A stretch of DNA of 64,000 nt from a virus. Its lineage: Duplodnaviria > Caudoviricetes. The DNA lies in the IMG/VR virus record IMGVR_UViG_3300029288_000002, positions 101,308 to 165,307 of that record. The stretch is one strand, 5' to 3'. A program made the translations under genes and the position numbers. Numbering within the stretch: position 1 is the first letter of the stretch; each line of letters begins with the position of its first letter. Below are positions 1-64,000 of this stretch, piece by piece. The notes below the pieces were generated by a model. That model saw nothing but the letters and a program-made list of their open reading frames with translations. It was not told the DNA's origin and did no database searches.

Positions 1-2
1 GG

Positions 3-482
3 AAACCTAAAAACAAAGGCGTTAGAGCGAAAAGACAAGAGTCTCTAAACAAAGAAGTACATAGAATTACAGCTATAGCACAAGATAGACAGTCAGGGAC
101 ATTTCATACTTGGGACATTCCTTTAGCCATTATAACTCGTGTTGCCTTTCATTTAGTCTATATGGACGGCAAGTTAAGTTATGATTATTTTGTAGATAAA
201 AATAAAATAATCAGTAGAACTGAGATGAAAAAAATACAAAAAGAAATGTTACAGGAAGGATTTTTAGAAAACGGAAGAACTAAAAACTCTCCGAGAATTA
301 TAACTGATAAGGGACAATCTGTTATAAATCAATATTCTAAGTTATATGTGCCAACTAAAGAAGAAAGGCTATATATAAGAAACAAAGCAAAGCAAAAAGA
401 AAACGAAAGAATGGTTATAAAAGCTAATTTGCAACAATCTTGCAATGAGGAATCTATTGACAGAATACAAATAAGAGCGTAG
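3..482 (+). CDS. hypothetical protein, 5'-partial (frame open from the window start)
   Basis: Frame of ORF 162..482 has no stop back to position 3. Confidence 0.6.
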   Translation, partial: KPKNKGVRAKRQESLNKEVHRITAIAQDRQSGTFHTWDIPLAIITRVAFHLVYMDGKLSYDYFVDKNKIISRTEMKKIQKEMLQEGFLENGRTKNSPRIITDKGQSVINQYSKLYVPTKEERLYIRNKAKQKENERMVIKANLQQSCNEESIDRIQIRA

Positions 483-494
483 AAGGAGTATAAT

Positions 495-839
495 ATGAGT
501 GATAGTAGACATTTAGCGACAGTGCAAAAGATTGTAAATATTAGTCCTATTCCTGGGGGAGATAGGATTCAGCTAACCAAAGTTTTAGGATGGCAATGTG
601 TAACGAATAAGAAAGATAATTTTAAAGTGGGAGACCTCGTAGTATACTTTGAAATTGATTCGCAGTTGCCTGCTAAACCAGAATTTGAGTTTTTAAAAGA
701 TGTAAAATATCGTATCAAAACACGAAAGTTTTTGAAAACCGTTAGCATGGGGCTAATTATGCCATTGAGCATTCTTAAAAATTATGGCGAGTTGAAATAT
801 GATAATGACGGTAATATAATAGGAATAAGAGTTGAATGA
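495..839 (+). CDS. RNA ligase, DRB0094/Rnl2-like family, N-terminal OB-like half of a split gene
   Basis: RHLATVQKI..I.PIPGGDRI....VLGWQCV...FKVGDLVVYFEIDS.LP...RIKT.KF...SMGLIMPL is the typical DRB0094-family N-terminus; RBS AAGGAG upstream. Confidence 0.85.
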   Translation: MSDSRHLATVQKIVNISPIPGGDRIQLTKVLGWQCVTNKKDNFKVGDLVVYFEIDSQLPAKPEFEFLKDVKYRIKTRKFLKTVSMGLIMPLSILKNYGELKYDNDGNIIGIRVE

Positions 840-1857
840 GAAAAATACTAAGAAAAGTTGAATTGGATCAATACATTTTTATAATGGAGAAATATAATGC
901 AGGAAACACTCTTGATAAAATAGCAAAAGAATACAAGGTTTCTGATGTGACAATTAGCAGAATATTAAAAACTATGGGTGTAAAAGTAAAAAATCGTAAA
1001 GAACACGATTATAAAAACGACCCCGTTTTTACTGAAATTTGTGAAAACTATTTACAAGGAGTAAGTATAAAAATATTAGCTGAGAAATATAATTTGAAAA
1101 AACATATTATAGTAACATGTCTAAAGTATAGACAAATTAAATCACGAAAAAGAGAGGATGCAAGAAAATATAAAATAAAGGAAAACTATTTTGATAAAAT
1201 TGACTCTCCTATTAAATCTTACTTTCTGGGTTTTTTGTTTGCAGACGGTTGTAATGCAAACAGCCAAATTTCAATAAATTTAAAATCGGAAGATTCCTAT
1301 ATATTAGAGTATTTAAGCAAAGAAGTTTTTATATCAAATAGACCGGTTGCTTTTTTCGATAAATACTCAAAAGAAACAAACAAAAAATATCCTCGGTGTA
1401 GATTAAACATATGTAATAAGAAAATATCCGAAGACTTGTTAAAAAAGGGTATGTGTGAAAGAAAATCTCTAATATTAAAATATCCTATAGATTTACCGGA
1501 TTGCTATTTTTGGGATTTTTTACGTGGATATTTTGATGGCGATGGATGCGTTAGAGTTATAAAACCAAAATACGGAATAACCAAAGTAACATTTTCGATA
1601 GTGGGGACATATGATTTTTTATATAGTGTTTCTGAGAAAATAAAACAACTTATATATGCTTGAAGTATCCAATTGCGATTTATAAAAGTAAAACCTCAAA
1701 AATATTAGAACTGCGAATTATAGCAAAAGAAGATGTTTTAAAAATATACAAATGTATGTATGAAAACGCAGAATTGTTTTTAAAAAGAAAATTTGAAAAA
1801 TTTGACATTGTTTATAAAGGAAAGGAACTGCAAAATGAAAACCTACTTAGAACTTAA
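836..1857 (+). mobile_element. LAGLIDADG homing endonuclease with N-terminal HTH repeats; frameshifted near 1651-1660 (ORFs 836..1663 + 1660..1857)
   Basis: Two LAGLIDADG helices, YFLGFLFADGC and FLRGYFDGDGC; the C-terminal 'YENAELFLKRK' segment lies in the second ORF; removing one TA from TATATAT at 1651-1657 fuses them. Confidence 0.85.
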
Positions 1858-2683
1858 AGAAGGCGTTTTTTTGGACGACATTATTGGCGTAACCAAATAT
1901 GATCCCGAAGGCGAAGCAGAAGCTAAAATGTATGCGCAAAAGGAGAAGATTGCTAAAAATAGATTGGAGAAATACTTATTTAGCCAAAAGTGGTACAGAG
2001 TATTATTGTGTAAGATTACAGGCGAAAAACAAAGAGGCTTTCCAAAATTTATTTCTCGCTCGGACGAAATTAGAATCCAAAACTTAGGGGACTCGTTTTG
2101 TCAAAAAGAAAAAGACACCGCTTTTACAGCTTGCTCAAAAATAGATGGGCAGAGTTTAACAGCAGCACTAATGAAAAACCCCAACCGCCTTGCACGTTTA
2201 TTTGGTAATCCTTATATCTTTATCCTTTGCTCTCGTAACCTGAAATTAGGAAAATATGATCCTAACAACAATTATTGGAAAATGGCAAAGAAGTATGACT
2301 TAGAAAACAAACTAAAACTTCTTATTGGTAATAATGATTGGGTAGCAGTACAAGGTGAGTCCGTAGGAGTTGGTATTCAAGAAAACAAATATAAACTAAC
2401 TGATAACCGACTATATATTTTCAACCTTATTTATCCCTCTGGCAGAGTAGATGACAAAACGTTTCGACCAAAATTGGAAGAAATGGGTTTACCTTGTGTC
2501 CCGCTATACAGTTATGATTTTCATTTGGGCAATACTGTGGCTGAAAGCGTAGAAAAGGTAACGGGATTAACCGGTGGTTTTGTAGAAGGGATTATGGACG
2601 AAGGGGTTGTTGTGCGTGACTACAGTCGTGATATTAGCTTCAAAATTATCAATCCGTTATTCCTATTGAAGCACAATCTCTAA
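1835..2683 (+). CDS. RNA ligase adenylation domain, C-terminal half of the split gene
   Basis: Motif I KIDGQS, CSRN, QGE, YIFN, EGVVVR, SFKIIN; own ATG at 1835 with AAGGAA upstream. Confidence 0.85.
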   Translation: MKTYLELKEGVFLDDIIGVTKYDPEGEAEAKMYAQKEKIAKNRLEKYLFSQKWYRVLLCKITGEKQRGFPKFISRSDEIRIQNLGDSFCQKEKDTAFTACSKIDGQSLTAALMKNPNRLARLFGNPYIFILCSRNLKLGKYDPNNNYWKMAKKYDLENKLKLLIGNNDWVAVQGESVGVGIQENKYKLTDNRLYIFNLIYPSGRVDDKTFRPKLEEMGLPCVPLYSYDFHLGNTVAESVEKVTGLTGGFVEGIMDEGVVVRDYSRDISFKIINPLFLLKHNL

Positions 2684-2691
2684 ACTGCTAC

Positions 2692-2720
2692 TTGACAAAT
2701 AACCACAAGAGTCGTATACT
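2692..2720 (+). promoter_or_regulatory. sigma70-type promoter overlapped by an 11-bp inverted repeat
   Basis: TTGACA-N17-TATACT; AGAGTCGTATA...TATACGACTCT spans the -10 box. Confidence 0.75.
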
Positions 2721-2753
2721 AATACTATACGACTCTAACGGAGAATAATCACA

Positions 2754-3248
2754 ATGACCACAGAAGAAATCTTAGCAAGGGCTTATACTCGGCATTATAA
2801 TCTTGAAAAACATGGTCGCGGCTATAACGTAAACAGAAGCGAATACGAAGAGTATTATATTCTTGAACAATCTATTCGGGCTGAAATATTTGCTGCTGAA
2901 TACTTTCGTGTAGAATATCGCTTTTTGGATGAGCGTTGCGGCGATGATGGATATGACCTCGTTTTATATAGTGGTGCAAAGGTTGATATAAAATGGCTTG
3001 GTTGTTATCCAAACAGTATGACTCCTCGTAGAGAAGGTTACATCCACTACCCCGCTACTAAACCCATGAGTGCTAATTTTTATGTAGCTGTGTCAGGAAC
3101 AAATGACACGGGTTTTAAAATGATAGGCTGGTGTAATAGAAAAGAGTTTAGGCAAGAATACTATACTGGTAATAAGCGCAAAGATGGTAGTAATTTGTCG
3201 TATTCAATTCACACCAGTAAACTGCACAAATTTGAAGAAGAGTTGTGA
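2754..3248 (+). CDS. putative PD-(D/E)XK-fold endonuclease
   Basis: AE...AEY, DDGYDLV, KVDIKW motifs. Confidence 0.5.
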   Translation: MTTEEILARAYTRHYNLEKHGRGYNVNRSEYEEYYILEQSIRAEIFAAEYFRVEYRFLDERCGDDGYDLVLYSGAKVDIKWLGCYPNSMTPRREGYIHYPATKPMSANFYVAVSGTNDTGFKMIGWCNRKEFRQEYYTGNKRKDGSNLSYSIHTSKLHKFEEEL

Positions 3249-3917
3249 AAATTTGGCAACAAACGGTAATAATATGGAAAGTACAATTTTCGTACCAGAA
3301 AAGATTAGAGAAGAATTTCGAGTGTAAAAGAAAGGATTGAAAATGCAAAAAGGTGATGTGTTTGTTTGTTATATAAACGATTGGGATAGCGTTCAATCAA
3401 AAAAGGAAGGTGACTTTGTTGAAGCAGGATATTATGTAGCAATTTGTAATAGTGCAGAAAACGACTGCATTGATTACTCGCTAATTAGCTCTGCAATTGT
3501 TAATAAAAAAGATGTCAGTAGTGAACGCTGGCACATATTACAAAACGGTTTGCTCAATTAGGAGATTAAAATGAATAAGCCTCACTATCACTTTTGGTTT
3601 AGCCAAGTACATTCTGACGAGATGAAAGAAAATGGTTGTCCAAAGAACTTCTGTTCTATTGTGGGATGGTGCGGAGAAACGGAATATACTGATGCAGTAA
3701 GAGTAGAGCAAAAAGAAGAAATTGGTCTTAAATATCCAGACGCTTTATATTTGGGTATTGGAACATTTTCAAAATTAGTAAGGCAATAATAGAATGAATA
3801 TAAATATACCATTGATTATTGGGGTCATTATTGAAATACTACTCGGAAGTTTATTCTTCGGAATAATATTTTACATTGGTGGTAGATTTATCAAAGAATT
3901 ATTTGAAAAGGAGTAAT

Positions 3918-4379
3918 ATGAGATATTTATTGGGAATGATTACTGCGATATTGATATTTGTGGTATTGATTTGGGGAGCTTCATTAATTTACGACACTGT
4001 AACGAATCCTGTAAATACTTTGACAATTTCGGCGTCTAACAACAGGGCATTGGTTCAGTTAGATTTTCAGAACGCAGTACTCCGCCTGTTTTGTCCCTGC
4101 AATCAATATTTGTATACTGGCGACGATGGTTATACATGGATGAAATTGCCAGATAGTATATCAAAAGTTAGATTTTGGGTAATACAACCCAATAATAATA
4201 TTTTTACTTTAGCCTTCTACCAATGGCATAATCAAACAACGCTGCGGGATGACGGTTGTGTAAAATTAGATTATGGCAAAGCAGACAAACAAAGTGAAAC
4301 AGGATTAGAGTCACCATCAGCGCGATGGTTTCCCTTAGAATTTTGTCATACTGATGAAAGCGTATATATTCTCAAATAA
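3918..4379 (+). CDS. membrane-anchored hypothetical protein
   Basis: N-terminal hydrophobic helix; AAGGAG RBS before ATG 3918. Confidence 0.55.
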   Translation: MRYLLGMITAILIFVVLIWGASLIYDTVTNPVNTLTISASNNRALVQLDFQNAVLRLFCPCNQYLYTGDDGYTWMKLPDSISKVRFWVIQPNNNIFTLAFYQWHNQTTLRDDGCVKLDYGKADKQSETGLESPSARWFPLEFCHTDESVYILK

Positions 4380-4448
4380 TATTACAATCATACTTCTTTA
4401 GCTAATATAAAAAGTATGGTTGTAATACTTTTTATAAAAAGGAAACAA

Positions 4449-5030
4449 ATGCCAACTAAACCAAAGAAACCACAACCTCAGACCCCAAACGAAGTGCAAA
4501 CAAAAGATTTCTTCGAGACTCCTCGTTGCGCTGTAGATATATTATTGCCTTTTATACCAAAAGGAACTAACGATATTTGGGAAATCGCGGCAGGCAATGG
4601 AAAAATAAGCAATTATTTAATTGAAAAAGGATATAGTGTTTTATGCACTGACATAAATGGAAATTACGAATATTGTAATTTTCTTGAAAGTAATCGCAAA
4701 TTAAGCGAATATTGGGCGATTATTTCAAACCCTCCTTTTAGTTTAAAGAAAAACTTTTACGAAAAATGTATGCAATATGTTGATAGATATGGCATATCTT
4801 GGGCGTTGCTTATTCCTCTTGATTATTCCAAATGGCTCATAGATGCTATTCGCTATAATCATTGCGAAAAAATTATACCAGACTCGCGTATAAATTATAT
4901 AACCCCTTCTGGTAAAAGTGGTAAAGATTCGTCTGCTCAATTTCATTCTGGCTGGCTTACACACGGTTTGAACTTAGGTCAAAGCGAAACCTTTGTACAT
5001 TTGTCAAAAGAAGATAAGGGGAATGTTTAA
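4449..5030 (+). CDS. DNA N6-adenine methyltransferase (phage type)
   Basis: DFFETP, WEIAAGNG (motif I-like), IISNPPF (motif IV). Confidence 0.8.
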   Translation: MPTKPKKPQPQTPNEVQTKDFFETPRCAVDILLPFIPKGTNDIWEIAAGNGKISNYLIEKGYSVLCTDINGNYEYCNFLESNRKLSEYWAIISNPPFSLKKNFYEKCMQYVDRYGISWALLIPLDYSKWLIDAIRYNHCEKIIPDSRINYITPSGKSGKDSSAQFHSGWLTHGLNLGQSETFVHLSKEDKGNV

Positions 5031-5275
5031 AATGTTGATATTGATATATACTATAGAATTAATATTATTGTTTGCATCAATGATTAGTGTAAACAATATT
5101 AGCGCAACAGACCCCGAATTGTTTTGGGTAAAAGCAGCTACTGTAGCAATAATGTTCGAAGATATATTTCTATATAATATATTATGTGAATTACACAAGA
5201 TTAACAAAGCCATAGATAGTAAAAAATAATAGCACAATATTGTAGAAATCCAACACTACTGCCATAATACCTTTA

Positions 5276-5373
5276 TACCCTCACAGGAAGGCTTAAGAGC
5301 GAGTTATACTCATTCAAGGTCACTTTATACCTTTAAATTACAAATACCTCATGTGACCACAGGAAGGGTTGAG
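5276..5373. repeat. dispersed ~100-bp element, copy 1
   Basis: CAGGAAG(5284)...AGGT-N8-ACCT(5317-5332)...CAGGAAG(5360). Confidence 0.75.
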
Positions 5374-5393
5374 ACATAAATCGGGCATTTTAC

Positions 5394-5418
5394 AACAGCC
5401 GAAAACTCGGCTGTTTTT
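5394..5418 (+). terminator. intrinsic terminator
   Basis: AACAGCCGA-AAAC-TCGGCTGTT followed by a T run. Confidence 0.7.
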
Positions 5419-5423
5419 AGTTC

Positions 5424-5452
5424 TTGACAAACGATAAACAACGTGCTACAAT
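5424..5452 (+). promoter_or_regulatory. sigma70 promoter of nuclease cassette A1
   Basis: TTGACA-N17-TACAAT. Confidence 0.75.
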
Positions 5453-5473
5453 GATTGAAAGGAGAAATAAAAA

Positions 5474-5920
5474 ATGGATAGAGCAAATTTTTCACACGAA
5501 ATTATTTTGATTGGAGCAGTTGAACAAACAAATCCAATTATAGAATCTTTGTATAATATGCCTCATTTGGCATACGGGTTTAAAGCAGACATTTTTGAAA
5601 ATGTTGCTTACTGTTATATTGACATTGATATGAACGACGTTGCAATGTCTTCTTTTTTAGTAGAAACAAGTGTTGACTTTTACGATAGCAGTGGCTTTGA
5701 AGACGAACCGGAATTTACTACTGTGTCTTTTTATACCGAAACACAATTATACTCTTTTACTTGGTCATATCAATGGAGTGATTGGAGTAAAATGCTTAGG
5801 GATGAAACCTCGATAATGAATCTTTTATCTTGTAACCTTTTTGGAAATAAAATTAAATCCTTAAGAGAACAAGTATCATGTTCCTTATATACAATTGAGT
5901 TAGAAAATGAACAAGACTAA
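5474..5920 (+). CDS. partner protein of nuclease cassette A1 (acidic, unknown function)
   Basis: RBS AAGGAG; 3' end overlaps the nuclease start. Confidence 0.6.
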   Translation: MDRANFSHEIILIGAVEQTNPIIESLYNMPHLAYGFKADIFENVAYCYIDIDMNDVAMSSFLVETSVDFYDSSGFEDEPEFTTVSFYTETQLYSFTWSYQWSDWSKMLRDETSIMNLLSCNLFGNKIKSLREQVSCSLYTIELENEQD

Positions 5921-6443
5921 AAATTATAAATATTTAGATTATGCTACACCAAAAGAGCAACACATTTTACAATATTTATATGGATATTCTACTAAGTTTA
6001 TTGTTTGTAAAGATAAAAAGGGAAACACTGTCGAACAGACTAAGACATATGATGGAAATATTATTTGTAGTTATCCAGACATAGAAGTTTATACCAATGA
6101 AACACAAACGGTTATGATTGCGTTAATTGAAGTAAAAGGCTTTCTTCAATTTCCTAGAAGGGATTTACCATTTGATACTGATTTGAACATTTTGGCAATA
6201 AAAGAAAATCAATTAAAGTCGTATATCAAAGTCCAAAAAGAGGAACAAACAAATATAAATATTATCTTTGTGGTTGGTTATTCACCAGACGAATATGCTT
6301 TTTATTGGGAAAGTCTTGATAACATTTTAGCAATGGAATGTGTAAAGAAAACAGAATGGGCGTTTTTTCAAAAGAAGATAGTAAGATTTTACGATGCTTC
6401 TTTGTTTAGAAGAGACATTGAATATTGTGTAATACCTTTTTAG
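5907..6443 (+). CDS. PD-(D/E)XK nuclease, cassette A1
   Basis: YPDIE...LIEVKG...Q..SY..VQ..E...FYWESLDN; paralogous to 25147 and 42609. Confidence 0.7.
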   Translation: MNKTKNYKYLDYATPKEQHILQYLYGYSTKFIVCKDKKGNTVEQTKTYDGNIICSYPDIEVYTNETQTVMIALIEVKGFLQFPRRDLPFDTDLNILAIKENQLKSYIKVQKEEQTNINIIFVVGYSPDEYAFYWESLDNILAMECVKKTEWAFFQKKIVRFYDASLFRRDIEYCVIPF

Positions 6444-6946
6444 GTAATAAAATCCACATTTGATGAACAAAAGGAAGTATATGAGAGTAATAAAACATAC
6501 AATAAGCATAGAATATGAATGTGAGGAAACAAAATCCAAGCATAGTATAAAATTAATAAATAATAAATTTTCAATTTGGCAAAACCATGTGGAGGATTGG
6601 GGACACGAAACGTTTATTGAGTTTAAATGCCCGTTTTGCCAAAAATATCACCGACTGAAATGGCGTAACGAGTCCACATTTTAGAAATGAAAAAGGAGTG
6701 TTCATGTTAGAAATTGATATTGAAGATTATATTACAGAACAACTAAAAGATGTTGACTGTGAACTTGAAAGACACGATTTTATAGATTTTTATTTTCAAG
6801 ATAGAGATGGTATACAGTTACGGGTTGGTGAATATGAGTGTTATAAATATCTTTCGGAGTATGCAATTTCCAAAGGTGCTAAAATAGGGGATATTGTTTA
6901 TATTTACTGGAAGCCTATTCTAATATAAAAAAGGGCAATATAAAAA

Positions 6947-7932
6947 ATGGAAAATCGCTATCAAACAAGATGCTGTATGAATTGTAAATTTTTAGTTTTG
7001 TGTAACCACAATGAAGCGGATAATGTCTTTGAGTTTTTTGGTTGTAATGTAGATAAGACATATGATGAAGAAACAAGTGAAGCGGAATGGTTAGAAGAAA
7101 ACAAAACAGAATTAGATATGGTTTGTGACTTATGGGAGTTTAATTAGGCAGCAGAATATAGATAGCAATAGTAATATAATTGCAACACTTTTGGCTATTG
7201 CAATTTTAGTATTTGTAGCGTATAATGAATTTAGATTGATAAACTAAGAATAAGGAGTAAACAATGTGTGATTTTTGTAATGGTATGTACAACAAAGATG
7301 AAGCGAGAATGTACGCATTAAAACATCCAACATATTCACTAAGCATTATTGTCAATGGTAAGCAATATATAGTGGTTTCTTTGTCTTCTGATGTAAACGA
7401 TCTTATTGAAATAGATTATGACATTAATTATTGTCCTATGTGTGGTAGAAAACTTGTAGAGGAATAAACAATGAATAGACCCAACCTTAGAGAAATTAAT
7501 TGTGAATGTTGCGATAATTGTTACTTTTCAAAAATTGTTTCTATTGAAGAAATAGGAAAAGCCTATTTGGTTTGTAATTATGAAAATAATGAAAAGGACT
7601 GTTGCCTAAAGCATAAACAAGAATGGGCTGAAGAAAACGAAACCTTTAGTTATTTTATTTGTGATCTTTGGTCAATATAGTATTTGACCATTTTAGTTAC
7701 AAAAAAGGAAGTTAGAATGACCAGTTTATATAGTATTAGACCAAATTTTAGAGAGAACAACAACTGTAGCACGTGTAAATATCGAAATCTTAGACATGAT
7801 GGTTACGGAGGATTTGAATGGATTGGTTGCAACTTTGGTAATACTCGCCAAAACTATTTATCCCTCCTTCAAGAATGGTTGCGCACTTATGAGGTTTCAG
7901 AATTCAATGTTTGCGATTTATGGGAAGAATAG
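6947..7932 (+). CDS. cluster of small Cys-rich (zinc-binding) proteins; 6947..7147, 7471..7680 and 7718..7932 are paralogues, 7264..7467 is an unrelated CxxC protein
   Basis: Shared R...CxxC...CN...W...E...CDLW pattern. Confidence 0.6.
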
Positions 7933-8824
7933 AATGCTTATTTTAGTGACAAAAAGGAGAGTAACCATGTACACAACAGCGAAAGAAATGAGAGAACAGG
8001 CAAATAGTACAAAGACCGAATCTGAAAAAGTAAGTCGGCTTTTAATTCTCATTGATGAAGAATCTAAATTCGGAATGTATAATATCTGCCTCTATTACGG
8101 AAAGAAAAACTGCATATGGCTTTCATATTGTGATGTGGAATATATAACTGAAGTTTTAGGATATAAATACTGTCCTATAATTAATTCGACAAATGAAGAA
8201 ATTGGTTATACAATATCTTGGTGACAGATTTTAAAATTAGACAAACAGGTTATATGATTTCTTGGAAGACAAGAAAAACATCATTCTGATAAAACTCGGA
8301 TTTTAGTTACGAAAAATAAGGAGTTTGAGTATGTCTGTATATGAAAAGATTATTAATAGTGAATTTAAAATTAATGCGCTTGAGGCTAAAGAACTGTCGG
8401 AAGAATGTGAAAACTTATCAGAAAAAAATAGTATAAACACAAGCATTATACTAAGCGCAATAAAAGGGAGTCGTACTATTTACTACGGAGTTAACCAAAT
8501 AACACGAAGCGAAATTTTAGAATTGAAAAGGCAAGGATTTTGTATAATTCCACATTTGGGAAAGACTTGGTTGTTTGGTTTAATTGCAGATATTAATGGA
8601 TACAGCGTATATTGGTAATAAATTCTTGAATTTTAGCAACGAAATTGTAACTAAAATTGCTTGTAATTTGTAGTTATTTAGTATATACTAATAGTATACT
8701 ATGTAAAGGAGTAAAAATGACAAATTAGATTACTACAAACATTTGTCTTTTACCGCTTTGATTTGAAAAATGATTGAAACTATATCAAAAATATCTCAAT
8801 TATAAAACATATAAGGAGAGACAC

Positions 8825-9193
8825 ATGATCAGCCAAAAAAGTAAAGAGATGTGCGAAAAATTGGTAACAGCCATGTATAATTTGCAAGGGCTATCAATTA
8901 AAGCAATGCTGTGTTCTATGATTCCTGCAAACGTTGTGCAGTTGGAAGTATCTGATATTGTCGAGCATTTAATTAGAATTATAGGTACTCATTTTATGAT
9001 TGAAGAAAATCAAAGTTCAGAAATATATATTGAGCATTTGGAAGAATATGAATATTGGACTGGTAAAGCAAATAAACTGATCGAAAATTTAGAAACAATC
9101 ATTTTATATGATACAGAGAAAGACAGTGGAAAACTTTTTATTGATGCAAATAAGCCCTTGTTGGATAATTTTAAAACATATTGGGAAGGATAA
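8825..9193 (+). CDS. partner protein of nuclease cassette B1 (helical)
   Basis: RBS AAGGAG; residue pattern resembles 28704 and 43324. Confidence 0.55.
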   Translation: MISQKSKEMCEKLVTAMYNLQGLSIKAMLCSMIPANVVQLEVSDIVEHLIRIIGTHFMIEENQSSEIYIEHLEEYEYWTGKANKLIENLETIILYDTEKDSGKLFIDANKPLLDNFKTYWEG

Positions 9194-9200
9194 AATAAAT

Positions 9201-9869
9201 ATGAGGCTATTATCTCAATTGTTCAAAAGTCGCCCGAATCTTCCAGAGCCAAGCGAAGAATATTTAAAAATGCTAGAATTAGCAAAAGAATTTGAAAACA
9301 TAGTTTTGAATTGGATGGACTCTTATTGTTATTATATGAATATTGACAGATATACAGTTATAGATGATAAAACAGGTAGAGAAACATATCAAGTATATGC
9401 AGATGAAAATGACAATCCTCGCGCACACCCTGATTTGATTGCTGAAATTTATGTGAATGATAAAAATAGAGTAATAGTATATGTAGAAGTAAAAAGCAAA
9501 AAGTCTCCGTATTACAATTTAACAGGAAACATACCAGAAGATAAAATTAGTAAAACAGAAGAATGTTTTATTATAGAACAAAGTCAGTTCAATAGCTATT
9601 TACACTTGGCTAGAATGAAAAAATCAAAAGTTGATATTCTGTTTATTATTTCAAATTCCTGGAAATGGTATAGATTAGACGTTGAAAATTTAAACAAAAT
9701 AAAAACTTCAATAGTAAACCCTTTTGGTAATAATGGCGACAATCAACAAGGGTTATATTATGTATGGAGACTGAGAGACTTAAAAGAAATAAAAGATCGT
9801 CCCGAAAGACTAGAATTGTTAAGATGCGGGGATAAATTTGGGCAAATTCCTCCCTTTGAAGATAGATAG
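9201..9869 (+). CDS. PD-(D/E)XK nuclease, cassette B1
   Basis: FE..V..W...HPDL...VYVEVKSK...QFNSY...YYVW.L.DLK. Confidence 0.7.
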   Translation: MRLLSQLFKSRPNLPEPSEEYLKMLELAKEFENIVLNWMDSYCYYMNIDRYTVIDDKTGRETYQVYADENDNPRAHPDLIAEIYVNDKNRVIVYVEVKSKKSPYYNLTGNIPEDKISKTEECFIIEQSQFNSYLHLARMKKSKVDILFIISNSWKWYRLDVENLNKIKTSIVNPFGNNGDNQQGLYYVWRLRDLKEIKDRPERLELLRCGDKFGQIPPFEDR

Positions 9870-10777
9870 AATCAGACTTTTACGCGCGAAAGGGAAATAT
9901 TTATGATAAAGAAAACTAAACTAACGCATTGGAAATATCAATTATATTATGATATGATTAGTGCATATAATATTGGTGTAAAAGAACATCCACAAGAAGT
10001 AATACAAAAATTTATTGAGCAAATGAAAAACGAAAATGTTAGTATAGAAATATTAGAATCCGAAGCTGTATCCATAGCTGATTGTTGGCTGTTTTTGGTT
10101 AAATGCTCTACTCCCTGGCTTACCTCTAAATTACCAGAATACATTAAACATCAAGGATTAGGTAATGATAAAGAAGGCAAATATAAATGAAACAAAAGGA
10201 AGTAAATAATGGGAATTAAACCTACAATGTATTTGGTTGTTGGTGTGGCAGACGTGGTTGAAAATGACACTCGTAATACTAGCAAAAAGGATGTTTACAA
10301 CACGCCGTTAGAATATTGGGTTAGTAAAGACGGTTACTTTTCAGACAAACGCTATCATGACAAAAATGTTCCTGGTTACACTGCAGAGGTTAAAGACATA
10401 GTTACACATTTGTATTTTGAGGGAGATAATCCAGGTAAAGTGCTTACTATTGACTATGACATGAACGAATATATTGAATATTGTTTGAAAAACGAGTTAT
10501 TATTTGAAAAGGAGTAGTATGGAAGACTCTGTATTTAAAATAGCCGCTAATACTTGTTCTACAGTATATGTACTATGGGACTATTACAGAGGTATGTTCT
10601 TTGTAGATACTACTCGTTATACACAACACGTTTTATCTGCTCAATTCTTTTTTACTAAAAAAGATGCAGAAAATAGGCTAAAAGAGTTATTGGATATTCC
10701 AGTACATTTATCAATAAAATTAGATAATATGAGACTTCGTGTAAAAGAAGTTACAGTTGTAACTAAAGGAGAATAGT

Positions 10778-11299
10778 ATGAAATATAGAATTGGTTTTGT
10801 TAGCAATAGTTCAAGCACCAGTTTTACTTGCTGTTTAACAGGCGAAGAGATTTCTGGTATGGATTTAGGGTTAAGCGATGCCGGAATGTATGAGTGTAAA
10901 AACGAACACATCTTTTCAGAAAATTTGTTGTTATCTCCTGTTTTCCCAATTGCAGAATGTAGAGAATGGGCTGAAAATAAATGGTGTGATGACGAATATA
11001 TGAAAGAAAAGTATGCGGTTTTACATTCTCATATCACAAACGCGGAATTTCTAAAATGGTTTACCGAAAACGAATTTATGAACGAAATGTTGGAAGATGT
11101 AGAAGATTCCAGATATGATGTTGATCCTAAATGCTGTCCTGTTTGTCAGTTTGAAGACCTCCCTTATGAGGATGTAGCTAAATATTATCTATTACTTGCC
11201 AAACTGACACGTAAAGAGTTTGCCAAAAAGATGAAGCGAAAATTTAAGACCTATAACGCCTTCTCAGAATATCTAAAAGGAGTGAATCATGAAAATTAG
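10778..11299 (+). CDS. SNSSS-leader protein 1 (with CPVC zinc-ribbon-like motif)
   Basis: N-terminus MKYRIGFVSNSSSTSF. Confidence 0.75.
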   Translation: MKYRIGFVSNSSSTSFTCCLTGEEISGMDLGLSDAGMYECKNEHIFSENLLLSPVFPIAECREWAENKWCDDEYMKEKYAVLHSHITNAEFLKWFTENEFMNEMLEDVEDSRYDVDPKCCPVCQFEDLPYEDVAKYYLLLAKLTRKEFAKKMKRKFKTYNAFSEYLKGVNHEN

Positions 11300-11657
11300 A
11301 ACAGGTTTTGTTTCAAACAGTAGTAGTTCATCTTTTCTTTTGGCAGCAGACAAAGAAACAACCAAACTAACCATGACTGTAAATATTGACGTAGACGAAT
11401 TTGTACAATATACAATATCCAACATAAAGGAATTAGGTCGTTATTATTCGGAAGAATTAGAATATGAGAAAGATGACGATGGTAGTTTTTTGTTCAATCA
11501 ACGGGAACTTAGAAAATATAATGCTCTTTTAGACATTTTAAATAGTGGAAAGGAGTTACACTTTGTATCTATTTCAAGTGAAGGTGGTAATACAAACGAG
11601 TTGTTTATTTATGAGCATGGTTTTATTGGTAATGTAAACTTCACAGTAGTTGAGTAA
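11289..11657 (+). CDS. SNSSS-leader protein 2
   Basis: N-terminus MKIRTGFVSNSSSSSF. Confidence 0.75.
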   Translation: MKIRTGFVSNSSSSSFLLAADKETTKLTMTVNIDVDEFVQYTISNIKELGRYYSEELEYEKDDDGSFLFNQRELRKYNALLDILNSGKELHFVSISSEGGNTNELFIYEHGFIGNVNFTVVE

Positions 11658-11667
11658 TATTTAAACG

Positions 11668-11696
11668 AAGACCCTGAATAAAATCAGGGTCTTTTT
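11668..11696 (+). terminator. intrinsic terminator
   Basis: AAGACCCTGA-ATAAAA-TCAGGGTCTT then T run. Confidence 0.75.
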
Positions 11697-11701
11697 GGTA
11701 C

Positions 11702-11730
11702 TTGACAAAGCGAAGATAAAGGTTTATACT
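11702..11730 (+). promoter_or_regulatory. sigma70 promoter of the radical SAM operon
   Basis: TTGACA-N17-TATACT. Confidence 0.8.
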
Positions 11731-11761
11731 AAACGTAAGATTAGACTAAAAAGGACAAACA

Positions 11762-12748
11762 ATGATTCGTAAATATCGCAGCGAAGGTTATAATTATGAT
11801 TTTGATACAAACACTGGTTTCTTTGCACGTTGGGGCAAAACATATGAGGATGATCCACAAATGAGCCCTATTGGAGCGGAGATACTTGACATAGAAGTTT
11901 CTGAAGCATGTCATCAAGGCTGTAAATTTTGTTATAAGTCTAATACTGGTGTTGGTAAGAATATGACTCTTGCTACTTTTAAAACCATTCTTGATAAGAT
12001 GCCGAGTGTTATGCAAATCGCTTTTGGTATTGGTGATTTGTCTGCCAATCCCGATTTGTTCCCGATGATGGAATATGCAAGAAGTAAAAATGTTGTGCCT
12101 AATATTACAATCAACGGAGCAGGGTTAACTGATGAATTAGCTAAAAAGTTAGTATCATTAGTAGGAGCGTGCAGCGTAAGTAGGTATAACGACGACCAGT
12201 GTTATAATGCAGTGAACAAATTAACGTCGCTTGGGTTAACGCAAGTCAATATTCATCAATTAGTAGCAGAAGAAACATACGACTCTATTTGGAAACTATT
12301 AGAGTCATATAAAACCGATACTCGTTTAGCTAAATTAGGTTATATTGTAATGCTTAGTCTAAAGCGCAAAGGTCGGGGAGTCGGTTTTAATCGTATGAGC
12401 GATGAACACTTCTCTGAAATCGTAGAATATTGTATCAACAACGATATACGTGTTGGATTCGACTCTTGTGGCGCAAACAAGGTTGAAAAGATTCTACGCA
12501 ACATGAATCTGCATAATATTGAACAAGTATGCCAAAGCATTGAACCCTGTGAGTCATCGGGATTCTCGGCATATTGCAACGTTGAAGGCAAATTCTTTCC
12601 GTGTTCATTTGCAGAAGGAGAGTTTGAAGGAATTGATGTAGTTAATTGTAACACTTTTTTAGATGATGTGTGGTACAATCCAAAGGTTGTAACCTGGCGC
12701 GAAAGGTTACTTAACCAATGCCGTAATTGTCCTATGTATGATATTTAG
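11762..12748 (+). CDS. radical SAM enzyme with C-terminal SPASM/twitch-like domain
   Basis: CHQGCKFC (CX3CX2C), PNITING, CESSGFSAY.NVEG.FFPCSF, terminal RNCP. Confidence 0.9.
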   Translation: MIRKYRSEGYNYDFDTNTGFFARWGKTYEDDPQMSPIGAEILDIEVSEACHQGCKFCYKSNTGVGKNMTLATFKTILDKMPSVMQIAFGIGDLSANPDLFPMMEYARSKNVVPNITINGAGLTDELAKKLVSLVGACSVSRYNDDQCYNAVNKLTSLGLTQVNIHQLVAEETYDSIWKLLESYKTDTRLAKLGYIVMLSLKRKGRGVGFNRMSDEHFSEIVEYCINNDIRVGFDSCGANKVEKILRNMNLHNIEQVCQSIEPCESSGFSAYCNVEGKFFPCSFAEGEFEGIDVVNCNTFLDDVWYNPKVVTWRERLLNQCRNCPMYDI

Positions 12749-12763
12749 ATAAAGGAGTATAGT

Positions 12764-13222
12764 ATGAAGTTTCGTAACAGGTTTGTTTCTAATAGTAGTT
12801 CTAGTAGTTTTCTGATTACCAATGTCAAAAACGGATATATTGATTTGTCTTGGTTAGCTGGCGATGTTTTAATTGTAAATGACGAACTTGGCAAAACAGA
12901 ATTTGGTTGGGGATATGAAGAATTGTTTGATTGGGGCGATAGAATTAATTTTGCTTATTTACAAACGCAATTTAAAAATAGTAACCCTTCCTGGCTGCCA
13001 ATGCTCGAAAAAGTGATTAGGGCTTTTACTAAAGTTTCTGACATTCAATGGCGCATTACTACCGATTATGATACTCCCGAAGGATATTCTTGGGGATGCA
13101 TAGATCACCAATCAGGAGCTTGTGACAACGAAAACATTGAAATCTTTGAAAATGAACAAAGTTTAAAAGACTTCCTCTTTGGAAAAGACTCTTATATTGT
13201 ATTAGATAACGATAATCATTAG
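12764..13222 (+). CDS. SNSSS-leader protein 3
   Basis: N-terminus MKFRNRFVSNSSSSSF; IDHQS and terminal DNDN. Confidence 0.75.
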   Translation: MKFRNRFVSNSSSSSFLITNVKNGYIDLSWLAGDVLIVNDELGKTEFGWGYEELFDWGDRINFAYLQTQFKNSNPSWLPMLEKVIRAFTKVSDIQWRITTDYDTPEGYSWGCIDHQSGACDNENIEIFENEQSLKDFLFGKDSYIVLDNDNH

Positions 13223-13231
13223 GAGTAAAAA

Positions 13232-13625
13232 ATGAAAATCAGAAACGGATTTGTTTCTAATTCGAGTAGTAGTAGTTTCGTTATTGCCATTAAAAATAAA
13301 AAAGGATTTTACTCAATTTCCATATTGGAATGGAAATATCTACAGTACAGTAGAGGAATTAGATGCTTACTATTTAGACGAGTATTCGTATTTTTCAGAT
13401 GAAGGTAATTGCAAAACTATGGATGGTTTATATGGTCTAATCCCTCATTTGTGCAGATGCGAATTTGATAAATTTATAATTTATCGCAAATGCGTAGAGT
13501 ACATCCAAAAGGGTTATTCTGTATACATTAAATCATTTGATCGCGATTACGACGAGGATTTAATTGAGTCAATTCCGATATGCAAAGGCGAAGACATTAT
13601 CTTAATCTTGCAGAAAACAGAGTAA
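13232..13625 (+). pseudogene. SNSSS-leader protein 4, +1 frameshift in the A6 run at 13298-13303
   Basis: ATG 13232 after AGGAG reads MKIRNGFVSNSSSSSFVIAIKNKK; the body continues in the +1 frame (ORF 13251..13625). Confidence 0.7.
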
Positions 13626-13641
13626 TACTTCTACAATGCCT

Positions 13642-13744
13642 TTGTAGCTTCACAGGAAGCACTGCAAACGATTTATATTGAATAAAGGTAGTATTTTTGA
13701 CCTATAAACTGAAAATGCCCCACATCGCGTCCAGAAGGCTTGAG
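13642..13744. repeat. dispersed ~100-bp element, copy 2
   Basis: CAGGAAG(13653)...AGGT-N10-ACCT(13686-13703)...CCAGAAG(13731). Confidence 0.75.
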
Positions 13745-14200
13745 TCAAAAGGAGTAATTATGTCAGTATGGTATTCTTGCAGTGGTAATCATTTACCAAA
13801 AGGCACATTTGATGTAGAAATCAGGTTGTGTTATGGCGGCAACTTAGATAACAATATTATAACAGGTTATTACAATGGGCGTGCCTGGTATAATGATGAA
13901 TACTGCTATACTAAAATTGAAAATCCTATTTGCTGGAGATATAAATAAACTAAAATAATTAGGATTATACTAATCTAAATTATTTTAGCGTGCAAAGGAG
14001 TTATATGAAAATTTGCTGTAATGAGAGATGCAAAGAATTATACGATGACATTTTTACGCTTCATGTTATTTGTTGCCCTATATTTAATGAAATGCTAATA
14101 AATCGTGGTTATTCCTGTTGGTTAGATAAAGACATAAAAGATTTATACTTTAGCAATGGGGAATATAGAGAGTATGAGGTTTATGAAAGGACAAATAACA

Positions 14201-15109
14201 ATGGACAATGATATTTTGAGGTTGATTGCAATTCAAACAAAAGACTGTGTATATGTTTCCAATGACCTAATGGGAAATGGTTATTGTTATGAAAGTGGGA
14301 ATAAACTATTGAGTTGTCGGTTTGACGGGAAATCGCCAAAAAAGACATATCACGGTCAATGGTTTATTTTAGATAATATTCCTGCTGTAGTAGAATATAA
14401 GCACGCAGAAGGTTATATAAACTATAGATTAGAATTAAAGCCAGAAGTTGTTGATGCAGTTGTAAATTTGCCTAAAGTAATAAACTCTCGATATTTAGAT
14501 GAGGATTGTGCAGAATACAACTTTAGAGGGTTATACGAAGAGCGATACGATACTACACCTGAATATTGGGAAGAGATACCTTTTCAAATTAACATCTTAG
14601 ATTCACTTGATGATTTTTCTATAACTAAAAAAGAGTATGAATTTACAACATCGTTGTTAGATAAAATTAAATATCACCCAATCCTTTTGCCTACAAAACC
14701 TTGCTCTATGAGTAGCAAAGACTCTTATAATGTTATTAGAGATTATGTAAGAACTCATATTGACAATAATTATGCTAAAATCGTTACAAATGAAAGTAAT
14801 CACTTTAAAGTAGAAAAGATTATAGAAACAGATACTCCAGAAGCATATCGAGTGGAAATTAACAAGGGTTACAGAAAGAAATCCAAATGGGAAACTTGTT
14901 ATCGCAAAATAAGAAGTGCTGAAATGTTGAATATATCGCCAAATAACGATTCTTGGGCAAAAGAAAAGGTTTATTTGTTTTCAGGTATAAATTATAATGA
15001 TATGATTGCAAACATGAACGCTTATTTAGAAAGCCTAATGCTTCAAATAAATAAGCCTCTTTGTGATTGTCCAACTTGCAAAGGATATGGAGTTATAGAA
15101 AAAGAATAA
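14201..15109 (+). CDS. hypothetical phage protein with C-terminal CxxCxGxG
   Basis: CPTCKGYG at the C-terminus; long ORF with RBS. Confidence 0.6.
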   Translation: MDNDILRLIAIQTKDCVYVSNDLMGNGYCYESGNKLLSCRFDGKSPKKTYHGQWFILDNIPAVVEYKHAEGYINYRLELKPEVVDAVVNLPKVINSRYLDEDCAEYNFRGLYEERYDTTPEYWEEIPFQINILDSLDDFSITKKEYEFTTSLLDKIKYHPILLPTKPCSMSSKDSYNVIRDYVRTHIDNNYAKIVTNESNHFKVEKIIETDTPEAYRVEINKGYRKKSKWETCYRKIRSAEMLNISPNNDSWAKEKVYLFSGINYNDMIANMNAYLESLMLQINKPLCDCPTCKGYGVIEKE

Positions 15110-15998
15110 ATATTGCCTATTGACAATAACTACAGTGTGTAATATAATTATATTGTGAAATGAGCGCAAAAGCTGTGGCAGAACTTGTAAGCAAATGCTT
15201 CAAGAGAAGGCTCGATGCCTTCACTATATTATGTCTAAGTTATAAAGGAGACAATAATGGGCGGTATAGACGGAAATAGTTATCATTTGATACAGGGTTG
15301 TTCAAACTGCAAAATGTTTGTACATAAAGGATTATGCGATGTTGACAATTTCTTAAGGGATTTATCAGAAGAAAATGCTCATTGGAATTATGAGTATTCT
15401 GTAAACCCTGCGGGAATTTGTAATAATTATGATAGCAATGGTGATGTAGAATTATATGATAATTGGATAAAAAGCATAACTAAAAAGGAAATCAAATGAG
15501 TATAAGTACATATACAGTTGTAGGATGGTTTATTTTAGCTAAAATAAAGGATGCCGAAAAAGAAGAGTACACTTATATTTGCGAAGATACACAATGTTAT
15601 AGCAAACACAAGTATACAAGCAACGACAGCTTATATTGTCCATATTGCGGAACTAAATTAGCGAGAGTTTCTACAGGTAAACGGTATATTGATACTAAAC
15701 AATATGCGCAATATGAGGTTGGTGAAATGATACAGGAATCTTTTTATAAAGCCGATAATAGAAATATTACAACTCATTATTGGCTATATAATTTTGGTAA
15801 TGATGCAGTGAGCCGTACTATAAACGGAGAATACGACCTTGATTTTCTAAATCTTAGCAAGTTAAAATTTCTTACTAAAAAGGAATTTGAAGAGATGTTC
15901 TCAAAAGAACTAAATATATTTAAGGAATATTATGGTGAAAATAATATTAGTGTTGTGTTTGGAATTATGCAGTATTCAAGCTAAAAGGAAGATATATA

Positions 15999-16826
15999 AT
16001 GGCTAATAATGAGAATAAAAAAGCAGAAAATCAACCCATGAAATACCCGACTCTGATGAAATTGATAGCTGCTTTTGCAGTATTAGTGGGAATGGGGTTA
16101 CTGTCCATTGCTTCGTTTCTACAAACAATGGATGGGTTTTCTACTATTGGTGATCCAGAAATGATATTGTTTGGTATACCGCTTGGTGCAGCATTACCGT
16201 TTATATATGCTATTGTTTTTCAATATGGTCAAAACGTAGCATTGTTAGTTAGAGAATATTTAACTCACGATAAAGTAATTTGGGAAAATGATAATACCTT
16301 TTTACCAATTACAATAACCGATACAAAATTAGCAACAATGGTGTTTGTATTATGCGCAGTGGTTGATGCTGGTACAAATATTCTATGGATGGCTAATAAC
16401 TGGAGTCCAAGCGGGGTTATTATTAAAGATGTTGCTTCAGTTGTTATTGGGTACTCAGCTATGATCGCAGTAGTCTTTGTAGAAGAGGGTATGGGTATGG
16501 TTGCACAAGCCATGAGTAAATCTTATCATATCTATAGAGATATTGTAATTAAAGAACGGCTTGCTGCTAAGAACAATAATCAGTCAAATAAAGGTAATGA
16601 TCAACAACAGCGCAATTCGCAATCAGAAATGAGACAAGAAAGACCAGAAGTAGAACATAGAGGTATGCCAAACGATAATACTGTGGGTATTCCTGGTGAG
16701 AATCACCAAAGTAAAAAGCAACAGCCTAATCAAAATCAAGGTAGAAAGTCTAATAGCAGTTTCGCTTCTTTAGTTAATTCTGGCAATCAAGATAGAAACA
16801 ACAATGGTCACAATATTCCTTTCTAA
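15999..16826 (+). CDS. multi-pass membrane protein with Q/N-rich disordered tail ending NIPF
   Basis: About four hydrophobic segments followed by a low-complexity tail. Confidence 0.65.
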   Translation: MANNENKKAENQPMKYPTLMKLIAAFAVLVGMGLLSIASFLQTMDGFSTIGDPEMILFGIPLGAALPFIYAIVFQYGQNVALLVREYLTHDKVIWENDNTFLPITITDTKLATMVFVLCAVVDAGTNILWMANNWSPSGVIIKDVASVVIGYSAMIAVVFVEEGMGMVAQAMSKSYHIYRDIVIKERLAAKNNNQSNKGNDQQQRNSQSEMRQERPEVEHRGMPNDNTVGIPGENHQSKKQQPNQNQGRKSNSSFASLVNSGNQDRNNNGHNIPF

Positions 16827-17104
16827 GTATTACTGTAAAGACTCTTGTATTTTGCCCCTTGACAAGATTTAAAAAGAGTGTATAATATTAAAAGGTGAAT
16901 TATAACTTCTGGTTGTTAGTTAGTATTTCAACCAGAAGTAGATTCTTATAAAATTCTAATGAAATTCATCCTTGACAAAAAGTAGTTTCTGTGTTAGTAT
17001 TTAAGAAGGTGAAGATTTTCATTTTAGTTTTGCGATTCTAAATAGGGCGAGAGGCTTAGACTTACTTAGCCAAAACGAGTTTCTCAAAATAAGCAAATTG
17101 CTAC

Positions 17105-17133
17105 TTGACAAAATAAAATAGTATGCTATAATG
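17105..17133 (+). promoter_or_regulatory. sigma70 promoter of tRNA cluster 1 (third of three tandem promoters at ~16859, ~16972, 17105)
   Basis: TTGACA-N17-TATAAT. Confidence 0.8.
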
Positions 17134-17151
17134 TAAATATGAATGAATTAT

Positions 17152-17220
17152 AGCGGGTTGCGAATGGTACGCCATTGGTCTCATACGCCAATCTAAACAG
17201 TCCGAGTCTGTTACCCACTA
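17152..17220 (+). tRNA. tRNA with CAT anticodon (Met, or Ile2 if lysidine-modified), degenerate
   Basis: Acceptor AGCGGGT/ACCCACT (1 mismatch), anticodon arm TTGGT-CTCATAC-GCCAA, T arm AACAG-TCCGAGT-CTGTT. Confidence 0.55.
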
Positions 17221-17283
17221 CTTATCAGCAATAGAATATAGATATGCGGCTTGTACGGTAATCTCTATTGCTGATATTATAAT

Positions 17284-17356
17284 GCCTTATTAGCTCATTC
17301 AGTAGAGCAACGCCCTTTTAAGGCGGAGGCGGTTGGGGCAGAGCCAATATAAGGCA
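17284..17356 (+). tRNA. tRNA-Lys(TTT), atypical T loop
   Basis: GCCTTAT/ATAAGGC acceptor, GCTC..GAGC D arm, CGCC-CTTTTAA-GGCG, T loop GGCAGAG. Confidence 0.8.
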
Positions 17357-17519
17357 CTGCCAGTTTAAATATATCTATTGTTTAGCCGACAGTCTGCTCT
17401 CGATAGTTCGCTACGCCTAAGCATATACAATAGATTAATCGAATTAAACTGGTAAACATTATAACTCGGCGGCATTGGTAGTCATTATTAGACTATAACA
17501 TTGCAGCATACCGCCAAAT

Positions 17520-17605
17520 GGAGAGTTGGCAGAGTTCGGTTGAATGCACTCGTTTGCTAAACGAGACCCCGAAAGGGGTCACAGGTTCAAATCCTGTACT
17601 CTCCG
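17520..17605 (+). tRNA. tRNA-Ser(GCT)
   Basis: GGAGAGT/ACTCTCC, CTCGT-TTGCTAA-ACGAG, long variable arm ACCCC-GAAA-GGGGT, GGTTCAAATCC. Confidence 0.92.
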
Positions 17606-17654
17606 CTAAAAAGCAATATGACAATATTGCATATTATCACAAGGAGAATTTCAA

Positions 17655-18293
17655 ATGTCAAAACTCAATATTAGTGTTGCTGAGGGTTTAGCCCTATTGA
17701 AAAAGTATGATGATCGTATCGAAAAGGCACGCCAAAAAGGTTTGCTTGGTACGGTAAAGGTAGATCAGACTGTTGCCAATGGAAAGCCTATTTCCGAAAT
17801 GATTGATGAAATGAAGGCTAATTTTCAATCGTTGAATCATTTGTTTAGCAATAAGAAAGCTGTAAAAGATGCACTTACGAAAAGTAACGGCGAAACGGTT
17901 GTTACTATTGCTGGCGAAGAGTTAACTGTTGCAGAGGCTATTGAACGTAAGAAATGGATTGCTTCACGTAAGGAGTTTTTGAATCTTATGGCTCTCACCT
18001 ATAATTCTCTCAATAATACTGTTACTTCAACTAACAATAAGGTTGATGAAGGGTTTGATAGCTACTTGACTACTGTTCCTGGTGCAAAGGAAAAGACGGT
18101 ATCACAAGAAACCATTGATATGTACCGCGTAGCTTATCAAAAGAGCAAGTATATCAAATTGGTTGATCCAAACAACATTGGTAAGGTGATTGAACAGTGG
18201 AATAAGGAAGTTGAAGATTTTGAAACCACTGTAGATTTCACATTGTCGCGCAGTAATGCTTTGACAATGATTGATGTTGAGTTAGAAGATTAA
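17655..18293 (+). CDS. coiled-coil protein (LTVAEAIERK-type; resembles DIP1984/DUF6847-like proteins)
   Basis: ISVAEGL.LLK, SN..T.V.IAG.ELTVAEAIERK, LVDP, DFTLSRSNA.T.I. Confidence 0.6.
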   Translation: MSKLNISVAEGLALLKKYDDRIEKARQKGLLGTVKVDQTVANGKPISEMIDEMKANFQSLNHLFSNKKAVKDALTKSNGETVVTIAGEELTVAEAIERKKWIASRKEFLNLMALTYNSLNNTVTSTNNKVDEGFDSYLTTVPGAKEKTVSQETIDMYRVAYQKSKYIKLVDPNNIGKVIEQWNKEVEDFETTVDFTLSRSNALTMIDVELED

Positions 18294-18299
18294 TAAAAG

Positions 18300-18730
18300 T
18301 TATACTGTAGGAATTACAGAATTTTAAGCCTGTGGAGATTGTGTAAGACTCTTCGGAGCAACTGTCTATGAAACAGGAAGTTACTAAGGTAACAATTCAA
18401 GACTAAATAAGTAACATTGTGGTTATTTGAAAATATAAACACTTGACCCTTTGGCGATGAGGGTTATCATCGCCACTAATTTGATTATATCAAATAACTG
18501 ATTGAACTTGAAATTCAATCCCTTCTTTGGCTGCATTGCCAATGTGTGCGGAAACCGTACAAAAAAGTCAAAGATCAAAGGTTAAAGATTAAAAATCAAA
18601 GTTTAAAGTTTAAATTGTTAAAGATTACTTATTACAGTTTACGGTTTATAGTTAATACAAATCTTTGAACAACGGTTAAGGTACTTCAAGTATGACCGCA
18701 GATTCCCGCAAAGCTGAATAATCACAACCA
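18300..18730 (+). ncRNA. putative structured non-coding RNA with 7-nt repeat array
   Basis: No ORF of 60 aa or more; several hairpins; TYAAAGN repeats at 18568-18652; ends at a terminator. Confidence 0.6.
18568..18652 (+). repeat. heptamer tandem array, about 12 units
   Basis: TCAAAGA TCAAAGG TTAAAGA TTAAAAA TCAAAGT TTAAAGT TTAAATT (G) TTAAAGA TTACTTA TTACAGT TTACGGT TTATAGT. Confidence 0.85.
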
Positions 18731-18759
18731 AGAACCTGAGTAAAATCAGGTTCTTTTTA
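18730..18759 (+). terminator. intrinsic terminator
   Basis: AAGAACCTGA-GTAAAA-TCAGGTTCTT then T run. Confidence 0.75.
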
Positions 18760-18841
18760 TTTTGCCTATTGACAAATCGGCAATAGTATGCTAAACTACA
18801 CATATCGAATAAATAGTAGTTATTTCTATAAGGAGACAGAA

Positions 18842-19351
18842 ATGGCTAAATCGAGTAGTGTTCTCAATATTTTTGGAGCTTTGCTCACAGTGGTTGTCTT
18901 GTATTTTCTCTTTTGTATCTTCCAAAGTTTTGCAGAAGGATTGAAAGATAGTGGTTATTTTGATAATCTTGAAGCACAAGCTCAGTCATCACAATCACTT
19001 GAAAACATTACTATTACTTTGGATAATAATCCTGTTACGGTAAATGGTACACATGCTGCGGATCGAGGGCATACTGAAGCAGATGCTATTCGTGATGCGT
19101 GTGGCATGTCAGGACAAAACGCTTTTCAATTTTACATTGAGCCAGACAATGTCACACTGCATATGCTTTGTGTTTATATGGATGGCGGGAATCGTATGAT
19201 TGGAGATTGGATTGTCAAACTTGTCAAAGATGGGGAAATCTATCAAAAAATTGAGAAAACTGTTTTTAAGCCTATGGATGGTACACAGACAAAAATAGTA
19301 GAATGGCTTTTGCGCAAAAACGCAGTTAGAATCAATCCGATTTTCAAATAG
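18842..19351 (+). CDS. membrane-anchored hypothetical protein
   Basis: N-terminal TM helix; own promoter (~18768) and RBS. Confidence 0.6.
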   Translation: MAKSSSVLNIFGALLTVVVLYFLFCIFQSFAEGLKDSGYFDNLEAQAQSSQSLENITITLDNNPVTVNGTHAADRGHTEADAIRDACGMSGQNAFQFYIEPDNVTLHMLCVYMDGGNRMIGDWIVKLVKDGEIYQKIEKTVFKPMDGTQTKIVEWLLRKNAVRINPIFK

Positions 19352-22066
19352 ATTATTACAAAGGAGATATTATGTGTAATTCAGATGAACAATTCCTTAT
19401 GAAGTTACAACAGGTTGCTAACGGTGAGCGTTTGGGCAATTTGGATTACAATGGCTACGATTTAGTATTACGTGTGGCATCTGCACTAATGAATACTAAG
19501 CAATCAGAATACCCACAGGGAGACGATTCTGCTATTGTTGCACTGATGAGTGCAATAGAAACACTATATCCAGAATTGTATAATAAGGCTTATAATGGAT
19601 GGTTGCGGGCTTTTCATAATGGTAATCGTTTACTATTACATGCAAACTGGAATGAGGAAATTAAGTGGTATCAAGAATTATTGCGTAGTGATGCTTCGTG
19701 GTATAATATCAAATGCTGATTTTATGAATGAAAAAGGAGAAGGAGTCGAGTATGAAAATTGTACAGAAAACTCCAGATTGGATTGGAGCTAAAGGGGTGT
19801 GTGGTTTTTGTAATTGCGAAGTTGAATTAGAAGAGTGTGACGGGCTTCCTATTAGTAAAGAAAATCCTTTATATAAATTAGGTGATTATTGGGTTGGGCA
19901 AGAACTACTGAAAATAAAACTAAGTGATTACAGGTCTCCAATTATTCAAACCATCCAACAAACACCATTTGTTATATTTTGTCCAAATTGCAATTACAAT
20001 ATGATTGTGTTGGCTAATCATAAAGTGCAATTAGCTTTATCGTTATCTAATGACAGTGTTAGTATCATTCGTATTTAATAAAAATTATTCCTATTTTCTA
20101 TAATGGATTAATTGACTCTGTTAGTTATGAAAGGATATAATATGAACTCTGATATTTTAGAATTCTTACAAAAAGAAGCAGATAGTGATACGAGTGGTAA
20201 TATTACAACATTACTCATTGATAATATTATTCGCCAAGATTTACATTATATTTGGAAAGAAGGTAACGAATATATTTGTGTAAGTATTATGTGTGACCGT
20301 TATTTTCAATATACTTTGAAAGAATGGTTGGAAGATGATAGTTGCATTGATATGGATAGGGTAGTAGAAGTTTATCCTATTAATTATATTGCTACAAAAT
20401 ATATTCCTAAAAATCCAATTGTGCATTCGCCAAAACTCAGGATATTTAAATATTACGATTTGCTTTATGGTGATGTTCCATATGAAATAAATCAGTTTGC
20501 ATATGAATGCTTGGGTACATTTGCTAACAGGGGTGTAAATAAATATGTAGTTGGAGATACTACTATTTTAGACAAATACCTTGTTGAAAATGGGGCATTT
20601 GTGGGTGAAGAAGTACTGCTTGAAATTGATTGGAAATTTTAAACTAATAAAGGGAATAATATGACAACTTATGATTTAGTCAAAGTATTTAATGTACACG
20701 ATTTTCCAGAAAATCTACAGAATGATATTGCCTCGCTGCCATTTGATTCTGGTTATAATGTTTGGTGGTATGACCAGAGGGCTAATAGATACGCAAATGT
20801 TAGATTATCTGCATATTTATTGGGGCATGGTGTGTCTAAAGAAGATGAATATGTTCTATTGTTTTACTAATTATAATTGAGCGAATGAACCCGCGATATA
20901 ACAATTATCGGTTATATCTAATTTACAACGAAATTGCCACTTGACTAATTTCTGGTTATAGAGTATACTCATATTATGAAAAACAAGAAACAAACACATC
21001 GTATTCAAGGAGACATTCCTAATCGTGATAAAGATAAGAATAAGACTCTTCTGCGCAAACAACAGCGCAAAGAGAAAGAGAGTATGAGGACTGAAAAAGC
21101 ATGAAGAAGAAAGAATGCGAATTAATGGTAAAAGAGTTATTAGAATACGTATTCTTTAGAGCATTGAGTTATACTAAAGAAGAAATGATGATTATGTCAG
21201 ATGTTGACAAGCTCTCATTTAACAAAGTTGATTATGCTTTTTATGTTCATCAACGACTACCAGAGTTAGAGAGAATCTGGGCAATTTTGAACAAATATTG
21301 CCCTCCAGATCGAGGTAAGTTGTCAACAGTTGTTAAATTAGCTATTGAAAAAGGATGGTAATATGGACGAATATCAGGATATTAGCACCTTTCATGGAAA
21401 ACACGGCTTGTATATGATTATTGATGATGATAATCAAGAATATGCAGCCTGGTATAAAGATGGCGAATGGAAAGTTAATATCAAGACTGCTTATTATGGA
21501 AAATATTGTCACAATCCTATTATGTGGAAAGATTACAAATACGAAGGAGTTTACTAACTATGACTGACGAAACCTTAGCAGCAATCAAGCATCAGATTAT
21601 TCAATGCGCATATAATTCTTTGGCTTATACAGCATGGGAAAAGCCGACAGACATCCCTGCTTATCGTGATTGTATGCGTATGTGGAAACTGTGTATGGGA
21701 GAAAATCCCGACCGCAAGAGAGATACCCTTTGGTATTTTGTGAAGAATAAGTTTGCAATTATTGACGAAAACGGAGAGGTGGTTAAATAGTATGTACAAC
21801 TGGTTGCCAAAGGATGAACGTAATAGACTCTTACGCAAAGATGCAAGTGAAGCAATTGCATGGATTAGAGATTATATTGTTTCACGTGACAGATGTGAAT
21901 CGGATTTTTCAAACTGTCTTACTAAAAATGTACAAGCAATGAAATACAACGATAGATTTAATTGTCTTGCCATTGTTGAATGTTTAGAACAGATTCCTTT
22001 TCGTTCAGAAGAATGTGATAGGCGACTTGCTATAGCTAAATCTGCTATTTTAGACACGGAGGAGTA

Positions 22067-22627
22067 ATGAATAAATCTGAAACAAAACATATTCGAGAGT
22101 TTGTATCTTTGAAATGTGCCGGTCAAATGCTAAACTTAGGGCTATTCCCTAATTCAGCAGCTAAAGAGATTACCGAGACTGTTGGCATGTTTAGGGCAGT
22201 CGTAGATCATTTATTAGATGATACTATCACTCTAAAGAACCCTGATATTCAATTGATTGTGGTAGGTGATGGTAATACTCCTCGTACAGCAGCGATGTTT
22301 GCATTACGCTCTGGTTGGAATTGCCATAGTATTGATCCAATTTTAAATATAAATAAAGATTGGAGTAGTATTAAACGGTTACTTATTCATTCTCTAAAAA
22401 TTGAACAATGCAATTTGCGTTTTGGTGATTATCCTACTGTTATTGTTTTGCCTCATAGTCATGCTAAAATTAGCGATGTATTAGAGCATATTGCTGCCAA
22501 AACTCGTCACATTGTATCAATGCCCTGTTGTGTGCCACACGATATTCCCAACAAAGAATATATTGGGTATGTGGATACAGCAGTGTGGAGCGAAAAGAAT
22601 ACTATCAAGATTTGGAAGAATGTATAA
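22067..22627 (+). CDS. putative SAM-dependent methyltransferase-fold protein (possibly RNA-directed)
   Basis: KEITET.G, VVGDGNTPRTAAMF, SIDP, HSH, MPCC. Confidence 0.5.
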   Translation: MNKSETKHIREFVSLKCAGQMLNLGLFPNSAAKEITETVGMFRAVVDHLLDDTITLKNPDIQLIVVGDGNTPRTAAMFALRSGWNCHSIDPILNINKDWSSIKRLLIHSLKIEQCNLRFGDYPTVIVLPHSHAKISDVLEHIAAKTRHIVSMPCCVPHDIPNKEYIGYVDTAVWSEKNTIKIWKNV

Positions 22628-23162
22628 TATGGTTAAAACCTTTTTAATTGAAACAACGGATGTTACATTTTTAGATGAAAACAACAATGTTATAACTATA
22701 AAAAAGTATCCTGTATTTACAGACGAATTCGGCAAATATATTGAAATCTCTTTTTTCGATACTAGAAAACAAAAATATTATTTGGACTGTGCTGAAACAG
22801 ATGAGGGGTAAAGGAATTAAACAATGTTTTGGAAAAAGAATAAACCAATGACTGAAACTGGCAAACAGATTTTGAATTTGAAGATATTAAACGCATTACT
22901 GGTTGCGAAGTTAGAATTAACAAGATACTCAGCTAATTCAAACCCTTTTAGTAACGAGACTCGTCTTTTAGGAGAACTTTCTTACGCTATTCAAGTTGTC
23001 AAAGGGGGTTATTATTTGAATATAAGTAATACTAAAGGAACGTTATCCTCTTTAGCTAAACAATTAGACGCTGTTGGTTTTCCAGCCATTGCCGAATCTT
23101 TAAGGTCGTTATTTTGGGATTCATAAACTTTGTTTTATATCAAATAAAAATGAGGAATTATA

Positions 23163-23845
23163 TTGCTAACTACTACATTAAATATAGACAATATGACATT
23201 TGAAACAATTGAGAAGTTTGATATAATCTATTGTGATTATATCTATGAAAATCTTGACTTTACTTGGGCAAAGAAATACTTTCAATTTCTAAAACCAAAT
23301 GGGGGATATTTATTGCTCAAACTGATTGGCACTCTGTATCTGAATTTGATGTGTACATGAAAAAAGAAGTGAATGCCACTTTCATAAATCATCTTGTGTG
23401 GAAATGCGAATGGGGAAACCATTCCCGCAATCGTTTTCATCAATGTTACGATGACATTCTTATATACTCTAATAGTAATAATTGGCAGTTTTATCCTGAA
23501 AAGATTCAAGTGCCTAAAGTTACTGTTACTAAAGGGATGAATCCGAGTGGTAGAATGACTAAACAAAGAACTGCATGGATAGATGATTGCACTCTTACTA
23601 CAACTGCTACTGAACGAGTCAAATTGGAAGACGGTCATTTGATTCGTTGGCAAAAACCACAAAAGCTATATGATGCAATTATATCGCCCTGGTTTGATAA
23701 GACTGCAAATATTCTTGATCCTTTTGCCGGTAGTTTCTCACTTGGAGTATGGTGTAATCATAACAATTGTGACTATACAGGAATTGAACAAGACACTGAT
23801 GTATTTGAAATTGGGAAGAAAAATATTGAAACTACTAAAAATTAA
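23163..23845 (+). pseudogene. N4C/N6A DNA methyltransferase (beta class), frameshifted at G5 23301-23305
   Basis: FDIIYCDYIY (motif IV variant) in ORF 23163; QKP...ILDPFAGS (motif I) in ORF 23264; G3 or G6 restores the frame. Confidence 0.7.
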
Positions 23846-23906
23846 TTACAAATAAGCAATAATATTACAAAGCAAAAGGTGCTTTATAAATAGGAATGGT
23901 TTAGTT

Positions 23907-24635
23907 ATGCAATATATGGGTAGCAAAAATCGTTATGCTAAATACTTGTTGCCGATTCTGTAACAGAATCGGCAATTTGGTCAGTGGTATGTAGAGCCGT
24001 TTGTTGGTGGTGCAAATATGATAGATAAAGTTACTGGTAACAGAATTGGTGTGGATAATAACAAATACCTTATAGCATTACTCAAAGCAGTACAACAAGG
24101 GTGGATACCACCAAGCAACATTAGCAGAGAAGAATACAACAAAGTTAAAGATAACCCAGACTCTTATGAAGATTATTATGTTGGTTTTGTGGGATTTTGT
24201 TGCTCTTATGCTGTAAAGTGGTTTGGCGGTTATGCTAATAGCGTAACAAAAGCGGGTAGAATTAGAAATTATTGTTTTGAAAATAAAGAAAATTTGTTAG
24301 CACAAGCACCAAAGCTAAAAGATGTAGATTTTAGGTGTTGTTCATATGATCAATTAGACATTCCTAAGCAAAGCATTATCTATTGTGAATATGCAAATAG
24401 CACTAAATATGTATCTGCCTTTGATCACATTTCATTTTGGCGGTGGTGTAGAGAGAAGTGTGCAGAAGGTCATGCGCTTTATGTATCAGAATACTCCGCG
24501 CCAGAAGACTTCGTTTGCACATGGTCTAAACAGGTGATTGTAGGGTTAGATGTGACTACAACTACAAAGCGGATTGAGCGGCTGTTTGTACACGAAAGTC
24601 AGTTAAATTTGCATCTTGACAATCGCTTGTTTTAG
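23907..24635 (+). pseudogene. Dam/D12-class adenine methyltransferase with in-frame TAA at 23961 and loss of DPPY
   Basis: MQYMGSKNR...*...YVEPFVGGANM in frame with ORF 24018; IIYCEY where IYCDPPY is expected. Confidence 0.8.
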
Positions 24636-24673
24636 TGTATAATGAAAGTATAAGATTAGCTAAAGGAGAAGAT

Positions 24674-25156
24674 ATGGGTGAAATCAGAATCATTTTTGGT
24701 GAAAATGAAGTTCCGAGCAATGAAGAGTTAATTAAATGGGGAGATTTGGGAATTGCTTGGGTAATGGAATTTACCTTAAAGAAGAATGGGAATAAGGCAT
24801 TAATTGAATTTGAGGAATGTTCTCGCAGTTTCATTGACCAGTGTTTTGAGTTATTTATGCCATTTCACGATTCTAAAGTGTGGGCTTTTGCTTTGGATAA
24901 TGATGATGATTGCGCAATGCTACAAAAGTATTTGCGAAACGGCGAAGCGGAATATATGAGCATGGAGTCTAAGTCTGTTTGGACAAGACCATACAACAAA
25001 GAGTATGGTGATGCTTTTCTAAAATATATTGGATTTCCTGAAAACTTCTTTGATTTATTCAAAGAAGAAGCGTTTGAAAAGGACATGGTTTATTTAGTAG
25101 ATCATCGTAATGAAACGCTTATAGCAGAATATGAAAAGAGTCTTCTATGCCAATGA
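24674..25156 (+). CDS. partner protein of nuclease cassette A2
   Basis: Promoter TTGACA..TATAAT at 24616-24643; RBS; overlaps the nuclease start. Confidence 0.6.
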   Translation: MGEIRIIFGENEVPSNEELIKWGDLGIAWVMEFTLKKNGNKALIEFEECSRSFIDQCFELFMPFHDSKVWAFALDNDDDCAMLQKYLRNGEAEYMSMESKSVWTRPYNKEYGDAFLKYIGFPENFFDLFKEEAFEKDMVYLVDHRNETLIAEYEKSLLCQ

Positions 25157-25671
25157 GAGGTAGCGAATTTAGTATTTTTAATTTATTGTCTAAGTTTAAT
25201 AAAAAGACACCCGAATACAAATGGGAATACTTTGAGGTTTTTGGCGAAGATGGAAAAACAACAACATATCAATCAAAGTTATACCCTCCTCCCGCTTTTA
25301 GAGCAGCATATCCTGATTTTGAAAAGTATAAAATGCCAGAACACAGTTTGGTTTTGTTGGTAGAAGTAAAAGATCAAACAGATTACTATGAAAACTGTGA
25401 AGGTATGCTTGCAATGAAAAGATGCCAATTTAACCAATATTTTACAGTTCAAGACCAAGAAAAGGTAAAAGTTAGAGTTGTATTTGCTTTGAATATTACT
25501 GGCAGTCATTGGCATACAGAATACTATTGGGAAACATTAGATAATCTAAAACGCCTCCCTCATATTGACCAAATTTATGAAGGTTGGAGTTATGGTAAAA
25601 AGAAAACAGAAACTTATTGTTTTTGGAATGTTTGTGACCTTCGTAGTGATGTCGAAAACTTGGGAATTTGA
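25147..25671 (+). CDS. PD-(D/E)XK nuclease, cassette A2
   Basis: AYPDFEKY...LLVEVKD...QFNQY..VQ..E...YYWETLDNL...FWN..DLRSD. Confidence 0.7.
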   Translation: MPMRGSEFSIFNLLSKFNKKTPEYKWEYFEVFGEDGKTTTYQSKLYPPPAFRAAYPDFEKYKMPEHSLVLLVEVKDQTDYYENCEGMLAMKRCQFNQYFTVQDQEKVKVRVVFALNITGSHWHTEYYWETLDNLKRLPHIDQIYEGWSYGKKKTETYCFWNVCDLRSDVENLGI

Positions 25672-25774
25672 ATTGCTATAAAAGCCGCGTTTTAGCAACG
25701 GAAATGCAATGTTAATCTCTTGCAATTTCGATTATTGTGATGTATACTAATTAAAACAGACTGAAAAGGAGATA

Positions 25775-26743
25775 TTGAATATGTTAGAATTTTTAGCGTC
25801 AGCGTGGGTTACTTGGATTAGTGCTATTTTAGCCGTTTTAGTTTTGGGCGGTATTATTGGGGCTATTGGTTCGGATTCAAAAGAGGGACTTATTGGAGCA
25901 GGGGTTTTAGTAGTTGTAGAAATCTTCTTAGTGTGGGCGTTTATTTTTAGCGGTACTCATCGGGTAGTACCAGTTAATAGTATAGCAATTCTTGAAAACA
26001 CAATGGCTGGTAAAATTGAAAACACATTGCAATCGGGATTAGTCGAAACACCTTTTATTGGATATGAATTACATATGTTTCCGGCTGTACAGAATCTGCA
26101 AATTTGCAACGAGTTTACTCCAAGTGTAAAGGGCGGCTATGGTGTAAAAACAAACATTTGCTTTTATATCAACTCTTCTGCTGTTGATTGGAAAGCGCAA
26201 GTAAAGAGTTATAACTCTTGGGATACTAACGCTTTAGTGGGAGCGTGGTATAATCAAGTAGCAGGAATTGTAGGTGATACAATCAAAGAATATTCGCCTG
26301 CTGATTTGACTGGCAATAAGCTGGCTATTAGCGAATTATTATATGGGAAAGTTAATCCTAAGTTCAATCAATTAGGTGTACAACTAAACTCAGTACAATT
26401 TATGAATTGGGATTTTCAATCTGCTGAAATGAGCGCAGAATATGATAAAACCATTACAGCTCAAACACAGTCAATTCAAGCAGAGGCAGAATTAGCAAGG
26501 GCAGAAGTTGAGCGAAAGACTCGTATGTACAAACAGGACACTGAAATTTTAGCTATGACTCAATGGGTAGAAGCTCAAAAGAAACAAATGGAACTATTGG
26601 AGTTAGAGTCAGAAGAAGCAAAGTTAGACTGGCTAAAACTACAATGGCTTCGTGAAAATCCAAACAGCACAGTAATTGTAACTATGGGTAACAGTTCTAA
26701 TGTTCTGGTAAATCCAAACAATATTCAACCCGTTACAAAGTAA
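25775..26743 (+). CDS. SPFH/band-7 (prohibitin-like) membrane protein
   Basis: Two N-terminal TM helices, SPFH-like core, Ala/Glu-rich coiled coil (AEAELARAE). Confidence 0.65.
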   Translation: MNMLEFLASAWVTWISAILAVLVLGGIIGAIGSDSKEGLIGAGVLVVVEIFLVWAFIFSGTHRVVPVNSIAILENTMAGKIENTLQSGLVETPFIGYELHMFPAVQNLQICNEFTPSVKGGYGVKTNICFYINSSAVDWKAQVKSYNSWDTNALVGAWYNQVAGIVGDTIKEYSPADLTGNKLAISELLYGKVNPKFNQLGVQLNSVQFMNWDFQSAEMSAEYDKTITAQTQSIQAEAELARAEVERKTRMYKQDTEILAMTQWVEAQKKQMELLELESEEAKLDWLKLQWLRENPNSTVIVTMGNSSNVLVNPNNIQPVTK

Positions 26744-26791
26744 GTAATTAGAAAATAATAGAGACTCTTACAAGAGTCTTTATTATTGGTC

Positions 26792-26892
26792 TTGTAGCTT
26801 CACAGGAAGCCCCACAAGCGAAGCAATTAGTAAACAGGTCGCATTATACCTCAAACTGCAAAATGCCACACAACGAACCAGAAAGGACTGAG
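26792..26892. repeat. dispersed ~100-bp element, copy 3
   Basis: CAGGAAG(26803)...AGGT-N8-ACCT(26836-26851)...CAGAAAG(26879); TTGTAGCTTCACAGGAAGC identical to copy 2. Confidence 0.75.
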
Positions 26893-26896
26893 ACGA

Positions 26897-27658
26897 ATGA
26901 AGATTTCAAACGAGGTTATGGAGATTTTAGTGCAAAGCACTATTGAAGAAAACAAATTGTTCTTACCCGCATTTCAATTAGACCGCAAACTATACTTGGA
27001 TGTGAATAAAGCATTAGAGTCTATTGGCGGGAAGTGGAATCGTAAAGCAAAAGCTCATGTATTTGAGATTGATCCATCGGATGTATTAGATGAAATTATT
27101 AATACAGGAGAATACACAGACGCTAAAAAAGAATATCAATTCTTTGAGACTCCTGAATGGTTAGCTAAGAAAATGGTAGAATTATCAACTGCTGCTGAAA
27201 TGAGTGGAATGATGTTAGAGCCATCGGCGGGAAAAGGTGCTATTGCAAAGTATTTTCCAAAGAATAATATTGTATTGATTGAATTGAACAATACTAACAT
27301 AGAATATTTAGAAAAAGTATTCGGTGATAAAGCTGCAGCAATTTATAACTCTGATTTCTTGCTATTTAATTTCATTAAAGATTTTCAATATATTATTATG
27401 AATCCTCCGTTCTCTAAACAACAAGACGTAAAACACATTCTCCACGCTTGGGAATTGCTTGCAGATGGCGGTACACTTGTTTCTGTTGTAAGCGAGAGTC
27501 CTTTCTTCCGTGAGAATGCTTTGTCTAAGGAATTTCGTAGATGGGTAGAAGATAATGATGTGGATGTAACTTCATTAGATGCAGGTACATTTAAAGAAAG
27601 TGGGACTATGGTGAAGACAAGGTTATTAGTGGCTAAAAAGGGCTGTAATGAAAATTGA
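26897..27658 (+). CDS. DNA N6-adenine methyltransferase (gamma class)
   Basis: QFFETP, LEPSAGKG, IIMNPPF, F.ESGT. Confidence 0.85.
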   Translation: MKISNEVMEILVQSTIEENKLFLPAFQLDRKLYLDVNKALESIGGKWNRKAKAHVFEIDPSDVLDEIINTGEYTDAKKEYQFFETPEWLAKKMVELSTAAEMSGMMLEPSAGKGAIAKYFPKNNIVLIELNNTNIEYLEKVFGDKAAAIYNSDFLLFNFIKDFQYIIMNPPFSKQQDVKHILHAWELLADGGTLVSVVSESPFFRENALSKEFRRWVEDNDVDVTSLDAGTFKESGTMVKTRLLVAKKGCNEN

Positions 27659-28703
27659 ACTGCTCTTAGCCTTATATGACTTCTGGATTGGTTTCTTTTA
27701 TGATACAAAGAAACACATTTTATATTTTTGTCCTGTCCTTTGTGTAGTTTTCAAAATAAACAATTTGTTACTTGACAAACGTGGGATTAGCATTATACTT
27801 GAATAAAGGAGTTTAAATATGAATATTATTTCTGAGATAGCCAAAGATTCAATCGAATTGAATAATAAATCCTGTTTTCGGTTAAAAAAGCTAAAAAGGA
27901 AGTGTGAGTTTTTATTGCATGAGCGTTGGAATTATTGGTTTGAAACAAGCGACGATTTACAAAAAACTAAAGACAATGAAACACACGCTACTGCTTGTAA
28001 AAATTTTATTGAAAAACTAAATATTCTTCTAAATGGAAAATAATATGAAATTTAAAATTGTTCCTGATAACCATGCTATCTGGCAACCTAAAAATCCAGA
28101 AAAGTTTCACGCATTTATTCATATCAATGGAAACTTAGAATTTATAATGAATTATGGCACACACTATGATACTCATTTCTCGATTTGTTCAAATAGAAAT
28201 ACACGCGGCGATATTTTGGGATTACACGAAGGAATGTTGTCATATATTGAAAAAGTGTTAGACGAAAAATGGGCTACTTTTACAGACAAAGAATTTTGGG
28301 AATGGGAGTCGTTTGTAGTAATTGCATCGAGAATGTGTGACTGTGCATATGACGCTTATTGGGAATATTATTCACAACATGAAAAAGAGATGTGCGAGTT
28401 TGAAAATGTTGTAAAGAAGATGTGGGAACAGGAAGATAACTTAGAAGAGTCTTCCCCTTATGGTAATGACCTTGAAGATTTCGATGAACGGAGTAATAAT
28501 TAAAATGGAGACTTTTTTGCAAGCCCTATCGCGCAAAACTTCACAACGGTTACGGGAATTGCGCAAAAAGTATAGAGAGCTAATGCACACTTCTCATAAT
28601 GGCGGTGCAGGCGGCAGTAAAACGGCTGATTTATATCAAGATTATAAGAAAATCAAAGAAGAAATCGATCATATTTTGGCTAAAAGAAATAAGGAGAATA
28701 AGA

Positions 28704-29075
28704 ATGACTAAAATGCAAGGAAATGAGAATGTTCAAGCCTTATTGGAACGCATATATGCTTTGCTGTTGCTTGGTATACGCGGAAGCAATATGTCGCTGG
28801 TTAGTGTTGAAAATACAACGTCTGCTGCTTTTATTATTGCAGAAATATATGTGTTATTAAATAGACAAGAAATTTACTTTTCAGAATGCGAGTTTATGAC
28901 TGTAGAAGTCGAAGAAATTCTTAAGCGAGCTGATAGATTGATTGATATATGGTCTGTCGGTTATTGCGAAACTGCTAATAGACCGGTTGAAAAAGAATTG
29001 AAAAATATGCCGTTTTTTGTAAGTGATTTTAAAGATGTTTTGTTTACAAATAGTATAAATAAAGAGACTAAATAA
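28704..29075 (+). CDS. partner protein of nuclease cassette B2
   Basis: RBS AAGGAG; TAATG stop/start coupling with the nuclease; resembles 43324. Confidence 0.55.
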   Translation: MTKMQGNENVQALLERIYALLLLGIRGSNMSLVSVENTTSAAFIIAEIYVLLNRQEIYFSECEFMTVEVEEILKRADRLIDIWSVGYCETANRPVEKELKNMPFFVSDFKDVLFTNSINKETK

Positions 29076-29656
29076 TGTTTACCAAAAAGTCAAAAACACA
29101 ATTTGATAAAAATTTTGAAATAGGTGAGTATTACGAAACCCTCGTTGAGCGTTGGTTAAATTCAATGGGCGTTTATAATGTTGAAAAAGTTGTATGCAAA
29201 AAGAATGGAAAGGTGGTTCATCAATATTGTATTAATGACAAGGGGGACGAAATTCCATTTCCTGATTTTAGAGTATTCTTGATAGGAGAAAAAGGATTCT
29301 TTTCTAAACCTAAGTTTTTACTTGAAGTTAAAAGTTTTGAAAAATATTATAATAACACTGATTCAAGTATAAAAGAACTGGAACTTTTTAAAAACTATAT
29401 GATGGTTGATGCTTACCATTTTGATAGTTATAAATGGATAGCTAAAGAATACAAACAAAGTGTAGAGTTTATATTTGTAATTTATTCTGGCTTTACTTAT
29501 TGGTATACAGAAAGCATTGATTATTTAGATGCTCATAAGATTCTGGTTCAAGGATTGTTTTATGATTCTTCTAATTCACATTATGCTTGGGCGGTTGATA
29601 TACTCAAAAGAATAAATGGTCATCCTTTAAAGAGGTATGGCTGGGATAGTTTGTAA
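29075..29656 (+). CDS. PD-(D/E)XK nuclease, cassette B2
   Basis: GEYYE..VE.WL...FPDF...LLEVKS...F..Y...WYTESID.L..HK. Confidence 0.7.
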   Translation: MFTKKSKTQFDKNFEIGEYYETLVERWLNSMGVYNVEKVVCKKNGKVVHQYCINDKGDEIPFPDFRVFLIGEKGFFSKPKFLLEVKSFEKYYNNTDSSIKELELFKNYMMVDAYHFDSYKWIAKEYKQSVEFIFVIYSGFTYWYTESIDYLDAHKILVQGLFYDSSNSHYAWAVDILKRINGHPLKRYGWDSL

Positions 29657-29676
29657 TACAATAAAGGAGAACAAGA

Positions 29677-29984
29677 ATGATTAAGATACAAGGGCATAGC
29701 GATGATGTTTTAAATGTGTATTATGAAAACGATGGTTGTCATAGTGCTGATGAATTTTATGTAGATTCAAAAGACACTGTTACCATTGAAATTACGGACA
29801 TTATTAATAACACATTTGTTATTGTTACATATACGGTAAGCATGAATCAGTATGGAGTATTGCAGTAGAACCAAAGAACGAAGATGTACCAATGCCTAAA
29901 ATGAGCATTGAAATGGCAGATAACGGGTATTCTCCTTTACTGATTATTGAAAGTTCTAACGAGGTTCTGATTGGCGAATTGTAA
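29677..29984 (+). pseudogene. small phage protein (IQGHSDD type) frameshifted at ACATATAC ~29827-29834
   Basis: Deleting one TA gives ...VTYGKHESVWSIAVEP...NGYSP.LIIE...GEL*. Confidence 0.55.
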
Positions 29985-30696
29985 TACATTTGTAACTTGA
30001 TATTCACTTTGAAATATGTTATAATAAGGGAATACATATAATTATGACAGTATGGGATAAACTTAAACAATATAATGAAAACAGAGAAGAAAAAGAGAAA
30101 GTCCAAATACAAAAAGTAAGCAATGTAGTTTTTATAAATATGTGGTTGAGCAATACAGTTTTAGTAGTCGAAATAATTTTCATAATTTGTTTACTTGGCT
30201 TATTGGTTTTTATGAAAGTAGAAGAACAAAAAACAGAATCGGGGTTAATACTAAAATCCAGTTATATATCAGAAGGAGTTGTTACTGGTACAGATAGACA
30301 CGGATTTAAATATGGACATTATGCCAGAATATGTTATTATATTACTGACAGTGTCAGCAATTGTTTTGATTATTTACCAGAGAACTATTACCATATGTAT
30401 GTTACAGGTAGCAAAATTAAAATTACAACAAACTTATTTTATAGTGATATTACAAAAAAAGAGCGTATTCGTTTATATATACAGAGCATAGCGGATAATA
30501 ACTACTATTTTTATTCTGATGCTCAAGGAATGGAATTCAAATAAGAACGAAATTGCAACTTGACATTTACTTTGGAATATGATATACTGTAGAAATAGAA
30601 TAAACAAAGTCAAGTACCAATCAGATAGAAACAAATTGGTACTTGACAAGCAGAAAATAGTGTGGTAAAATAATAAAGTAAGAGTGAGAAAAGCAT

Positions 30697-30774
30697 AGCC
30701 CTGTAGCACAACGGTAAAGCGCGGCGTTCTTATAAAACGAAGACGGTAATAGGGTTCAACTCCCCCCAGGGCTA
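30697..30774 (+). tRNA. tRNA-Ile(TAT), some mismatched stems
   Basis: AGCCCTG/CAGGGCT acceptor, CGTT-CTTATAA-AACG anticodon arm, GGTTCAACTCC. Confidence 0.6.
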
Positions 30775-30778
30775 CTAA

Positions 30779-30858
30779 CCGAGTGTATCTCCTCAATCTT
30801 CTAAATTGCAGAAAGAGTAACTGGATATTACATGCAGGTTCAAACCCTGTCACTCGGA
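30779..30858 (+). ncRNA. tRNA-like RNA lacking a canonical D arm (TCT anticodon-like loop)
   Basis: CCGAGTG/CACTCGG acceptor and GCAGG-TTCAAAC-CCTGT T arm; the CAAT-CTTCTAA-ATTG hairpin begins only ~8 nt after the acceptor strand. Confidence 0.6.
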
Positions 30859-30947
30859 CAATTGGTAAAAGTGTGGTTGCAAACACAAGTTAGTTTTACG
30901 AATATTCGTCAGTAGCGGACACGAATTAAAAGTAACTCGCTACAAAC

Positions 30948-31029
30948 GATGATGTGCTGGAATTGGTTTACAGGACATACTTAAAATCTGTTGCCGAAAG
31001 GCATGAGGGTTCGAGTCCCTCCATCATCA
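30948..31029 (+). tRNA. tRNA-Leu(TAA)
   Basis: GATGATG/CATCATC, CTTAAAA loop, variable arm TGCC-GAAA-GGCA, GGTTCGAGTCC. Confidence 0.85.
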
Positions 31030-31031
31030 CT

Positions 31032-31106
31032 AACCGGATGGCGCAATGGCACAAGAAGACGCAGGGTAATTCCCCAAAAGTAAAGGTTCAAATCCTTTTC
31101 CGGTTA
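31032..31106 (+). tRNA. degenerate tRNA / pseudo-tRNA (anticodon arm collapsed)
   Basis: AACCGGA/TCCGGTT acceptor and AAAGG-TTCAAAT-CCTTT intact; anticodon arm only GGG-TAATTC-CCC. Confidence 0.45.
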
Positions 31107-31137
31107 CTTAATATTATAAGCATAAAGGAGTAAAATA

Positions 31138-31716
31138 TTGACAGTAGAAATTCTAAAGTCACCAGATGATAACGATTGGTTGTTAGCACGTAAATGTGCA
31201 TTGAACACAGTGCATAAAGAAACAGAAAACATTCCTTCGAGCGAACTAAAAAAGAAATTTATTGCAAGCGAACATAGTCCTATTAGAACGCTTCGACTCG
31301 TGTGGAAATGGATTGACATTCCTTCTTGGGTATCAGTTCACTTTGTTAGGCACAGTAAATTTGCTGATCATTTTGTACAGTCACAGCGCAACGACCGTCA
31401 AAAAGAATATGACCGTAATACAGCCCCTCAAAATAGTCCCGTATCTCACATTGTCGAAACAAATTTTCAAGAGGTATTAGCGATTAGCCGCGTGAGGCTA
31501 TGCCTTCAAGCAAGCGTAGAAACTCGTAATGAATGGATTGCGTTCTTAGAAGAACTTCGTAAGACTCAGCCAGAGTTAGTTGAAATGTGTGTTCCAAATT
31601 GTGTTTATAGAGCAGGTCTTTGCCCAGAGGTGTTTAGTAAATGTAGGTATAACGAAACGGAAATGTTTCGCAAAGAATTGGAACAATATTCAAAGATTTT
31701 CAAAAAGGAGAATTGA
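31138..31716 (+). CDS. thyX: FAD-dependent thymidylate synthase
   Basis: EHSP, HFVRH, SQR, RLC..A..ETR, VPNC.Y. Confidence 0.8.
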   Translation: MTVEILKSPDDNDWLLARKCALNTVHKETENIPSSELKKKFIASEHSPIRTLRLVWKWIDIPSWVSVHFVRHSKFADHFVQSQRNDRQKEYDRNTAPQNSPVSHIVETNFQEVLAISRVRLCLQASVETRNEWIAFLEELRKTQPELVEMCVPNCVYRAGLCPEVFSKCRYNETEMFRKELEQYSKIFKKEN

Positions 31717-32228
31717 AATGAAATTAGGAAACTATTGGTTTAGGTTCAATCATCGTGAAACATATAACGACGAAACTTTTTCACACGAAACCGTTTGCGC
31801 CATTTATGCCACAAAAGAAGCATATACAAACAGTTCTGAAAAGTATTGGTTGTTTGCTATGGCTGATGGTGTAGCAGAATGTAGGCGCAGTGATAATTTC
31901 AATCGTGCAACCGGTAGGAAACTATCATTAGAACATGCGTTGAAAGAAGCAGGCTTTGACCGTGAAACACGCAAGCAAATTTGGCAAGAATACAAAGATT
32001 CTGGCGCAAAACTGAACTAAAAGGGGTATTTTATGAGTATCAACGATTCTTTCGGTTATGACCATTGCGAGAGTGACAGAAATGAAAATTACGAAGAACC
32101 TGAACCAGTTGAAGCAGAAGAAAGTGTAAATAATTATTTTGTGTACTTCTTCTTATTTATTGGTTTGATTGTTGGGGCTATCGGAACATTTTCATTATTT
32201 ATTAAATAAAGGAGTTTTGTGAATGTAA

Positions 32229-32744
32229 ATGGAAAAGGTAATTGTTATTTTATATGGAAGTGAAGAACTAAAGGAGAAAGTTAATAATGTTGTAAGAGCT
32301 TTTTTAAATAAAGATAATAAACCTGTTTACTGGACTTGGAATGTAAGTCATGTTGAACAAATTGAAAGATTTGCCTCTGGTTTAAACATTGATTTATCAA
32401 ATCCTATTTTAAAAAAGTATTTTATCAGCGATATGATTTCTGTTTTGAATAAGTATTCTCGGGATTGTGATCTTGAATTTAGCTATTTACAAGAAAAAAT
32501 ATCTCGGTTTCGCAATGACGAACACGCAAATGTGTTATTTATTCACAATTGCGATCCGAAGCATATTCGAGACCTGAAGGAAAACGAAGCAAACCTTTGG
32601 GAAATCAGATTGGGAGGTTTACCAGACAATAATACTGATGTAGATTTTCAAATTTACGAAGGCGATTTAGAACGTGAGATTTTGCGCATTTTGCGTGTAT
32701 TGACTAAAGACTATAATACAGAAAACACTAAGGAGAAGGAATAA
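32229..32744 (+). CDS. degenerate NMP-kinase-like protein
   Basis: Pattern resembles phage dNMP-kinase-like proteins (FISD, LFIH..DP) but the P-loop position reads YGSEELKE. Confidence 0.35.
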   Translation: MEKVIVILYGSEELKEKVNNVVRAFLNKDNKPVYWTWNVSHVEQIERFASGLNIDLSNPILKKYFISDMISVLNKYSRDCDLEFSYLQEKISRFRNDEHANVLFIHNCDPKHIRDLKENEANLWEIRLGGLPDNNTDVDFQIYEGDLEREILRILRVLTKDYNTENTKEKE

Positions 32745-32747
32745 TCT

Positions 32748-33905
32748 ATGAAGTATACAGTTAATAAGCCAAAGGTTGATATTGGTTCTTACCGTCATTA
32801 CTGGCGCGGTACTCCAAAGGTAGGTAAGACTACTATGTTTAGGGACTTGATTTTATCAGCCTATGGTAGTCCAGAATACGGGTTTCTTATTTCTTTAGGG
32901 AACGAATATGGGCATGAAGCACTAAATAATGTTGTAGCAGTAAAAGCAGAAGCATGGAAAGATTTTATCTTCTATGTAGATGATCTTGTAAAGAATAAAG
33001 CCGATAATAATTTTAAGCTGATTGCTTTAGATACTGTAGACCAATTAGTTGCTATTGCGCGTAAGCGTGTTTATGAACTGCATCGTGAAATTTTCAAATG
33101 GGATGCCAAATCTGACGAGACTCTTATGGGCGGTTTCGGAAAAGGCAACATTAAAATTTCAGAAATCATCACTGAACAACTTAACCGCTTGCAAAAATCT
33201 GGTTATGGACTGGTCTTCATTGGTCATACTAAAGAAAAGGGCATTACAGAAGATGATACTCAATTCTCTGTATTGGTGGGCAGTCTTCCCGAATCTTTGG
33301 ATAAGATTTTCTTGAATATTGCTGATATTTTTGCAATGATTTGTGAGCAACATGATGTTGTTAAGGGTACTGGTAAATTAGACCAGAAAGACGACATTAT
33401 TAAGAACGCAAAGATTGATGGAGTTAGCCGCTACGTTTATTTTCGTAGCGAAGATGGTACAATGAAATGCGGTTCTCGCTTCCCACATTTACCAGAGCGC
33501 GTAGAACTTCTTTCAACTGAATATCATAGTGCTGACGAATATCTGAAAGCCTTTAATGCTGCTGTCGCGTATAGTGCGCAGATTAAGACAGACGAGTTGA
33601 AGAAGGCACAAGAAGACGAAGCTAAGGAAAAAGAAAAAGTCGCCGAACAATATCGTAACACAGAACCAAAAATGAACGATGTTGGTGAAGTGGTTGATGA
33701 AGAAGCAGAATTGCAAGAAAAGATTATGGCTATCTGCAAGAAGCACGGAAAGACAGGTACTAATAATCCTGAAATTATGCCAATAGTACGTAAATACTCC
33801 GTTGACGGTAATCCGAGAAGCGCACACGGTATTGAGACTCTTACTGCTTTTTATAATGAACTCGTAGAGTTCGATAACAACCAAACAAACCAATCAACTA
33901 ACTAA
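32748..33905 (+). CDS. AAA_24/Sak4-like ssDNA-annealing ATPase
   Basis: Walker A GTPKVGKT, Walker B IALDT, FIGH, CGSRF; directly upstream of SSB. Confidence 0.8.
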   Translation: MKYTVNKPKVDIGSYRHYWRGTPKVGKTTMFRDLILSAYGSPEYGFLISLGNEYGHEALNNVVAVKAEAWKDFIFYVDDLVKNKADNNFKLIALDTVDQLVAIARKRVYELHREIFKWDAKSDETLMGGFGKGNIKISEIITEQLNRLQKSGYGLVFIGHTKEKGITEDDTQFSVLVGSLPESLDKIFLNIADIFAMICEQHDVVKGTGKLDQKDDIIKNAKIDGVSRYVYFRSEDGTMKCGSRFPHLPERVELLSTEYHSADEYLKAFNAAVAYSAQIKTDELKKAQEDEAKEKEKVAEQYRNTEPKMNDVGEVVDEEAELQEKIMAICKKHGKTGTNNPEIMPIVRKYSVDGNPRSAHGIETLTAFYNELVEFDNNQTNQSTN

Positions 33906-33923
33906 TTTAAAGGAGAATATATT

Positions 33924-34346
33924 ATGTCTTTTCAAACGCTAATTTTTGAAGGTAATCTTGGTCGTGACCCTGAAATGCGCTTTACCACTTCTGGTAAGCC
34001 TGTTACCAGCTTCTCTGTCGCTGTAAGCAATAAGTATACAACCTCTTCTGGTGAAAAGGTTAACGAAACCACCTGGTTTAAGGTCACGGTTTGGGATAAG
34101 ATGGCTGAAAACTGCAATCAGTATTTGAAGAAGGGTTCTAAGGTGTTGGTTGAAGGCAAGTTGAAACCGGATGAGAAGACCGGCGCACCAAAGATTTGGC
34201 AACGTCAGGATGGTACTTCTGGCACTTCATTCGACGTAAACGCCTCAAGTGTGGTTTTCTTATCTGCTTCCGCTACGAATTCAGAAACTCACGCCTCTGC
34301 AGAAGAGCCTGGTGGTGGCGATGGCGGTAACGATATTCCTTTCTAA
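33924..34346 (+). CDS. ssb: single-stranded DNA-binding protein
   Basis: GNLGRDPEMR, TTWFKV..W, KGSKVLVEG, C-terminal DIPF. Confidence 0.95.
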   Translation: MSFQTLIFEGNLGRDPEMRFTTSGKPVTSFSVAVSNKYTTSSGEKVNETTWFKVTVWDKMAENCNQYLKKGSKVLVEGKLKPDEKTGAPKIWQRQDGTSGTSFDVNASSVVFLSASATNSETHASAEEPGGGDGGNDIPF

Positions 34347-34367
34347 ACTACTAACAATATAATAGAC

Positions 34368-34403
34368 AAGGGGCAGTAGCAAGCAATTGTTATCTGCCCC
34401 TTT
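34368..34403 (+). terminator. hairpin/terminator after ssb
   Basis: AAGGGGCAG...CTGCCCCTT. Confidence 0.5.
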
Positions 34404-34426
34404 AAATTACAGGGCAGGAGGTAAAT

Positions 34427-35815
34427 ATGGATTTGGATATTTCAACTATTAGTGATATTGTGAGCGAGTCGGGGTGTGTAGCGACTTTGTTTTATCATCC
34501 TGAATATAGTTTGTTTAGTGAACATTTGAAACCGCACTATTTTGTACAAAATGATAATGGTATAATTTATAGTGCTATTGCAGAATTATATAAGAACGGG
34601 GTTACAAATCCAGACGTTTTTAACCTTTGGCAATTTATTTCAAACGATGTTAAATTAAAAAACAATCTTGCATTAACTATTGACGGGTTACGGGACATTA
34701 AATCTTATGCCGAAAGTATTGCAAGACACTCAATTGCCGAATATAACTTGCTGGTAAAAAATATTTGTGATTTGGCATATCGCAGGGATATGTATACAGC
34801 ATTAGAACGAGGAAAGGCGTATTGTAGTATCAACAATACAAACGAAACGTTTGATGTTAAAAGGGCTATTTATGACGAATTAACTAAAGTAGAAAATGGC
34901 TTCTCATCTAAAGAAGAAATTCCATTGATGGGAGATATTGTAGACGAGTTGTGGATACAAACATTGGTTAGGCAGGCTAAGAATGGTTATATTGGTATTT
35001 CTTCTAAGTTTCCTGCTCTAAACGAGTATATCACATATGACCCTGGTGAACTAACTCTCTTTTGCGGAAAAACGGGTACTGGCAAGTCAATGATTTGTAT
35101 GAACGAGGTTATTCACAAATTATCATTAGAAAAAAATAGCAATAATGAAGAACTGTCCGTTTTATATATTGACACTGAGATGAGCGATCAGGAATTTTTC
35201 AATAGAATGTTAGCCTCTATTACAGGCATAGAAACCAATAAAATCAAAAGCGGCTATTATACAAAAGAAGAAGAAAAACAAATTGATAACGCTATTGCTT
35301 GGATAAAAACTAAAAAAGTTGTGCATTTGTATTTGCCGGAAGTAAACGAGCAAATAGTGTGGGAAAAATGCAGACAAGCACAGTTAGAATACGGTATGAA
35401 CTTTTTAGTTTATGATTATGTGAAAAGCGGTGATGAAATTGAAGCCAATAAAGTTTATAACTCTATGGGTAAAATGCTAAATCACATTAAAAATAATATT
35501 GCTGGGAAATTAAAAATCCCTTGCATTAGTGCCGCTCAACTTGGGAGAAATGGCACAATTGCAGACTCTTGGAAACTCATTATGTATTCGAGTGCTGTGA
35601 TTTTTCTTCTAAAAAAGGACGAAAAAGAAATAGCTAAAGATGGTGTTGATTGCGGTAATTACAAACTTTTTGTAACTAAAAACAGACATGGAAAAGTAAT
35701 GGGAGAAGTAGAAACAGAGTATATTGATTTGTTGTTTACTGGTGAAAATGCTACATTTACACAGGCAAAAAAGCAACATAATTCTTTTGTTCCTTTGACG
35801 CCGTTTGATAATTAG
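34427..35815 (+). CDS. dnaB: replicative DNA helicase
   Basis: GKTGTGKS, YIDTEM, VYDY, AAQL.R, KNRHG. Confidence 0.9.
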   Translation: MDLDISTISDIVSESGCVATLFYHPEYSLFSEHLKPHYFVQNDNGIIYSAIAELYKNGVTNPDVFNLWQFISNDVKLKNNLALTIDGLRDIKSYAESIARHSIAEYNLLVKNICDLAYRRDMYTALERGKAYCSINNTNETFDVKRAIYDELTKVENGFSSKEEIPLMGDIVDELWIQTLVRQAKNGYIGISSKFPALNEYITYDPGELTLFCGKTGTGKSMICMNEVIHKLSLEKNSNNEELSVLYIDTEMSDQEFFNRMLASITGIETNKIKSGYYTKEEEKQIDNAIAWIKTKKVVHLYLPEVNEQIVWEKCRQAQLEYGMNFLVYDYVKSGDEIEANKVYNSMGKMLNHIKNNIAGKLKIPCISAAQLGRNGTIADSWKLIMYSSAVIFLLKKDEKEIAKDGVDCGNYKLFVTKNRHGKVMGEVETEYIDLLFTGENATFTQAKKQHNSFVPLTPFDN

Positions 35816-35823
35816 GAGTCCTT

Positions 35824-36822
35824 ATGCCAGAAGTATACGATATAGAAAAAATAATAGAAGCGTATGACCTTCTGGAATATGCTTCTCGTTATACTAATCT
35901 TGAGGAACGGCATGAAGGCGATAACGACTTTTGGGGCATTTGCCCTAATCCTGAACACTTAGAAAAAACCGCTTCTTTTGGTGTAAACATTGAAAACGAT
36001 ATTCAGTTTTTCAACTGCTTAGGCTGTCATTGGCATGGTACTATTATTGCGTTTGTTATGAAAATGGAAAACCTTAGCTATTATAAAGCAGTTGAAAAAT
36101 TAGCAAATGATATGAATATGCCTAAAGTTGAAATATCAAGTGTCCAATTAGTTAGCAGAAAATTTAAAGTAAAACGTGCAAAGAAAAGCGAAAAGGTTCA
36201 TATTATATTACCGGAAGATATAATGGGTGAGAAAACGGAAGAAATAACAGAGTGGTTACAAGAAGGTATATCTTCTATTGTAATGGACGAGTTTCAAGTT
36301 AGAAAGAACAAAATACAAAAAGAGTCTATTGAGTTCCCAATTTGGGATAATAACGGCAACATTATAAACATTTCCCGTAGAACGACTTGCCCAGACTACA
36401 AAGAGTTGAAAATACCCAAGTATGTTTATTATAACAAAATTGGTTGTTTGGACTTCTTTTATGGGTGGTATCAGAATCAAGAATTTATAAAGCAAAAAAA
36501 TGAGATTGTTCTATTTGAAGGGGCTAAGTCAGTATTCAAAGCAATAGATTATGGCTATAGTAATGCGTGTGCTATATTGACAAGCAATATGAGTACAGAA
36601 CAAGTGAAGATTATTATAAGCAATCACATTGAGAATGTAACATTTGCTTTAGACAAGGGAATTACACCTAAAAAGATTGCTGAAATGACAACACTACTTA
36701 GGCACTATTGCAAAGTGTATTATATTGACGGGAGGGATTTGTTGGAAGACAAAGACTCTCCTGTAGACAAAGGGAAGGCGGTGTTTGATACACTATATGC
36801 TGAAAGGAAAATGATACGATAG
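35824..36822 (+). CDS. dnaG: DNA primase (CHC2 zinc finger + TOPRIM)
   Basis: CP..EH.EKTASF, FNCLGC, FPI, ISRR, KY, LFEG.KS, ALD, KDSP.D. Confidence 0.85.
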   Translation: MPEVYDIEKIIEAYDLLEYASRYTNLEERHEGDNDFWGICPNPEHLEKTASFGVNIENDIQFFNCLGCHWHGTIIAFVMKMENLSYYKAVEKLANDMNMPKVEISSVQLVSRKFKVKRAKKSEKVHIILPEDIMGEKTEEITEWLQEGISSIVMDEFQVRKNKIQKESIEFPIWDNNGNIINISRRTTCPDYKELKIPKYVYYNKIGCLDFFYGWYQNQEFIKQKNEIVLFEGAKSVFKAIDYGYSNACAILTSNMSTEQVKIIISNHIENVTFALDKGITPKKIAEMTTLLRHYCKVYYIDGRDLLEDKDSPVDKGKAVFDTLYAERKMIR

Positions 36823-36880
36823 AATTGGGGCTTGACAAAGGATATAGAATAGACTATAATAACTTAAAGGAGATTGGATT

Positions 36881-37315
36881 ATGAGTGATACATATAACGA
36901 AATAAAAATATATGGGGCTAAACCAACAGAAAGTATTATAAGCCAAATCAATTCAATATTTGGAGCATCGTGTATATTTTTTGAAATTGATTCTGTTATT
37001 TCTCACAAACAAGACACGTTGCGCAATGTAACAATCATCGAGTATGAAAAACTACAGCACCTCTGCAAAGACATTGGGGCAATATTATTAACCTCTCAGA
37101 TTGATGAATCGTTGCAACACAGTAAAAAAACACTGTGCTTTCCTGATGGTAGAGTAATGGTGTTAGATGTTATATCTGATAAATTAGAGGATCACCAAAA
37201 AGACACAGCCGTTTTTGATATGTTTTTTGTCAATAATGGTGTTACAAAAGACGCAAACAAAAAAACAATGTTGCCCAATAAGGGGAAGAAAGAACATGAC
37301 AGAAATCCTTTCTGA
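36881..37315 (+). CDS. partner protein of nuclease cassette C1
   Basis: Promoter 36832-36860; I.IYG.KPT...S.INS.F and FPDG resemble 59894 (ITLFGKTPT...SKINSVF, YPDG). Confidence 0.6.
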   Translation: MSDTYNEIKIYGAKPTESIISQINSIFGASCIFFEIDSVISHKQDTLRNVTIIEYEKLQHLCKDIGAILLTSQIDESLQHSKKTLCFPDGRVMVLDVISDKLEDHQKDTAVFDMFFVNNGVTKDANKKTMLPNKGKKEHDRNPF

Positions 37316-37874
37316 AGAAGAATTTGGTAAACAAGGGCAAGACTTAGTTATTAATTACCTTGAAAAAGATAGAGGATGTAAATTCCTTGCTGGTGAAAGG
37401 GACGGGACAGTATACAACATCTTTTATATTGAAGAAACTGAAAAGTGTTTCTTTATACCAGAATGTAGAGATGATGATGAAGAATGGCACGGTAATCAAT
37501 TGTTGTTTGCAAATGAAGAAAAAGGTATAATCATGCCTGATTTTCTTATGAGTAGACCAAACGACACCGGGGATTATTGGGTAGAGGCTAAGAGGCACCA
37601 CTATTATTCTGATAAATTATATATTGTTGAAAAAAGTTTTTTAGATTATCAGAAATTCTATGAAGATCATACTGATAGAGATATGTTTGTTATGTTAATT
37701 AATCCTTACAACGAAACTCATATTAATATATATTATTGTCCTATTTCTAAGTTAATTGAATCTCCTTGTATAAGAAGTCTATATAAGAAAAAATATTCTC
37801 TATTGTGGTCTATAAAGAAAACAATGAAAAAGCTAAACGAATCACCACTGTTAATAACAGACTATCTTTTTTAG
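37296..37874 (+). CDS. PD-(D/E)XK nuclease, cassette C1
   Basis: FGKQGQD..INYLEK, MPDFLM, YWVEAKRHH; close paralogue of 60282. Confidence 0.7.
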   Translation: MTEILSEEEFGKQGQDLVINYLEKDRGCKFLAGERDGTVYNIFYIEETEKCFFIPECRDDDEEWHGNQLLFANEEKGIIMPDFLMSRPNDTGDYWVEAKRHHYYSDKLYIVEKSFLDYQKFYEDHTDRDMFVMLINPYNETHINIYYCPISKLIESPCIRSLYKKKYSLLWSIKKTMKKLNESPLLITDYLF

Positions 37875-37893
37875 TTAAGGAGATTACAACACA

Positions 37894-38646
37894 TTGTCAG
37901 ATTTCAAGCATAGCAACAGTAGTGTCAATAGTTTCATTACTTGTCCATATAGTTATAAACAGCTTTATGTAGACCGTATACCAACTCGTGCCAATAACTA
38001 TTATGGGCAATTTGGTTCAGTTATGCACAAGGTATTAGAGTTATACTTAAAAAAGGAAATTGACCTTTTTAGTATTGAAGATCATTATAACCAACTATAT
38101 AATGAATTTATCACTTGTAATATTCCAATGGGGAGTGCAGAAAGTTATTATACAGCAGGACTAAATTTCTTCAAGTATTTATCCTTTTTAGTTGATAATT
38201 ATGATATAATTGCAATTGAGAAACGATTAGAGTTTAGTTACTTTGGTATTGATGTTGTGTGTGTACCAGATTTGATTTTGCGTGAAAAGGCTACTGGTAA
38301 ATACATTTTATTTGATTATAAAACATCCAGTGCAAAAACAGAAAAGGAGTGTGTGGTTAAAGTAAAGAAAGAGCATTATGATAGACAAGCATATTTGTAT
38401 GTTTGGGCAATATGGGAGTCTATGGATATTGCAATAGACGAAATTAAAATTTGGTTTTTACGACCAAATATTGTAACAGATTTGCAATGGAATCAAGAAG
38501 ATATTGACTTGACAAGAGACTGGTTTGTGGATACAATAGAGTTAATTGAAAAGGAAAGCGAATGGAAAGCCAATAACGAAAATGCTTTCTGGTGTAATTT
38601 TTTGTGTTCTGCAAGGGCTAATTGCCTGTTCAAAAAGGAGACATAG
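37894..38646 (+). CDS. RecB/Cas4-like PD-(D/E)XK exonuclease
   Basis: S.S....F.TCP, FGS.MH.VLE, IE, PDLI, FDYKT, Q..LY, C-terminal CNFLC...C. Confidence 0.85.
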   Translation: MSDFKHSNSSVNSFITCPYSYKQLYVDRIPTRANNYYGQFGSVMHKVLELYLKKEIDLFSIEDHYNQLYNEFITCNIPMGSAESYYTAGLNFFKYLSFLVDNYDIIAIEKRLEFSYFGIDVVCVPDLILREKATGKYILFDYKTSSAKTEKECVVKVKKEHYDRQAYLYVWAIWESMDIAIDEIKIWFLRPNIVTDLQWNQEDIDLTRDWFVDTIELIEKESEWKANNENAFWCNFLCSARANCLFKKET

Positions 38647-40049
38647 AATGGGAAAATCGCAACGGCAACTCGAAAAGGAAGAAGAAGCACGTATCGAGAG
38701 CAAAGATGGTACAGTTCGATATGTAACGTGGAACGGGTACGAAATCTACATTGTAACAGTAATGCGGTTTGATGGTACAGATTATAGTACAGATCAGTGG
38801 CAAACTGTAGCAGCATTTCTAAATGGTAAGAAGTTGAACGAAAAGGATTGGTAATAACATGAAAGAATATCCTCCGTTGACACAGATCGCTTATGTTCCA
38901 TTACATGCAAAAAAGAGATTTATCTCATAAAGACGCGGAATTTGGGTTTATTGCATCAAGTAAGTTGAATGGTAATTCTTATTATTGCCGTTATTGGAGT
39001 AAGACTAATCCAAATGAATTGCGCACTAAAGCAAATGGTGAAATTACATATGAATGGTTTATTGTTGAGTATCAGTCACATAAAGATGCGGATGTTATTC
39101 GTGTTTGGGACGAAATTCAAAAAGGAGAATAATTATGTCTACATTAAATCCTGTTAGTGTTAAACCATATACATTGAAAGCAGGTGACTTGCTTGGTTTC
39201 AAAATTGTTGCAAAGATTTACAGCAATAATAACGGCGAAGGATTTTGGGCGGCTTATCGCGGTCTTACTGATTGGGAGGATGAAAAGGTTGCATCAGATG
39301 GTGACAAAATTCCACAGGAAGTTGCAGAAGCATTATTTTATGCGCCCACTGCGTTAGGACTAATTTACAATGATTGAATGCCCTAAATGTCAAACCAATA
39401 AGAATTTGATACTTGAACGTCCTGCCTGGGATAAATTTTGTGTAACAGACTCTGTAACTGTTCAAGCACATTGTTGCGAATGTAAACTTGATTTTGAAGT
39501 TTCTGCTGAATTATCTAATATTGTACTTTTACAGATTATCAAAACCAATGTAGAATATCCGTTTTCAGCATAAGGGGCGGCAATGAATAATATTCCTTTA
39601 GACGAGTCTGAAACAGAATTAAGCGACGCCGATTTTTGGAAAGCTGAAGCTAAAAGCGAAGAATATTGGGCGGAACATTATTTTAAGATAGCGATTGCTG
39701 TTTTTGGAGTTTGTGAAAAATATATTACTCAAACCAAAGCAAGCGATGACAGTCAGGAGTATTTATCTTTTAGAGAGAATATTGAAGCACTACGAAGGGA
39801 GTTGTAATATGGCTTTATTTGATGATGACTATAACGTTACAGCATTAAAACGTGAATTAAAAGACGAGCAAGAGTTGTCAAATTACTATCTCGAAAACTG
39901 GAAAGATTTGACTGCTCAGTGTGAAAGGTATTTAGAGCATGTTTTAAATCCCGCAGCGTTACAAGAAGAAAAAGACGAATGTTTGGATTTATTTGTACAA
40001 GCCATCAGAAACACTAAATCTTTGCTTTCATAGCTTATCATAATGACTC

Positions 40050-40141
40050 TGTATGCCACCAGGAAGGACTAAGGCGAAGGAAGTTTAGGTATAGGTCAAA
40101 TACTACCTTTGCGTATTCTAAATTGAACCCGGGCTTTCTTG
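40050..40141. repeat. dispersed ~100-bp element, copy 4 (inverted core and right arm)
   Basis: CAGGAAG(40060)...AGGT-N8-ACCT(40093-40108)...CTTTCTTG. Confidence 0.65.
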
Positions 40142-40415
40142 AATAGACACAAAACAAACATCCCATCTATGGTTGAAAAAAGGAGCATTTATATGGAAGT
40201 CGAATATGTTGATTGTATTAGTCAGACGGCTCATTATTTAGATATTAGTACAATACAAGAATTATTTGAATATATGAAAACCATGAGAGATTGTGTGTTG
40301 CGTATTGAAAACAATCACTTTGTCTTATTAGAAAATTATAGATGAATATTTACTGCCAATTTTATACTTGACAAATTGGCATTTGTAGTTTATAATGAGT
40401 GTAAAGGAGTAAGTA

Positions 40416-41932
40416 ATGAAAATATATCGTGATACGTATGTTATGAAACAAGAAACCATCATGTTTGATATTGAATTAGATTATGATAAACACAACAAGA
40501 TTACCTGCAATATTACCAAATTTCTATCTGGAGAAAGAGGAAAACTTAAAACCAACTATGAAATATATACAAACACTGCTCCAAATAATAACACCTGCTT
40601 TACACCAGTATATGACGAAACATTGCATGTTTCTGGATACGATATTACAAATTCAGAAATGGGGAATGCGATTGTTGAAATGTTTAAAGGATATTTTACA
40701 ATATGATAAATTATTATCAATGCGCCAGAAATATTTTGATAATAAACACAGAATATTATTGTATACTTGGGAAAAACATATTGTAAAAAAAGGAGTAATA
40801 TGTTAGAATTAGAAAATCAAGAGTTTTACGAATTAGAACTCGAAATATTCAGTAAAGGGAATATTATATTGTGGATTTATGATGAGGGACTTGGTTATTG
40901 CGCCATTATTAATGGCGATGTAATTGATAAAGAATTTTCAAGGCATAAAGAGCATTATAATAATAAATTTGAAGCATTAACACATGCTTGGAATAAATAT
41001 ACTATGAGAAAGGGATAGACAAAAATGTTTGATGACAAGTATGTACCACAAGAAGAAACAGATTTTGAGCCACTATCTTTCTTGGGAATTTCTAATATTC
41101 AAATTACTAAAGAAGAGAGTATTACTTTTACTTTAGAGTTTGAATATTACAACAACATCCTCGAAACCGTTTGTACTCAAAAAAGAACAATTGTAGTAAC
41201 TAAAAGTTATACTCAGAATGACAACAGCCCTTGTTATTATTTAGTAGGATTTAATAATTTGGATGGTGCGAGTCGTTGGAATAACCTAAGACCCAACAAT
41301 TTAGCTATGCAAACCGAAACAGGTAAAAAGATTGTGGATATGGTAAAAGATAGATTTACAATTTAGGAGGCTGTTATGAATATAATTGTTACAAATCAAG
41401 AATTAGTTGATCTCGATTGGGGTGACTTTAAATCGGGAGCTTTCTGCGAACTTATAAAGGGAGTTATAACAGAAAATACACGGAAATATGATTTTTATTT
41501 GCATAAAACCATTAATCCAAGAAACAAGGAAATAAATTATTCCCTTTTGGTATATTCTGCAATAAATCCCTATCTTAGAGATGTGGAATGCGTGGGGTTT
41601 GAACCTTTATTTGTATCTCCTGAAAATCCCACAGGGAGTTATTGCTATCCAATCGAAGATACAGAAGCAGGAAAAGAAATAGTTGAACAATTAAAAAGCA
41701 GGTTTACAATATGATAAATATTACAAATGCTTTAACTGAGCTATGCCCTTTTTGTGGCCAAAATCATCAAATAGAGTTGGGGTTTGATATGCACTTTGGA
41801 AATAATTGGAGTATATGTTGTAGTAATAGAGTATTATTAACAGCATATACTGAAAGAGAGTTACAAGAAATGATTGACTTTTGGAACAACAGACCTGGCG
41901 AAAACATTATGAACAAAATGTTTACAATTTAA
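40416..41932 (+). CDS. cluster of small proteins, four ending in -FTI (40416, 41025, 41376, 41711)
   Basis: C-termini KGYFTI, KDRFTI, KSRFTI, NKMFTI. Confidence 0.6.
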
Positions 41933-42163
41933 TTTAAAGAGGAAACCGTGAAATATATAAACGTTTGGAAGTTTTCAATTGTACTAAAAGACGAATTATT
42001 TTGTTTATTGGAGGGGTTTGAAGATTTATTATTTAAAGAAATTCGTTATAAATATGAAATAGAGCAATTAAATAAACACATTTTAGAATTAGAAAAAGAA
42101 ATTAAAGATGCTTCCGATCTCGATTGGGAATAGAATTTGTTTTATAAACGAAAAGGAGAAATT

Positions 42164-42616
42164 ATGTACGGAGTTGACTTGGGTTATATTAAAGTTTTGT
42201 CAAATGAAAATAACAAAAAAGAAGTTTACAAATCTTGGGAAAAGAAGATCGCATCTACAGGATTTAATTTATATAGAGATTTTTGTAATAACGATGTATT
42301 TATTCGATTTGATGGGGTTGGTACTTCTTTTATTACTGACTGCAAAGAATTATTTTCAGACAAAACTTTTTGTGTTTACGCTTATGGTGAATGTGATACC
42401 CAAAGTTACTATTATATTAAGGAAGATAATAAATTAGTAACTATAATTGCTGATAGTACAGGATTTAGTCTGGGAGATACCAAAATTGAAAAACAATGGT
42501 TAAGAATAATGGGATTTTCTGATTCTTTTATTGAAAAAGTATTGGCTTTTGACGAAGATCATATGCCTCAAACAATGTTACAAATCTTTTGGAAAGGCGA
42601 AAATCCAAATGAATAA
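42164..42616 (+). CDS. partner protein of nuclease cassette A3
   Basis: RBS AAGGAG; SFI..C.ELF and L..MGF.DSF shared with 24674; overlaps the nuclease start. Confidence 0.6.
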   Translation: MYGVDLGYIKVLSNENNKKEVYKSWEKKIASTGFNLYRDFCNNDVFIRFDGVGTSFITDCKELFSDKTFCVYAYGECDTQSYYYIKEDNKLVTIIADSTGFSLGDTKIEKQWLRIMGFSDSFIEKVLAFDEDHMPQTMLQIFWKGENPNE

Positions 42617-43127
42617 GAGCGAGGACACCGTATATCAACTATTAACTCGTTTTGACAACGGTAAAGATTTTAGATTTTTTGAGATTAAAGAAAACAATAT
42701 AACAAAAGCACAAACTAAAAGGTATTCTGATTTAGATGATCCGGTTGCATATCCTGATTTTGAAAGATATATAGAAAACGAATTAGTATTGCTAATAGAA
42801 GTAAAAGGGTATGATGGATTTTTTGATCAAAGAGAAAATACTGTTGCAATGTTGGAGCGGCATTTTAATAATTATTTAGAAGTACAAAAACATGAAGCAT
42901 TAGAAATTCAGGTTGTATTTGTTATTTGGAGTTTAACCCAATATAACGTTTGCTGTTATTTTTGGGAATCTCTTAATAATCTAAGAAACACTGTTCTATA
43001 TAAAGAAAAATATGAAATACAATATAAAAAAGGCAATAAAGGAAAGGAACAGTGTTTGTTTTGGAATACTGATAATTTGAGAACAGACATTTGGGAGATC
43101 GGACAAATCCCCGGATACGATTATTAA
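42609..43127 (+). CDS. PD-(D/E)XK nuclease, cassette A3
   Basis: AYPDFERY...LLIEVKG...HFNNY..VQ..E...YFWESLNNL...FWN.DNLRTD. Confidence 0.7.
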   Translation: MNKSEDTVYQLLTRFDNGKDFRFFEIKENNITKAQTKRYSDLDDPVAYPDFERYIENELVLLIEVKGYDGFFDQRENTVAMLERHFNNYLEVQKHEALEIQVVFVIWSLTQYNVCCYFWESLNNLRNTVLYKEKYEIQYKKGNKGKEQCLFWNTDNLRTDIWEIGQIPGYDY

Positions 43128-43323
43128 AACGTATTGTTTGAATCTCTTTTGGTTATTTACCCTTGTTTTCAAAGAAGAAATGGATTTGATAGAATCCCAA
43201 TTGAAAAAAGAGAAGGTAAAATCAAAATTTTATTACAAGCTGTGTGAGAATAGAAAACGCTTGACAAATAATCAGAATGGGGTATACTGAGTTAAAGGAT
43301 AGAATATTTACAAAGGAGAAGAT

Positions 43324-43746
43324 ATGGCAACAAAAAAAGAAGGAAATAAATACTCAGAAGCCGTTATGCGTAGTATTTATCGTATTAACGCCGTTGTCCC
43401 GTTTGTGAGATTGGATGTAGATCAGTTTATTGGTGATAAATCTATTATTATGTCAAACGCAGGGTGTTTATTAATGGAATTGTATGCTCTTTTGGGGAAT
43501 GACCAGATACTAAAAGATAAACCGTCAGAATACTTTGTCTGTAATTTGCACAATGTAATGGAACGTGTAAAATTTCTATTGGATACTGTTAAGTCAATTT
43601 ATTTAGATGTTGCTCAGGATAGTTTTTATGAGAATATCAAGATAGAAGAAAATAAAAAAATGCAAGAGTTTTGTCATTTGTTTTATTCATATGAAAACTT
43701 AGAAACACCTATTCAAAATATAGGAGACTTTTTAAATGACTTATGA
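43324..43746 (+). CDS. partner protein of nuclease cassette B3
   Basis: Promoter 43261-43288; overlaps the nuclease start. Confidence 0.55.
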   Translation: MATKKEGNKYSEAVMRSIYRINAVVPFVRLDVDQFIGDKSIIMSNAGCLLMELYALLGNDQILKDKPSEYFVCNLHNVMERVKFLLDTVKSIYLDVAQDSFYENIKIEENKKMQEFCHLFYSYENLETPIQNIGDFLNDL

Positions 43747-44326
43747 TGAAAACTCAGAAGAAGCCAAAACGGGAGCTTATTGGGAGGTTCGTATTGAAGA
43801 ATTTTTAAAAGAAGTATGTACCAAAGTCAATAAAATTGTGTGTTACAATGATAGTGGTAAACGGGTCGCACAAACATTTTTATATGGAGGAGGATACCAC
43901 TCCAAACCAGACTTTGAAGTTAGTTTAAGCAATAACGGAAATATTGATTTATATGTCGAAGCAAAAAGTAGCAGTTTTGCCTGGATAGACAGAAAAATGT
44001 TTTCTGTTTCAGAAGAAATTGTTTTATGTGCTAAGATGTCTCGCCGTCAGTTTAACGATTATGTTTTGTTTCAGAAAGTAATGAATACTAAAGTTAAGGT
44101 TATATTTGTTATAGAAGATATGCGCTCTTGGTATACAGAAACAATTGATTGGCTAAACAAACATAAACAACAAGCAATATCAAGTAAAGGTTATGAATAT
44201 TTTATTTGGAAACTCGATGATTTAAAGAAAATTAAAACAAATATAACATCCCGTCCTGGATCGCAAGAAGAGTGCTATGATAATATACCTGACATGAGTG
44301 ACGCGGACGGTTTTAGTTTTGGATAA
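43736..44326 (+). CDS. PD-(D/E)XK nuclease, cassette B3
   Basis: GAYWE..IE.FL...KPDFEV...YVEAKS...QFNDY...WYTETID.LNKHK. Confidence 0.7.
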   Translation: MTYDENSEEAKTGAYWEVRIEEFLKEVCTKVNKIVCYNDSGKRVAQTFLYGGGYHSKPDFEVSLSNNGNIDLYVEAKSSSFAWIDRKMFSVSEEIVLCAKMSRRQFNDYVLFQKVMNTKVKVIFVIEDMRSWYTETIDWLNKHKQQAISSKGYEYFIWKLDDLKKIKTNITSRPGSQEECYDNIPDMSDADGFSFG

Positions 44327-44656
44327 TAGTCTTGACAAACACACGTCTATTGGTATAATGAATAAATGGAGATTTTTATGATTGGCGAAGATATGCTTAA
44401 TAGCTCTTTAGAGAAAGCAACATTAAATGATACTCCTCATATATGGATAATTTGGGTAAAATCGTTTGACGGTATAAACACAATTGTTGCAATTTGTACA
44501 ACAGAAAGTATAGCTAATACTTTTATAACCTATTTGCAAAAGGTAAATAAAACAGAGCATAATAGAACGGGAAACAAAAAGTTTGCAAAGATATGGAAGG
44601 AAGAAACAATAACAAATCACTTGTTTCTAAATATTGCGCTTTTATAGAGAGGGATA

Positions 44657-47005
44657 ATGACACAAACAGAATTAAAATCTTGGGTGTATGACGCTGAGAC
44701 ATTCCGTAATTTCAATTGCTACACTTTTTATTCACCTGAAACCAAAGAGGTTAAGGTGTTTACTATTGCAATTGCTTTGGGTTATAATGATACTGAAAAA
44801 CTGCGACAGTTTCTTTCTGGTAATCTTTTGCTTATTGGCTACAATAATCTGTCATACGATTTGCCAATGCTTGCATATGCTAACAATTATAAGAATTATA
44901 ACTCGCCTCGATTTAACACAGACTTGTTCAACGTGTCCACAAAGTTAGTGGACAACGATAATCGAAACGATAATGATACACGCAAGTTACGATATGCTAA
45001 ATTAGAGACTTGCAAACAGTTAGACTTAATGAAGCTAATGGCATTTGATAAATTGAAAGTTAGTCTAAAACAAATTGCAATTAATCTAAAGTGGTATAAA
45101 ATTCAAGACTTACCGTTAGAATACGACCATAATGTAACCAAAGATGAAATTGAATTAATTTGGAGTTATAACCTAAATGATGTTATGATTTCAAATAAAT
45201 TATATGAATCTTTACAAAAAGAAATTAACTTACGAATTGATTTGGGTAAGATTTACAACATTGATTTTACAAATGCTTCTGATAGTAAAATGGCAAATCT
45301 TATTTTAGAGAAATTCTATCAAGAAGAAACTGGAATCAACATTAATGATATTAAAGATTTGCGTACAGTACACGAGTCTATTCGATTGGCTGATTGTATT
45401 GTGCCTGGAATTGAGTTTAAGACTAATGAAATGCAAGCTGTATATGATGATATTGCTTCTTTGGTTGTAACTGCTAAAGATGGGTATAAATATAGCAAAA
45501 AATTGTCTTATGGTGAAAAGCAAAGGGTAGAAGATTTACCAATTGCTGATTATATGAAAGAATGGCTATTAAAACCAGAAATAACTCAAATAGTTTCAGA
45601 ATTAAATTTTAATGGCACATCATACGAAGTTGGCATCGGGGGTTTGCATAGTGTAGATGCGCCAGGTAAGTTTGTTGCCAATAAAAACTTTATTATTCGT
45701 GACGCGGATGTTGCCAGTTATTATCCAAACATTCTTATTAATTATAACATTGTTCCTGCACATCTTAGTTCGGATTTCACTAATATTTTGCGTAGAATTA
45801 CAGAAGAACGTATTGCCGCAAAGAAAAGCGGTGACAAAACAAAAGCAAACGGTTTGAAAATTACCATTAATTCTATTTTTGGTAAACTTGGCAGCGAAAC
45901 TTTCTGGTTGCAAGATAATCGTGCAATGTTATCTGTTACGGTGTCGGGTCAACTGATGCTATTAATGCTTATTGAGGCATTAGAATTGGTTGGTATTCAT
46001 ACAATTAGTGCTAATACTGATGGCATTGTGTGTATTATTCCAAAAGAGTTAGAACCAGTATATAATGAAGTTTGTACTTGGTGGCAACAAAAAACTAAGT
46101 TTGAATTAGAATTTACAGATTATTCGTTATATGTTCGCAGCGATGTAAACAATTATATTACTAAAAAGACCAATGGTGAAACTAAGGTAAAGGGTCGCTA
46201 TCTTACGGATATTGACTTAAAGAAGGGGTATCATCACCCAATAGTTGCTCGCGCGATGTATGAATATTTTGTGAATAACAAACCAGTAGACGAAACACTA
46301 CACGAGTGTACTGATATTCTCGACTTTTGTTTATCGCAGAAAATGGATAAGGAGTTTGTATTACTTTATCAAACCGCAACAGAAACCAAAGAACTACAAA
46401 AGACTAATCGGTTTTATGTTAGCAATCACGGCGGTAGTCTTGTAAAGGTCAAGAAAGCCACAGGAAGACGGGATGGTTTAGTGGTGGGTTATCTTACCCA
46501 AATCTTAAATGATTACGACTCCAGTCTTCCTGTGAGCGCATATGACATAAATTATAAATGGTATCAGGATCAAGCATATCAGTATATCAAGAAGATTGAA
46601 AAAGGAAAACAACACGAACAAACCAATCTGTTTGGTAATATACAATCTGCTGATAAACCTGCTACTGTAGGAAAAAAGGCTACAACTAAAAAGAAAAGTG
46701 TATTACAAATGAAGGTTGATAACTACAAAGACTTCTTATATCCTGATGTAGACAAACGATATGTTTTTGTTACCAAAGTTGATAAGTTAGTGGAAACCTA
46801 TTGTTTGGCTAATGGTAGACTAATGCCACTAAAGGTTACTGCCAGCAATAAGCGCAATATTAAAGAAGGAATGATACTATATTGCGAAGTATTTAGAAAA
46901 GATGGTGACAATTGGTGGTTAGATAAGTTTACTGTTTTAACGCCAAAGGAGAAAGAAGAAATATTTGATAACAAATCTAAAGCAGAACAAGTCACGATGT
47001 TTTAG
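44657..47005 (+). CDS. family B DNA polymerase with 3'-5' exonuclease
   Basis: ExoI YDAE, ExoII GYNN..YD, ExoIII YN.ND; DVASYYP, K...NS.FGK, NTDG. Confidence 0.9.
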   Translation: MTQTELKSWVYDAETFRNFNCYTFYSPETKEVKVFTIAIALGYNDTEKLRQFLSGNLLLIGYNNLSYDLPMLAYANNYKNYNSPRFNTDLFNVSTKLVDNDNRNDNDTRKLRYAKLETCKQLDLMKLMAFDKLKVSLKQIAINLKWYKIQDLPLEYDHNVTKDEIELIWSYNLNDVMISNKLYESLQKEINLRIDLGKIYNIDFTNASDSKMANLILEKFYQEETGININDIKDLRTVHESIRLADCIVPGIEFKTNEMQAVYDDIASLVVTAKDGYKYSKKLSYGEKQRVEDLPIADYMKEWLLKPEITQIVSELNFNGTSYEVGIGGLHSVDAPGKFVANKNFIIRDADVASYYPNILINYNIVPAHLSSDFTNILRRITEERIAAKKSGDKTKANGLKITINSIFGKLGSETFWLQDNRAMLSVTVSGQLMLLMLIEALELVGIHTISANTDGIVCIIPKELEPVYNEVCTWWQQKTKFELEFTDYSLYVRSDVNNYITKKTNGETKVKGRYLTDIDLKKGYHHPIVARAMYEYFVNNKPVDETLHECTDILDFCLSQKMDKEFVLLYQTATETKELQKTNRFYVSNHGGSLVKVKKATGRRDGLVVGYLTQILNDYDSSLPVSAYDINYKWYQDQAYQYIKKIEKGKQHEQTNLFGNIQSADKPATVGKKATTKKKSVLQMKVDNYKDFLYPDVDKRYVFVTKVDKLVETYCLANGRLMPLKVTASNKRNIKEGMILYCEVFRKDGDNWWLDKFTVLTPKEKEEIFDNKSKAEQVTMF

Positions 47006-47389
47006 ATTGATACTTGACAAAGAAAACAAAATAGTATATAATACAATGTGTGAAAGGAGTCATATGAACAGGCAAGAGTTATACGATATATTTGTTCCGT
47101 TAGGTTGGCATACTGCTGACGAATTTGAAATTCTATTGCCAGATATTACTAAAAAGGATTTAGAAGAGGAAAGGCTTAAAAATTGGAATAAGAAAACAAA
47201 CTTTATTATTATTGCATATTGGCGTGGGTATTACACTTTTTTTGATGATTGTGTACCATATACTACTCAATATCCAGATATAATGTATTATTCTTGGGAT
47301 ATTGGAGGATTGTATATTGATAACGATTGTGATGAAGATAGTACCAATAGTGATTTTGTAATTTTATGGAAGGAAAACGAGAAATAGTT

Positions 47390-48505
47390 ATGAATTTAAC
47401 CGTGCCAAAAACCGAATTGTCTAAAGCCTTATCTATTGTTATTAAGGCTGTGTCTACAAAGAGTCCTTTGCCTATTTTGTCCAGTGTATTACTGTGTGCA
47501 AAGGAAGGACAATTAGTGTTAAGTACCACCAATTTAGAAATTGGTATTACAAAAACAATCAAGGCGGATGTAAAAGAAGAAGGCGAATGTACACTACCAG
47601 CAAAGACCTTTAGCGAGTTAGTTTCATCATTGGCAGAAGAAGAAGTAAAGCTCAAATTCGATTCAACGGATTTCTCAGTTACCATCACCTCTGGTAAATC
47701 TAAGTCGAAGCTGAAGGGTATTGATGCACAGGAGTTTCCTCCAATTACAGTTATGACTGTTGGAAATACTTTCTCATTGCCTGTAACTATTTTCAAAGAT
47801 ATGATTGTTCAAACATCGTTTTGTGCAAGCGATGATGATGCAAGACCAACATTACAGAATGTACAATTAGTAGGCGAGCAAGATGCTTTGTCATTAAATG
47901 CAACTGATGGTTATTCCATTGCTCATACTACACATAACAACATTGATTATGACTTGCAAAGAATCAATTCGTTAATTTCAGCCAAATCGTTAGATACACT
48001 AAGTAAGATTTTAGCAGGATACAAAAACGATGAGACTGTAAATATTGCTATTTTAGATAACAAAGCAATTTTCCAAATCGAGACTCTTGTGTTTACTGCG
48101 CAATTGTCAGAAGGCGAATTTCCTAACTGGAAAGTGATTCTCCCAACTGCCTTTGAAACAAGCGTAACAATGCCTTTGGAAAATTTAGTAACAGCTTGTA
48201 AACAAGCAAGTATTATTGCCAAAGAGGGAAATAACGCGGTTGTTTTGAATATCAAGCAAGACAAAGTAACAGTGTCAAGTATATCAGAAGAAGTGGGTAA
48301 TAGCGAGAATATTATGGATGGTGTTTTGATTGGTAATGAGCTTGAAGTAGCGTTTAATGTGGACTTTTTATCTGCTATTTTAGCAAGAATTGATGGCGAA
48401 AGCGTTGTTTTAGAGCTAAATACCAACAAAAGTCCGTGTAGAATCAGTGAAAAAATGGCTGTAAAAGGTACATTTTATATTTTGATGCCTTTAACGTTAG
48501 GTTAA
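47390..48505 (+). CDS. dnaN: DNA polymerase III beta sliding clamp
   Basis: LPIL..VLL, TNLEIGI, EFPP, ARP.L, ATDG, GEFP.W, AFN..FL, LMP. Confidence 0.95.
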   Translation: MNLTVPKTELSKALSIVIKAVSTKSPLPILSSVLLCAKEGQLVLSTTNLEIGITKTIKADVKEEGECTLPAKTFSELVSSLAEEEVKLKFDSTDFSVTITSGKSKSKLKGIDAQEFPPITVMTVGNTFSLPVTIFKDMIVQTSFCASDDDARPTLQNVQLVGEQDALSLNATDGYSIAHTTHNNIDYDLQRINSLISAKSLDTLSKILAGYKNDETVNIAILDNKAIFQIETLVFTAQLSEGEFPNWKVILPTAFETSVTMPLENLVTACKQASIIAKEGNNAVVLNIKQDKVTVSSISEEVGNSENIMDGVLIGNELEVAFNVDFLSAILARIDGESVVLELNTNKSPCRISEKMAVKGTFYILMPLTLG

Positions 48506-48507
48506 CC

Positions 48508-49425
48508 ATGTTTGAGAGTATATCCGATACGATTTCTACTGCTTTGGGAGATTGTTTGGATATACTCCCTTCTATTCCAGAAGGGAGTATAGATGCAATT
48601 CTCACAGACCTCCCGTTTCAGATCACCCGATCTGAGTGGGACTTGATAATCCCATTTAACAAGTACATAATTCTTGATAACGAAGCGTGTTATTATCAAG
48701 AAGCATTGCAACAATTATTAGAACGAGGATGCACTTATCAAGAGTTTAAACTAATTTGGGAATCCGAAAAGAAAGAAGGAATGTGGCAACAAGTAAAGAG
48801 AGTATTAAAGCCAAGCGGAGTTTTTGTGACAAGTGCAAGTCAACCGTTTACAAGCAAACTCGTTCTAAGTAATCTTGAAATGTTTAAATATTGTTGGGTG
48901 TGGGAGAAGAGTCACGCGACAGGTTTTCTCGATTGTAAAAAGAAACCAATGAAGCAGCATGAAGACATCGTAGTATTCTACGATAAGCAGTGTACTTATA
49001 ATCCTCAAATGTACAAGAAAGACCCTGCTAAAATCAGAAACGGTAAAAAGAACCCTGAAGTTGTAAGAACGACAGACTCTTACAATAGCTTCAAAGATTT
49101 TGTAGATCGCTCTGTGCCGGAAGATGTGGGTTATCCTTTATCTATTCAGTATTTTGCTACTCCATATAAAGGACAGGGCAATAAGGCTGTGGGAGGGCTA
49201 CATCCAACACAAAAACCAGTAGAACTATATGAATATCTTATTCGTACATATACTAACCCCGGAGACACAGTGTTAGACTTTTGCATGGGTAGTGGCACTA
49301 CAGGAGAAGCGTGCAAGAACTTAAATCGTAGATTTATTGGAATTGAAAAAGAACAGAAGTATTACGATATAGCTAAAGAAAGGCTGTTGAAGTGTTTACA
49401 GCAGCAATCATTGTTCAATGAGTAA
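48508..49425 (+). CDS. DNA methyltransferase, N6/N4 beta class
   Basis: GDCL, DAILTDLPF, HPTQKP, VLDFCMGSGTTG. Confidence 0.9.
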   Translation: MFESISDTISTALGDCLDILPSIPEGSIDAILTDLPFQITRSEWDLIIPFNKYIILDNEACYYQEALQQLLERGCTYQEFKLIWESEKKEGMWQQVKRVLKPSGVFVTSASQPFTSKLVLSNLEMFKYCWVWEKSHATGFLDCKKKPMKQHEDIVVFYDKQCTYNPQMYKKDPAKIRNGKKNPEVVRTTDSYNSFKDFVDRSVPEDVGYPLSIQYFATPYKGQGNKAVGGLHPTQKPVELYEYLIRTYTNPGDTVLDFCMGSGTTGEACKNLNRRFIGIEKEQKYYDIAKERLLKCLQQQSLFNE

Positions 49426-49486
49426 ATTGGTACTTGACAAATAAACAGAAGTGATGTAAAATGAAAGTATAAGGAGAACAAAGACA

Positions 49487-49882
49487 ATGAGCAAATGTGA
49501 CTATTTTACTGACTTGATTGGTCATACTGTAACTAAAATAGAAGGCAACATCGAAGATGAAGCGTTAATTTTTATATTAGATAACGGCGAAAGATACCAA
49601 TTAGCGCATCATCAGGATTGTTGTGAAAGCGTTTATATTGAAGACATTATTGGTGATTTAAACGATTTAATAAATTCTCCTATTTTAATGGCAGAAGAAA
49701 CCTCAAGCAATGAAAACCCAAAAGATGAGGGGTGCAGCCCTCAGAGTTTTACTTGGACATTTTATAAACTTGCAACCATTAAAGGTTATGTGACTATTCG
49801 GTGGTATGGTATAAGCAACGGTTATTACAGTGAAACAGCAGAATGGTATCATGTAGACAAAAATAATTGTATTATTTGGTAA
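49487..49882 (+). CDS. conserved phage hypothetical protein
   Basis: [38 protein letters not shown]. Confidence 0.7.
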
Positions 49883-50426
49883 GTTATAACGTGGAGAAAA
49901 GATGATAATTATGTACTATTTGCTTTTCTGTATATTATCTGGAATTGCATTAGGCGAAGTAATAGCTTGTGTTTATGGCTTTTTAGAAAGACACAGAACG
50001 TCCGAATTGTTCAGGTTTATTATTTGCGCAGTTGTTTGTATTTCTGGTGCTTTTTTTTCTTGCCAATATTGCTGTTATGATAAAAAGGATGTAAAATGAA
50101 ACAAAAAGTTTGGATGCCAAATTATAGACCTTTTATTTTAGGCGGTGATTGTCGCGCTCCTATTGTAGTAGAGATAGATGTGGCCGGAGAATATGATCTT
50201 GGTTTAGGATACAGCGGTTGGTTAATTATTTCTCCAAACGGTAAGACTTTTGTAGCTGAGAGTGAAACAGGAGCTATTGTTGGTAATACAATAACAGAAG
50301 TAAGACAAGATATTGCAACTGCTGATCCTGAAATTATACGGAAACAAATTGAAAACGCAAAGATAACTGTATCAAAAGCATATATTGGAACTATTGAAGA
50401 GTTTTGGAAAATTTTAAGAGGTTAAA

Positions 50427-50642
50427 ATGCTTGTATTAGAATATAGAGGATATTTGGCAAACGTAGACTCTGATTATTACGGCTATGTAATCAATACTAA
50501 AGACCTAATTACATTTCAAGGGACAAACGATTCTGATATTGGTCAAGTGTTTATTGATTCAGTTGATGACTATTTTGACTTTTGTAAAATGCGCGGCGAA
50601 GAACCCGAACAGCCAAACTTAATTATTTCTTTTTATAGATAA
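50427..50642 (+). CDS. solo HicB-like antitoxin domain
   Basis: LEYRGY...YG.V....D.ITFQG......F..SVDDY..FC..RGEEPE. Confidence 0.7.
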   Translation: MLVLEYRGYLANVDSDYYGYVINTKDLITFQGTNDSDIGQVFIDSVDDYFDFCKMRGEEPEQPNLIISFYR

Positions 50643-51053
50643 AAGTAAAGGAGACGCCAAATGTTTATTGTTCAACTCATACTACTTTGTACTGTTTGTT
50701 CTATATATGGTTATGGATTAGGTATTATCACAGGAAAACTTTATAATCTTTTAAAGAGTTACAACACTCTCTTTTTATTAAATTGGGTTGCTTGTTTTCT
50801 TTTTGCTGTTGTTGGATTATGTCTTATGCTTATTTATGTTTGGTGTTATTAGCTTTTAGGCAAAATGCAAAGATGAATTTTCTAAGATATGTAAATAAAC
50901 TTTGGAATAAATATTGGACGTGGTATTGGGAGACTCATTTGGGCATAAGCGACACTGATTTTGAAAGTCGCGTTAGAAAATATGTTGCTGAACAAGAAGA
51001 GTATGAAGCGCAAAGGTTAGTGAGAATATTGAAAAGAGTTAAGGAGATTCAAG

Positions 51054-52068
51054 ATGAAAACTTCTGAGAGTTATGATGTTTGGTTAATCACCAATTCTGA
51101 TGAAACCGAATATATTTATTATGATGATTCCGATTGGGAATTTTTCTTTAGTCCCCATATTACTATGGCTACTACGTGGGAAACTAAAGAAGCGGCGGAG
51201 TTGGATATTCGGCTAAATATTAAACCAGATTTAAGCGATTATTATACCGGAGAATATAAAGTGATCAATGTTGTAATTCAATATATGAAGGTGTATGATG
51301 CGAACTGAAAAACGATTTTACTGGATAATTACTACAGAAGATGAGGCATTATATATTAGATATGACGATAATCAACTTACATTTTCACTTGTGGAAAATA
51401 TAGAAAAAGCGACACTATATCAAGATGTTATTACTGCTCATAATCATATTCGTTGGATACAAGATATTAAACAAGAAAAGATAGAACACAATCAGTTTGT
51501 CACAGACACTCGGGATATTTATATTCCTGATCAGTATGAATATAAACCTCTTAGAATTTGTATTAGTTATAATAAGGCTGAATAAAATGACCGAAGAACA
51601 CGATTACTACTTTATTGTTTGCAACAAAGATCGAACCTCGTTTTTAGAAGTAGCATATTATAGTTGCAATGATGCTCAAACTAATAATTTGGGTTCTGCA
51701 ACACAATTCTGGTGGCAAAGCGATGCTAATGAAGAAATAGAATTGCTTATTAAAGATAACAAATTTCCAGAACTGCGATATATAGTAGGAGTCAAAGCAT
51801 ATTATAAATGGGAGATTGATGAAGAATGTACAAACGAGTATTCACAACTTGGCTAATTACTAATAACGATAGAAATTTGTTTTTAACAGACCAGCCAGAC
51901 GGGATTGTTAACAATTTGCTTTGGGCTATGAGATTTGATACCGAGCAACAAGCGCAAGAATATTTGGAAATAGCTAAAGATTGGCTGAAAGAAAGCAATT
52001 TGACTAAAATTATTCAAATTGAAACAACCATAAAAGAAAAAAGGAAAGCTAATGTCAGCAAACGATAA
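51054..52068 (+). CDS. tandem array of four small paralogues (51054, 51295, 51587, 51826), with a likely fifth at 10519..10776
   Basis: Shared W/F.I...D...(F/Y)...A..(F/W/Y)....A pattern. Confidence 0.5.
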
Positions 52069-52570
52069 ACAACCACAACCTATTGTAAATGATACTACTC
52101 CAATCTGGGATTTGGTTATCGAAGATTTTCTATCAACTAAAAAGGTTCAGAGCGATTTTGTAGACGATGTAGTAGCAGACATGATGCAGCGTGACAATGA
52201 TGGTGTAGCGAAATATCACACTCATCTGCAAATGTATAATGGCAGAGATTGTATGAAAGATGCTATTCAAGAAATTTATGATTGCTTAGTTTATTTAAGA
52301 CAAGGTATAGCAGAACAATGGGATAGTTTGTTAGATTATGATTATGGACAAACAGCAGTTGCGTTTTATATGAAATGCGTCAATAGTAATAGTAGAATAT
52401 GCAATGCCTGCGACATTAAAAAGTTTATAGATTTCAGTTATTATTTAAATTTGAATAATAAAACTACTGCTATTCGTGATACTATTGCTTCTTTGTTATA
52501 TTGCTATGGACTTCAATTTGAAGCGACGGAAACAATGAAGAAGATGTTAATGCAAAGAGATAATAAATAG
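52052..52570 (+). CDS. all-alpha NTP-pyrophosphatase-like phage protein
   Basis: R...G..KY...L...NGRD...DA.QE..D..VY. Confidence 0.45.
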   Translation: MSANDKQPQPIVNDTTPIWDLVIEDFLSTKKVQSDFVDDVVADMMQRDNDGVAKYHTHLQMYNGRDCMKDAIQEIYDCLVYLRQGIAEQWDSLLDYDYGQTAVAFYMKCVNSNSRICNACDIKKFIDFSYYLNLNNKTTAIRDTIASLLYCYGLQFEATETMKKMLMQRDNK

Positions 52571-53595
52571 AATTATCTCTATTTATGGACAAAAACATGA
52601 AAACATTTAAAGACACAAAACTACAAAACTTAAAAAAGTTAAAATCAATCAAAGATAAACTTAATCCTGATATATACAACCTCTTAACTACTTTTTATAG
52701 TAATTATGACCAATTTGTAGTTCAACAAATTAAAAGAAGTTTAGAAAAAAAAGAATGGTCACAATTAATAAACAAAGGCGAAAAATCACCGCCTCTAAGT
52801 GAGATTTTATTAAATACGCAAATTGCCGACAAATATGCAAATGTTAAAACAATAGATGATGCTATTGAATTGCAGAAACTATATCCTAATATTTATCTAT
52901 CTGCTGATATAAGTGTAGAAGATTATTTCTGTGGTAGTGCGTATGGACAAAAAATAAACAAAAGCATTATTACTTTAGGTTCATATGATTGCTTGCGAAT
53001 TATTCAATGTAACACAGATGCAAATTATAATATTATAGCATCAGATAATCATGTGTTTACAGAAGACGAAGCGAATGATGTTTTAGAAGAGTATAATGAG
53101 TATGGACATTACTCAGAAGATATTGTAGAATATACAGGAAATAGAAAACAAGAATTAGAAAAAACGTTTGACGAAACATTTTATTCTATTATGCCCGATT
53201 TTCCTTCTGATATAGATGTCTTGAATGACGTTGTTTTGTTTATACAATCTGACGGTACTGTTACAATTATAATGTTTACATTGACTTGGAATATGCTTAT
53301 TTTTACTGGCACTATAAACAAAGAAATTTGCACAGACGCTTTTACTAAAGAGTATAACCCGTTTATTCACAAAAGACCATATAAACTATATTTAGACAGT
53401 AGAAATTTACCAGTAGTATTTTTATATCCTCGATTGGATGATTTATTCGTGGGAACAGAAGTAGAAGTAGAAAATATTGAAAGATTAATTTAAACTGATC
53501 CTTGACAAACGATTGGTAGTATGATATACTAAACTAATACAAAAGAGACAGTACATAAATGGCAACGAAGAAAATGTTAATGGAAAAAAGATTAA

Positions 53596-54225
53596 ATGAG
53601 TAACAATAGTAAAACATTGAACGATATTATAAACGGAAGAACAAAATATTCTATCACTCAATATAATTCTCCTAAAATTATAGGATCAATTTCTAAAATA
53701 TTTGCAGAAAACAGATTTACCTCTTTTGAAGAATATTGTAAATATTATACAAGTAATATTTTAAGTTATGAAAAATTAGAAAAGCTGTCGCTAAAGATAT
53801 ACAATGATGTGGGATTCAACTTTAGTAATATTACATCTTTAGATATTTATAATTATTTGTTTGATTTAATTTTTGTTAAGTCTTGGGAAGGATTTGTCAA
53901 TCGTATAGATAGGGCAATCACATTCCTTACATTACACGAGTATGCCAATATAGAACATGCGATAGAGGATTATGATTACCATTATGCGATTGACTTATTT
54001 GCTACGAAAAACAACAAAGAATTTATTATTCAAGTAAAGCCAAAATCATTTCTCGATCAGTATTACAAATATCATTATTATCAAAACTTAACAAAAAATC
54101 TCAAATATCTAAATGAGAAACAATGCGATTGTTATGTGATTTATTTGTTTGATACTGGTAAAACATTTATGCCAAAAGTCTATAGCAAAGAAGGACTAAT
54201 AAAGGAGATAAATGCAAACAAATAA
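53596..54225 (+). CDS. MjaI-like type II restriction endonuclease
   Basis: EEY..YY, KSWEG, D..YAIDL, IQVKP.SF; own promoter 53502-53530; overlaps the MTase gene. Confidence 0.6.
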   Translation: MSNNSKTLNDIINGRTKYSITQYNSPKIIGSISKIFAENRFTSFEEYCKYYTSNILSYEKLEKLSLKIYNDVGFNFSNITSLDIYNYLFDLIFVKSWEGFVNRIDRAITFLTLHEYANIEHAIEDYDYHYAIDLFATKNNKEFIIQVKPKSFLDQYYKYHYYQNLTKNLKYLNEKQCDCYVIYLFDTGKTFMPKVYSKEGLIKEINANK

Positions 54226-54940
54226 CCTATATTTAGGCGATTGCTTAAATGTAATGAAAGATTTTTCAGATGGTTTGTTTGATATGATTTTGTGTGATCC
54301 GCCATTCGGAACTACTTGTTTGGAATGGGATTCTGCAATTGACTTTTCTAAAATGTGGGTTGAATTAAAACGTATATCTAAATCAAATGCTGCGATCCTG
54401 TTGTTTGCAGCTAATCCCTTTGACAAACCTTTGGCTTGCTCAAATATTGAAATGTACAAGTATGATTGGATTTGGCTAAAGGAGCAGGGCAGCGGGCAAC
54501 TAAATTCAAAAAAACAACCTTTGCGTAAACACGAAAATATTTTAGTGTTTTACAAAAAACAGCCAATATACAATCCGCAATTTACACAGGGAAAACCATA
54601 TTCAATCAAGCGCAATATAAAAACTGAGGGATTGTTGCTATATAACGGAATAGCAAAAGAAACTGAAACTATTAGTAACGGTGACAGATACCCGACAAGC
54701 GAATTGCGCTTTAATAGGGAGTTGTCACATCGCTATCATCCAACGCAAAAGCCAGTATTATTATTAGAATATTTAATTAATACATACACCAACGATGGTA
54801 TGAAAGTTTTAGATTTTACTATGGGAAGTGGAAGTACTGGCGTTGCGTGTAAATACACAAACAGAGATTTTTATGGCATTGAAAAAGAAGAACGCTACTT
54901 CAATATAGCCAAAAAAAGAATTGAAGAAGGGCTATTATAA
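54212..54940 (+). CDS. DNA methyltransferase, N6/N4 beta class
   Basis: GDCL, CDPPF, HPTQKP, VLDFTMGSGSTG. Confidence 0.9.
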   Translation: MQTNNLYLGDCLNVMKDFSDGLFDMILCDPPFGTTCLEWDSAIDFSKMWVELKRISKSNAAILLFAANPFDKPLACSNIEMYKYDWIWLKEQGSGQLNSKKQPLRKHENILVFYKKQPIYNPQFTQGKPYSIKRNIKTEGLLLYNGIAKETETISNGDRYPTSELRFNRELSHRYHPTQKPVLLLEYLINTYTNDGMKVLDFTMGSGSTGVACKYTNRDFYGIEKEERYFNIAKKRIEEGLL

Positions 54941-55321
54941 TAAACTTGTCTGTTTTTTGATTGGAGGGAAATGGAAAAACCATATACTATTTGCTCTTGT
55001 TTTACAAGTTGTGGAAATAAGTTTTTGCTTTTTTGGGACTTATATAAGGATAATAACCATGAATGAAGCAGATATGTTTTGGTCTATAGTTCTTGTATTT
55101 GGACAAGCGGCAATAGCATATTATTGCGCAAAATTGATTGCTTTTTTGATTATTGACAAATGGCAAAGCCATATAATATCCAAACGAGACGAAAGACCGA
55201 AGGAATATCAAAACAATATTCTATTAAAATATAAAAATGGCAGCGCATGGGGTGAAACAAAGAATATTAGAAAAGAGCAGTGCGAAATGTATTCTAAGTG
55301 TAATACAAAGTCTGAGTTATA

Positions 55322-56146
55322 ATGTCTCAATATCTAAAAACTCCTTTGCGTTATCCTGGCGGAAAGAGTCGCGCAATAGACTCTATTCTCAAATATATTC
55401 CTCGTAATGCTAAAAACTACATATTTCCTTTTTGTGGTGGCTGTTCTATTGAATTAGCCACTTTCAATCTAATCAGTAAACACGTTTACGCTTATGACTT
55501 ATTCCCACCACTTGTCAACTTTTGGCAATCTTTGACAAAATATAACAATAAACTAATAAAAGTAATAGAGTCTCTATACCCTTTATCTAAAGAAAAGTTT
55601 TATGAGTTACAAGAAACAAGTGTTGATATGGATGACAAGATTATGCAAGGGGCTTGCTTTTATGCACTAAACAGATGTTCATTTTCAGGAACGACTCATA
55701 GCGGAGGTTATTCGCAAGAAGCTGCAGATAAACGGTTTACCAGACACGGGATTGAAATGTTACAACTTTTTAACGGGATTGATTTCAATGTAGAGCTAAT
55801 GGATTACAAAGAAAGCATAGAAAAGCACACGGACTCTTGGGGATATTATGATCCGCCCTACCTTATCGGTAGTAACTATATCTATGGTTTTTCTGGTCAC
55901 CTGCATAAGCAATTTAGCCATACTGACTTTCATAATTTAATATCTAATAAAGAACATTGGTTATTGAGTTATAACGACTGTACTGAAATACGCGAACTGT
56001 ACAAAGATCATAAAATAATTACACCTTCTTGGTTATATGGTATGGGAGAAGAGAAGGAGTCTAAAGAAGTATTAATATTCAGCAAGGATATACCAAAAGA
56101 TGTTAGTAAACAAAGAGTTTCTTATCAGCAAAGAGGACTTTACTAA
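55322..56146 (+). CDS. Dam-family (D12) DNA adenine methyltransferase
   Basis: PLRYPGGKSR, PFCGG.S, NR.SFSG, YDPPY, LSYND. Confidence 0.9.
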   Translation: MSQYLKTPLRYPGGKSRAIDSILKYIPRNAKNYIFPFCGGCSIELATFNLISKHVYAYDLFPPLVNFWQSLTKYNNKLIKVIESLYPLSKEKFYELQETSVDMDDKIMQGACFYALNRCSFSGTTHSGGYSQEAADKRFTRHGIEMLQLFNGIDFNVELMDYKESIEKHTDSWGYYDPPYLIGSNYIYGFSGHLHKQFSHTDFHNLISNKEHWLLSYNDCTEIRELYKDHKIITPSWLYGMGEEKESKEVLIFSKDIPKDVSKQRVSYQQRGLY

Positions 56147-56675
56147 GTGTGCTAAATTTGCAAAAGATGTAATTGCTACAAATTCAATCTATGCGCAAAG
56201 AGGACAAACCGATGTTGCAAGAATAATGCTTCAAATTATTACAGGTAAAATGGGAGAGCTTGCTGCGAGAAATTATCTTATGGGTTTAGGAAAAAAGTGT
56301 AGCGATGTTGATTTTAGTATAACTAAAAACGGTAAGTCTTTTGATGCAGATTTGGTTACTGAAAACAAAAACGTTCACGTAAAAAGTCAGGACATCCAAT
56401 CAGCAAACATTTTTGGTTTATCCTGGACATTTCAATGGGGAGGTGATGGTAAAGGAAATGTTGATACGAAAATATTTAATACATATAGTCAGACTGACGC
56501 TGTTATTTTTTGCTTAGTTAATGTAGAGACTCTGACAGTAGAAGTGAAAGCCGCGAATCATGTTAGTTGGTTGCACAAGAATAATTTATTCAAAGAACCG
56601 ACTAAAGAGAATTTGAAAGGCAAAAAGAAAGTTGTGTTTTATTCGGATATAGAGAAATTATCAAAAGGAGTGTGA
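56100..56675 (+). CDS. putative restriction endonuclease (PD-(D/E)XK variant)
   Basis: GKMGE, FDADL, VHVKSQ; overlaps the Dam-family gene. Confidence 0.55.
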   Translation: MLVNKEFLISKEDFTKCAKFAKDVIATNSIYAQRGQTDVARIMLQIITGKMGELAARNYLMGLGKKCSDVDFSITKNGKSFDADLVTENKNVHVKSQDIQSANIFGLSWTFQWGGDGKGNVDTKIFNTYSQTDAVIFCLVNVETLTVEVKAANHVSWLHKNNLFKEPTKENLKGKKKVVFYSDIEKLSKGV

Positions 56676-56678
56676 AAA

Positions 56679-56948
56679 TTGGAAGAAATTGAAAAACCAG
56701 TGTTTTATTTAGTGTCTAAAGTTGGCTGTGTTCCCTGCCGCAATATAAAAATGATTCTTAGTGCTTTGTCTGTAGCTAAGTCGGTGGATTTTGTATATAT
56801 TGATGCTAAAGATGATGCTGAATTTATTGAAAAGAATCATATTATTGGTGTACCAACTTTAGTTAGAAAGAATGATAATGCTAAGTTTATTGGTTTACCA
56901 AAAGAGGAAAAATATGCTGATTTAGTTAAATTCTTGGAGGGGAAATAA
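56679..56948 (+). CDS. thioredoxin/glutaredoxin
   Basis: CVPC and cis-Pro motif GVPTL; directly upstream of RNR. Confidence 0.8.
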   Translation: MEEIEKPVFYLVSKVGCVPCRNIKMILSALSVAKSVDFVYIDAKDDAEFIEKNHIIGVPTLVRKNDNAKFIGLPKEEKYADLVKFLEGK

Positions 56949-56951
56949 TAT

Positions 56952-59327
56952 ATGAAGTTCCCAATTGAAAAACATTTCAAATTGTCTGAATCTTTTTTAG
57001 AGGAATATAAAACAAAGTCTGTAGCCTGGGGTTTCAATGGACTTGGAGGAATCATTTACTACAGAACTTATAGTCGTCTATTGGAAGATGGTAAAAATGA
57101 AGAATGGTGGCAAACTGTTCGCCGCGTAGTAGAGGGAATTTATAGCATCCAGTGGCAACATATAGACGACTATCAATTAGGCTGGAATCAAGCTAAAGCC
57201 AAACGTAGTGCTGAGATCATGTATGATAGAATCTTCAATATGAAATTCTTACCAGCAGGTCGTTCTTTATGGGCGATGGGCGCACCTGTGATTATGGATA
57301 AAGGATTAGCAGAAGCGTTGTTTAACTGTGCTTTCCTGAGTACTGAAAACATTAAAGAAGAACCAGGCAAGGTATTTGCAAATTGCATGGATTTTGAAAT
57401 GTGTGGAATAGGAGCAGGAATCAATCTTGAAGGATCAGACAAAATAAAAATCAAACAACCTTCTGGAAAGAAACAGATTTATATTATTCCTGATTCTCGT
57501 GAAGGCTGGGTCGAATCGCTTAGAATTCTAATCAATTCCTATTTTGGTTTATATTCAGAAGTCGAGTTCGATTATAGCCAGATTAGACCAGAAGGTTTGC
57601 CACTTAAAACCTTTGGCGGAATCTCAAGCGGATATAAACCATTAGAAGAGTTGCATGTTTTTGTTCGCAAAACACTTGATGAGAATATCGGAAAACCTCT
57701 ATCCCAGAGAATTATTGCGGATATTGCTAATAATATTGGGAAAACTGTTGTAGCAGGCAATGTCCGTAGAAGTAGTGAAATTATTTTAGGTGATTATCAC
57801 TCACAAGAGTTTTTAAATCTAAAGAATTTTGACGTATATCCAGAAAGACAATCTTTTTCTTGGGCAAGCAATAATTCGATTTACGCAGATTTAGGAATGG
57901 ATTACAAACCATATACGGATTCAATTGTAAAATCGGGCGATCCGGGGTTTGTGTGGATAAAGAATGCACAAGATTATGGTAGAATGCGCGAGACAGAGAA
58001 AACAAAAAAAGACTTTCGCGTTGAAGGAGTGAATCCTTGCTTTTCAGGTGATTCTCTATTGCTAACAAAAAACGGGTATGTTGAAATAAGAGAATTGGAA
58101 GGAAAATCATTTGATATAATTAATGGATGGACTGGTACATATAGTTTGGGAAGTGTTACTAAAACTGGCGTCAAAAAAACAATCACCTTGTTTTTTGACA
58201 ATGGTAAAACTTTACGATGCACGCCCGAACATATTATCTATTGTGTAGATAATTTTACAAGTATTGAAGCAAAAGATTCCCTTCATAAAAATATAAGAGT
58301 ATTTCACGAAGATAAATCGGAAGTTGTCGAAATAAAAGAAAATGAGGAAGAAGAAGTTTACGATTTTAGCATTACTGACGCGCTTTTGCCGCATTGGGGT
58401 GTAGTGAATGGATTTGTTGTGCATAATTGCGGTGAAATCTTCCTTGAAAATGGAGAACTCTGCAACCTTGTGGAAACATTTCCAAATAAGCATGAAAATC
58501 TTGAAGATTATCTGACTACACTTAAATATGCTTATCTATATGCTAAAACAATTACGCTTTTAAATACAAGTTGGTCTGGCACAAATAGGGTTATGCTGCG
58601 TAACCGTAGGCTTGGAATTTCAGTTAGCGGTATTGCCCAATTTATCGCCAATCATAGTATGGGAGAATTGAAGTCTTGGATGGAAGAAGGGTATAATACC
58701 GTATCACGATATGATAAAGTCTATAGCTCTTGGTTCTGTATACCCGAAAGCATAAAACTAACAACTGTCAAGCCTTCCGGTACTGTATCTTTGCTAAACG
58801 GAAGTACACCAGGAATCCACACTGCCGAAAGTCGTTATTATATTAGGCGCGTTAGAATAGCTAACAATTCTCAACTTATAGCTCCACTGTTAGAAGCAGG
58901 GTATACAATTGAACCTTGCGTTGGGCAAGAGGATGTTACAAGTGTTGTAGAAATTCCAGTTGATGCCGGTGAAGGTGTCCGTGAAATTAAAGACGTGAGC
59001 ATGTGGGAACAATTGAGCTTGGCTGCATTTATGCAAGAAAACTGGTCTGATAATGGAGTATCAGTTACCGTAACATTTGATCCACAAACAGAAGCCAAAG
59101 ACTTGCACAAGGCATTAAATTATTTCCAGTATAAATTAAAGGGCGTTTCTTTCTTAGCGAGATTGGATTATGGCATATATCCTCAAATGCCATATGAAAC
59201 TATTACTAAAGAAAAATATGAAGAATTAAGCGCAAAACTTACACCTGTAGATTTTAGTACAATGTATGCTAAGGATAGCGATAAGGAAAATGAAAAGTAT
59301 TGCACCAACGATACTTGTGCTTTATAA
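56952..59327 (+). CDS. nrdJ: class II (AdoCbl) ribonucleoside-triphosphate reductase, intein-containing
   Basis: RTYSR, PAGR.LW, FNC, GNVRRS, NPC|GE, CNL.E, TTVKPSGT, C-terminal C...TC. Confidence 0.93.
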   Translation: MKFPIEKHFKLSESFLEEYKTKSVAWGFNGLGGIIYYRTYSRLLEDGKNEEWWQTVRRVVEGIYSIQWQHIDDYQLGWNQAKAKRSAEIMYDRIFNMKFLPAGRSLWAMGAPVIMDKGLAEALFNCAFLSTENIKEEPGKVFANCMDFEMCGIGAGINLEGSDKIKIKQPSGKKQIYIIPDSREGWVESLRILINSYFGLYSEVEFDYSQIRPEGLPLKTFGGISSGYKPLEELHVFVRKTLDENIGKPLSQRIIADIANNIGKTVVAGNVRRSSEIILGDYHSQEFLNLKNFDVYPERQSFSWASNNSIYADLGMDYKPYTDSIVKSGDPGFVWIKNAQDYGRMRETEKTKKDFRVEGVNPCFSGDSLLLTKNGYVEIRELEGKSFDIINGWTGTYSLGSVTKTGVKKTITLFFDNGKTLRCTPEHIIYCVDNFTSIEAKDSLHKNIRVFHEDKSEVVEIKENEEEEVYDFSITDALLPHWGVVNGFVVHNCGEIFLENGELCNLVETFPNKHENLEDYLTTLKYAYLYAKTITLLNTSWSGTNRVMLRNRRLGISVSGIAQFIANHSMGELKSWMEEGYNTVSRYDKVYSSWFCIPESIKLTTVKPSGTVSLLNGSTPGIHTAESRYYIRRVRIANNSQLIAPLLEAGYTIEPCVGQEDVTSVVEIPVDAGEGVREIKDVSMWEQLSLAAFMQENWSDNGVSVTVTFDPQTEAKDLHKALNYFQYKLKGVSFLARLDYGIYPQMPYETITKEKYEELSAKLTPVDFSTMYAKDSDKENEKYCTNDTCAL
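58038..58427 (+). mobile_element. 130-aa mini-intein in NrdJ, no endonuclease domain
   Basis: Starts CFSGDS, block B LRCTPEH, block F VYDF, ends VVHN before Cys(+1)GE. Confidence 0.92.
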
Positions 59328-59345
59328 ATAGGCATGGCATAAAAA

Positions 59346-59370
59346 TTACCCTCTCATAACGAGAGGGTAA
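59346..59370. terminator. hairpin after nrdJ
   Basis: TTACCCTCTC-ATAAC-GAGAGGGTAA. Confidence 0.55.
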
Positions 59371-59434
59371 ACTGCTACTTGACAAAAGAATGAATATGGA
59401 GTATACTGATAATATACTAAGATAAGGAGAAGAC

Positions 59435-59836
59435 ATGAGCGTACAAATTGATATGCACTTTACAATATTCGGCAATTGGAAAACCCATGAAATTTTAGTT
59501 GATGTTTTTAATAATTTGTTTGAAAACAAATCTTCTTTTAAAATTGTAGAAAACAAAATAGTTTCGGTTGGCTTAAATGATCTTACTGACAATGAAATTG
59601 CTAATATTAAACGAATTTGTTCAATCTTTGATCTTTGTTTTTTGATGTATTGGATGGAAGAGTCACAAGGATATGGATATATTGTAGAATATGCCCCCTC
59701 TGATCTTTATTGTAAAATGGAATTTTCTGATTTCAAAAATTGGAAAAACGAAAAAGAAATTGTTGATTTTCTTAATTTGAACGATTTCTATGATTTACCA
59801 AAAGAAGAAAACACGGAATATGATTCGCCGTTTTGA
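59435..59836 (+). CDS. extra partner-type protein of cassette C2 (paralogue of 59894)
   Basis: MSVQID..T.FG, L.FL..W....GYG....Y.P.D...KME shared with 59894; promoter 59379-59407. Confidence 0.65.
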   Translation: MSVQIDMHFTIFGNWKTHEILVDVFNNLFENKSSFKIVENKIVSVGLNDLTDNEIANIKRICSIFDLCFLMYWMEESQGYGYIVEYAPSDLYCKMEFSDFKNWKNEKEIVDFLNLNDFYDLPKEENTEYDSPF

Positions 59837-59893
59837 TCTCCAAATAAACCTTTTATTTGGAAAATAAACACAAGAGTCAAAGGAGAAGCAAAT

Positions 59894-60292
59894 ATGAGTG
59901 TACAGATTGACAGCGGGATAACCTTATTTGGTAAAACACCAACAGCAGAAGATTTATCTAAAATAAATAGTGTATTCAAAAAGTTTAATTCTAAAGATGG
60001 TGTGTTTGAGATTGAGGATAATAAAATAAAACAAAAGTCAGGCTGTTTCTATAATTTACCTGATGAAATGGTTACTAAAACTTGGGAGTTGTCTAAAGAA
60101 TTAGGACTATATTTTCTTCTCACTTGGTTTAACAATGACTTGGGATACGGTCGTGTTTTATATTATCCTGATGGCGACTATACAAAAATGGAAAGTCGCG
60201 TTATTATTCCTATGATACCTTTAGATTCTTTTTTGCTTCTTTGTAATTTACAAAAAGAATATAATAAAAAGGAAGTAACTGATGTCATCTAA
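59894..60292 (+). CDS. partner protein of nuclease cassette C2
   Basis: RBS; overlaps the nuclease start. Confidence 0.65.
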   Translation: MSVQIDSGITLFGKTPTAEDLSKINSVFKKFNSKDGVFEIEDNKIKQKSGCFYNLPDEMVTKTWELSKELGLYFLLTWFNNDLGYGRVLYYPDGDYTKMESRVIIPMIPLDSFLLLCNLQKEYNKKEVTDVI

Positions 60293-60881
60293 CATTGATT
60301 TCTTAGCAGAACTGAATTTTGGTAAACAAGGGCAAGACTTTCTTATAAATTATTTAGAAAAGAATTATAATTTAATATTTGTCGCTGGTGAAAGATTCGG
60401 GGATGTAATAAACATAGAATTTATCGAACAACTTGAACACGGAGAATTTATACCTGCTAAAATGACATACCCCGGTCACGGGCCTCAATTGAAACTATTT
60501 GGGGAATATGGTGAAGAAACATTGACTTTGCCTGATTTTTTGATGAGAGACAATTCGGACGAAAGTCTATATTGGGCTGAAGTAAAAAGACATCATAATG
60601 ATAGCAATAGCATTTGGATAGATGAAAAAAGCTATGATGATTATGTGTCTTTTTATCAAAACTATACCCATAAAAAGTTATTAGTATATTGTATAAACCC
60701 AATAAATAAAGAACAAACACTTGTTAATATTTATTATTGTCTTATTTCCAATTTAATTGTTACTAATTGTTCCACCATATTATATGACGATTATGGAAAA
60801 AAGAAATACATATGGAAAATTTTTAAAACAATGAAAAAGCTAAACAATCATCCGATTTTATTTTCTGATTATTTGGAGTAA
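60282..60881 (+). CDS. PD-(D/E)XK nuclease, cassette C2
   Basis: FGKQGQD..INYLEK, LPDFLM, YWAEVKRHH. Confidence 0.7.
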   Translation: MSSNIDFLAELNFGKQGQDFLINYLEKNYNLIFVAGERFGDVINIEFIEQLEHGEFIPAKMTYPGHGPQLKLFGEYGEETLTLPDFLMRDNSDESLYWAEVKRHHNDSNSIWIDEKSYDDYVSFYQNYTHKKLLVYCINPINKEQTLVNIYYCLISNLIVTNCSTILYDDYGKKKYIWKIFKTMKKLNNHPILFSDYLE

Positions 60882-61288
60882 AATGGATACTACAACAAAA
60901 ATGTTTTATAGTGCAATTCAAGACGATGTTTTTACAACACTTCTTTTGGTAATGTTAGATGTGAAAAACAAACAAGTAACTTCTTTAACTATTGGAAAAG
61001 CAAAAAGTGTTACGGGTTTCTTTTCTGAACTTGGGGAATCTAATACTTGGCTTCAAATGGTTGCTGGTACAAATCCTGAAGGTTTAGATGATTTATGGAT
61101 GACTCGATTAAAAGAAGAACTGGACAGCGAGTTTCTTGAAACAGAAGAACTAAATAAAACTAATCTTGAATTTGATCAGTTTAACAAAAGCAATAAGCAA
61201 AATACTAAACCCAATCTAATGTATATTCCGGTATATGGCGAAAATGGGGAAATCTATTCTAAACAATTGTACCCAAAAGGAGACTCAA

Positions 61289-62323
61289 ATGACTAAACCA
61301 AAAGTACATGCAATCCGCAACAATAACACTGAACATTGTCTTGAAATTCTAAACGATAATGATGAATGGATAAAATTAGACGAACATGATTGGATTTATG
61401 TTTATGAACTCGACGGGTATATGAGTACACAAGAATATGCGCATTTCTATAATATTCCTTTTGTATATACTAATATATGTACAATTCCATATTCGGAAGT
61501 AGCAAGAATAGAGCCTCACGAATATAGTAGTGCAAATTCATCTAACATTAAATACTATTTAGATGATTATGATAATGTTCTAAATCTTCGTGGTGAAATT
61601 ATTGGAAGAAAATGCGATTATTTTTCAAATGATCCCCGACACAAACTCTATTTGCATTATACTCCTGTTGATGTTCAATCATTAGCACAAGCAATTAATA
61701 TGGCTAATTCGAGTTATACTATAACACTTAATAATAAACCGCCTTCTTCTGATACATGCCTGTTAAATTCAAAGGATTTATGGGTTCAATATGACCCTAC
61801 TTTGAGATTTCAACCTAAAAATTATCAATGGGTAGAAGTAATTGACCAAAATCATGTCAAACTTGATAATAAAAGTTACTTTTTATGGGATGATATTCTT
61901 GAAGTCAAGTTTGTAAAATTAAACAAAACAGCAATAACTCCAACTCGCAAACACGCAACTGACGCGGGATTAGATTTCTATACTCCTTTAGACTACACTG
62001 ACACTTATATTCAACCTAACAACTTTATTCTTGTACACACGGGTATTGCTATTGAAACACCAAAAGGTTATATGCTAAAGTTATTAGATAACGGTAAAGC
62101 TATTGCAATAACTGGTAGCGGTGTAGTAGACGCTGGTTATGAAGGAGAAATTGTAGTAAAAATGTATAACACTACTGATACTGTTATTAGAGTTAGTGCT
62201 AATCAAAAGATTTGTCAAGGGGTTTATATTCCAATTGCTACACCAAAAGTAAAAGAGGTAACACTGGAAGAATTTAGAACAAATAGTGATCGCGGTACAA
62301 CCGGCGGTATTCATAATCTGTAA
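61289..62323 (+). CDS. dut: trimeric dUTPase with ~200-aa N-terminal extension
   Basis: DAGLDF, TGIAI, GVVDAGYEGEI, ICQG, RG.TGG. Confidence 0.85.
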   Translation: MTKPKVHAIRNNNTEHCLEILNDNDEWIKLDEHDWIYVYELDGYMSTQEYAHFYNIPFVYTNICTIPYSEVARIEPHEYSSANSSNIKYYLDDYDNVLNLRGEIIGRKCDYFSNDPRHKLYLHYTPVDVQSLAQAINMANSSYTITLNNKPPSSDTCLLNSKDLWVQYDPTLRFQPKNYQWVEVIDQNHVKLDNKSYFLWDDILEVKFVKLNKTAITPTRKHATDAGLDFYTPLDYTDTYIQPNNFILVHTGIAIETPKGYMLKLLDNGKAIAITGSGVVDAGYEGEIVVKMYNTTDTVIRVSANQKICQGVYIPIATPKVKEVTLEEFRTNSDRGTTGGIHNL

Positions 62324-62339
62324 ATAAATTTTGATATAA

Positions 62340-62371
62340 AAATAAGGTAGTCTTTTTGACTACCTTATTTT
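62340..62371. terminator. bidirectional terminator between convergent arms
   Basis: AAATAAGGTAGTC-TTTTT-GACTACCTTATTT. Confidence 0.8.
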
Positions 62372-62379
62372 CTATTTAA

Positions 62380-62979
62380 CTAAATTCCATAGGTATTATT
62401 TGGCCCAATAGCCATCCAATTTACTACCAAGTCCGAATCAGCAGTATCAGTTATAAATGTGACTGTAGTAGCAGTAGTTTCTGTTATAGTTGCAACATAT
62501 GTGATTGGTGAAACACCAGCAATACTAACAGTTTGCAAAAACACTAATGGAGCATAACTATATGCTACAGGGAATGTAACAGTATGTGTGGTTGTAATTG
62601 GTTTTGCAACTCCTACCTGAATTTTGGTAGTATTTAAACCACTCAGGGCATATACCTCCGGAGTACCAACGACATTCCAATTTGGCTCAAGCTCACATCC
62701 TTGTCTTGCTAAAAAAGTATTGGGTAAAACATTTTCTGTTCTTCCCCAACCACCAGCATATGAGGTATCCCATGACCATTCTTGAGTAGTACCATCGGTC
62801 ATTTTAATAATAACTGTGGTGTCTGTGTCTGCATAATTTACGGCATCAAAGTCCGCATATTCAACATATTTTATAGCGCGTTCCGTATCAACTCCTACCT
62901 CGTTTAATGTTACTTCTGCTTCGCCACCGGTTGTTACATCGGATACTATTTTAGCAGAATCATAAGTTTTAATTGCCAT
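62380..62979 (-). CDS. putative tail fibre/virion protein with C-terminal H-type-lectin/gp53-like domain
   Basis: IQVG...VTFPVAY..AP.V...VNWMAIG; Thr-rich. Confidence 0.55.
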   Translation of the reverse strand: MAIKTYDSAKIVSDVTTGGEAEVTLNEVGVDTERAIKYVEYADFDAVNYADTDTTVIIKMTDGTTQEWSWDTSYAGGWGRTENVLPNTFLARQGCELEPNWNVVGTPEVYALSGLNTTKIQVGVAKPITTTHTVTFPVAYSYAPLVFLQTVSIAGVSPITYVATITETTATTVTFITDTADSDLVVNWMAIGPNNTYGI

Positions 62980-63203
62980 TACATTGTACCTCCATACCAA
63001 ATAGCATCAGATTTCCAAATACCAAGTTCTCTCCAAAAGCCTACCTGAGACCCTAATCTTTCAACAGTATATTGTAATATCCAGGGATATAAAAAGCTCG
63101 GAAGACCAGGAGAATACATTGACAATTCTTTGTCTGGCACAAAACTAATATTCGTATCTTTAAAATTATTAAATGCAATATTGCGTGTACAAGATTCTGC
63201 CAT
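62979..63203 (-). CDS. small hypothetical protein
   Basis: RBS AAGGAG on the minus strand; part of a contiguous minus-strand operon. Confidence 0.5.
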   Translation of the reverse strand: MAESCTRNIAFNNFKDTNISFVPDKELSMYSPGLPSFLYPWILQYTVERLGSQVGFWRELGIWKSDAIWYGGTM

Positions 63204-63211
63204 GTTACTCC

Positions 63212-63598
63212 TTAATACAATTCGTGTGATACTCCCAAAGAATCTTTAAACATTAGCTTTTCTGTAGTAGAATCAATATATAACGAACCGTTATATGCTT
63301 CACTACCACTCACTTTACCAGGAAGAAAGCATCCGTTATATTTCCAAGAAGAGACTACCCAAGTAGTAGGAGAAGGTGATTGTACTTCAAAAGCATTCCC
63401 GTTTACCCCCGATGGTTGTCTGCCAACATAACTTGGCATAATAACTTGTCCGCCCTGAGCGAGAAAACCAATTAGATTACCGTTCATATCCCATAAATTA
63501 ATAGTGTTTGCGTTTTGGTCATCCGCTTCAGTAATTTCAATTGAAGAAGTATCTTCTGCAGGATGAACCTTTAAAGTATTTGAAAAAGTTGTTGACAT
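63212..63598 (-). CDS. putative structural protein
   Basis: NGSLYIDSTT.KL.FKD..G...LY tail-associated-like C-terminus. Confidence 0.5.
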   Translation of the reverse strand: MSTTFSNTLKVHPAEDTSSIEITEADDQNANTINLWDMNGNLIGFLAQGGQVIMPSYVGRQPSGVNGNAFEVQSPSPTTWVVSSWKYNGCFLPGKVSGSEAYNGSLYIDSTTEKLMFKDSLGVSHELY

Positions 63599-63625
63599 TT
63601 GTTTTTAATCTCCTTTTAGTTTTAA

Positions 63626-63907
63626 TTAATATGTAGTACGAATGAGTTCAAGGGTTGTTCTGTTTCCGCTATTTACAACTGCTAATATTAGTCCTATTGC
63701 ATATAGCGCATCGTTTATTTGAGTAGCAGTAATGCCATCATTAGAGCCAATCATATCGTTGTCATCCAACGCTGTACCTCCCGAAGCCAAGCCTAAAGCA
63801 GTGTATGATACATTTATTCCTGATAACCTATCTGCTGTTACCAATAATTCAGTTACAGAATCGCGCAATATATTAACAATATCGCTTATTTGTGTTTGAG
63901 TTGCCAT
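63626..63907 (-). CDS. hypothetical, probably virion-associated protein
   Basis: RBS AGGAG; minus-strand operon. Confidence 0.55.
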   Translation of the reverse strand: MATQTQISDIVNILRDSVTELLVTADRLSGINVSYTALGLASGGTALDDNDMIGSNDGITATQINDALYAIGLILAVVNSGNRTTLELIRTTY

Positions 63908-64000
63908 ATTTTATCTCCTATATAATTCCTAATTAGTTTCAATCCACCCTCGCAATATTACATTACATGCGCCAGCATCTACATAGCTAATACACCCGAT

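Follow-up and report, generated by a model that had tools for sequence, protein, structure and literature searches.

A repeated gene-boundary cassette with a conserved box and a small hairpin in a 165-kb phage genome

The stoperators and the SAS/ESAS repeats of mycobacteriophages, reportedly described by Brown et al. in 1997 and Pope et al. in 2011, are dispersed phage repeats; stoperators and SAS measure 13-17 bp, are restricted to a lineage and have a protein partner that is known or suspected, and SAS includes a Shine-Dalgarno (SD) sequence. The polypurine/STAB-SD 5' stabilisers of Bacillus are said to have been reported by Hue et al. in 1995 and Agaisse and Lereclus in 1996, and the Bs-RNase III sites of Bacillus phage SP82 reportedly go back to Panganiban and Whiteley in 1983. 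Conserved RNase III sites lie between the cistrons of the early and late mRNA of T7, and the Bs-RNase III sites of SP82 are of a similar kind (PMC4838370). The PeSL (promoter-early stem-loop) cassettes of T4-type phages, in which a sigma-70 early promoter stands beside a terminator-like stem-loop, are tied to the gain, loss and shuffling of accessory genes (PMC2839356, PMC4122927). The bacterial mosaic interspersed repeats, i.e. BIME/RIP (REP-IHF site-REP), Correia/NEMIS, ERIC and BOX, are transcribed with operons and affect termination and mRNA stability (PMC2229807, PMC3184786, PMC3733652).

The window analysed here is a stretch of 64,000 nucleotides (positions 101,308 to 165,307) of a phage genome of 165,307 bp. 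It carries a real and previously undescribed gene-boundary cassette, which looks more like a mobile hairpin or RNA element than a recombinase site.

Architecture and distribution of the cassette

The cassette is non-coding, spans ~90-135 bases, and consists of a conserved box and a small hairpin, often followed by a second box. The box is continuous over ~55 nt, with the consensus nAnAAT-GCC-YYTGTAG, then CACAGGAAGG, then YTGAGAGCGA. Pairing is possible between its pyrimidine run, GCCUYUGU, and ACAGGAAGG. Its purine run is Shine-Dalgarno-like, being complementary to the CCUCCUUUCU tail of 16S rRNA of Bacillota-type hosts, and this complementarity is retained in its variants (AGGAAGG, AGAAAGG and AGGAGA, with AGGAG in G011a). 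The hairpin, followed by a short U-rich stretch, lies 32 nt after AGGAAGG in every aligned copy, those of other phages included, with no indels over ~75 nt. The preliminary description had reported four copies with exact spacing (1-4, here D, E, F and G), which is confirmed: CAGGAAG starts at 5284, 13653, 26803 and 40060 and AGGT at 5317, 13686, 26836 and 40093, an offset of 33 in four of four, and in copies 1-3 the second CAGGAAG-like arm lies 31 nt from the A of ACCT. The stretch between arm and core, then regarded as divergent, instead shows moderate conservation and runs on from the arm without a break (alignments A5 and A6).

The core is AGGT-N8-ACCT (N10 in copy E); AGGT/ACCT is the same in all eight well-preserved copies (A-G) of the genome and has degenerated in copies I and H. 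Copies A (genome 61134-61149) and G (141400-141415) have an identical 16-bp core in the same orientation, and the other cores all differ. Bar two extra bases, the cores of copies G and E are reverse complements of each other, much as first noted; the core flips relative to the boxes and the loop is preserved as the reverse complement. The second box is direct in copies C, D, E and F and inverted in copies A, G, I and K and in the outside locus L274, at almost equal distance in both cases, and a single box only is found in copies B and H and in the outside loci L260 and G011.

A profile search raised the number of copies in the genome from four to at least 11, located at 61.1, 66.2, 66.7, 71.9, 76.1, 79.2, 92.0, 106.6, 115.0, 128.2 and 141.4 kb. 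They are confined to the 61-141 kb stretch of the rightward early/replication arm, with three clustered at 61-67 kb, at the GC-skew minimum and control region; the structural arm has none. The copies are intergenic or at transcription-unit borders, with the exception of the decayed copy H, which lies inside an ORF (J and K are also decayed). No periodicity is seen among the 11 positions, and the ~13.2-kb spacing of copies 2, 3 and 4 is a coincidence. The counts are well above chance: the window has 13 occurrences of CAGGAAG alone (3.9 ± 1.9 in shuffles), and in the 165,307-bp genome the gapped pattern is matched 6 times versus 0 for the reversed control. A 32-bit version of it yielded 35 matches in all of IMG/VR, chance matches of which none is genuine. 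The cassette is rare, with three phage groups only across IMG/VR, JGI metagenomes and GTDB. A search of 185,579 bacterial species genomes for the box returned three chance matches and no confirmed one, so the box is not a host operator or promoter motif. The closest relative of the phage by DNA polymerase (62% identical) is on a 5.9-kb contig.

All four copies in the window are intergenic, in agreement with their original placement at gene boundaries. Copy D starts 31 nt past the stop of a 78-aa ORF (4993-5229), with box 1 and hairpin at 5257-5339 on the + strand (R2 model, 65.8 bits; genome 106564-106646), the hairpin or core itself, AGGTC-N6-TACCT, at 5317-5332 (read from the sequence, no strand assigned), and a direct second box at 5338-5389 on the + strand (R1 model, 24.8 bits; genome 106645-106696). 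An intrinsic terminator (7-bp stem and T5, + strand) follows at 5396-5418, starting 35 nt after AGGAAGG of the second box, and a consensus promoter is found downstream of it (5424-5452). In copy E, box 1 and hairpin occupy 13626-13710 (+ strand, R2 67.8 bits), the box beginning ~10 nt past the TAA of the ORF at 13251-13625; the hairpin (13686-13703) shows the AGGTA..GACCT orientation, and the direct second box (13710-13760, + strand, R1 21.1 bits) merges into an AAAGGAG ribosome-binding site and the ATG at 13760. Just before copy F there is a symmetric terminator-like hairpin at 26757-26790 (7-bp stem; no strand assigned, reported on the - strand). Copy F comprises box 1 and hairpin at 26776-26857 (+ strand, R2 57.5 bits; hairpin 26836-26851) and a direct second box at 26860-26910 (+ strand, R1 23.8 bits), whose AGAAAGG is 10 nt upstream of the ATG (26897) of a DNA methyltransferase gene (Pfam MTS/N6_Mtase), at the expected SD site. 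Copy G (40033-40115, + strand, R2 59.8 bits; hairpin 40093-40108) has a box that begins 8 nt past the TAG at 40031-40033. Its right arm, correctly described as inverted, is a degenerate box at 40108-40160 on the - strand (R1 21.7 bits on that strand), which in predicted folds closes a long imperfect hairpin with box 1.

Occurrence in other phages and folding

The box with its hairpin is also present in unrelated phage contigs, which have no proteins in common with the 165-kb phage except RNR and dUTPase. The outside copies, five to six in number, start where the upstream gene ends, at its stop codon, and are all in sense orientation to the flanking genes; the L260 copy, for instance, is 1 nt past the TAG of a UvsX-like gene and 31 nt ahead of the next ATG. 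G011 carries the cassette twice. In G012-G014 it fills the terminase-portal junction, which in the relative G015 is empty (TAG, 10 nt, ATG). No DNA-binding protein common to the carriers was found.

In outside phages the box is kept and AGGTA/TACCT is swapped for CCATA/TATGG with pairing preserved, so that three pairs of the hairpin at +32 have both partners exchanged. Covariation scores 0.249 versus 0.179 ± 0.037, a value reached by 21 of 500 shuffles, and comes from one lineage only (G012-G014). The preliminary description had named covariation as a sign of an RNA structure rather than a DNA-level site, and it is found here in weak form. RNAalifold gave a 4-bp stem only, with no covariation, and the small hairpin within the box has no support beyond column composition (100 of 500 shuffles).

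Folding is strand-asymmetric: in A, I, L273 and G011a the box-sense strand has an advantage of 4.5-9.7 kcal/mol over the antisense strand. Copy A, with the inverted arm, folds with z of -2.9 to -3.7, and for the direct-arm copies C, D, E and F no stable fold was found (z -1.3 to +0.7). An imperfect duplex of ~20 bp or more, as needed by an RNase III site, is present in A, G, I and L274 and absent in C, D, E and F. A terminator is formed in L273, where a 14-bp stem has the hairpin as its tip and a U-rich run (six U, then AUU) behind it; a G+C-rich stem of at least 5-7 bp with a U run is found there and downstream of the second box in copy D, the hairpins of the other copies (4-5 bp with 2-4 U) falling short of it. 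Rfam at the gathering threshold returned tRNAs only in the window, and a permissive search of copy E, the 59-72-kb region and L260/L273 gave nothing relevant, so that no Rfam ribozyme, riboswitch, leader, PyrR site or CRISPR repeat matched.

Possible roles of the cassette

An element that fills a junction in some phages and is missing from it in a relative, keeps its hairpin through a changed sequence, and folds asymmetrically is best, if tentatively, explained as a mobile and modular gene-boundary cassette acting as a single-stranded nucleic acid, probably in (polycistronic) mRNA. We infer that RNA rather than single-stranded DNA is the active form. The cassette would punctuate long transcripts: the hairpin may bring about partial termination, a stable 3' end or processing, the purine run may bind 30S subunits, protecting or loading the downstream message, and an inverted second box would pair with the first one to close a long hairpin. 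The expression of adjacent gene modules would thereby be uncoupled, and the cassette, being self-contained, might be exchanged between co-infecting phages. The 4-5-bp hairpins are too weak for termination alone. Against a location in mRNA, the complete box is antisense to the flanking genes in copies I, H, J and perhaps B, and copy K, perhaps also I, lies downstream of a terminator and ahead of the next promoter, a place that should yield little RNA; the invariant AGGT/ACCT in the genome and the flipping hairpin with its reverse-complement loop look like DNA-level features.

It is possible, if rather doubtful, that the cassette is a selfish mosaic repeat (MITE, BIME or Correia type) with hairpin-forming ends moved by a host or phage enzyme, a small non-autonomous element tolerated in intergenic DNA only, with effects on transcripts as by-products. 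Multiple copies in both orientations with decayed ones among them, the mosaic of direct and inverted boxes around a central motif, the spread over phages with hardly a gene in common, and the filled and empty junction among relatives all fit such an origin; in A, G, I, K and L274 the inverted boxes could take the part of terminal inverted repeats, and the strand asymmetry of folding is equally expected of single-stranded DNA hairpins. However, no target-site duplication is seen at copy A or at the terminase-portal junction, no sharp ends are definable, and neither a Y1/HUH transposase nor a serine recombinase is encoded in the genome. The direct-arm architecture is unlike a MITE, the rarity of the cassette does not suit a selfish repeat, and copies that are ~60% identical share the same exact lengths and conserved blocks, as would be expected under selection on function.

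We consider it unlikely that the cassette is a double-stranded DNA site for a nucleoprotein complex, with a dimer on AGGT-N8-ACCT and a further protein on the boxes ~3.5 helical turns away, used for recombination by the phage tyrosine recombinase, for stoperator-like repression or insulation, or for chromosome organisation. Such a site would suit the rigid spacing, the second box at near-equal distance in either orientation, the invariant AGGT/ACCT of copies A-G, the flipping core, the cluster at the GC-skew minimum, and the core common to A and G. A tyrosine recombinase is indeed encoded, by the single ORF with a Phage_integrase domain (349 aa, genome 17735-18784, - strand), beside RuvC in the tail module, but the gene is far from every copy (43 kb from the nearest), and no copy is located in the leftward arm. 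A tyrosine-recombinase core site has two inverted 9-13-bp binding elements around a 6-8-bp overlap; the core inverted repeat of the cassette, with unconserved flanks, is 4-5 bp and therefore too short for such elements, and N8 fits the overlap but N10 of copy E does not. A core of the loxP, FRT, dif or attP type is not supported, since the copies have nothing beyond AGGT(A/C) and its complement (4-5 bp) in common and the 5 nt outside differ in every copy. Because the spacers differ, most copy pairs would probably be unable to recombine. The replacement of the core by another pairing sequence in other phages, the lack of a common DNA-binding protein among carriers, the absent periodicity, and the outside copies that are all sense and abut stop codons, which is unneeded for a double-stranded site, also speak against it. 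From the recombinase site suggested originally, the rigid geometry, further copies and one tyrosine recombinase remain, but the core-site features and the periodicity do not.

A promoter with leader, in which nAnAAT before GCC would be a -10 element for a modified RNA polymerase, is improbable, as is a translation-coupled leader, in which AATG would start the mini-frame ATG-CCY-YTR-TAR (Met-Pro-Leu-stop; nine codons in some copies) and re-initiation past the upstream stop would open the box hairpin and control the downstream one; a new class of translation-coupled attenuator RNA around this mini-frame is likewise improbable. TACAAT, CATAAT, TAGAAT or TATAAT directly precedes GCC in most boxes, and copy F follows a terminator with no other promoter ahead of the methyltransferase gene, but there is no common -35 or extended -10, promoter scans find nothing within copies E, F and G in a genome otherwise having dozens of near-consensus TTGACA-N17-TATAAT promoters, and inverted copies would make convergent promoters. 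Of 18 boxes, 14 contain ATG or TTG, the outside copies have stop and start directly adjoining (TAATG, TAGAATG), and copies G and I encode MTLYATRKD and MPLYATRKD, differing by AGG/AGA, AAG/AAA and TAA/TGA; yet the mini-frame has no preceding SD, codon 4 is a stop or Tyr indifferently, and the conservation shows no 3-periodicity. A coding remnant or leader peptide is not supported, since mean column entropy by codon position (1.06, 0.99, 1.04) has no third-position excess (permutation p 0.48).

Comparison with known systems

Like integron attC sites, some copies are imperfect palindromes right after a stop codon, with structure conserved above sequence and strand-specific folding, in a genome with a tyrosine recombinase. 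A role of the cassettes as single-strand recombination sites that act when folded, as attC does, seems very unlikely for this phage element. The palindromic copies end in CACAGGAAG and CTTCCTGTG, without RYYYAAC/GTTRRRY core motifs, the direct-arm copies cannot fold, the recombinase is of the generic phage-integrase type and not adjacent, and there is no array beside an attI-like site. Each site would end a gene cassette after its stop codon, with the hairpin recognised by the phage tyrosine recombinase or host Xer; if so, accessory genes, among them Gad1, methyltransferases and nuclease cassettes, might be picked up and passed between phages that are otherwise unrelated.

Stoperators and SAS/ESAS are likewise asymmetric repeats dispersed at gene boundaries near stop and start codons and oriented with transcription, but the cassette unit is ~90 nt long, with a hairpin at a fixed distance. 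With BIME, Correia, ERIC and BOX it has in common the 100-150-bp intergenic mosaic, with units alternating or in tandem around a central motif, and the position just past stop codons, decayed copies included. Those repeats are chromosomal, high-copy and species-specific, whereas the cassette is phage-borne, low-copy and crosses unrelated phages; unlike REP, the box has GTAG with no REP-type G+C-rich palindrome after it, and no RAYT/Y1 enzyme is encoded.

Similar repeats between cistrons of long phage transcripts, with hairpins and an SD-like purine run not followed by a start codon, recall the RNase III sites and STAB-SD, although, by predicted folds, the long duplex that RNase III requires is possible only in the inverted-arm copies. 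PeSL cassettes are also repeated composite non-coding motifs with a stem-loop at the borders of gene modules in large lytic phages. No promoter is detected in copies E, F and G, the consensus promoters being outside the elements, and in contrast to PeSL the cassette has a 55-nt box at fixed spacing, direct or inverted second boxes, and a distribution over phages that have no genes in common bar RNR and dUTPase.

Copies and build of the element

Four copies of the element had been reported in the window, starting at positions 5276, 13642, 26792 and 40050 (copies D, E, F and G, respectively, all on the + strand), and each was found in place, with exact distances between its parts. From the start of CAGGAAG to AGGT the distance is 33 nt in each of the four; the core reads AGGT-N8-ACCT (N10 in copy E). 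Copies D, E and F have a second CAGGAAG-like arm, whose start lies 31 nt beyond the A of ACCT. The core of copy G is the reverse complement of the copy E core except for two bases. A scan of the 165,307-bp genome (G000) with the gapped pattern gave 6 matches versus 0 for the reversed control, and a chance origin of the pattern is excluded. The rigid spacing of the preliminary description was retained, but the arm is not a separate motif, being the middle of a continuous conserved box. The two ~13.2-kb intervals, previously read as a periodicity, are a coincidence, since the copy spacings are irregular.

Further copies are found at genome positions 61128-61209 (copy A, complete box on the - strand, shorter box on the + strand), 66146-66227 (B, +), 66683-66765 (C, -, with the second box at 66609-66687), 71864-72021 (J, -, decayed), 76059-76140 (I, -), 79157-79233 (K, +, decayed, with a terminator on one side and a promoter at 79295 on the other) and 91935-92018 (H, -). 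The latter lies within a 108-aa + strand ORF and scored 36.7 bits, although it was not in the model-building set. Sequence profiles were built from 13 arms (R1) and from the box plus hairpin (R2); searches of the genome with both revealed no copy in the leftward arm.

The box is ~55 nt long, continuous and moderately conserved. It consists, in order, of nAnAAT-GCC-YYTGTAG, 5-6 variable bases, CACAGGAAGG, YTGAGAGCGA and an A/T-rich stretch. The distance from the A of AGGAAGG to the hairpin start is 32 nt in every copy, and these ~75 nt are free of indels. The 16-nt hairpin is asymmetric (AGGTA...GACCT) and is present in either orientation relative to the box. Copies B and H comprise box and hairpin only. 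In copies C, D, E and F a second box follows in the same direction (second AGGAAGG 29-30 nt past the hairpin), while in copies A, G, I and K it is inverted and the whole folds as a long hairpin.

No match to the element was found in Rfam at gathering or permissive thresholds. Resemblances to sigma-70, sigma-54, LexA (CTGT-N6-ACAG), CtsR, cre, DnaA-box, dif and lambda boxA sites are partial or on the wrong strand. The hammerhead core (CUGANGA...GAAA) does not fit, the PyrR binding loop is similar to the purine run but gives no Rfam match, and a tRNA-like 5' half has neither anticodon nor T arm. The long-range pairings CCUUU/AAAGG and AGGAAGG/ACCUUU, checked by eye, are not conserved.

Genomic setting and carriers

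The window covers bases 101,308-165,307 of the IMG/VR phage record, which bears direct terminal repeats and has a G+C content of ~34%. Gene direction is leftward between 0 and ~59 kb (structural genes) and rightward over the remainder; the rightward arm contains dozens of near-consensus TTGACA-N16-18-TATAAT promoters and AAGGAG-type ribosome-binding sites. By DNA polymerase comparison the phage is without a close relative (best match 62% identity, on a 5.9-kb contig; IMG/VR relatives at most 49%; isolated phages ~34%).

Copies E and G extend from 8-10 nt past a stop codon to the following ribosome-binding site. Copy D is part of a 3' untranslated region; behind it lie a true terminator (window 5396-5418) and then a consensus promoter. 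Copy F, with a terminator-like hairpin in front of it, extends into the beginning of a DNA methyltransferase gene, and copies I and K lie upstream of promoters. Copies A, B and C are grouped in an ORF-poor control region (61-67 kb) at the cumulative GC skew minimum. This A/T-rich region (G000 ~61-68 kb) has many palindromes, and the skew minimum (~66 kb) is ~7 kb to the right of the switch in ORF direction (~59.5 kb). A replication-oriented strand bias is not supported: the box strand flips between 92 and 106 kb, the GC skew at 66 kb.

A clear homologue of Gad1 (Gabija anti-defence; Pfam PF25705, 1e-71) is encoded 400 nt downstream of copy E (window 14156-15109, +). DNA methyltransferase-like genes are present beside copy D (window 4416-5030, +; NPPF motif, no Pfam match) and copy F (window 26897-27658, +; matches MTS / N6_Mtase), and a third at G000:20313-21158 (-; N6_N4_Mtase, 5e-37). 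The genome contains three dispersed families of paralogous two-gene cassettes (BLASTP). Members of the first (window 5474-6443, 24635-25671 and 42137-43127) each lie ~2 kb or less from copy D, F or G, which may be chance. The others are found at window 9108-9869, 29075-29656 and 43736-44326, and at 37215-37874 and 60282-60881. More members of the three families lie at 46-53 kb and 94-98 kb. An ORF-free stretch of ~490 nt (window 18294-18787, +) after a 212-aa ORF shows an AAAG-rich heptad run (CAAAGAT, CAAAGGT, TAAAGAT ...), no Rfam match, and a clean terminator at its end, before a consensus promoter at 18769. In addition to tRNA-Met, Ser, Ile(TAT) and Leu(TAA), there are two tRNA-like genes (window 17284-17356 and 31032-31106, +), detected by Rfam (45 and 33 bits) and not by ARAGORN. 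The former, readable as tRNA-Lys(UUU), has a mismatched anticodon stem.

Beyond this genome, 8 matches were listed when JGI metagenomes were scanned with a stringent pattern. In one of them, the 4.4-kb contig L260, the unconstrained 5' half of the box also fits (R1, 21.3 bits), and a perfect AGGTA-N6-TACCT hairpin is found at +32. Upstream, a UvsX-like recombinase gene ends in TAG, and the box starts 1 base past it; downstream, the next gene starts 31 nt past the hairpin. A scan with the 5' box half led to two copies in IMGVR_UViG_3300005466_000193 (G011, 34.5 kb), the first overlapping the TAA of a terminase-like gene upstream of the portal gene, and the second after a tRNA gene. A portal protein search gave three related contigs (67-70% identity). 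In G012 and G013/G014 the element is at the terminase/portal junction, as in G011, and in G014 also after a tRNA; in G015 this junction is empty (TAG, ten bases, ATG) and a divergent copy is located elsewhere.

Among 185,579 bacterial and archaeal species genomes no box was detected (3 matches listed, chance), and blastn against 50,697 sequenced phage genomes did not detect the element; loci of DNA polymerase or methyltransferase relatives, 1.4 Mb in total, also lack the box. No element is present upstream of the methyltransferase gene's relatives, nor in DNA polymerase relatives (at most 49% identity), except for one weak lone box (G008:1862-1905, equal to L215:1500-1545; R1 20.1 bits, E 7e-5) on a 130-kb phage contig with a DNA polymerase 43% identical to that of G000. 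This box, without a hairpin at +32, is either a remnant or chance. Among the matches listed, the first wide-gap pattern scan of IMG/VR gave chance matches only, and a 32-bit version of the pattern (all IMG/VR) gave 35 places, none element-like outside the fixed letters. Synteny comparison with relatives failed. The only proteins common to G000, the G011 group and L260 are ribonucleotide reductase and dUTPase. Given this lack of other common proteins and the absence from bacteria, archaea, sequenced phages and relatives' loci, the element family is rare, phage-borne and horizontally shared.

Two further observations concern the carriers. The terminase-like gene of an element-carrying phage contains a partial group I intron (L273:1-128, +; Rfam 34 bits, E 8e-6), namely its 3' part, truncated at the contig end. 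In G011 the gene of a 490-aa DUF2828/DUF7788/vWA protein (L270:12618-14090, +; PHROG 'RNA-binding protein', 7e-137) precedes a tRNA gene (14199-14271), and the element (14272-14354) comes directly after the tRNA; the order in G014 is alike. The layout recalls Ro/Y-RNA loci; G000 is without a TROVE protein, and no link of the element to a TROVE/Ro protein was found.

Proposed single-stranded action and the alternatives

As the best explanation, we tentatively regard the element as a gene-boundary cassette that is self-contained, is exchanged horizontally and acts single-stranded, most likely in mRNA. The purine run occurs as AGGAAGG, AGAAAGG or AGAAGG (AGGAG in copy G011a), and all variants would be complementary to CCUCCUUUCU, the 3' tail of 16S rRNA in Bacillota-type hosts. 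In copy F, the putative ribosome-binding site for the methyltransferase is supplied by the second box. At the box start, the pyrimidine run could pair with the purine run, and a ribosome terminating at the adjacent stop codon would cover the pyrimidine run. The hairpin at +32 varies in strength from weak to full terminator. Together, purine run, pyrimidine pairing, stop codon and hairpin fit a punctuation signal, which would attenuate or process the transcript at the gene border, and would protect or load the downstream message.

The most informative comparison between DNA and a single strand is offered by G012-G014, which keep the box and the 32-nt distance and have the hairpin CCATA...TATGG in place of AGGTA...TACCT, with three base pairs changed on both sides. 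In the test of covariation, proposed earlier as a check for RNA structure, the hairpin scored 0.249 versus 0.179 +/- 0.037 for shuffled alignments, of which 21 of 500 reached its score. This is no more than suggestive, since a single lineage underlies it (independent lineages are few). In the case of the rejected hairpin within the box (GCCUYUGU with ACAGGAAGGC), no covariation beyond composition was found, which counts for double-stranded DNA.

Also in favor of a single strand, the L273 hairpin caps a 14-bp stem that leads into a U-rich run (six U, then AUU), as in a textbook terminator, and the entire L274 element folds into a single long, imperfect hairpin, in which pairing of AGGAAG with CUUCCU closes the stem. 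The calculated folds are stronger for the box-sense strand than for its complement in copy A (-36.5 versus -28.5 kcal/mol), copy I (-26.0 versus -19.8), L273 (-36.7 versus -27.0) and G011a (-30.4 versus -25.9), about equal in copy G and L260, and reversed in order in L274. In these models, the asymmetry points to selection of G-U or G-T pairs on one strand. All outside copies and copies D-G are sense to the flanking genes.

It is somewhat unlikely that the element is a selfish mosaic repeat of the BIME/Correia kind. Bacterial mosaic repeats such as BIME/RIP, Correia and ERIC (PMC2229807, PMC3184786, PMC3733652) are like it in position and general logic, but a feature that defines them is lacking in the element. 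The direct-arm copies and the flipping hairpin are not explained together by any model.

A double-stranded DNA site, for protein binding or recombination, is unlikely. In its favor, AGGT/ACCT is invariant within G000, the hairpin flips with its loop sequence kept, the second box lies at a similar distance in either orientation, and the complete box of copies I, H and J is antisense. The direct-arm copies, moreover, show no stable fold (z -1.3 to +0.7), and the consensus RNA fold of the four contains only the invariant 4-bp stem (z ~0). Of the recombination site proposed in the preliminary description, an enzyme is indeed encoded, namely one tyrosine recombinase of 349 aa (G000:17735-18784, -; Pfam Phage_integrase 8e-19), but the core, a 4-5 bp inverted repeat with variable flanks, lacks the build that defines tyrosine-recombinase sites. 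The core spacers differ among copies, with only A and G identical (80 kb apart, in direct orientation). Neither a serine recombinase nor a Y1 transposase was found encoded in the genome, and attC signature motifs are absent from the element. The recombinase gene adjoins that of a RuvC-like resolvase (G000:18792-19271, -) within the tail module; the pair is flanked by tail genes, the neighbor encoding a PhageMin_Tail protein, and the 165-kb phage otherwise looks lytic.

A promoter or mini-frame leader is very unlikely: most boxes open with a -10-like hexamer (TACAAT, CATAAT, TAGAAT, TATAAT) directly before GCC, but there is no common -35 or extended -10, promoter scans were negative and inverted copies would give convergent promoters, while the letters readable as ATG-CCY-YTR-TAR (Met-Pro-Leu-stop), the nine-codon frames of copies G and I (three 'synonymous' differences) and the abutting stop and start of outside copies are set against a codon 4 that is stop or Tyr indifferently and a conservation without three-base periodicity, on which ground a coding or pseudogene origin was also rejected.

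Significance and relation to known systems

The element is a well-defined, alignable non-coding family with exact geometry and mosaic build. With its spread across gene-unrelated phages, these features make it usable as a marker of how gene modules, including anti-defence modules such as Gad1 and the methyltransferases, are bounded and exchanged. If active in RNA, the element would be a new cis-regulatory motif of phages with probably Bacillota-type hosts; if it works as folded DNA, it would be a site of cassette exchange.

Large lytic phages carry long one-directional gene arrays, whose punctuation signals are known only for a few model phages. The proposed punctuation role resembles that of the SD-like stabilisers of Bacillus mRNAs and of the T7 and SP82 RNase III sites. 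The PeSL cassettes of T4-type phages (PMC2839356, PMC4122927), the phage RNase III sites (references in PMC4838370) and attC sites are alike in position and general logic, but in each comparison the element fails a defining feature. In general, it belongs with the interspersed gene-boundary repeats.

What the first reader, a model, noticed from the sequence alone, without database searches (positions are those of the whole stretch)
5474..60881. Eight dispersed partner + PD-(D/E)XK nuclease cassettes in three co-varying subfamilies
Seen: eight nucleases with a PD-x(n)-E(V/A)K core, each directly preceded by a 120-160-aa partner that overlaps or abuts its start. Type A: 5474/5907, 24674/25147, 42164/42609. 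Type B: 8825/9201, 28704/29075, 43324/43736. Type C: 36881/37296, 59894/60282, plus a spare partner paralogue at 59435. Partner class tracks nuclease class: B partners look helical, C partners share FG/YG..PT...INS.F, and A2/A3 partners share SFI..C.ELF (A1 is more divergent). Six cassettes have their own sigma70 promoter. Several sit beside core genes (between primase and exonuclease, upstream of the polymerase, downstream of nrdJ). None carries a methyltransferase within the cassette. Inference: a mobile nuclease-inhibitor (toxin-immunity) or nuclease-specificity-subunit system, used for phage-phage competition, host DNA degradation or two-component homing. The extra partner at 59435 looks like an orphan immunity gene.
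Basis: partly seen in the sequence, partly recalled or inferred. Interest (0 to 1): 0.85.

Follow-up and report, generated by a model that had tools for sequence, protein, structure and literature searches.

The report
Eleven nuclease-plus-partner cassettes in one phage
A 165-kb uncultivated phage carries eleven scattered two-gene units, each pairing a small DNA-cutting enzyme of an undescribed family with a fast-evolving acidic companion protein; they look like selfish or competitive nuclease modules, but the companion's role is unproven.

Summary
All eight ORFs are real homologues carrying an E…PD…E-x-K site. An AlphaFold model (pLDDT 94.5) has the restriction-endonuclease fold and is closest to the archaeal resolvase Hjc (Z 10.1). 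Types A, B and C belong to one superfamily (profile-profile E 5e-8). Three more cassettes ("type D") lie outside the window, giving 11 in the genome (6.9% of it), plus three orphan partner genes.

The nuclease family matches nothing in Pfam, PHROGs, PADLOC, NCBIfam or GenBank phages. About 90 metagenomic clusters contain it.

Every nuclease (11 here, 2 in a distant relative) has an abutting or overlapping upstream ORF of 95-160 aa. These partners are acidic, have strong ribosome-binding sites, and fall into at least eight mutually unrelated classes. One metagenomic protein fuses an A-type partner to an A-type nuclease.

Distribution is patchy: relatives carry 2, 0 and 0 copies. The cassettes are AT-richer than the genome and sit beside replication genes.

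Best reading: mobile, homing-endonuclease-like nuclease modules whose partner binds the nuclease, probably as an inhibitor or regulator. "Three co-varying subfamilies" is only partly right.

The parts
5424..5452 (+). Promoter of cassette A1 (TTGACA-N17-TACAAT), just after a terminator-like hairpin
5474..5920 (+). A1 partner, 148 aa, pI 4.07; unrelated to the other partners
   Evidence: strong SD
5907..6443 (+). A1 nuclease, 178 aa, PD...EVK; overlaps the partner by 14 nt
8825..9193 (+). B1 partner, 122 aa, pI 4.7; no detectable relative
9201..9869 (+). B1 nuclease, 222 aa, PD...EVK
24616..24643 (+). Promoter of cassette A2 (TTGACA-N16-TATAAT)
24674..25156 (+). A2 partner, 160 aa, pI 4.5; class pA; 37% identical to the N-terminal half of the fused metagenomic protein P0014
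   Evidence: AF2 model unreliable
25147..25671 (+). A2 nuclease, 174 aa; modelled at pLDDT 94.5, Hjc-like PD-(D/E)XK fold
28704..29075 (+). B2 partner, 123 aa; marginal similarity to the B3 partner
29075..29656 (+). B2 nuclease, 193 aa, PD...EVK; 1-nt overlap with the partner stop
36832..36860 (+). Promoter of cassette C1 (TTGACA-N17-TATAAT), about 10 nt after the primase stop codon
36881..37315 (+). C1 partner, 144 aa; class pC
37296..37874 (+). C1 nuclease, 192 aa, PD...EAK; lies between primase (35824-36822) and a PDDEXK_1 exonuclease (37894-38646)
42164..42616 (+). A3 partner, 150 aa; class pA
42609..43127 (+). A3 nuclease, 172 aa, PD...EVK
43261..43288 (+). Promoter of cassette B3 (TTGACA-N16-TATACT)
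43324..43746 (+). B3 partner, 140 aa; has an orphan paralogue at genome 21759-22265(-)
43736..44326 (+). B3 nuclease, 196 aa, PD...EAK; about 330 nt upstream of the DNA polymerase gene (a 93-aa ORF at 44366-44647 lies between)
59379..59407 (+). Promoter upstream of Cx; no separate promoter was found before the C2 partner, so Cx, C2 partner and C2 nuclease are probably one unit; follows a terminator-like hairpin after nrdJ
59435..59836 (+). Cx, an orphan partner paralogue (133 aa, pI 4.35; 34% identical to the C2 partner)
59894..60292 (+). C2 partner, 132 aa; class pC
60282..60881 (+). C2 nuclease, 199 aa, PD...EVK; 48% identical to C1; four paralogues found genome-wide

Best explanation
Each cassette is a compact accessory unit. 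It usually has its own consensus host-type promoter, then a small acidic partner protein with a strong ribosome-binding site, then a translationally coupled ~175-220-aa endonuclease. The nuclease belongs to a previously undescribed, Hjc-like branch of the PD-(D/E)XK superfamily and has a complete E...PD...ExK metal-binding site.

I read the cassettes as mobile, selfish nuclease modules of the free-standing homing-endonuclease kind. They have accumulated in this phage to 11 diverged copies, lodged between replication and nucleotide-metabolism genes. I read the partner as a cognate nuclease-binding protein, most probably an inhibitor or regulator (immunity-like) made first and in excess. It would restrain the enzyme in the carrier, so that the nuclease acts on DNA lacking the cassette, such as co-infecting relatives or possibly the host.

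Shown here: homology, fold, catalytic motif, two-gene architecture in two phages, one fusion, patchy distribution, AT-rich composition, promoter and SD pattern, orphan partners.

Inferred: nuclease activity, physical partner-nuclease binding, inhibition, mobility by cleavage and repair.
For: Fold and active site:
- AF2 pLDDT 94.5. Structural matches: Hjc 2wcw Z 10.1, D212 Z 9.6, RecU Z 8.8, and the homing endonuclease I-Ssp6803I Z 7.3.
- P, D, K and a downstream Y are invariant, and the two Glu nearly so, over 68 family members.
- All 11 genome copies keep PD and ExK.

One superfamily: hhalign of C/D against A/B gives E 5e-8.

Obligate pairing:
- 13 of 13 nucleases (G000 11, G001 2) have an abutting upstream 95-160-aa ORF, against a background of about 20-23%.
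- P0014 fuses a pA-type partner (37% identity, E 2e-27) to an A-type nuclease.
- Partner and nuclease identities rank the same way within classes A and D.

Inhibitor-like traits:
- Partners have pI 4.1-5.9 and net charge -3 to -18.
- The partner gene comes first.
- Partner SD duplex averages -9.7 against -6.2 kcal/mol for nucleases, p 3e-4.
- There are three orphan partners and no orphan nuclease.

Mobile or accessory traits:
- G000 paralogues are interspersed with foreign sequences in the tree and are often closer to them than to each other.
- Copy number is 11, 2, 0 and 0 in four related phages.
- The D1 slot between conserved genes differs between G000 and G001.
- 10 of 11 cassettes are below genome GC, mean 31.1% against 34.2%.
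- The cassettes sit beside primase, exonuclease, polymerase and RNR. HEGs typically sit in such places (PMC10448857 abstract).
- I-Ssp6803I shows that a minimal Hjc-like PD-(D/E)XK protein can be a homing endonuclease (PMC3384342).
Against: - No cleavage, binding or mobility was tested.
- The partner fold is unknown: AF2 gave pLDDT 54.5, and fold hits are generic ferredoxin-like.
- An inhibitor fused to its nuclease (P0014) is unusual. The fusion fits a two-domain enzyme better, and it could also be an assembly or gene-calling artefact, because its DNA could not be fetched.
- Known free-standing HEGs need no partner and no immunity.
- Partners within one nuclease clade are non-homologous (A1, A2/A3, G1a), which is odd for tightly co-evolving immunity proteins.
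- The G000/G001 comparison is between very distant genomes (25-59% aa), so the D1 presence/absence is a variable slot, not a clean insertion. The middle genes there are unrelated.
- Overlapping genes and consensus promoters are common throughout this genome.
- The nucleases themselves are not basic (pI 4.9-7.0).
Confidence: 0.4

Rival explanations
1. Two-subunit (or split) homing or site-specific endonuclease. The partner is an obligate targeting or activating subunit of the nuclease, not an inhibitor. Swapping partner classes would change the target.
For: The natural fusion P0014 joins partner and nuclease in one polypeptide. Partners are replaced by unrelated ones within a single nuclease clade, as expected for exchangeable targeting modules. 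No nuclease is ever found without a partner. Orphan partners could serve as alternative subunits.
Against: Partners are acidic (pI 4.1-5.9), which is a poor fit for DNA-binding specificity subunits. No HTH or other DNA-binding family was detected. I-Ssp6803I-type enzymes recognise long sites without any extra subunit (PMC3384342).
Confidence: 0.2
2. The nuclease is a stand-alone free-standing homing endonuclease. The upstream genes are unrelated hitch-hiking cargo, for example small acidic anti-defence proteins spread by co-conversion with the nuclease gene.
For: Partners are hypervariable, small, acidic and expressed from host-type promoters, like many anti-defence proteins. HEGs are known to mobilise flanking genes, including anti-defence loci (PMC13096335 and PMC10448857 abstracts). 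Gene overlaps are common in this genome.
Against: All 13 nucleases have a partner and none stands alone. Partner and nuclease co-diverge within classes A, C and D. One fused form exists. Nuclease translation appears to depend on weak SDs and coupling to the partner ORF.
Confidence: 0.15
3. A restriction-like arsenal for degrading host or competitor DNA. The phage genome would be protected by its many DNA methyltransferases and/or by the partners, with no homing involved.
For: The fold also resembles type II restriction enzymes (NhoI, SwaI, EcoRV; Z 6-7). The genome encodes several DNA methyltransferase-like proteins. The D2 and A2 cassettes and the orphan B4 partner lie within about 1.3 kb of one. 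The cassettes have host-type consensus promoters, which would suit expression by the host polymerase early in infection (timing is inferred).
Against: No methyltransferase lies inside any cassette. Only about 3 of 12 loci are near one, roughly what chance gives (my estimate from coordinates). Eleven diverged copies, patchy distribution and AT-rich composition fit selfish elements better than a core host-shutoff function.
Confidence: 0.1
4. Ordinary recombination or packaging resolvases (Hjc/RecU-like) that have simply been duplicated.
For: The best structural matches are Holliday-junction resolvases.
Against: The 11 copies are diverged to 20-50% identity and are absent from two related complete phages. 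There is no Hjc or RecU Pfam match. Obligate variable partners are unknown for resolvases.
Confidence: 0.03

Closest known systems
I-Ssp6803I, the PD-(D/E)XK homing endonuclease (PDB 2ost)
   Same: Small single-domain Hjc-like PD-(D/E)XK protein (Z 7.3, 113 residues aligned). PMC3384342 states that its own closest structural relative is Hjc. It is encoded by a selfish element.
   Different: I-Ssp6803I is intron-encoded in a cyanobacterial tRNA gene, is a single gene and has no partner. There is no detectable sequence similarity to it. The cassettes here are intergenic two-gene units present in 11 copies.
Free-standing homing endonuclease genes of T4-type and ICP1 phages (seg, mob, T5orf172; PMC2988022, PMC10448857)
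   Same: Many diverged copies per genome. They are lodged between or next to essential replication and nucleotide-metabolism genes, are patchy among relatives and are AT-rich accessory DNA.
   Different: Those enzymes are GIY-YIG or HNH proteins with their own DNA-binding domains and no dedicated partner gene. Mobility of the cassettes here is not demonstrated.
Archaeal Hjc, bacterial RecU and fusellovirus D212 nucleases
   Same: These are the best fold matches (Z 10.1, 8.8 and 9.6) and share the E...D...ExK catalytic arrangement.
   Different: There is no sequence-family membership. Hjc and RecU are single-copy housekeeping resolvases without partner genes.
Nuclease toxin-immunity and type II toxin-antitoxin pairs (for example colicin DNase-Im; antitoxin-first TA operons)
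   Same: A small acidic protein is encoded next to a nuclease. The antidote-first order with translational coupling and stronger partner translation signals is similar. Orphan antidote genes occur without orphan toxins.
   Different: No partner matches any known immunity or antitoxin family. The context is a lytic-type phage replication region. One natural fusion of the two proteins exists. Neutralisation is untested.

Membership tests
PD-(D/E)XK (restriction-endonuclease-like) superfamily | alpha-beta-beta-beta-alpha-beta core fold | tested here: met
   AF2 model of the A2 nuclease, pLDDT 94.5. Hjc Z 10.1 with rmsd 3.0 over 120 residues; many REases and resolvases at Z 5-10. C/D types are linked to this model only by profile homology; they were not modelled.
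PD-(D/E)XK (restriction-endonuclease-like) superfamily | Catalytic (E)...PD...(D/E)xK motif | tested here: met
   P, D and K are invariant and both Glu nearly invariant in 68 sequences. PD and ExK are present in all 11 genome copies.
PD-(D/E)XK (restriction-endonuclease-like) superfamily | Metal-dependent nuclease activity | not testable with these tools
   Requires biochemistry.
Hjc / RecU Holliday-junction resolvases | Sequence membership in the Hjc or RecU families | tested here: not met
   No Pfam, NCBIfam or PDB sequence match for any copy or for 68 family members.
Hjc / RecU Holliday-junction resolvases | Conserved single-copy core recombination gene | tested here: not met
   11 diverged copies here; 2, 0 and 0 in three related phages.
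Homing endonuclease genes (free-standing) | Intergenic position next to conserved or essential genes | tested here: met
   C1 lies between primase and exonuclease, A3/B3 before the DNA polymerase, C2 after RNR.
Homing endonuclease genes (free-standing) | Sporadic presence/absence among related genomes | tested here: inconclusive
   Copy numbers are 11/2/0/0, and the D1 slot differs between G000 and G001. The genomes are very distant and the slot's other gene also differs.
Homing endonuclease genes (free-standing) | Cleaves the cassette-less allele and spreads by gene conversion | not testable with these tools
   Needs cleavage mapping and co-infection crosses.
Toxin-antitoxin / nuclease-immunity pairs | Adjacent co-transcribed, translationally coupled genes with the antidote favoured in expression | tested here: met
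   Overlaps of 1-23 nt in 10 of 11 cassettes. Partner SD is stronger than nuclease SD, p 3e-4. The promoter lies upstream of the partner. Expression levels are inferred from sequence only.
Toxin-antitoxin / nuclease-immunity pairs | Cognate-specific binding and neutralisation | not testable with these tools
The partner model alone is unreliable.
Toxin-antitoxin / nuclease-immunity pairs | Partner belongs to a known immunity or antitoxin family | tested here: not met
   No Pfam, NCBIfam or PADLOC match. A lone AbiEii hit (E 2e-4) appeared in 1 of 7 family members only.
Type II restriction-modification systems | Cognate methyltransferase adjacent to the nuclease | tested here: not met
   No methyltransferase within any cassette. 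Only D2, A2 and the orphan B4 partner lie within about 1.3 kb of one.

The most novel reading that the evidence does not exclude
These cassettes are a new class of selfish genetic element: a homing-type or competition nuclease that travels with its own hypervariable, class-specific inhibitor (a 'nuclease-immunity homing cassette'). A phage could then stockpile many mutually orthogonal DNA-cutting weapons against co-infecting relatives while staying immune itself. Orphan partner genes would serve as immunity against nucleases it no longer carries.
Probability: 0.25. Interest if true: 0.85.

Novelty: new variant of a known kind. Interest (0 to 1): 0.62.

Why it matters
If the pairing is functional, this is an undescribed nuclease family with a built-in, rapidly diversifying partner, expanded to 7% of a phage genome. 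It could add a seventh structural lineage, and a two-component design, to the homing and competition nucleases that shape phage genome mosaicism. It would also supply a set of small orthogonal nuclease/partner pairs for study. Either way, about 90 metagenomic protein clusters that now have no annotation would gain a fold and a catalytic site, and the family would gain a genomic context.

Tried and rejected
- Pfam, PHROGs, PADLOC and NCBIfam scans of nucleases and partners gave nothing above noise. The AbiEii hit to the D1 partner was dropped because only 1 of 7 family members shows it.
- PDB sequence search: nothing.
- tblastn of three family members against 50,697 GenBank phage records: no match. 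DNA searches also found nothing.
- Word-index protein searches found only this genome's own proteins for the C/D nucleases and the A2 partner. The D-partner alignment found three outside relatives.
Metagenome and genome-collection scans for P0019, P0014 and P0010 found nothing. Several alignments were too diverse to scan with. Viral scans for the D partner, the D nuclease, the primase and B1 found nothing.
- Folding the fused protein P0014 with a mixed alignment was abandoned because MAFFT placed the partner rows on the nuclease domain.
- The partner model (three-sequence alignment) came out at pLDDT 54.5, and its fold hits are not meaningful.
- The ESM Atlas gave no usable lead for two partners.
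- Partners as degenerate nuclease paralogues: no profile similarity.
- A link between cassettes and methyltransferases: proximity is no more than chance would give.
- Earlier scan notes by sequence and by words: nothing.

Full report
**Setting.** The window is bases 101308-165307 of a 165,307-bp virus record with direct terminal repeats. GC is 34%. Ribosome-binding sites are of the AAGGAG type and promoters are TTGACA/TATAAT. This suits a phage of a low-GC Gram-positive host, which is my inference. Its DNA polymerase is only about 34% identical to the nearest GenBank phage proteins.

**Observation.** All eight nuclease ORFs and their upstream ORFs translate as described, and each nuclease carries PD...E(V/A)K.
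- A and B nucleases are mutually related (blastp 1e-5 to 1e-27). C1 and C2 are 48% identical.
- The C type is homologous to A/B at profile level: hhalign probability 94.8%, E 5e-8 over 128 columns. The N-terminal helix Glu, PD, ExK and the following helix are all aligned (a weaker first test is).
- The genome holds three more cassettes outside the window ("type D"), at 46343-47367(-), 52890-53874(-) and 97100-98114(+). Their nucleases group with C and their partners form a fourth class.
- In total there are 11 cassettes covering 11.4 kb, or 6.9% of the genome.

**The nuclease.**
- A full HMMER scan of 1.84 billion representatives with the A/B profile found 98 proteins (69 at E ≤ 1e-10). Almost all are 150-200 aa, and the ten I looked up are unnamed or called only "hypothetical protein".
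- Across 68 members, P, D, K and a downstream Tyr are invariant. Two Glu, a Gln and a Phe are nearly so.
- With that alignment, AlphaFold2 gave pLDDT 94.5 and pTM 0.89.
- The model has the restriction-endonuclease fold. Matches are A. fulgidus Hjc Z 10.1 (rmsd 3.0, 120 residues), S. solfataricus Hjc 9.7, fusellovirus D212 9.6, RecU 8.8, NhoI 7.3 and the homing endonuclease I-Ssp6803I 7.3.
- Among predicted viral structures only anonymous small proteins match, at TM about 0.5 and 10-14% identity.
- No Pfam, PHROG, PADLOC, NCBIfam or PDB sequence match exists. tblastn of three members against 50,697 GenBank phage records found nothing.
- It is therefore a new family inside a well-known superfamily.

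**The partners.**
- Every one of the 11 nucleases has a same-strand upstream ORF of 122-160 aa. It overlaps the nuclease start by 1-23 nt, or is 7 nt away in B1.
- A distantly related 129.7-kb phage (G001, IMGVR_UViG_3300044712_000833) has two family members. Both also have an overlapping upstream ORF of about 95-117 aa.
- In a crude gene set of this genome, only about 20-23% of genes have such a neighbour.
- By profile comparison the partners fall into classes with no detectable cross-similarity: pA (A2, A3), pC (C1, C2, Cx), pD (D1-D3), and singletons A1, B1, G1a and G1b. B2 and B3 are marginally alike. They show no similarity to the nucleases.
- Within classes, partner and nuclease identities rank alike. 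For A2/P0014 the values are 44% and 36%, against 35% and 25% for A2/A3. D1/D2 is highest for both proteins.
- One metagenomic protein, P0014 (323 aa), has an N-terminal half 37% identical to the A2 partner (E 2e-27) and a C-terminal A-type nuclease. It is the sister of A2 in the tree.
- The D partner class has relatives in other metagenomes (P0108 is 65% identical; also P0109 and P0111).
- All partners are acidic (pI 4.07-5.93, net charge -3 to -18). The nucleases have pI 4.9-7.0.
- All partners have an AAGGAG Shine-Dalgarno. The nucleases have weaker ones: mean duplex energy -9.7 against -6.2 kcal/mol, Mann-Whitney p 3e-4.
- There are three orphan partner genes: Cx at window 59435; a fourth pD member at genome 93899-94360; and a B3-type paralogue at genome 21759-22265, between two methyltransferase genes. 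There is no orphan nuclease.
- The one partner I could model (A2, three-sequence alignment) gave pLDDT 54.5. Its mixed beta/alpha secondary structure and ferredoxin-like fold hits are not reliable. The Atlas gave nothing usable.

**Expression signals.** Near-consensus TTGACA-N16-18-TATAAT promoters lie 19-35 nt upstream of the partner ATG for A1, A2, C1, B3 and Cx. No separate promoter precedes the C2 partner, so C2 is probably served from the Cx promoter. The same holds for D1 and D2 outside the window and for the orphan B-type partner. D3 has a weaker site, and B1, B2 and A3 have none by this criterion. In several cases the promoter starts at, or within 10 nt of, the stop codon of the preceding core gene. 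Such promoters are common in this genome (190 sites), so this shows autonomy but not peculiarity.

**Mobility evidence.**
- The G000 paralogues are not recent duplicates. A2 is closer to P0014, A3 to P0019, and B2 to P0032 than to any sibling. In a quick maximum-likelihood tree of 93 members, A1-A3 sit in a supported clade (SH-aLRT 96) with 15 foreign sequences. B1-B3 sit in another clade with 9 foreign sequences (the careful search did not finish).
- G001 shares a syntenic structural module with G000 at 35-59% identity but has only two copies and no C/D type. Two complete 197-200-kb relatives (terminase 37% identical) have none.
- At one syntenic slot, G000 has the 894-aa and 266-aa genes, then the D1 cassette and a 228-aa gene, then a 335-aa gene. 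G001 has the homologous 902-aa and 245-aa genes, a single unrelated 121-aa gene, and the homologous 325-aa gene. This is a variable slot, not a clean insertion.
- Ten of 11 cassettes are below the genome GC (mean 31.1% against 34.2%).
- The neighbours are classic sites for homing-endonuclease genes. DnaB and primase precede C1 and a PDDEXK_1 exonuclease follows it. A3 and B3 precede the DNA polymerase and clamp. Cx and C2 follow class II RNR and precede a dUTPase (compare the PMC10448857 abstract).
- Earlier, unchecked notes of this scan report introns and endonuclease cassettes elsewhere in this genome.

**Interpretation.**
- The nuclease fold, intact site, copy number, divergence, patchiness and location all fit free-standing selfish nuclease genes. 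I-Ssp6803I shows that a minimal Hjc-like protein can be a homing enzyme (PMC3384342).
- What is new is the constant but interchangeable partner.
- Favouring an inhibitor or regulator: acidity, gene order, stronger translation signals, and orphans on the partner side only.
- Favouring two parts of one enzyme: the fusion, and the replacement of partners by unrelated proteins within one nuclease clade.
- Against mere hitch-hiking cargo: all 13 nucleases are paired, the two proteins co-diverge within classes, and a fusion exists.
- A restriction-like host-degradation role is possible but not supported by methyltransferase adjacency.
- I therefore commit, at moderate confidence, to mobile nuclease modules with a cognate nuclease-binding partner that is most likely inhibitory. 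The binding and the cleavage remain inferred.

**Limits.** No complex prediction was available.

Noticed in passing
window 6947-7932: Three small Cys-rich paralogous ORFs (66, 69 and 82 aa) between cassettes A1 and B1. Each has CxxC-type pairs and ends in ...(V/I)CDLWE/S. Function unknown.
   Followed up: no
genome 20313-21158(-), 22338-23129(-), 54240-55724(-); window 23264-23845, 26897-27658, 48508-49425, 54212-54940: An unusually large set of DNA-methyltransferase-like genes. 26897-27658 has a Pfam MTS/N6_Mtase hit. Three outside the window show DPPY/SPPY and GSGTT motifs in translation. All seven of the others share a ~60-aa segment matching a single site of phage G001.
   Followed up: partly
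genome 93899-94360(+) and 21759-22265(-) (outside the window): Two further orphan partner genes: a fourth pD member (E 6.5e-32) and a B3-type paralogue (E 6e-10). Neither has a nuclease gene downstream.
   Followed up: partly
window 44657-47005: The 782-aa DNA polymerase has no Pfam hit at E <= 0.001, although tblastn finds DNA polymerases of crAss-like and other phages at about 30-34% identity. It is a divergent polymerase lineage.
   Followed up: no
window 61235-62323: A 362-aa protein with a C-terminal dUTPase/dCTP-deaminase-like domain (residues ~233-355) and an unassigned N-terminal ~230 aa.
   Followed up: no
window 25775-26743: An SPFH/Band-7 domain protein directly downstream of cassette A2, with its own promoter.
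   Followed up: no
window 17152-17606 and 30697-31030: Four tRNA genes: Met-CAT, Ser-GCT, Ile-TAT and Leu-TAA.
   Followed up: no
L004 5043-6066 (G001 113043-114066): In the relative G001, the B-like cassette lies directly downstream of two overlapping ORFs of 182 and 171 aa, which I did not identify. An A-type cassette in G001 lies about 1.4-2.8 kb upstream of two methyltransferase genes. One is 59% identical to the methyltransferase downstream of cassette A2 in this window, which is loose synteny despite unrelated partners.
   Followed up: partly

Follow-up and report, generated by a model that had tools for sequence, protein, structure and literature searches.

The genes described here are best explained as a tag-directed protein maturation system, in which one virus-borne radical SAM (rSAM) enzyme serves a changing set of unrelated client proteins that share a short N-terminal tag (estimated probability about 0.58). 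They are located in a 64,000-nucleotide stretch (the window) of a Caudoviricetes virus (IMG/VR record IMGVR_UViG_3300029288_000002, positions 101,308 to 165,307). We infer that the tag is covalently changed, and likewise the place, the chemistry and the use of this change to the clients; as a best guess, oxidation or cross-linking would occur at the invariant tag residues N10-S11-S12.

Four plus-strand ORFs, starting at 10778, 11289, 12764 and 13232, begin with MK-x-R-x-(G/R)-FVSNSSS(S/T)SF, exactly as reported in the initial annotation, and a six-frame scan of the window and of the whole 165,307-bp contig revealed no further copy. As was also stated there, all four lie within 1 kb of one radical SAM gene (11762-12748, plus strand): two start ahead of its start codon (by 984 and 473 nt) and two past its stop codon (by 16 and 484 nt). 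Each is preceded by a GGAG-type ribosome-binding site at a distance of 7-9 nt. Client 1 (10778-11299, 173 aa; tag residues 1-16 encoded by 10778-10825) overlaps by 11 nt with client 2 (11289-11657, 122 aa; tag 11289-11336). Between client 2 and the rSAM gene a terminator-like hairpin was read from the sequence at 11670-11696, plus strand (GACCCTGA, a 6-nt loop and TCAGGGTC, followed by TTTTT), which was not listed by a consensus terminator scan. The best promoter site of the region, at 11702-11730 on the same strand (TTGACA, 17 nt, TATACT), ends 32 nt 5' of the rSAM start and matches the sigma-70 consensus at 11 of 12 positions, although its relevance depends on the host. Client 3 (12764-13222, 152 aa; tag 12764-12811) follows the rSAM stop codon after 16 nt, and its body has four tagged relatives in other rSAM loci. 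Client 4 (13232-13625; tag 13232-13279) had been described as frameshifted, and the +1 shift could be assigned to one extra A in the homopolymer of the run AAAAATAAAAAAGG (13291-13304); the body resumes in the frame of 13251-13625, and with one A fewer a 130-aa ORF is obtained. The region gave no blastn match among GenBank phages, and tblastn of client 3 against phages found none either, a search in which the BLAST low-complexity filter would mask the Ser run anyway.

The enzyme (328 aa) falls within the Radical SAM superfamily (PF04055; 33.8 bits against a cutoff of 29.5) and carries the CX3CX2C cluster motif C50-x3-C54-x2-C57 (C50-HQG-C54-KF-C57), whose first spacing varies in the alignment of its relatives. 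Pfam reported Radical_SAM at residues 44-222 and a weak SPASM match at 263-324 and nothing else. The SPASM domain is a seven-Cys C-terminal motif that holds two auxiliary clusters. For the phage enzyme the SPASM model (PF13186) scored 16 bits against a cutoff of 21.5, and the only C-terminal Cys residues invariant in 24 relatives are C236, C263, C281 and C323. The SPASM label originally given to this protein is therefore weak; judged from the sequence, four conserved Cys fit a single auxiliary cluster and thus a twitch-like rSAM enzyme. The N-terminal extension of about 40 residues includes a family-specific strand (G19-FFARW-G25), and no RRE (PqqD-like) domain was found by Pfam. Over its full length the protein matches phrog_7293 (E 2.6e-84), which is annotated as 'unknown function', as is phrog_7397, which is matched by some of the tagged proteins. 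None of its 25 NCBIfam matches at E<=1 is an equivalog; the nearest are the W-cofactor maturase, MftC, NirJ and AhbD. At E<=1e-10 the family comprises 2,820 database clusters.

Across clients the tag follows the consensus M-K-h-R-x-G-F-V-S-N-S-S-S-S-S-F-h-h. The four local copies are identical at 12-14 of 16 residues, yet only at 29-35 of the first 48 nt, and among 417 relatives both the AGY and the TCN codon box are used at every Ser position, with all six Ser codons seen. Because of this mixture and the low nucleotide identity, selection acts on the peptide and not on a DNA repeat, in agreement with the initial annotation, and a DNA- or RNA-level element is ruled out. Conservation was measured with tags found through one half of the motif only: with residues 1-8 as anchor, N10, S11 and S12 were conserved in 403/403, 403/403 and 401/403 tags, and with residues 11-16 as anchor, K2, R4 and N10 were each present in 318/318. 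Position 7 is F in 454 tags and otherwise H (7), Y (6), W (1), L (2), M (2) or S (1), and position 9 is G in two. Past residue 18 conservation falls away. A glycyl-radical reading of R4-x-G6 was ruled out, as G6 is replaceable (client 3 has R at position 6), and the suggested self-cleavage at a Ser-Ser bond, as in pyruvoyl enzymes, found no support.

To what extent the tagged proteins are related beyond the tag was analyzed by sequence and by predicted structure. About 420 tagged proteins were collected, with lengths from 36 to 257 aa (median 130 aa), and 405 bodies fell into 116 BLAST groups without detectable homology to each other. Among 122 tagged representatives only two had Pfam matches and 14 matched phrog_7397 at E<=1e-5. 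The four local clients match this family solely over its first 20-28 positions (client 2: residues 1-28 with positions 1-28, E 3.7e-5). The initial annotation had called the four local bodies unrelated, and pairwise BLASTP indeed showed no similarity beyond the tag; nevertheless, the client 4 body after the break aligned colinearly with the client 2 family profile (hhalign probability 79%, E 1.6e-5). From these profiles, bodies 2 and 4 are remote paralogues, so that the four clients represent three body families and not four.

This relationship, together with tandem gene arrays that suggest duplication, could mean that all tagged proteins descend from a single domain as ancient paralogues, with the motif as its first strand or active-site loop. 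Such a common origin is very improbable. Comparison of the nine largest body groups from the first 43 loci detected no homology (hhalign probability <=9.5%), the wide range of lengths does not suit one domain, and the two AF2 models, in which the clients are confidently predicted to fold, differ from each other. Client 1 (mean pLDDT 77) was modelled as a helical domain preceded by a Cys/His zinc-ribbon-like module, with C18, D29, C40, H44, C120 and C123 invariant in its family alignment, and client 2 (mean pLDDT 84), for which a family alignment was also built, as a small alpha/beta domain. Neither model had a fold relative in the PDB at E<=0.001 (Foldseek). In the client 1 model residues 13-17 do form the first strand of the body, as a structural role of the motif would have it; residues 1-10, however, are of low confidence in both models (average 48 in client 1 and 54 in client 2) and have no partner strand. 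The head of the tag is accordingly predicted by these models to be free and outside the client fold, and the clients are not one ordinary domain.

Linkage of tag and enzyme was followed in both directions. Of 43 IMG/VR contigs found through the tag, 35 also carry the rSAM gene, 29 of them within 8 kb and six elsewhere on the contig, so it is uncommon for tagged proteins to occur in its absence. Of the eight contigs that lack the gene, six are less than 50% complete; the other two, at 79% and 88% completeness, count against a maturase. Conversely, 74 of 80 loci found through the rSAM gene have 1-13 tagged ORFs within 10 kb, and of the six others, one carries three tags in another part of its genome. 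This second search was seeded with an alignment of an 8-sequence subset, since the 24-sequence alignment was too diverse as a seed, and because the sequences came from tag-linked loci the count is to some degree circular; a query with the single rSAM protein found only one locus in IMG/VR. In total, the co-occurrence of leader and enzyme seen at the initial locus extends over about 120 independent viral contigs. Prevotella Lak phages and Microcystis phage gave weak matches to the enzyme, with 25-31% identity to part of the query, and these were not counted as members. The collection of prokaryote genomes yielded only 12 loci, which are probably mis-binned phage, as all are on MAG contigs and most have the rSAM gene or tag arrays.

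The tag was found in T4-like myoviruses, in a 165-kb phage with a polymerase closest to that of crAss-like phages and in contigs of up to about 550 kb. Its presence in T4-like phages raises the alternative that it is a sorting signal sending clients into the virion or another location, with the rSAM link being secondary. The T4 capsid targeting sequence has a similar architecture, namely a short conserved N-terminal peptide on highly diverse, small and fast-evolving phage proteins (PMC3012670). It is followed by a prohead-protease site (L/I-x-E), is restricted to phages with that scaffold and differs from the tag, which has another sequence, occurs in unrelated phage lineages and has as its predicted reader an enzyme instead of a scaffold core. 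Moreover, the tag is common to phages with unrelated virion modules, the rSAM gene is the only gene these phages have in common, no L/I-x-E protease site is conserved beyond the tag residues (positions 19-26 are essentially random), and the binding model described below points to the rSAM as reader. A sorting function is for these reasons quite improbable.

Complex prediction placed tag residues 1-21 inside the rSAM barrel with a score of 0.90, compared to 0.54 for the best of three controls, in line with the proposal of the initial annotation that one enzyme acts on the shared leader. Of 80 solved complexes, 58 came up to the mark for this score, as did 2 of 110 mismatched pairs, a calibration that is only rough because custom alignments were used and small molecules were included. 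The runs shared at least 72% of contacts, with a partner pLDDT of at least 48. In the predicted interface residues 1-21 face nearly all family-invariant residues of the enzyme, and the tag would traverse the inside of the barrel, in contact with the auxiliary-cluster domain and with residues near the SAM site. That the model reproduces a solved complex is less likely, since among rSAM entries of the PDB no sequence relative better than E 0.3 was found. The score of the best control suggests that the cavity attracts peptides in general.

Variation of the tag points to the same contacts. A tag variant is common to all tags of one genome, and FVT-type tags accompany a branch of rSAM enzymes with 29% identity. 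A genome with H7 in all four tags has the rare exchange Q85S in its rSAM, and one with L7 in both of its two tags has the rare exchange I112F; according to the binding model, tag residue 7 contacts both position 85 and position 112. This co-variation consists of two events and is not exclusive, as S85 and F112 are each also seen in one case alongside ordinary F7 tags.

Linkage, binding model and co-variation show recognition and not chemistry and would equally apply if the tag were solely a docking handle. It would then stay unmodified and anchor interchangeable adaptor, regulator or specificity subunits, and the true substrate (a host protein, a nucleic acid or a metabolite) would be brought by the client body. 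The occurrence of up to 13 different bodies per genome suits a set of targeting subunits, and K2 and R4 vary no more than N10-S12, which is what a pure binding epitope should show. We nevertheless regard this explanation as unlikely: the tag as modelled threads the barrel interior near the SAM site and would block another substrate, invariant small polar residues such as N10-S11-S12 are unusual for a pure docking strand, and around 96 distinct rSAM loci no third conserved gene family, and thus no gene for a further substrate, was found. Against a maturase, on the other hand, known leader-guided rSAM systems usually use the conserved piece as handle and not as the altered site. In the phage system the conserved peptide may itself be the site of modification, since it holds the most invariant small polar residues.

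If the enzyme acts as a maturase, the reaction could proceed as follows. The head of the tag, unstructured in the free client, would join the N-terminal strand of the rSAM (G19-G25) as a beta-strand through residues 2-7, this strand standing in for the RRE domain of RiPP maturases. F7 would fill a pocket formed by Q85, V/I112, N114, G135, A136 and Q161, and N10-S11-S12 with the rest of the Ser run would cross the barrel between SAM/[4Fe-4S] and the single auxiliary cluster. There, the 5'-deoxyadenosyl radical would take a hydrogen from the tag, at a first guess from the C-beta of a Ser as in anSME, and the second electron would pass to the auxiliary cluster, leaving a two-electron oxidation product (an aldehyde) or a cross-link. 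In this way the same chemical feature would be given to every client of a phage. It is conceivable, though at less than even odds, that this amounts to a general protein-tagging chemistry of phages, in which the rSAM puts a modification not described so far, such as a Ser-derived aldehyde or an intramolecular cross-link at N10-S12, on dozens of unrelated early or accessory proteins and gives them a shared property during infection, such as stability, covalent attachment or targeting.

Among known systems anSME/AtsB resembles this scheme. These rSAM enzymes have auxiliary Fe-S cluster(s) and no RRE, thread a short Ser/Cys motif of a full-length protein into the barrel and oxidise the Ser C-beta. 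The phage enzyme likewise has C-terminal auxiliary-cluster Cys and lacks an RRE, but no anSME model is among its NCBIfam matches at E<=1, and its four conserved auxiliary Cys contrast with two full clusters. Further, the tag has no C/S-x-P/A-x-R motif and is strictly N-terminal, and the clients belong to more than 100 unrelated small viral families instead of one enzyme family. The RiPP rSAM/SPASM maturases (SuiB/StrB, MftC, PqqE, CteB), to whose group the nearest NCBIfam matches of the phage enzyme belong, also have one enzyme for several precursors, whose common recognition peptide is bound by beta-strand addition. They differ in having the RRE/PqqD-like domain; in the phage system, moreover, no leader peptidase or exporter is conserved at the 96 loci and the 'precursors' have 100-200 aa and are predicted to fold.

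Two further families were compared for the motif itself. Triceptide (3-residue cyclophane) synthases are rSAM/SPASM enzymes that link an aromatic ring to the C-beta two residues on within aromatic-X-X3 motifs (PMC11499958). The tag offers F7-V8-S9 and most of its position-7 variants are aromatic (H, Y, W), but L and M are also seen at position 7, as is G at position 9, and the truly invariant residues are N10-S11-S12. Peptides of the FxSxx type pair with the rSAM-SPASM enzyme FxsB (PMC7159879). In that system a metallopeptidase (a zincin) releases FxSxx, which forms the extreme C-terminus of actinobacterial proteins, whereas the phage motif is N-terminal; no FxsB- or XyeB-type NCBIfam match was obtained for the phage rSAM, and no peptidase is conserved.

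A full-text search for the motif strings gave no relevant paper and no published description of the system was found; the paper on the KP15/KP27 genomes is silent on both the rSAM and the tagged genes. If the general tagging chemistry considered above is correct, this would be the first rSAM maturase to have its client set defined by a portable N-terminal tag instead of a RiPP core or a protein family. Should the rSAM modify the tag, the post-translational modification would be new, as would the logic by which a radical SAM enzyme chooses its substrates, and the peptide might serve protein engineering as a portable tag. The 16-residue peptide also links a large uncharacterised rSAM family to small 'dark' phage proteins, of which there are more than a thousand (at least 1,355 clusters), and offers a single handle for their study.

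The presence of the rSAM/tag system in the cultured phages RB43, KP15/KP27, GAP161 and phT4A is new here. KP27 (rSAM KP27_176; KP27_124 and KP27_130 among the tagged proteins), RB43, GAP161, phT4A and CPRSA each encode the rSAM and 2-3 tagged proteins, with E. coli (RB43, phT4A), Klebsiella (KP15/KP27) and Cronobacter (GAP161) as hosts. Since the pair occurs in cultivable phages, the question of a maturase is testable by standard methods, and the tagging chemistry, if true, would operate in phages of E. coli and Klebsiella. The T4-like phages, in which about 20 kb separate the tagged genes from the rSAM gene, are less favourable to a maturase.

Five plus-strand genes are located at window positions 10778-13625: two small ORFs of 173 and 122 aa (clients 1 and 2, starting at 10778 and 11289), a 328-aa radical SAM gene (rSAM, 11762-12748), a 152-aa ORF (client 3, 12764) and a fourth small ORF that is split by a frameshift (client 4, 13232). 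The N-termini of the four clients read, in order, MKYRIGFVSNSSSTSF, MKIRTGFVSNSSSSSF, MKFRNRFVSNSSSSSF and MKIRNGFVSNSSSSSF, as reported in the initial annotation, which had described a Ser-rich leader shared by four ORFs around one radical SAM gene. Each of them is preceded by a GGAG ribosome-binding site. A six-frame scan of the window and of the whole genome returned no further copy of this tag, in agreement with the claim that no other ORF of the window carries it. Over the first 48 nt the copies are only 60-73% identical, and across 417 tagged relatives both Ser codon boxes are in use at every Ser position, confirming that conservation acts on the peptide and not on a DNA repeat. The frameshift was traced to the run at 13291-13304, which contains a single surplus A. 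The four bodies (the client parts after the tag) had been described as unrelated, which held only in part: the downstream frame of client 4 matched the client-2 family profile colinearly (hhalign probability 79%, E 1.6e-5), so that three body families, not four, are present at the locus.

The enzyme scored above the Pfam Radical_SAM cutoff but did not pass the Pfam SPASM model, and only the first half of its assignment as radical SAM/SPASM was thereby retained. Since only four C-terminal cysteines are conserved across its relatives, a single auxiliary cluster is suggested. In the alignment of these relatives the first cluster-motif spacing varies widely near window rSAM residues 46-57, from CX3C to insertions of ~20 residues, whereas the CxxC-Y-K part is fixed; as read from the alignment, some members thus carry a non-canonical radical SAM motif. 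Hint/intein domains (PF07591, PF14890) are inserted within one homologue of 457 aa (P0037). Intein insertions are typically found in important phage genes.

To avoid regex bias, one half of the tag was used as anchor and the other half was read. With residues 1-8 (counted from the start Met) as anchor, N10 and S11 were each found in 403/403 tags and S12 in 401/403; with residues 11-16 as anchor, K2, R4 and N10 were each present in 318/318. G6, F7, V8, S9, S15 and F16 were conserved at 93-97% and S13 and S14 less so, while positions 17-18 were merely hydrophobic and conservation ended from position 19. A triceptide-like F7-S9 cyclophane is conceivable. However, position 7 can be L or M and position 9 can be G, while N10-S11-S12 is nearly invariant; the reaction centre therefore likely lies at N10-S12, the chemistry itself being putative. 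The tag is always located at the start codon. A sorting signal resembling the T4 capsid targeting sequence, an N-terminal peptide on internal proteins, is a less likely explanation.

Seeding IMG/VR with the tag yielded 43 loci, 29 of which had an rSAM homologue within 8 kb and 6 more elsewhere on the contig (35/43 contigs); six of the eight loci lacking rSAM were estimated to be less than 50% complete. When IMG/VR was seeded with rSAM alone and the best 80 loci were kept, 1-13 tagged ORFs were detected within 10 kb in 74 of them, with the caveat that the rSAM seed alignment was drawn from tag-linked loci. One of the remaining six had three tags elsewhere in the genome. The co-occurrence check proposed in the initial annotation was thus positive. 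When all ORFs lying up to 6 kb from any of 96 distinct rSAM genes were clustered, no other conserved gene family emerged, and no peptidase, exporter or RRE protein. Since the tag is nearly absent from prokaryote assemblies (one genome per species; 12 loci only, all on MAG contigs and most with enzyme or tag arrays), this form of the system is viral. The densest array, a row of 12 or more tagged genes spanning 8.9 kb, was seen on a MAG contig labelled Gammaproteobacteria (L137, 866-7786), with no rSAM in the retrieved stretch. In the protein database the enzyme is represented by 2,820 clusters at E ≤ 1e-10 and the tagged proteins (67-214 aa) by at least 1,355, all unnamed or generically named.

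Cultured phages, among them RB43, those of the KP15/KP27 type and their relatives, carry the system as well. Enzyme orthologues of ~43% identity were found in roughly 170 GenBank T4-like phages (Klebsiella, Enterobacter, Cronobacter, Citrobacter, Escherichia). No tagged gene was detected within 5 kb of the KP27 rSAM; a whole-genome pattern search identified two, KP27_124 and KP27_130 (both with the N-terminus MKIRSGFVSNSSSSSF), which share the strand of the rSAM at a distance of ~20 kb. The same arrangement, with two or three tagged genes per genome, was seen in RB43, GAP161, phT4A and CPRSA. All tagged genes of these five phages are annotated as hypothetical, and no paper mentioning the motif or the KP27-type tagged genes was found. 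In the region 63500-72000 of Klebsiella phage KP27, KP27_124 and KP27_130 flank a 738-aa hypothetical protein, KP27_128.

To address binding, a complex was predicted, with controls, from the rSAM alignment and client 2 residues 1-45 with its family alignment, in the presence of SAM and two 4Fe-4S clusters. The complex scored 0.90 and the best of three controls 0.54, the prediction check of the initial annotation thus giving model support for binding. The 0.90 mark is reached by 58/80 solved complexes versus 2/110 mismatched pairs, a calibration that is only rough here because the alignments were custom-made and ligands were co-modelled. Contact agreement between runs was at least 72% and partner pLDDT at least 48. 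The predicted interface comprises exactly tag residues 1-21 and nearly all family-invariant enzyme positions: the family-specific N-terminal strand G19-G25 pairs with tag residues 2-7, F7 touches enzyme positions 85, 112, 114, 135, 136 and 161, and the remaining tag contacts the surroundings of the cluster loop, barrel strands and the Cys-bearing C-terminal domain. As the enzyme has no meaningful sequence relative in the PDB, the prediction is less likely to reproduce a known complex structure. As a prediction, the model supports binding of the tag by the enzyme. Tag variants are uniform within each genome. At two predicted contacts of residue 7, the rare Q85S (Q in 89/93 enzymes) occurs in the sole genome with H7 in all four tags and the rare I112F (F in 2/93) in the sole genome with L7 in both its tags; this co-variation is small and non-exclusive, as S85 and F112 each occur once also with ordinary F7 tags. 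A 29%-identity enzyme branch accompanies FVT-type tags.

A radical SAM protein maturase directed by the tag is the reading with the best support; its chemistry, and what the clients gain from it, are inferred. In the main rival explanation the tag would serve only as a handle by which adaptor subunits dock. A short motif of the whole client protein would be threaded into the enzyme barrel without an RRE, as proposed by likeness to anSME, and one enzyme would serve many substrates through one shared peptide, as RiPP maturases do. By sequence, motif or gene context the system belongs to neither group, and it falls outside the definition of FxSxx-COOH/FxsB.

The client bodies are diverse. The 405 distinct bodies fell into 116 BLAST groups (85 singletons), and the nine largest groups of the first 43 loci, compared profile against profile, matched one another with a probability of 9.5% at most. 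A Pfam match was obtained for 2/122 body representatives and a phrog_7397 match for 14/122. AlphaFold2 models built with family alignments showed a zinc-ribbon-like module (invariant C18, C40, H44, C120, C123) plus a helical domain for client 1 (pLDDT 77) and a small alpha/beta domain for client 2 (pLDDT 84). The two models differ, residues 1-10 have a pLDDT of ~50 and no partner strand in both, and Foldseek found no PDB match for either. This rejects the motif as a regular strand within a domain shared by all clients; a single divergent fold is less likely than the maturase reading. In the client-1 family (window 10778-11299) the tag continues directly into the invariant C18, usually as CxxC, and C18, C40/H44 and C120-P-x-C123 look like a zinc-binding module. 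In the client 1 model, the first body strand is built from the tag's C-terminal end.

The viral contig comprises 165,307 bp at 34% G+C, the window being its final 64 kb. The best GenBank phage matches of its 782-aa family-A DNA polymerase (window 44657-47005) are the uncultured crAss-like phages cr107_1 and cr52_1 (30-34% identity), which hints that this virus is large and related to phages of gut Bacteroidota. The plus strand holds 50/53 window ORFs of at least 150 aa, mostly small genes of unknown function, a picture that large phages typically show in an early or accessory region.

What the first reader, a model, noticed from the sequence alone, without database searches (positions are those of the whole stretch)
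17655..18760. Coiled-coil protein followed by a ~430-nt structured ncRNA with a 7-nt repeat array: candidate ribonucleoprotein system
Seen: the gene lies downstream of the tRNAs and is followed, before the terminator at 18730, by an unusually long ORF-free stretch for this gene-dense genome. It contains hairpins CTC-TTCG-GAG, TGGCGATGA-GGGTTA-TCATCGCCA (18452-18475; the loop region can alternatively pair with TGACCCT at 18444), GTGCGG-AAA-CCGTAC and CGGTTA...TGACCG, possible imperfect 5'/3' end pairing, and about 12 A-rich heptamers (TYAAAGN grading into TTACAGT) unlikely to self-pair. Known analogies: TRAP binds periodic NAG repeats; type III TA antitoxins are repeat RNAs. Inference: an RNA scaffold on which the upstream protein oligomerises one subunit per heptamer, or an RNA antitoxin/decoy. 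From memory, unverified, similar AAAG-heptamer tracts follow homologues of this protein elsewhere.
Basis: partly seen in the sequence, partly recalled or inferred. Interest (0 to 1): 0.8.

Follow-up and report, generated by a model that had tools for sequence, protein, structure and literature searches.

The report
Phage heptad-repeat RNA with partner protein
Behind a small helical-protein gene in this phage's tRNA region lies a real, knotted non-coding RNA of about 310 bases carrying thirteen 7-base repeats; the same gene-plus-RNA pair recurs in T5-like phages and in Bacillus-type chromosomes, only a fragment of it is catalogued, and its job is unknown.

Summary
The 212-aa gene (17655-18293, phrog_1491, mislabelled 'tail fiber') is followed by an ORF-free stretch that holds a structured RNA of about 311 nt (18417-18727), then a terminator (18730-18755).

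Its architecture is shared by every relative examined:
- a 12-bp closing helix, P1;
- a conserved single-stranded GAAAAYCNUAAAC motif;
- a 13-unit heptad array (NUYAAAG);
- a covarying 3' domain.

A covariance model of the 3' domain found one copy downstream of the gene in 51/51 distinct viral loci and in 79/80 independent bacterial-genome loci. It found nothing else in four whole genomes. No third gene is conserved.

Rfam holds only an 86-nt orphan motif, RAGATH-27. It matches the 5' domain of some relatives below threshold and does not match the window.

The protein is predicted to form a homodimer and has no known fold or family.

The function is unknown. My best reading is an undescribed protein-RNA particle or sponge. 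Binding is inferred, not shown.

This scan has already flagged the same module on other genomes, in five earlier follow-ups with the same closest-known family.

The parts
17105..17132 (+). Consensus sigma-70-type promoter (TTGACA-16-TATAAT with TG). Likely start of the transcription unit: tRNAs, gene, RNA.
   Evidence: 12/12 match. Its use is inferred.
17152..17606 (+). tRNA cluster upstream: tRNA-Met(cat) 17152-17221 (ARAGORN only), a tRNA-like gene 17284-17356 (Rfam only), tRNA-Ser(gct) 17520-17606.
17649..17669 (+). Three phased heptad-like units (TTCAAAT GTCAAAA CTCAATA) across the gene's start codon. Possible operator for autoregulation.
   Evidence: Such units are enriched in phage homologues (12/51 start regions against 4/210 controls) but not in bacterial ones.
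17655..18293 (+). Partner-protein gene, 212 aa, phrog_1491. Helical bundle with a small beta sheet; predicted homodimer.
18294..18416 (+). Spacer with small hairpins that are not conserved (includes CTC-TTCG-GAG at 18349-18358). Relatives have 2-80 nt here.
18417..18428 (+). P1 closing helix, 5' strand (TTGTGGTTATTT). Pairs with 18716-18727: 10 Watson-Crick pairs plus 2 G.U.
18429..18440 (+). Conserved single-stranded junction motif GAAAATATAAAC (family consensus CGAAAAYCNTAAAC).
18444..18475 (+). H-type pseudoknot. S1 is 18444-18450 with 18460-18466; S2 is 18452-18458 with 18469-18475.
   Evidence: The same topology occurs in 27/40 relatives with many different stem sequences, against 9.6% of shuffles.
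18476..18566 (+). Lineage-specific variable region with four local hairpins, including GTGCGG-AAA-CCGTAC at 18546-18560.
   Evidence: Not conserved in relatives.
18567..18658 (+). Heptad array of 13 units in the register N-U-Y-A-A-A-G, grading into UUACNGU.
18648..18717 (+). Conserved 3' domain. Helix Pa is 18663-18667 with 18709-18713. It also has an inner GGT/ACC hairpin and an invariant GCUG.
   Evidence: (43.1 bits, E 1.3e-6)
18716..18727 (+). P1 closing helix, 3' strand (GAATAATCACAA).
18730..18760 (+). Intrinsic terminator (10-bp stem, T-run) directly after P1.

Best explanation
Shown: window 18417-18727 encodes a member of a widespread family of structured RNAs, 280-430 nt long, made on the + strand. 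From 5' to 3' it has:
- a 12-17-bp helix (P1) that closes the whole molecule;
- a conserved A-rich junction strand;
- an H-type pseudoknot;
- a variable region;
- an array of about 8-13 heptads (NUYAAAG);
- a covarying 3' domain that ends in GCUG.

This RNA always lies directly downstream of, and on the same strand as, a gene of one protein family (phrog_1491). It lies nowhere else in the genomes searched.

Inferred: gene and RNA are one transcription unit. In the window it probably runs from the promoter at 17105, through the tRNAs, to the terminator at 18730. The RNA is released or kept as a stable 3' product whose ends are held together by P1. The dimeric protein and the RNA then work together as a ribonucleoprotein. 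The heptad array would be a multi-site platform. Either it loads several protein dimers (scaffold or self-titrating sponge), or the bound protein presents it to a third, host-encoded partner.

In some phages the same heptads run into the gene's own ribosome-binding site. This suggests that free protein represses its own translation and that the RNA array competes for it.

The cellular role is unknown. The module is accessory and moves horizontally between virulent phages (usually in tRNA or early regions) and Bacillales or Clostridia chromosomes.
For: RNA structure and family:
- The P1 5' and 3' strands of the same RNA pair at -18.7 kcal/mol on average. Strands from different RNAs pair at -7.1. 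The true partner ranks first in 19/27.
- An unbiased scan puts the 5' strand directly before the GAAAAYC motif in 40/40.
- P1 has 71 G.U among 575 pairs. The + strand duplex is better than the - strand duplex in 40/40.
- In the 3' domain, 89.9% of cells are paired against 65.4% in shuffles. The covariation score is 0.636 against 0.171, reached by 0/500 shuffles. Slid controls give 35-46% paired. Helix Pa is 99.5% paired, with all four Watson-Crick pair types at two positions.
- The pseudoknot is found in 27/40 against 9.6% of shuffles.
- Heptad spacing peaks at 7, 14 and 21 nt: 44, 31 and 9 observed against about 1 expected. The independent bacterial set gives 133, 75 and 21.

Linkage to the gene:
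- Model R1 gives exactly one hit per locus, downstream and on the same strand, in 51/51 viral loci and in 79/80 bacterial loci that were not used to build it.
- It gives a single hit per whole genome, next to the gene, in 4 of 5 genomes, and a single hit in the window's own 165-kb genome.
- In 101 genomes of one bacterial family, 17 have the RNA, 19 have the protein and 16 have both, always adjacent.
- No third gene is conserved.

Protein:
- Copies of the protein are predicted to pair: score 0.71, best of 3 controls 0.00. That mark was reached by 20 of 30 proteins solved as pairs of one chain and by 1 of 23 solved as single chains. The runs agree in at least 97% of contacts, and the partner's pLDDT is at least 90.
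- Heptad-like units in the start region occur in 12/51 phage loci against 4/210 control start regions. In the window they are at 17649-17669.
Against: - There is no expression or binding evidence.
- The protein is not basic (pI 5.5-6.9). It matches no RNA-binding family or fold.
- Its invariant residues stay the same in lineages whose arrays have almost no AAAG. If it binds the RNA, the heptads need not be the site.
- Start-region heptads are not enriched in bacterial loci: 1/78 against 5/429.
- The array is not predicted to be less paired than the rest of the RNA.
- A terminator directly after P1 occurs in only 7/40 viral relatives.
- One genome (G022) has the RNA without a detectable gene. 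Three have the gene without an RNA hit above threshold.
Confidence: 0.5

Rival explanations
1. The RNA works without the neighbouring protein. It would be a decoy or sponge whose heptad array titrates a host RNA-binding protein or ribonuclease, or an RNA-only assembly like ROOL or GOLLD. The upstream gene would merely share its transcript or assist indirectly.
For: - The protein is acidic to neutral and has no RNA-binding signature.
- Its conserved residues do not follow changes in heptad composition.
- In phages the module sits among tRNAs, as ROOL and GOLLD do: 31/51 loci.
- One genome has the RNA alone.
Against: - Gene order, strand and adjacency are fixed in about 130 of 131 loci, from Pseudomonas, enterobacterial, Bacillus and Clostridioides phages to bacterial chromosomes.
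- No other gene is conserved alongside. That is hard to explain without a direct functional dependency.
Confidence: 0.2
2. It is a toxin-antitoxin-like, defence or counter-defence pair. The multi-site RNA would keep a harmful or effector protein inactive, one RNA neutralising many protein copies, until the RNA is lost or displaced.
For: - It is a stand-alone two-component module with a patchy distribution: 19 of 101 genomes in one bacterial family.
- It occurs in both phages and chromosomes, in unrelated neighbourhoods. One copy lies next to an AbiEii-like gene.
- The many repeats per RNA fit a stoichiometric sponge.
Against: - The RNA lies downstream of the gene and is closed by P1 and pseudoknotted, which suggests stability rather than lability.
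- The units are 7 nt, not the roughly 36-nt processed pseudoknot units of type III antitoxins.
- The protein has no nuclease or toxin fold match.
- The PADLOC library was not searched.
Confidence: 0.15
3. It is a purely cis-acting 3' UTR. The structured tail would only stabilise or regulate the gene's own mRNA and have no life as a separate RNA.
For: - In most loci the RNA begins 2-50 nt after the stop codon, with no obvious promoter in between.
- The window has only a weak promoter-like site at 18277-18306.
Against: - A long-range closing helix, a pseudoknot, invariant junction nucleotides and a periodic array are conserved across phyla while the gene diverges to about 30% identity.
- That is far more than known 3' stabilisers need.
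Confidence: 0.1
4. The repeats act as DNA (iterons of an origin, or a packaging or binding site), or the gene is a tail fiber as annotated.
For: - A 21-bp super-period, two helical turns, is visible.
- PHROG and GenBank label the protein 'tail fiber protein'.
Against: - Compensatory changes and G.U pairs are specific to one strand.
- Position and orientation relative to the gene are fixed.
- The module occurs alone among ordinary chromosomal genes, such as transporters and methyltransferases, with no phage genes nearby.
- It lies in early or tRNA regions, not in virion modules.
Confidence: 0.02

Closest known systems
RAGATH-27 RNA motif (Rfam RF03100, orphan candidate sRNA, 86 positions)
   Same: Its consensus holds the same UGYUUAcCGAAAACUUuAAAC stretch, followed by a hairpin. 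That corresponds to the P1 5' strand, the junction motif and one pseudoknot stem. It aligns end to end with the 5' domain of relatives L046 and L079 (46.6 and 44.6 bits).
   Different: - Those matches are below the gathering score of 76.1.
- The window itself gives no match, even at E <= 10.
- The Rfam model covers only about a quarter of the molecule. It does not include the P1 closure, the second pseudoknot stem, the heptad array, the 3' domain or the protein partner.
- I found no paper text on it.
OLE RNA with OapA/B/C; Y RNA (YrlA) with Rsr/Ro60; tmRNA with SmpB
   Same: Each is a large or mid-size structured bacterial or phage RNA that works with a dedicated protein, often encoded next to it. 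Y RNA and tmRNA also join their 5' and 3' ends in a closing helix, and tmRNA follows it with a pseudoknot and a single-stranded stretch.
   Different: - There is no sequence or model match.
- There is no tRNA-like domain.
- The protein is unrelated: no Pfam, NCBIfam or fold match.
- None of those RNAs has a 7-nt periodic array.
CsrB/RsmZ-type sponge RNAs (CsrA), and TRAP or HutP targets (periodic NAG triplets)
   Same: A short motif is repeated many times in one RNA, to bind many copies or subunits of one protein. HutP sites are UAG triplets with 4-nt spacers, which is also period 7 (from my own knowledge).
   Different: - The motif here is UYAAAG, not GGA or UAG.
- The array sits inside a P1-closed, pseudoknotted scaffold.
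- The candidate partner is a helical-bundle dimer, not a CsrA, TRAP or HutP fold.
- Binding is untested.
Type III toxin-antitoxin systems (ToxIN, AbiQ/antiQ, CptIN)
   Same: A protein gene is paired with a tandem-repeat RNA, and such pairs occur on mobile elements and in phages.
   Different: - The RNA is downstream, not upstream.
- The units are 7 nt, not about 34-40 nt.
- The array is embedded in a large conserved fold.
- The protein shows no endoribonuclease fold.
ROOL and GOLLD RNAs; Kayvirus lncRNA1/2
   Same: These are large, abundant orphan RNAs of phages and prophages that lie next to tRNA genes (PMC12286853, PMC7698491, PMC9241854).
   Different: - There is no Rfam match to ROOL or GOLLD.
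- The Kayvirus lncRNA regions lack the motifs and give no R1 hit.
- Those RNAs have no obligate protein neighbour.

Membership tests
Heptad-repeat RNA family defined here (partner of phrog_1491) | The 3' domain (AAAUCY-helix Pa, inner hairpin, GCUG) matches covariance model R1. | tested here: met
   The window hit at 18648-18717 scores 43.1 bits, E 1.3e-6, and is the only hit in the own genome. The window was in the seed. Before that, an iterated nhmmer search started from a five-sequence seed that did not include the window reached it at E 1e-5.
Heptad-repeat RNA family defined here (partner of phrog_1491) | Closing helix P1, whose 5' strand abuts the GAAAAYCNUAAAC motif and whose 3' strand abuts GCUG. 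| tested here: met
   18417-18428 pairs with 18716-18727 at -11.9 kcal/mol, and the motif lies at 18429-18440.
Heptad-repeat RNA family defined here (partner of phrog_1491) | An H-type pseudoknot after the junction motif, and a period-7 UYAAAG array before the 3' domain. | tested here: met
   The pseudoknot has 7 + 7 bp. The array has 13 units.
Heptad-repeat RNA family defined here (partner of phrog_1491) | Lies directly downstream of a phrog_1491-family gene, on the same strand. | tested here: met
   The gene at 17655-18293 matches phrog_1491 at E 4e-51.
RAGATH-27 (RF03100) | Score at or above Rfam's gathering threshold of 76.1 bits. | tested here: not met
   The window gives no match at E <= 10. 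Relatives reach 46.6 and 44.6 bits.
RAGATH-27 (RF03100) | The conserved CGAAAAC..UAAAC stretch followed by a hairpin. | tested here: met
   The window has UGAAAAUAUAAAC followed by the pseudoknot stems.
Type III toxin-antitoxin | The repeat RNA is encoded upstream of the toxin gene, with repeat units of about 34-40 nt that are cut out by the toxin. | tested here: not met
   The RNA is downstream in all loci, and the units are 7 nt.
Type III toxin-antitoxin | The toxin is a ToxN/AbiQ-type endoribonuclease. | tested here: inconclusive
   No such family or fold is among the matches. The PADLOC library was not searched.
Phage tail fiber (the PHROG and GenBank label) | Lies in a virion or tail gene module and has a fibre-like fold. 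| tested here: not met
   The gene lies in tRNA or early regions. It also stands alone among chromosomal housekeeping genes. The model is a helical-bundle dimer.
tmRNA | A tRNA-like acceptor and T-arm domain plus a tag reading frame. | tested here: not met
   ARAGORN and Rfam find no tmRNA in the window.
ROOL / GOLLD | A match to the Rfam covariance models. | tested here: not met
   No match in the window or in 20 related loci.
DIP1984 / DUF6847 protein family | A significant profile match. | tested here: inconclusive
   NF038048 is matched by 3 of 14 members, best E 0.02. PF20935 is matched by 2 of 14, E 0.061. PDB 3kdq matches at E 0.056 and at Foldseek probability 0.47.

The most novel reading that the evidence does not exclude
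An undescribed class of ribonucleoprotein, present from T5-like phages to Bacillales chromosomes. Dimers of a fold-orphan helical protein would load in register onto a 7-nt periodic array displayed by a pseudoknotted, end-closed RNA scaffold, and would titrate their own synthesis through matching heptads at the ribosome-binding site. The particle would act on a host process that phages need to control, for example tRNA or translation biology, or a defence pathway.
Probability: 0.3. Interest if true: 0.9.

Novelty: new variant of a known kind. Interest (0 to 1): 0.78.

Why it matters
- It is common. Homologues of the gene occur in 743 deposited phage genomes, including hundreds of T5-like phages that are used as laboratory and therapy models. 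They also occur in many Bacillales species.
- It is hidden behind a 'tail fiber' label.
- Only an 86-nt fragment of the RNA is in any RNA database, and no function is attached to it.
- A conserved protein-RNA pair with a periodic 7-nt array would be a new way for phages and bacteria to build or regulate an RNP.
- It can be tested at once in tractable systems: T5-like phages on E. coli K-12, and the Bacillus pumilus group.
- Correcting the annotation would also affect hundreds of genome records.

Tried and rejected
- **Rfam.** Searched at gathering and at permissive thresholds on the window and 37 related loci. Only tRNAs, skipping-rope, twister, a sub-threshold RAGATH-27 and chance hits appeared.
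- **ncr1015.** The 35-bit hit at 18724-18814 on the - strand is just the terminator.
- **Kayvirus lncRNA1/2.** Considered as possible homologues. The motifs are absent and R1 gives no hit.
- **Exact 14-mer scan of viral contigs** for the junction motif. Nearly all hits were chance. Only 4 of 80 were real, and all 4 had the gene upstream.
- **Close relatives of the window protein.** None exist; the best is 39% identical. Covariation therefore had to come from distant loci.
- **Fold searches.** Foldseek on the PDB and VIA wide gave only generic helical bundles. The ESM Atlas gave only unnamed clusters.
- **Covariation between protein residues and heptad type.** No signal.
- **Heptads at the ribosome-binding site as a universal feature.** Holds in phage loci only.
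- **'The array is single-stranded' from thermodynamics.** Not supported.
- **A terminator right after P1 as a family feature.** Found in only 7/40.
- **A pairing between the junction motif and the GGUUU of the 3' domain.** Inconsistent across lineages by eye, so dropped.
- **Anti-Shine-Dalgarno, Hfq, CsrA, tRNA-Lys anticodon and T-loop mimicry readings of the heptad.** The motif does not fit across hosts. They remain untested speculation.
- **A MAFFT alignment of the 5' domain (A4).** Too poorly in register to count pseudoknot pairs with the tool. A direct geometric search was used instead.
Full report
**What is in the window.** The window is the last 64 kb of a 165,307-bp AT-rich viral genome with direct terminal repeats. 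A consensus promoter at 17105-17132 is followed by tRNA genes at 17152-17606. Next comes a 212-aa ORF at 17655-18293. No credible ORF follows until the start codon at 18842. A strong intrinsic terminator lies at 18730-18755. TRF finds a period-7 array. Six of the seven matches in the whole window to two phased TYAAAG units are consecutive at 18568-18615. The segment 18412-18729 folds with z = -4.88.

**The protein.** It matches phrog_1491 at E 4e-51; the family label is 'tail fiber protein'. It has no Pfam, NCBIfam or PDB sequence match of note. tblastn finds it in 743 phage records: T5-like Salmonella and Escherichia phages, Pseudomonas Otagovirus, Bastille-like Bacillus phages, 132-kb Clostridioides phages, and Lactococcus, Vibrio, Erwinia and Aeromonas phages. 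The nearest relative is only 39% identical.

AlphaFold gives a helical bundle with a small beta sheet, pLDDT 75.6. Fold searches give only generic helical matches. Two copies are predicted to pair. The score is 0.71 and the best of 3 controls is 0.00. That mark was reached by 20 of 30 proteins solved as pairs of one chain and by 1 of 23 solved as single chains. The runs agree in at least 97% of contacts, and the partner's pLDDT is at least 90. The pI is 5.5-6.9 across homologues.

The tail-fiber label is not credible. The gene sits in early or tRNA regions of phages. It also stands alone among transporters, methyltransferases and proteases in bacterial chromosomes.

**The downstream region is a conserved RNA.** In three distant annotated phages the homologue is followed by 370-480 nt without a CDS and with AAAG repeats. 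I then collected 80 viral loci, which gave 51 distinct downstream sequences.
- AAAG density peaks 150-300 nt after the stop codon.
- Conserved blocks are visible by eye.
- An iterated nhmmer profile of the 3' block reached 40 of the 51, including the window at E 1e-5.

In the tool alignment of this 3' domain (A2), helix Pa is paired in 99.5% of cells and shows AU, UA, CG and GC at two positions. Over the whole structure, 89.9% of cells pair against 65.4% in shuffles. The covariation score is 0.636 against 0.171, reached by 0 of 500 shuffles. Slid controls give 35-46%.

**The closing helix.** The strand just 3' of the invariant GCUG pairs with a strand just 5' of a conserved GAAAAYCNUAAAC motif.
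- Strands of the same RNA pair at -18.7 kcal/mol on average; strands of different RNAs pair at -7.1.
- An unbiased scan of the first 230 nt lands next to the motif in all 40.
- 71 of 575 P1 pairs are G.U. The + strand duplex beats the - strand duplex in 40 of 40. The structure therefore exists as RNA of the gene's strand, which rules out the DNA-iteron reading.

In the window this places P1 at 18417-18428 with 18716-18727. The RNA is about 311 nt, and 18294-18416 is a spacer.

**The pseudoknot.** After the junction motif, 27 of 40 RNAs have a compact H-type pseudoknot of at least 10 bp, against 9.6% of shuffles. The stem sequences differ from lineage to lineage. Others have the same topology with longer loops. 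In the window, S1 is 18444-18450 with 18460-18466, and S2 is 18452-18458 with 18469-18475.

**The heptads.** Distances between successive AARG motifs peak at 7, 14 and 21 nt. The viral set gives 44, 31 and 9 against about 1 expected. The bacterial set gives 133, 75 and 21. The constant part is U-Y-A. Some lineages have UUCAAAA-type units with few G. Thermodynamic modelling does not predict the array to be less paired than the rest: 0.60 against 0.62.

**Linkage of gene and RNA.** Model R1 gives one hit per locus, downstream and on the same strand, in 51 of 51 viral loci. It gives none elsewhere in 304 kb. In 80 loci from bacterial genomes, none used to build the model, 79 have it in the same place.

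Searched RNA-first, four of five whole bacterial genomes have a single hit, and it is the one next to the gene. The window's own genome has one hit. In 101 genomes of one bacterial family, 17 have the RNA and 19 have the protein. Sixteen have both, always adjacent. No third gene is conserved. In phages, 31 of 51 loci have tRNA genes within 2 kb. In bacteria only 6 of 80 do.

**What is known.** Rfam has no family for the whole RNA. The orphan motif RAGATH-27 (RF03100, 86 positions) aligns end to end with the 5' domain of two relatives, at 46.6 and 44.6 bits against a gathering score of 76.1. Its consensus carries the same junction motif. The window itself does not match it. I found no paper that discusses RAGATH-27. 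I also found no paper that describes a T5 or other phage RNA at this position. The abundant Kayvirus lncRNAs next to tRNAs (PMC7698491, PMC9241854) are different RNAs.

After I had reached these points, the scan's own notes showed that the same module had been flagged on five other genomes, with the same closest-known family. One of those notes suggested heptads over the gene's ribosome-binding site, and I tested this. Phage start regions are enriched (12 of 51 against 4 of 210 controls), and the window has three units at 17649-17669. Bacterial start regions are not enriched: 1 of 78 against 5 of 429.

**Mechanism.** Shown: a structured RNA of the gene's strand is obligately linked to a gene for a probably dimeric protein.

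Inferred: the two are co-transcribed and function together as an RNP, with the array as a multi-site platform. In some phages the protein may also feed back on its own translation.

Against direct binding to the heptads:
- the protein is not basic;
- it has no known RNA-binding fold;
- its invariant residues (SNAxT, TVAEAIERK, DP, SNAxT) stay the same where the array has lost AAAG.

The conserved junction and 3' domain are equally good candidate binding sites. The rival readings cannot be excluded without experiments: an RNA-only decoy, a toxin-antitoxin-like or defence pair, and a cis-acting 3' UTR. No expression data could be obtained.

**Verdict.** The module is widespread and essentially undescribed, apart from a catalogued fragment. 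Its function is open and is directly testable in model phages and bacteria.

Noticed in passing
window 17284-17356: A tRNA-like gene found by Rfam (45.1 bits) but not by ARAGORN. Its anticodon loop reads CUUUUAA (UUU, Lys) and its T-arm is atypical. Conversely, the tRNA-Met at 17152-17221 is called by ARAGORN only.
   Followed up: no
window 17222-17283 and 17357-17519: The spacers between the tRNAs contain long closed stem structures (for example CAGCAATAGA...TCTATTGCTG and CCAGTTTAA...TTAAACTGG) with no Rfam match. They could be further small RNAs or processing elements of the tRNA cluster.
   Followed up: no
L260:3337-3409 and L260:3699-3767; G029:C16:25971-26040 and 32090-32159: Two R1 hits in one locus or genome. 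In a Parabacteroides MAG contig the RNA 3' domain occurs twice in tandem. In one bacterial genome a second, weak copy lies 6 kb away without a second gene.
   Followed up: no
L051:1642-1729, L219:3522-3650, L260:87-144: Other orphan or ribozyme RNAs lie beside the module. Skipping-rope RNA lies upstream in one phage and directly downstream in a Paenibacillus locus. A type-P5 twister ribozyme lies nearby in L260. This fits the 'RAGATH' neighbourhood.
   Followed up: no
L065: about 2700-2790 (variable region of its RNA): The variable region of this relative's RNA appears to contain a complete tRNA-like sequence (GGTTCGAGTCC T-arm), lying between the pseudoknot and the heptad array.
   Followed up: no
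L046:3146-3353: A sub-threshold group I intron match (40.4 bits against a gathering score of 50) lies just downstream of the module RNA in this viral contig.
   Followed up: no
G022:C1:2121610-2121682: One genome in the bacterial family sample has the RNA 3' domain (E 1.8e-5) but no protein match at E <= 1e-5. It may be a decayed gene or a solitary RNA.
   Followed up: no
window 30697-31106: A second tRNA cluster (Ile-tat, Leu-taa, and a third tRNA found by Rfam only at 31032-31106) lies 12 kb downstream.
   Followed up: no
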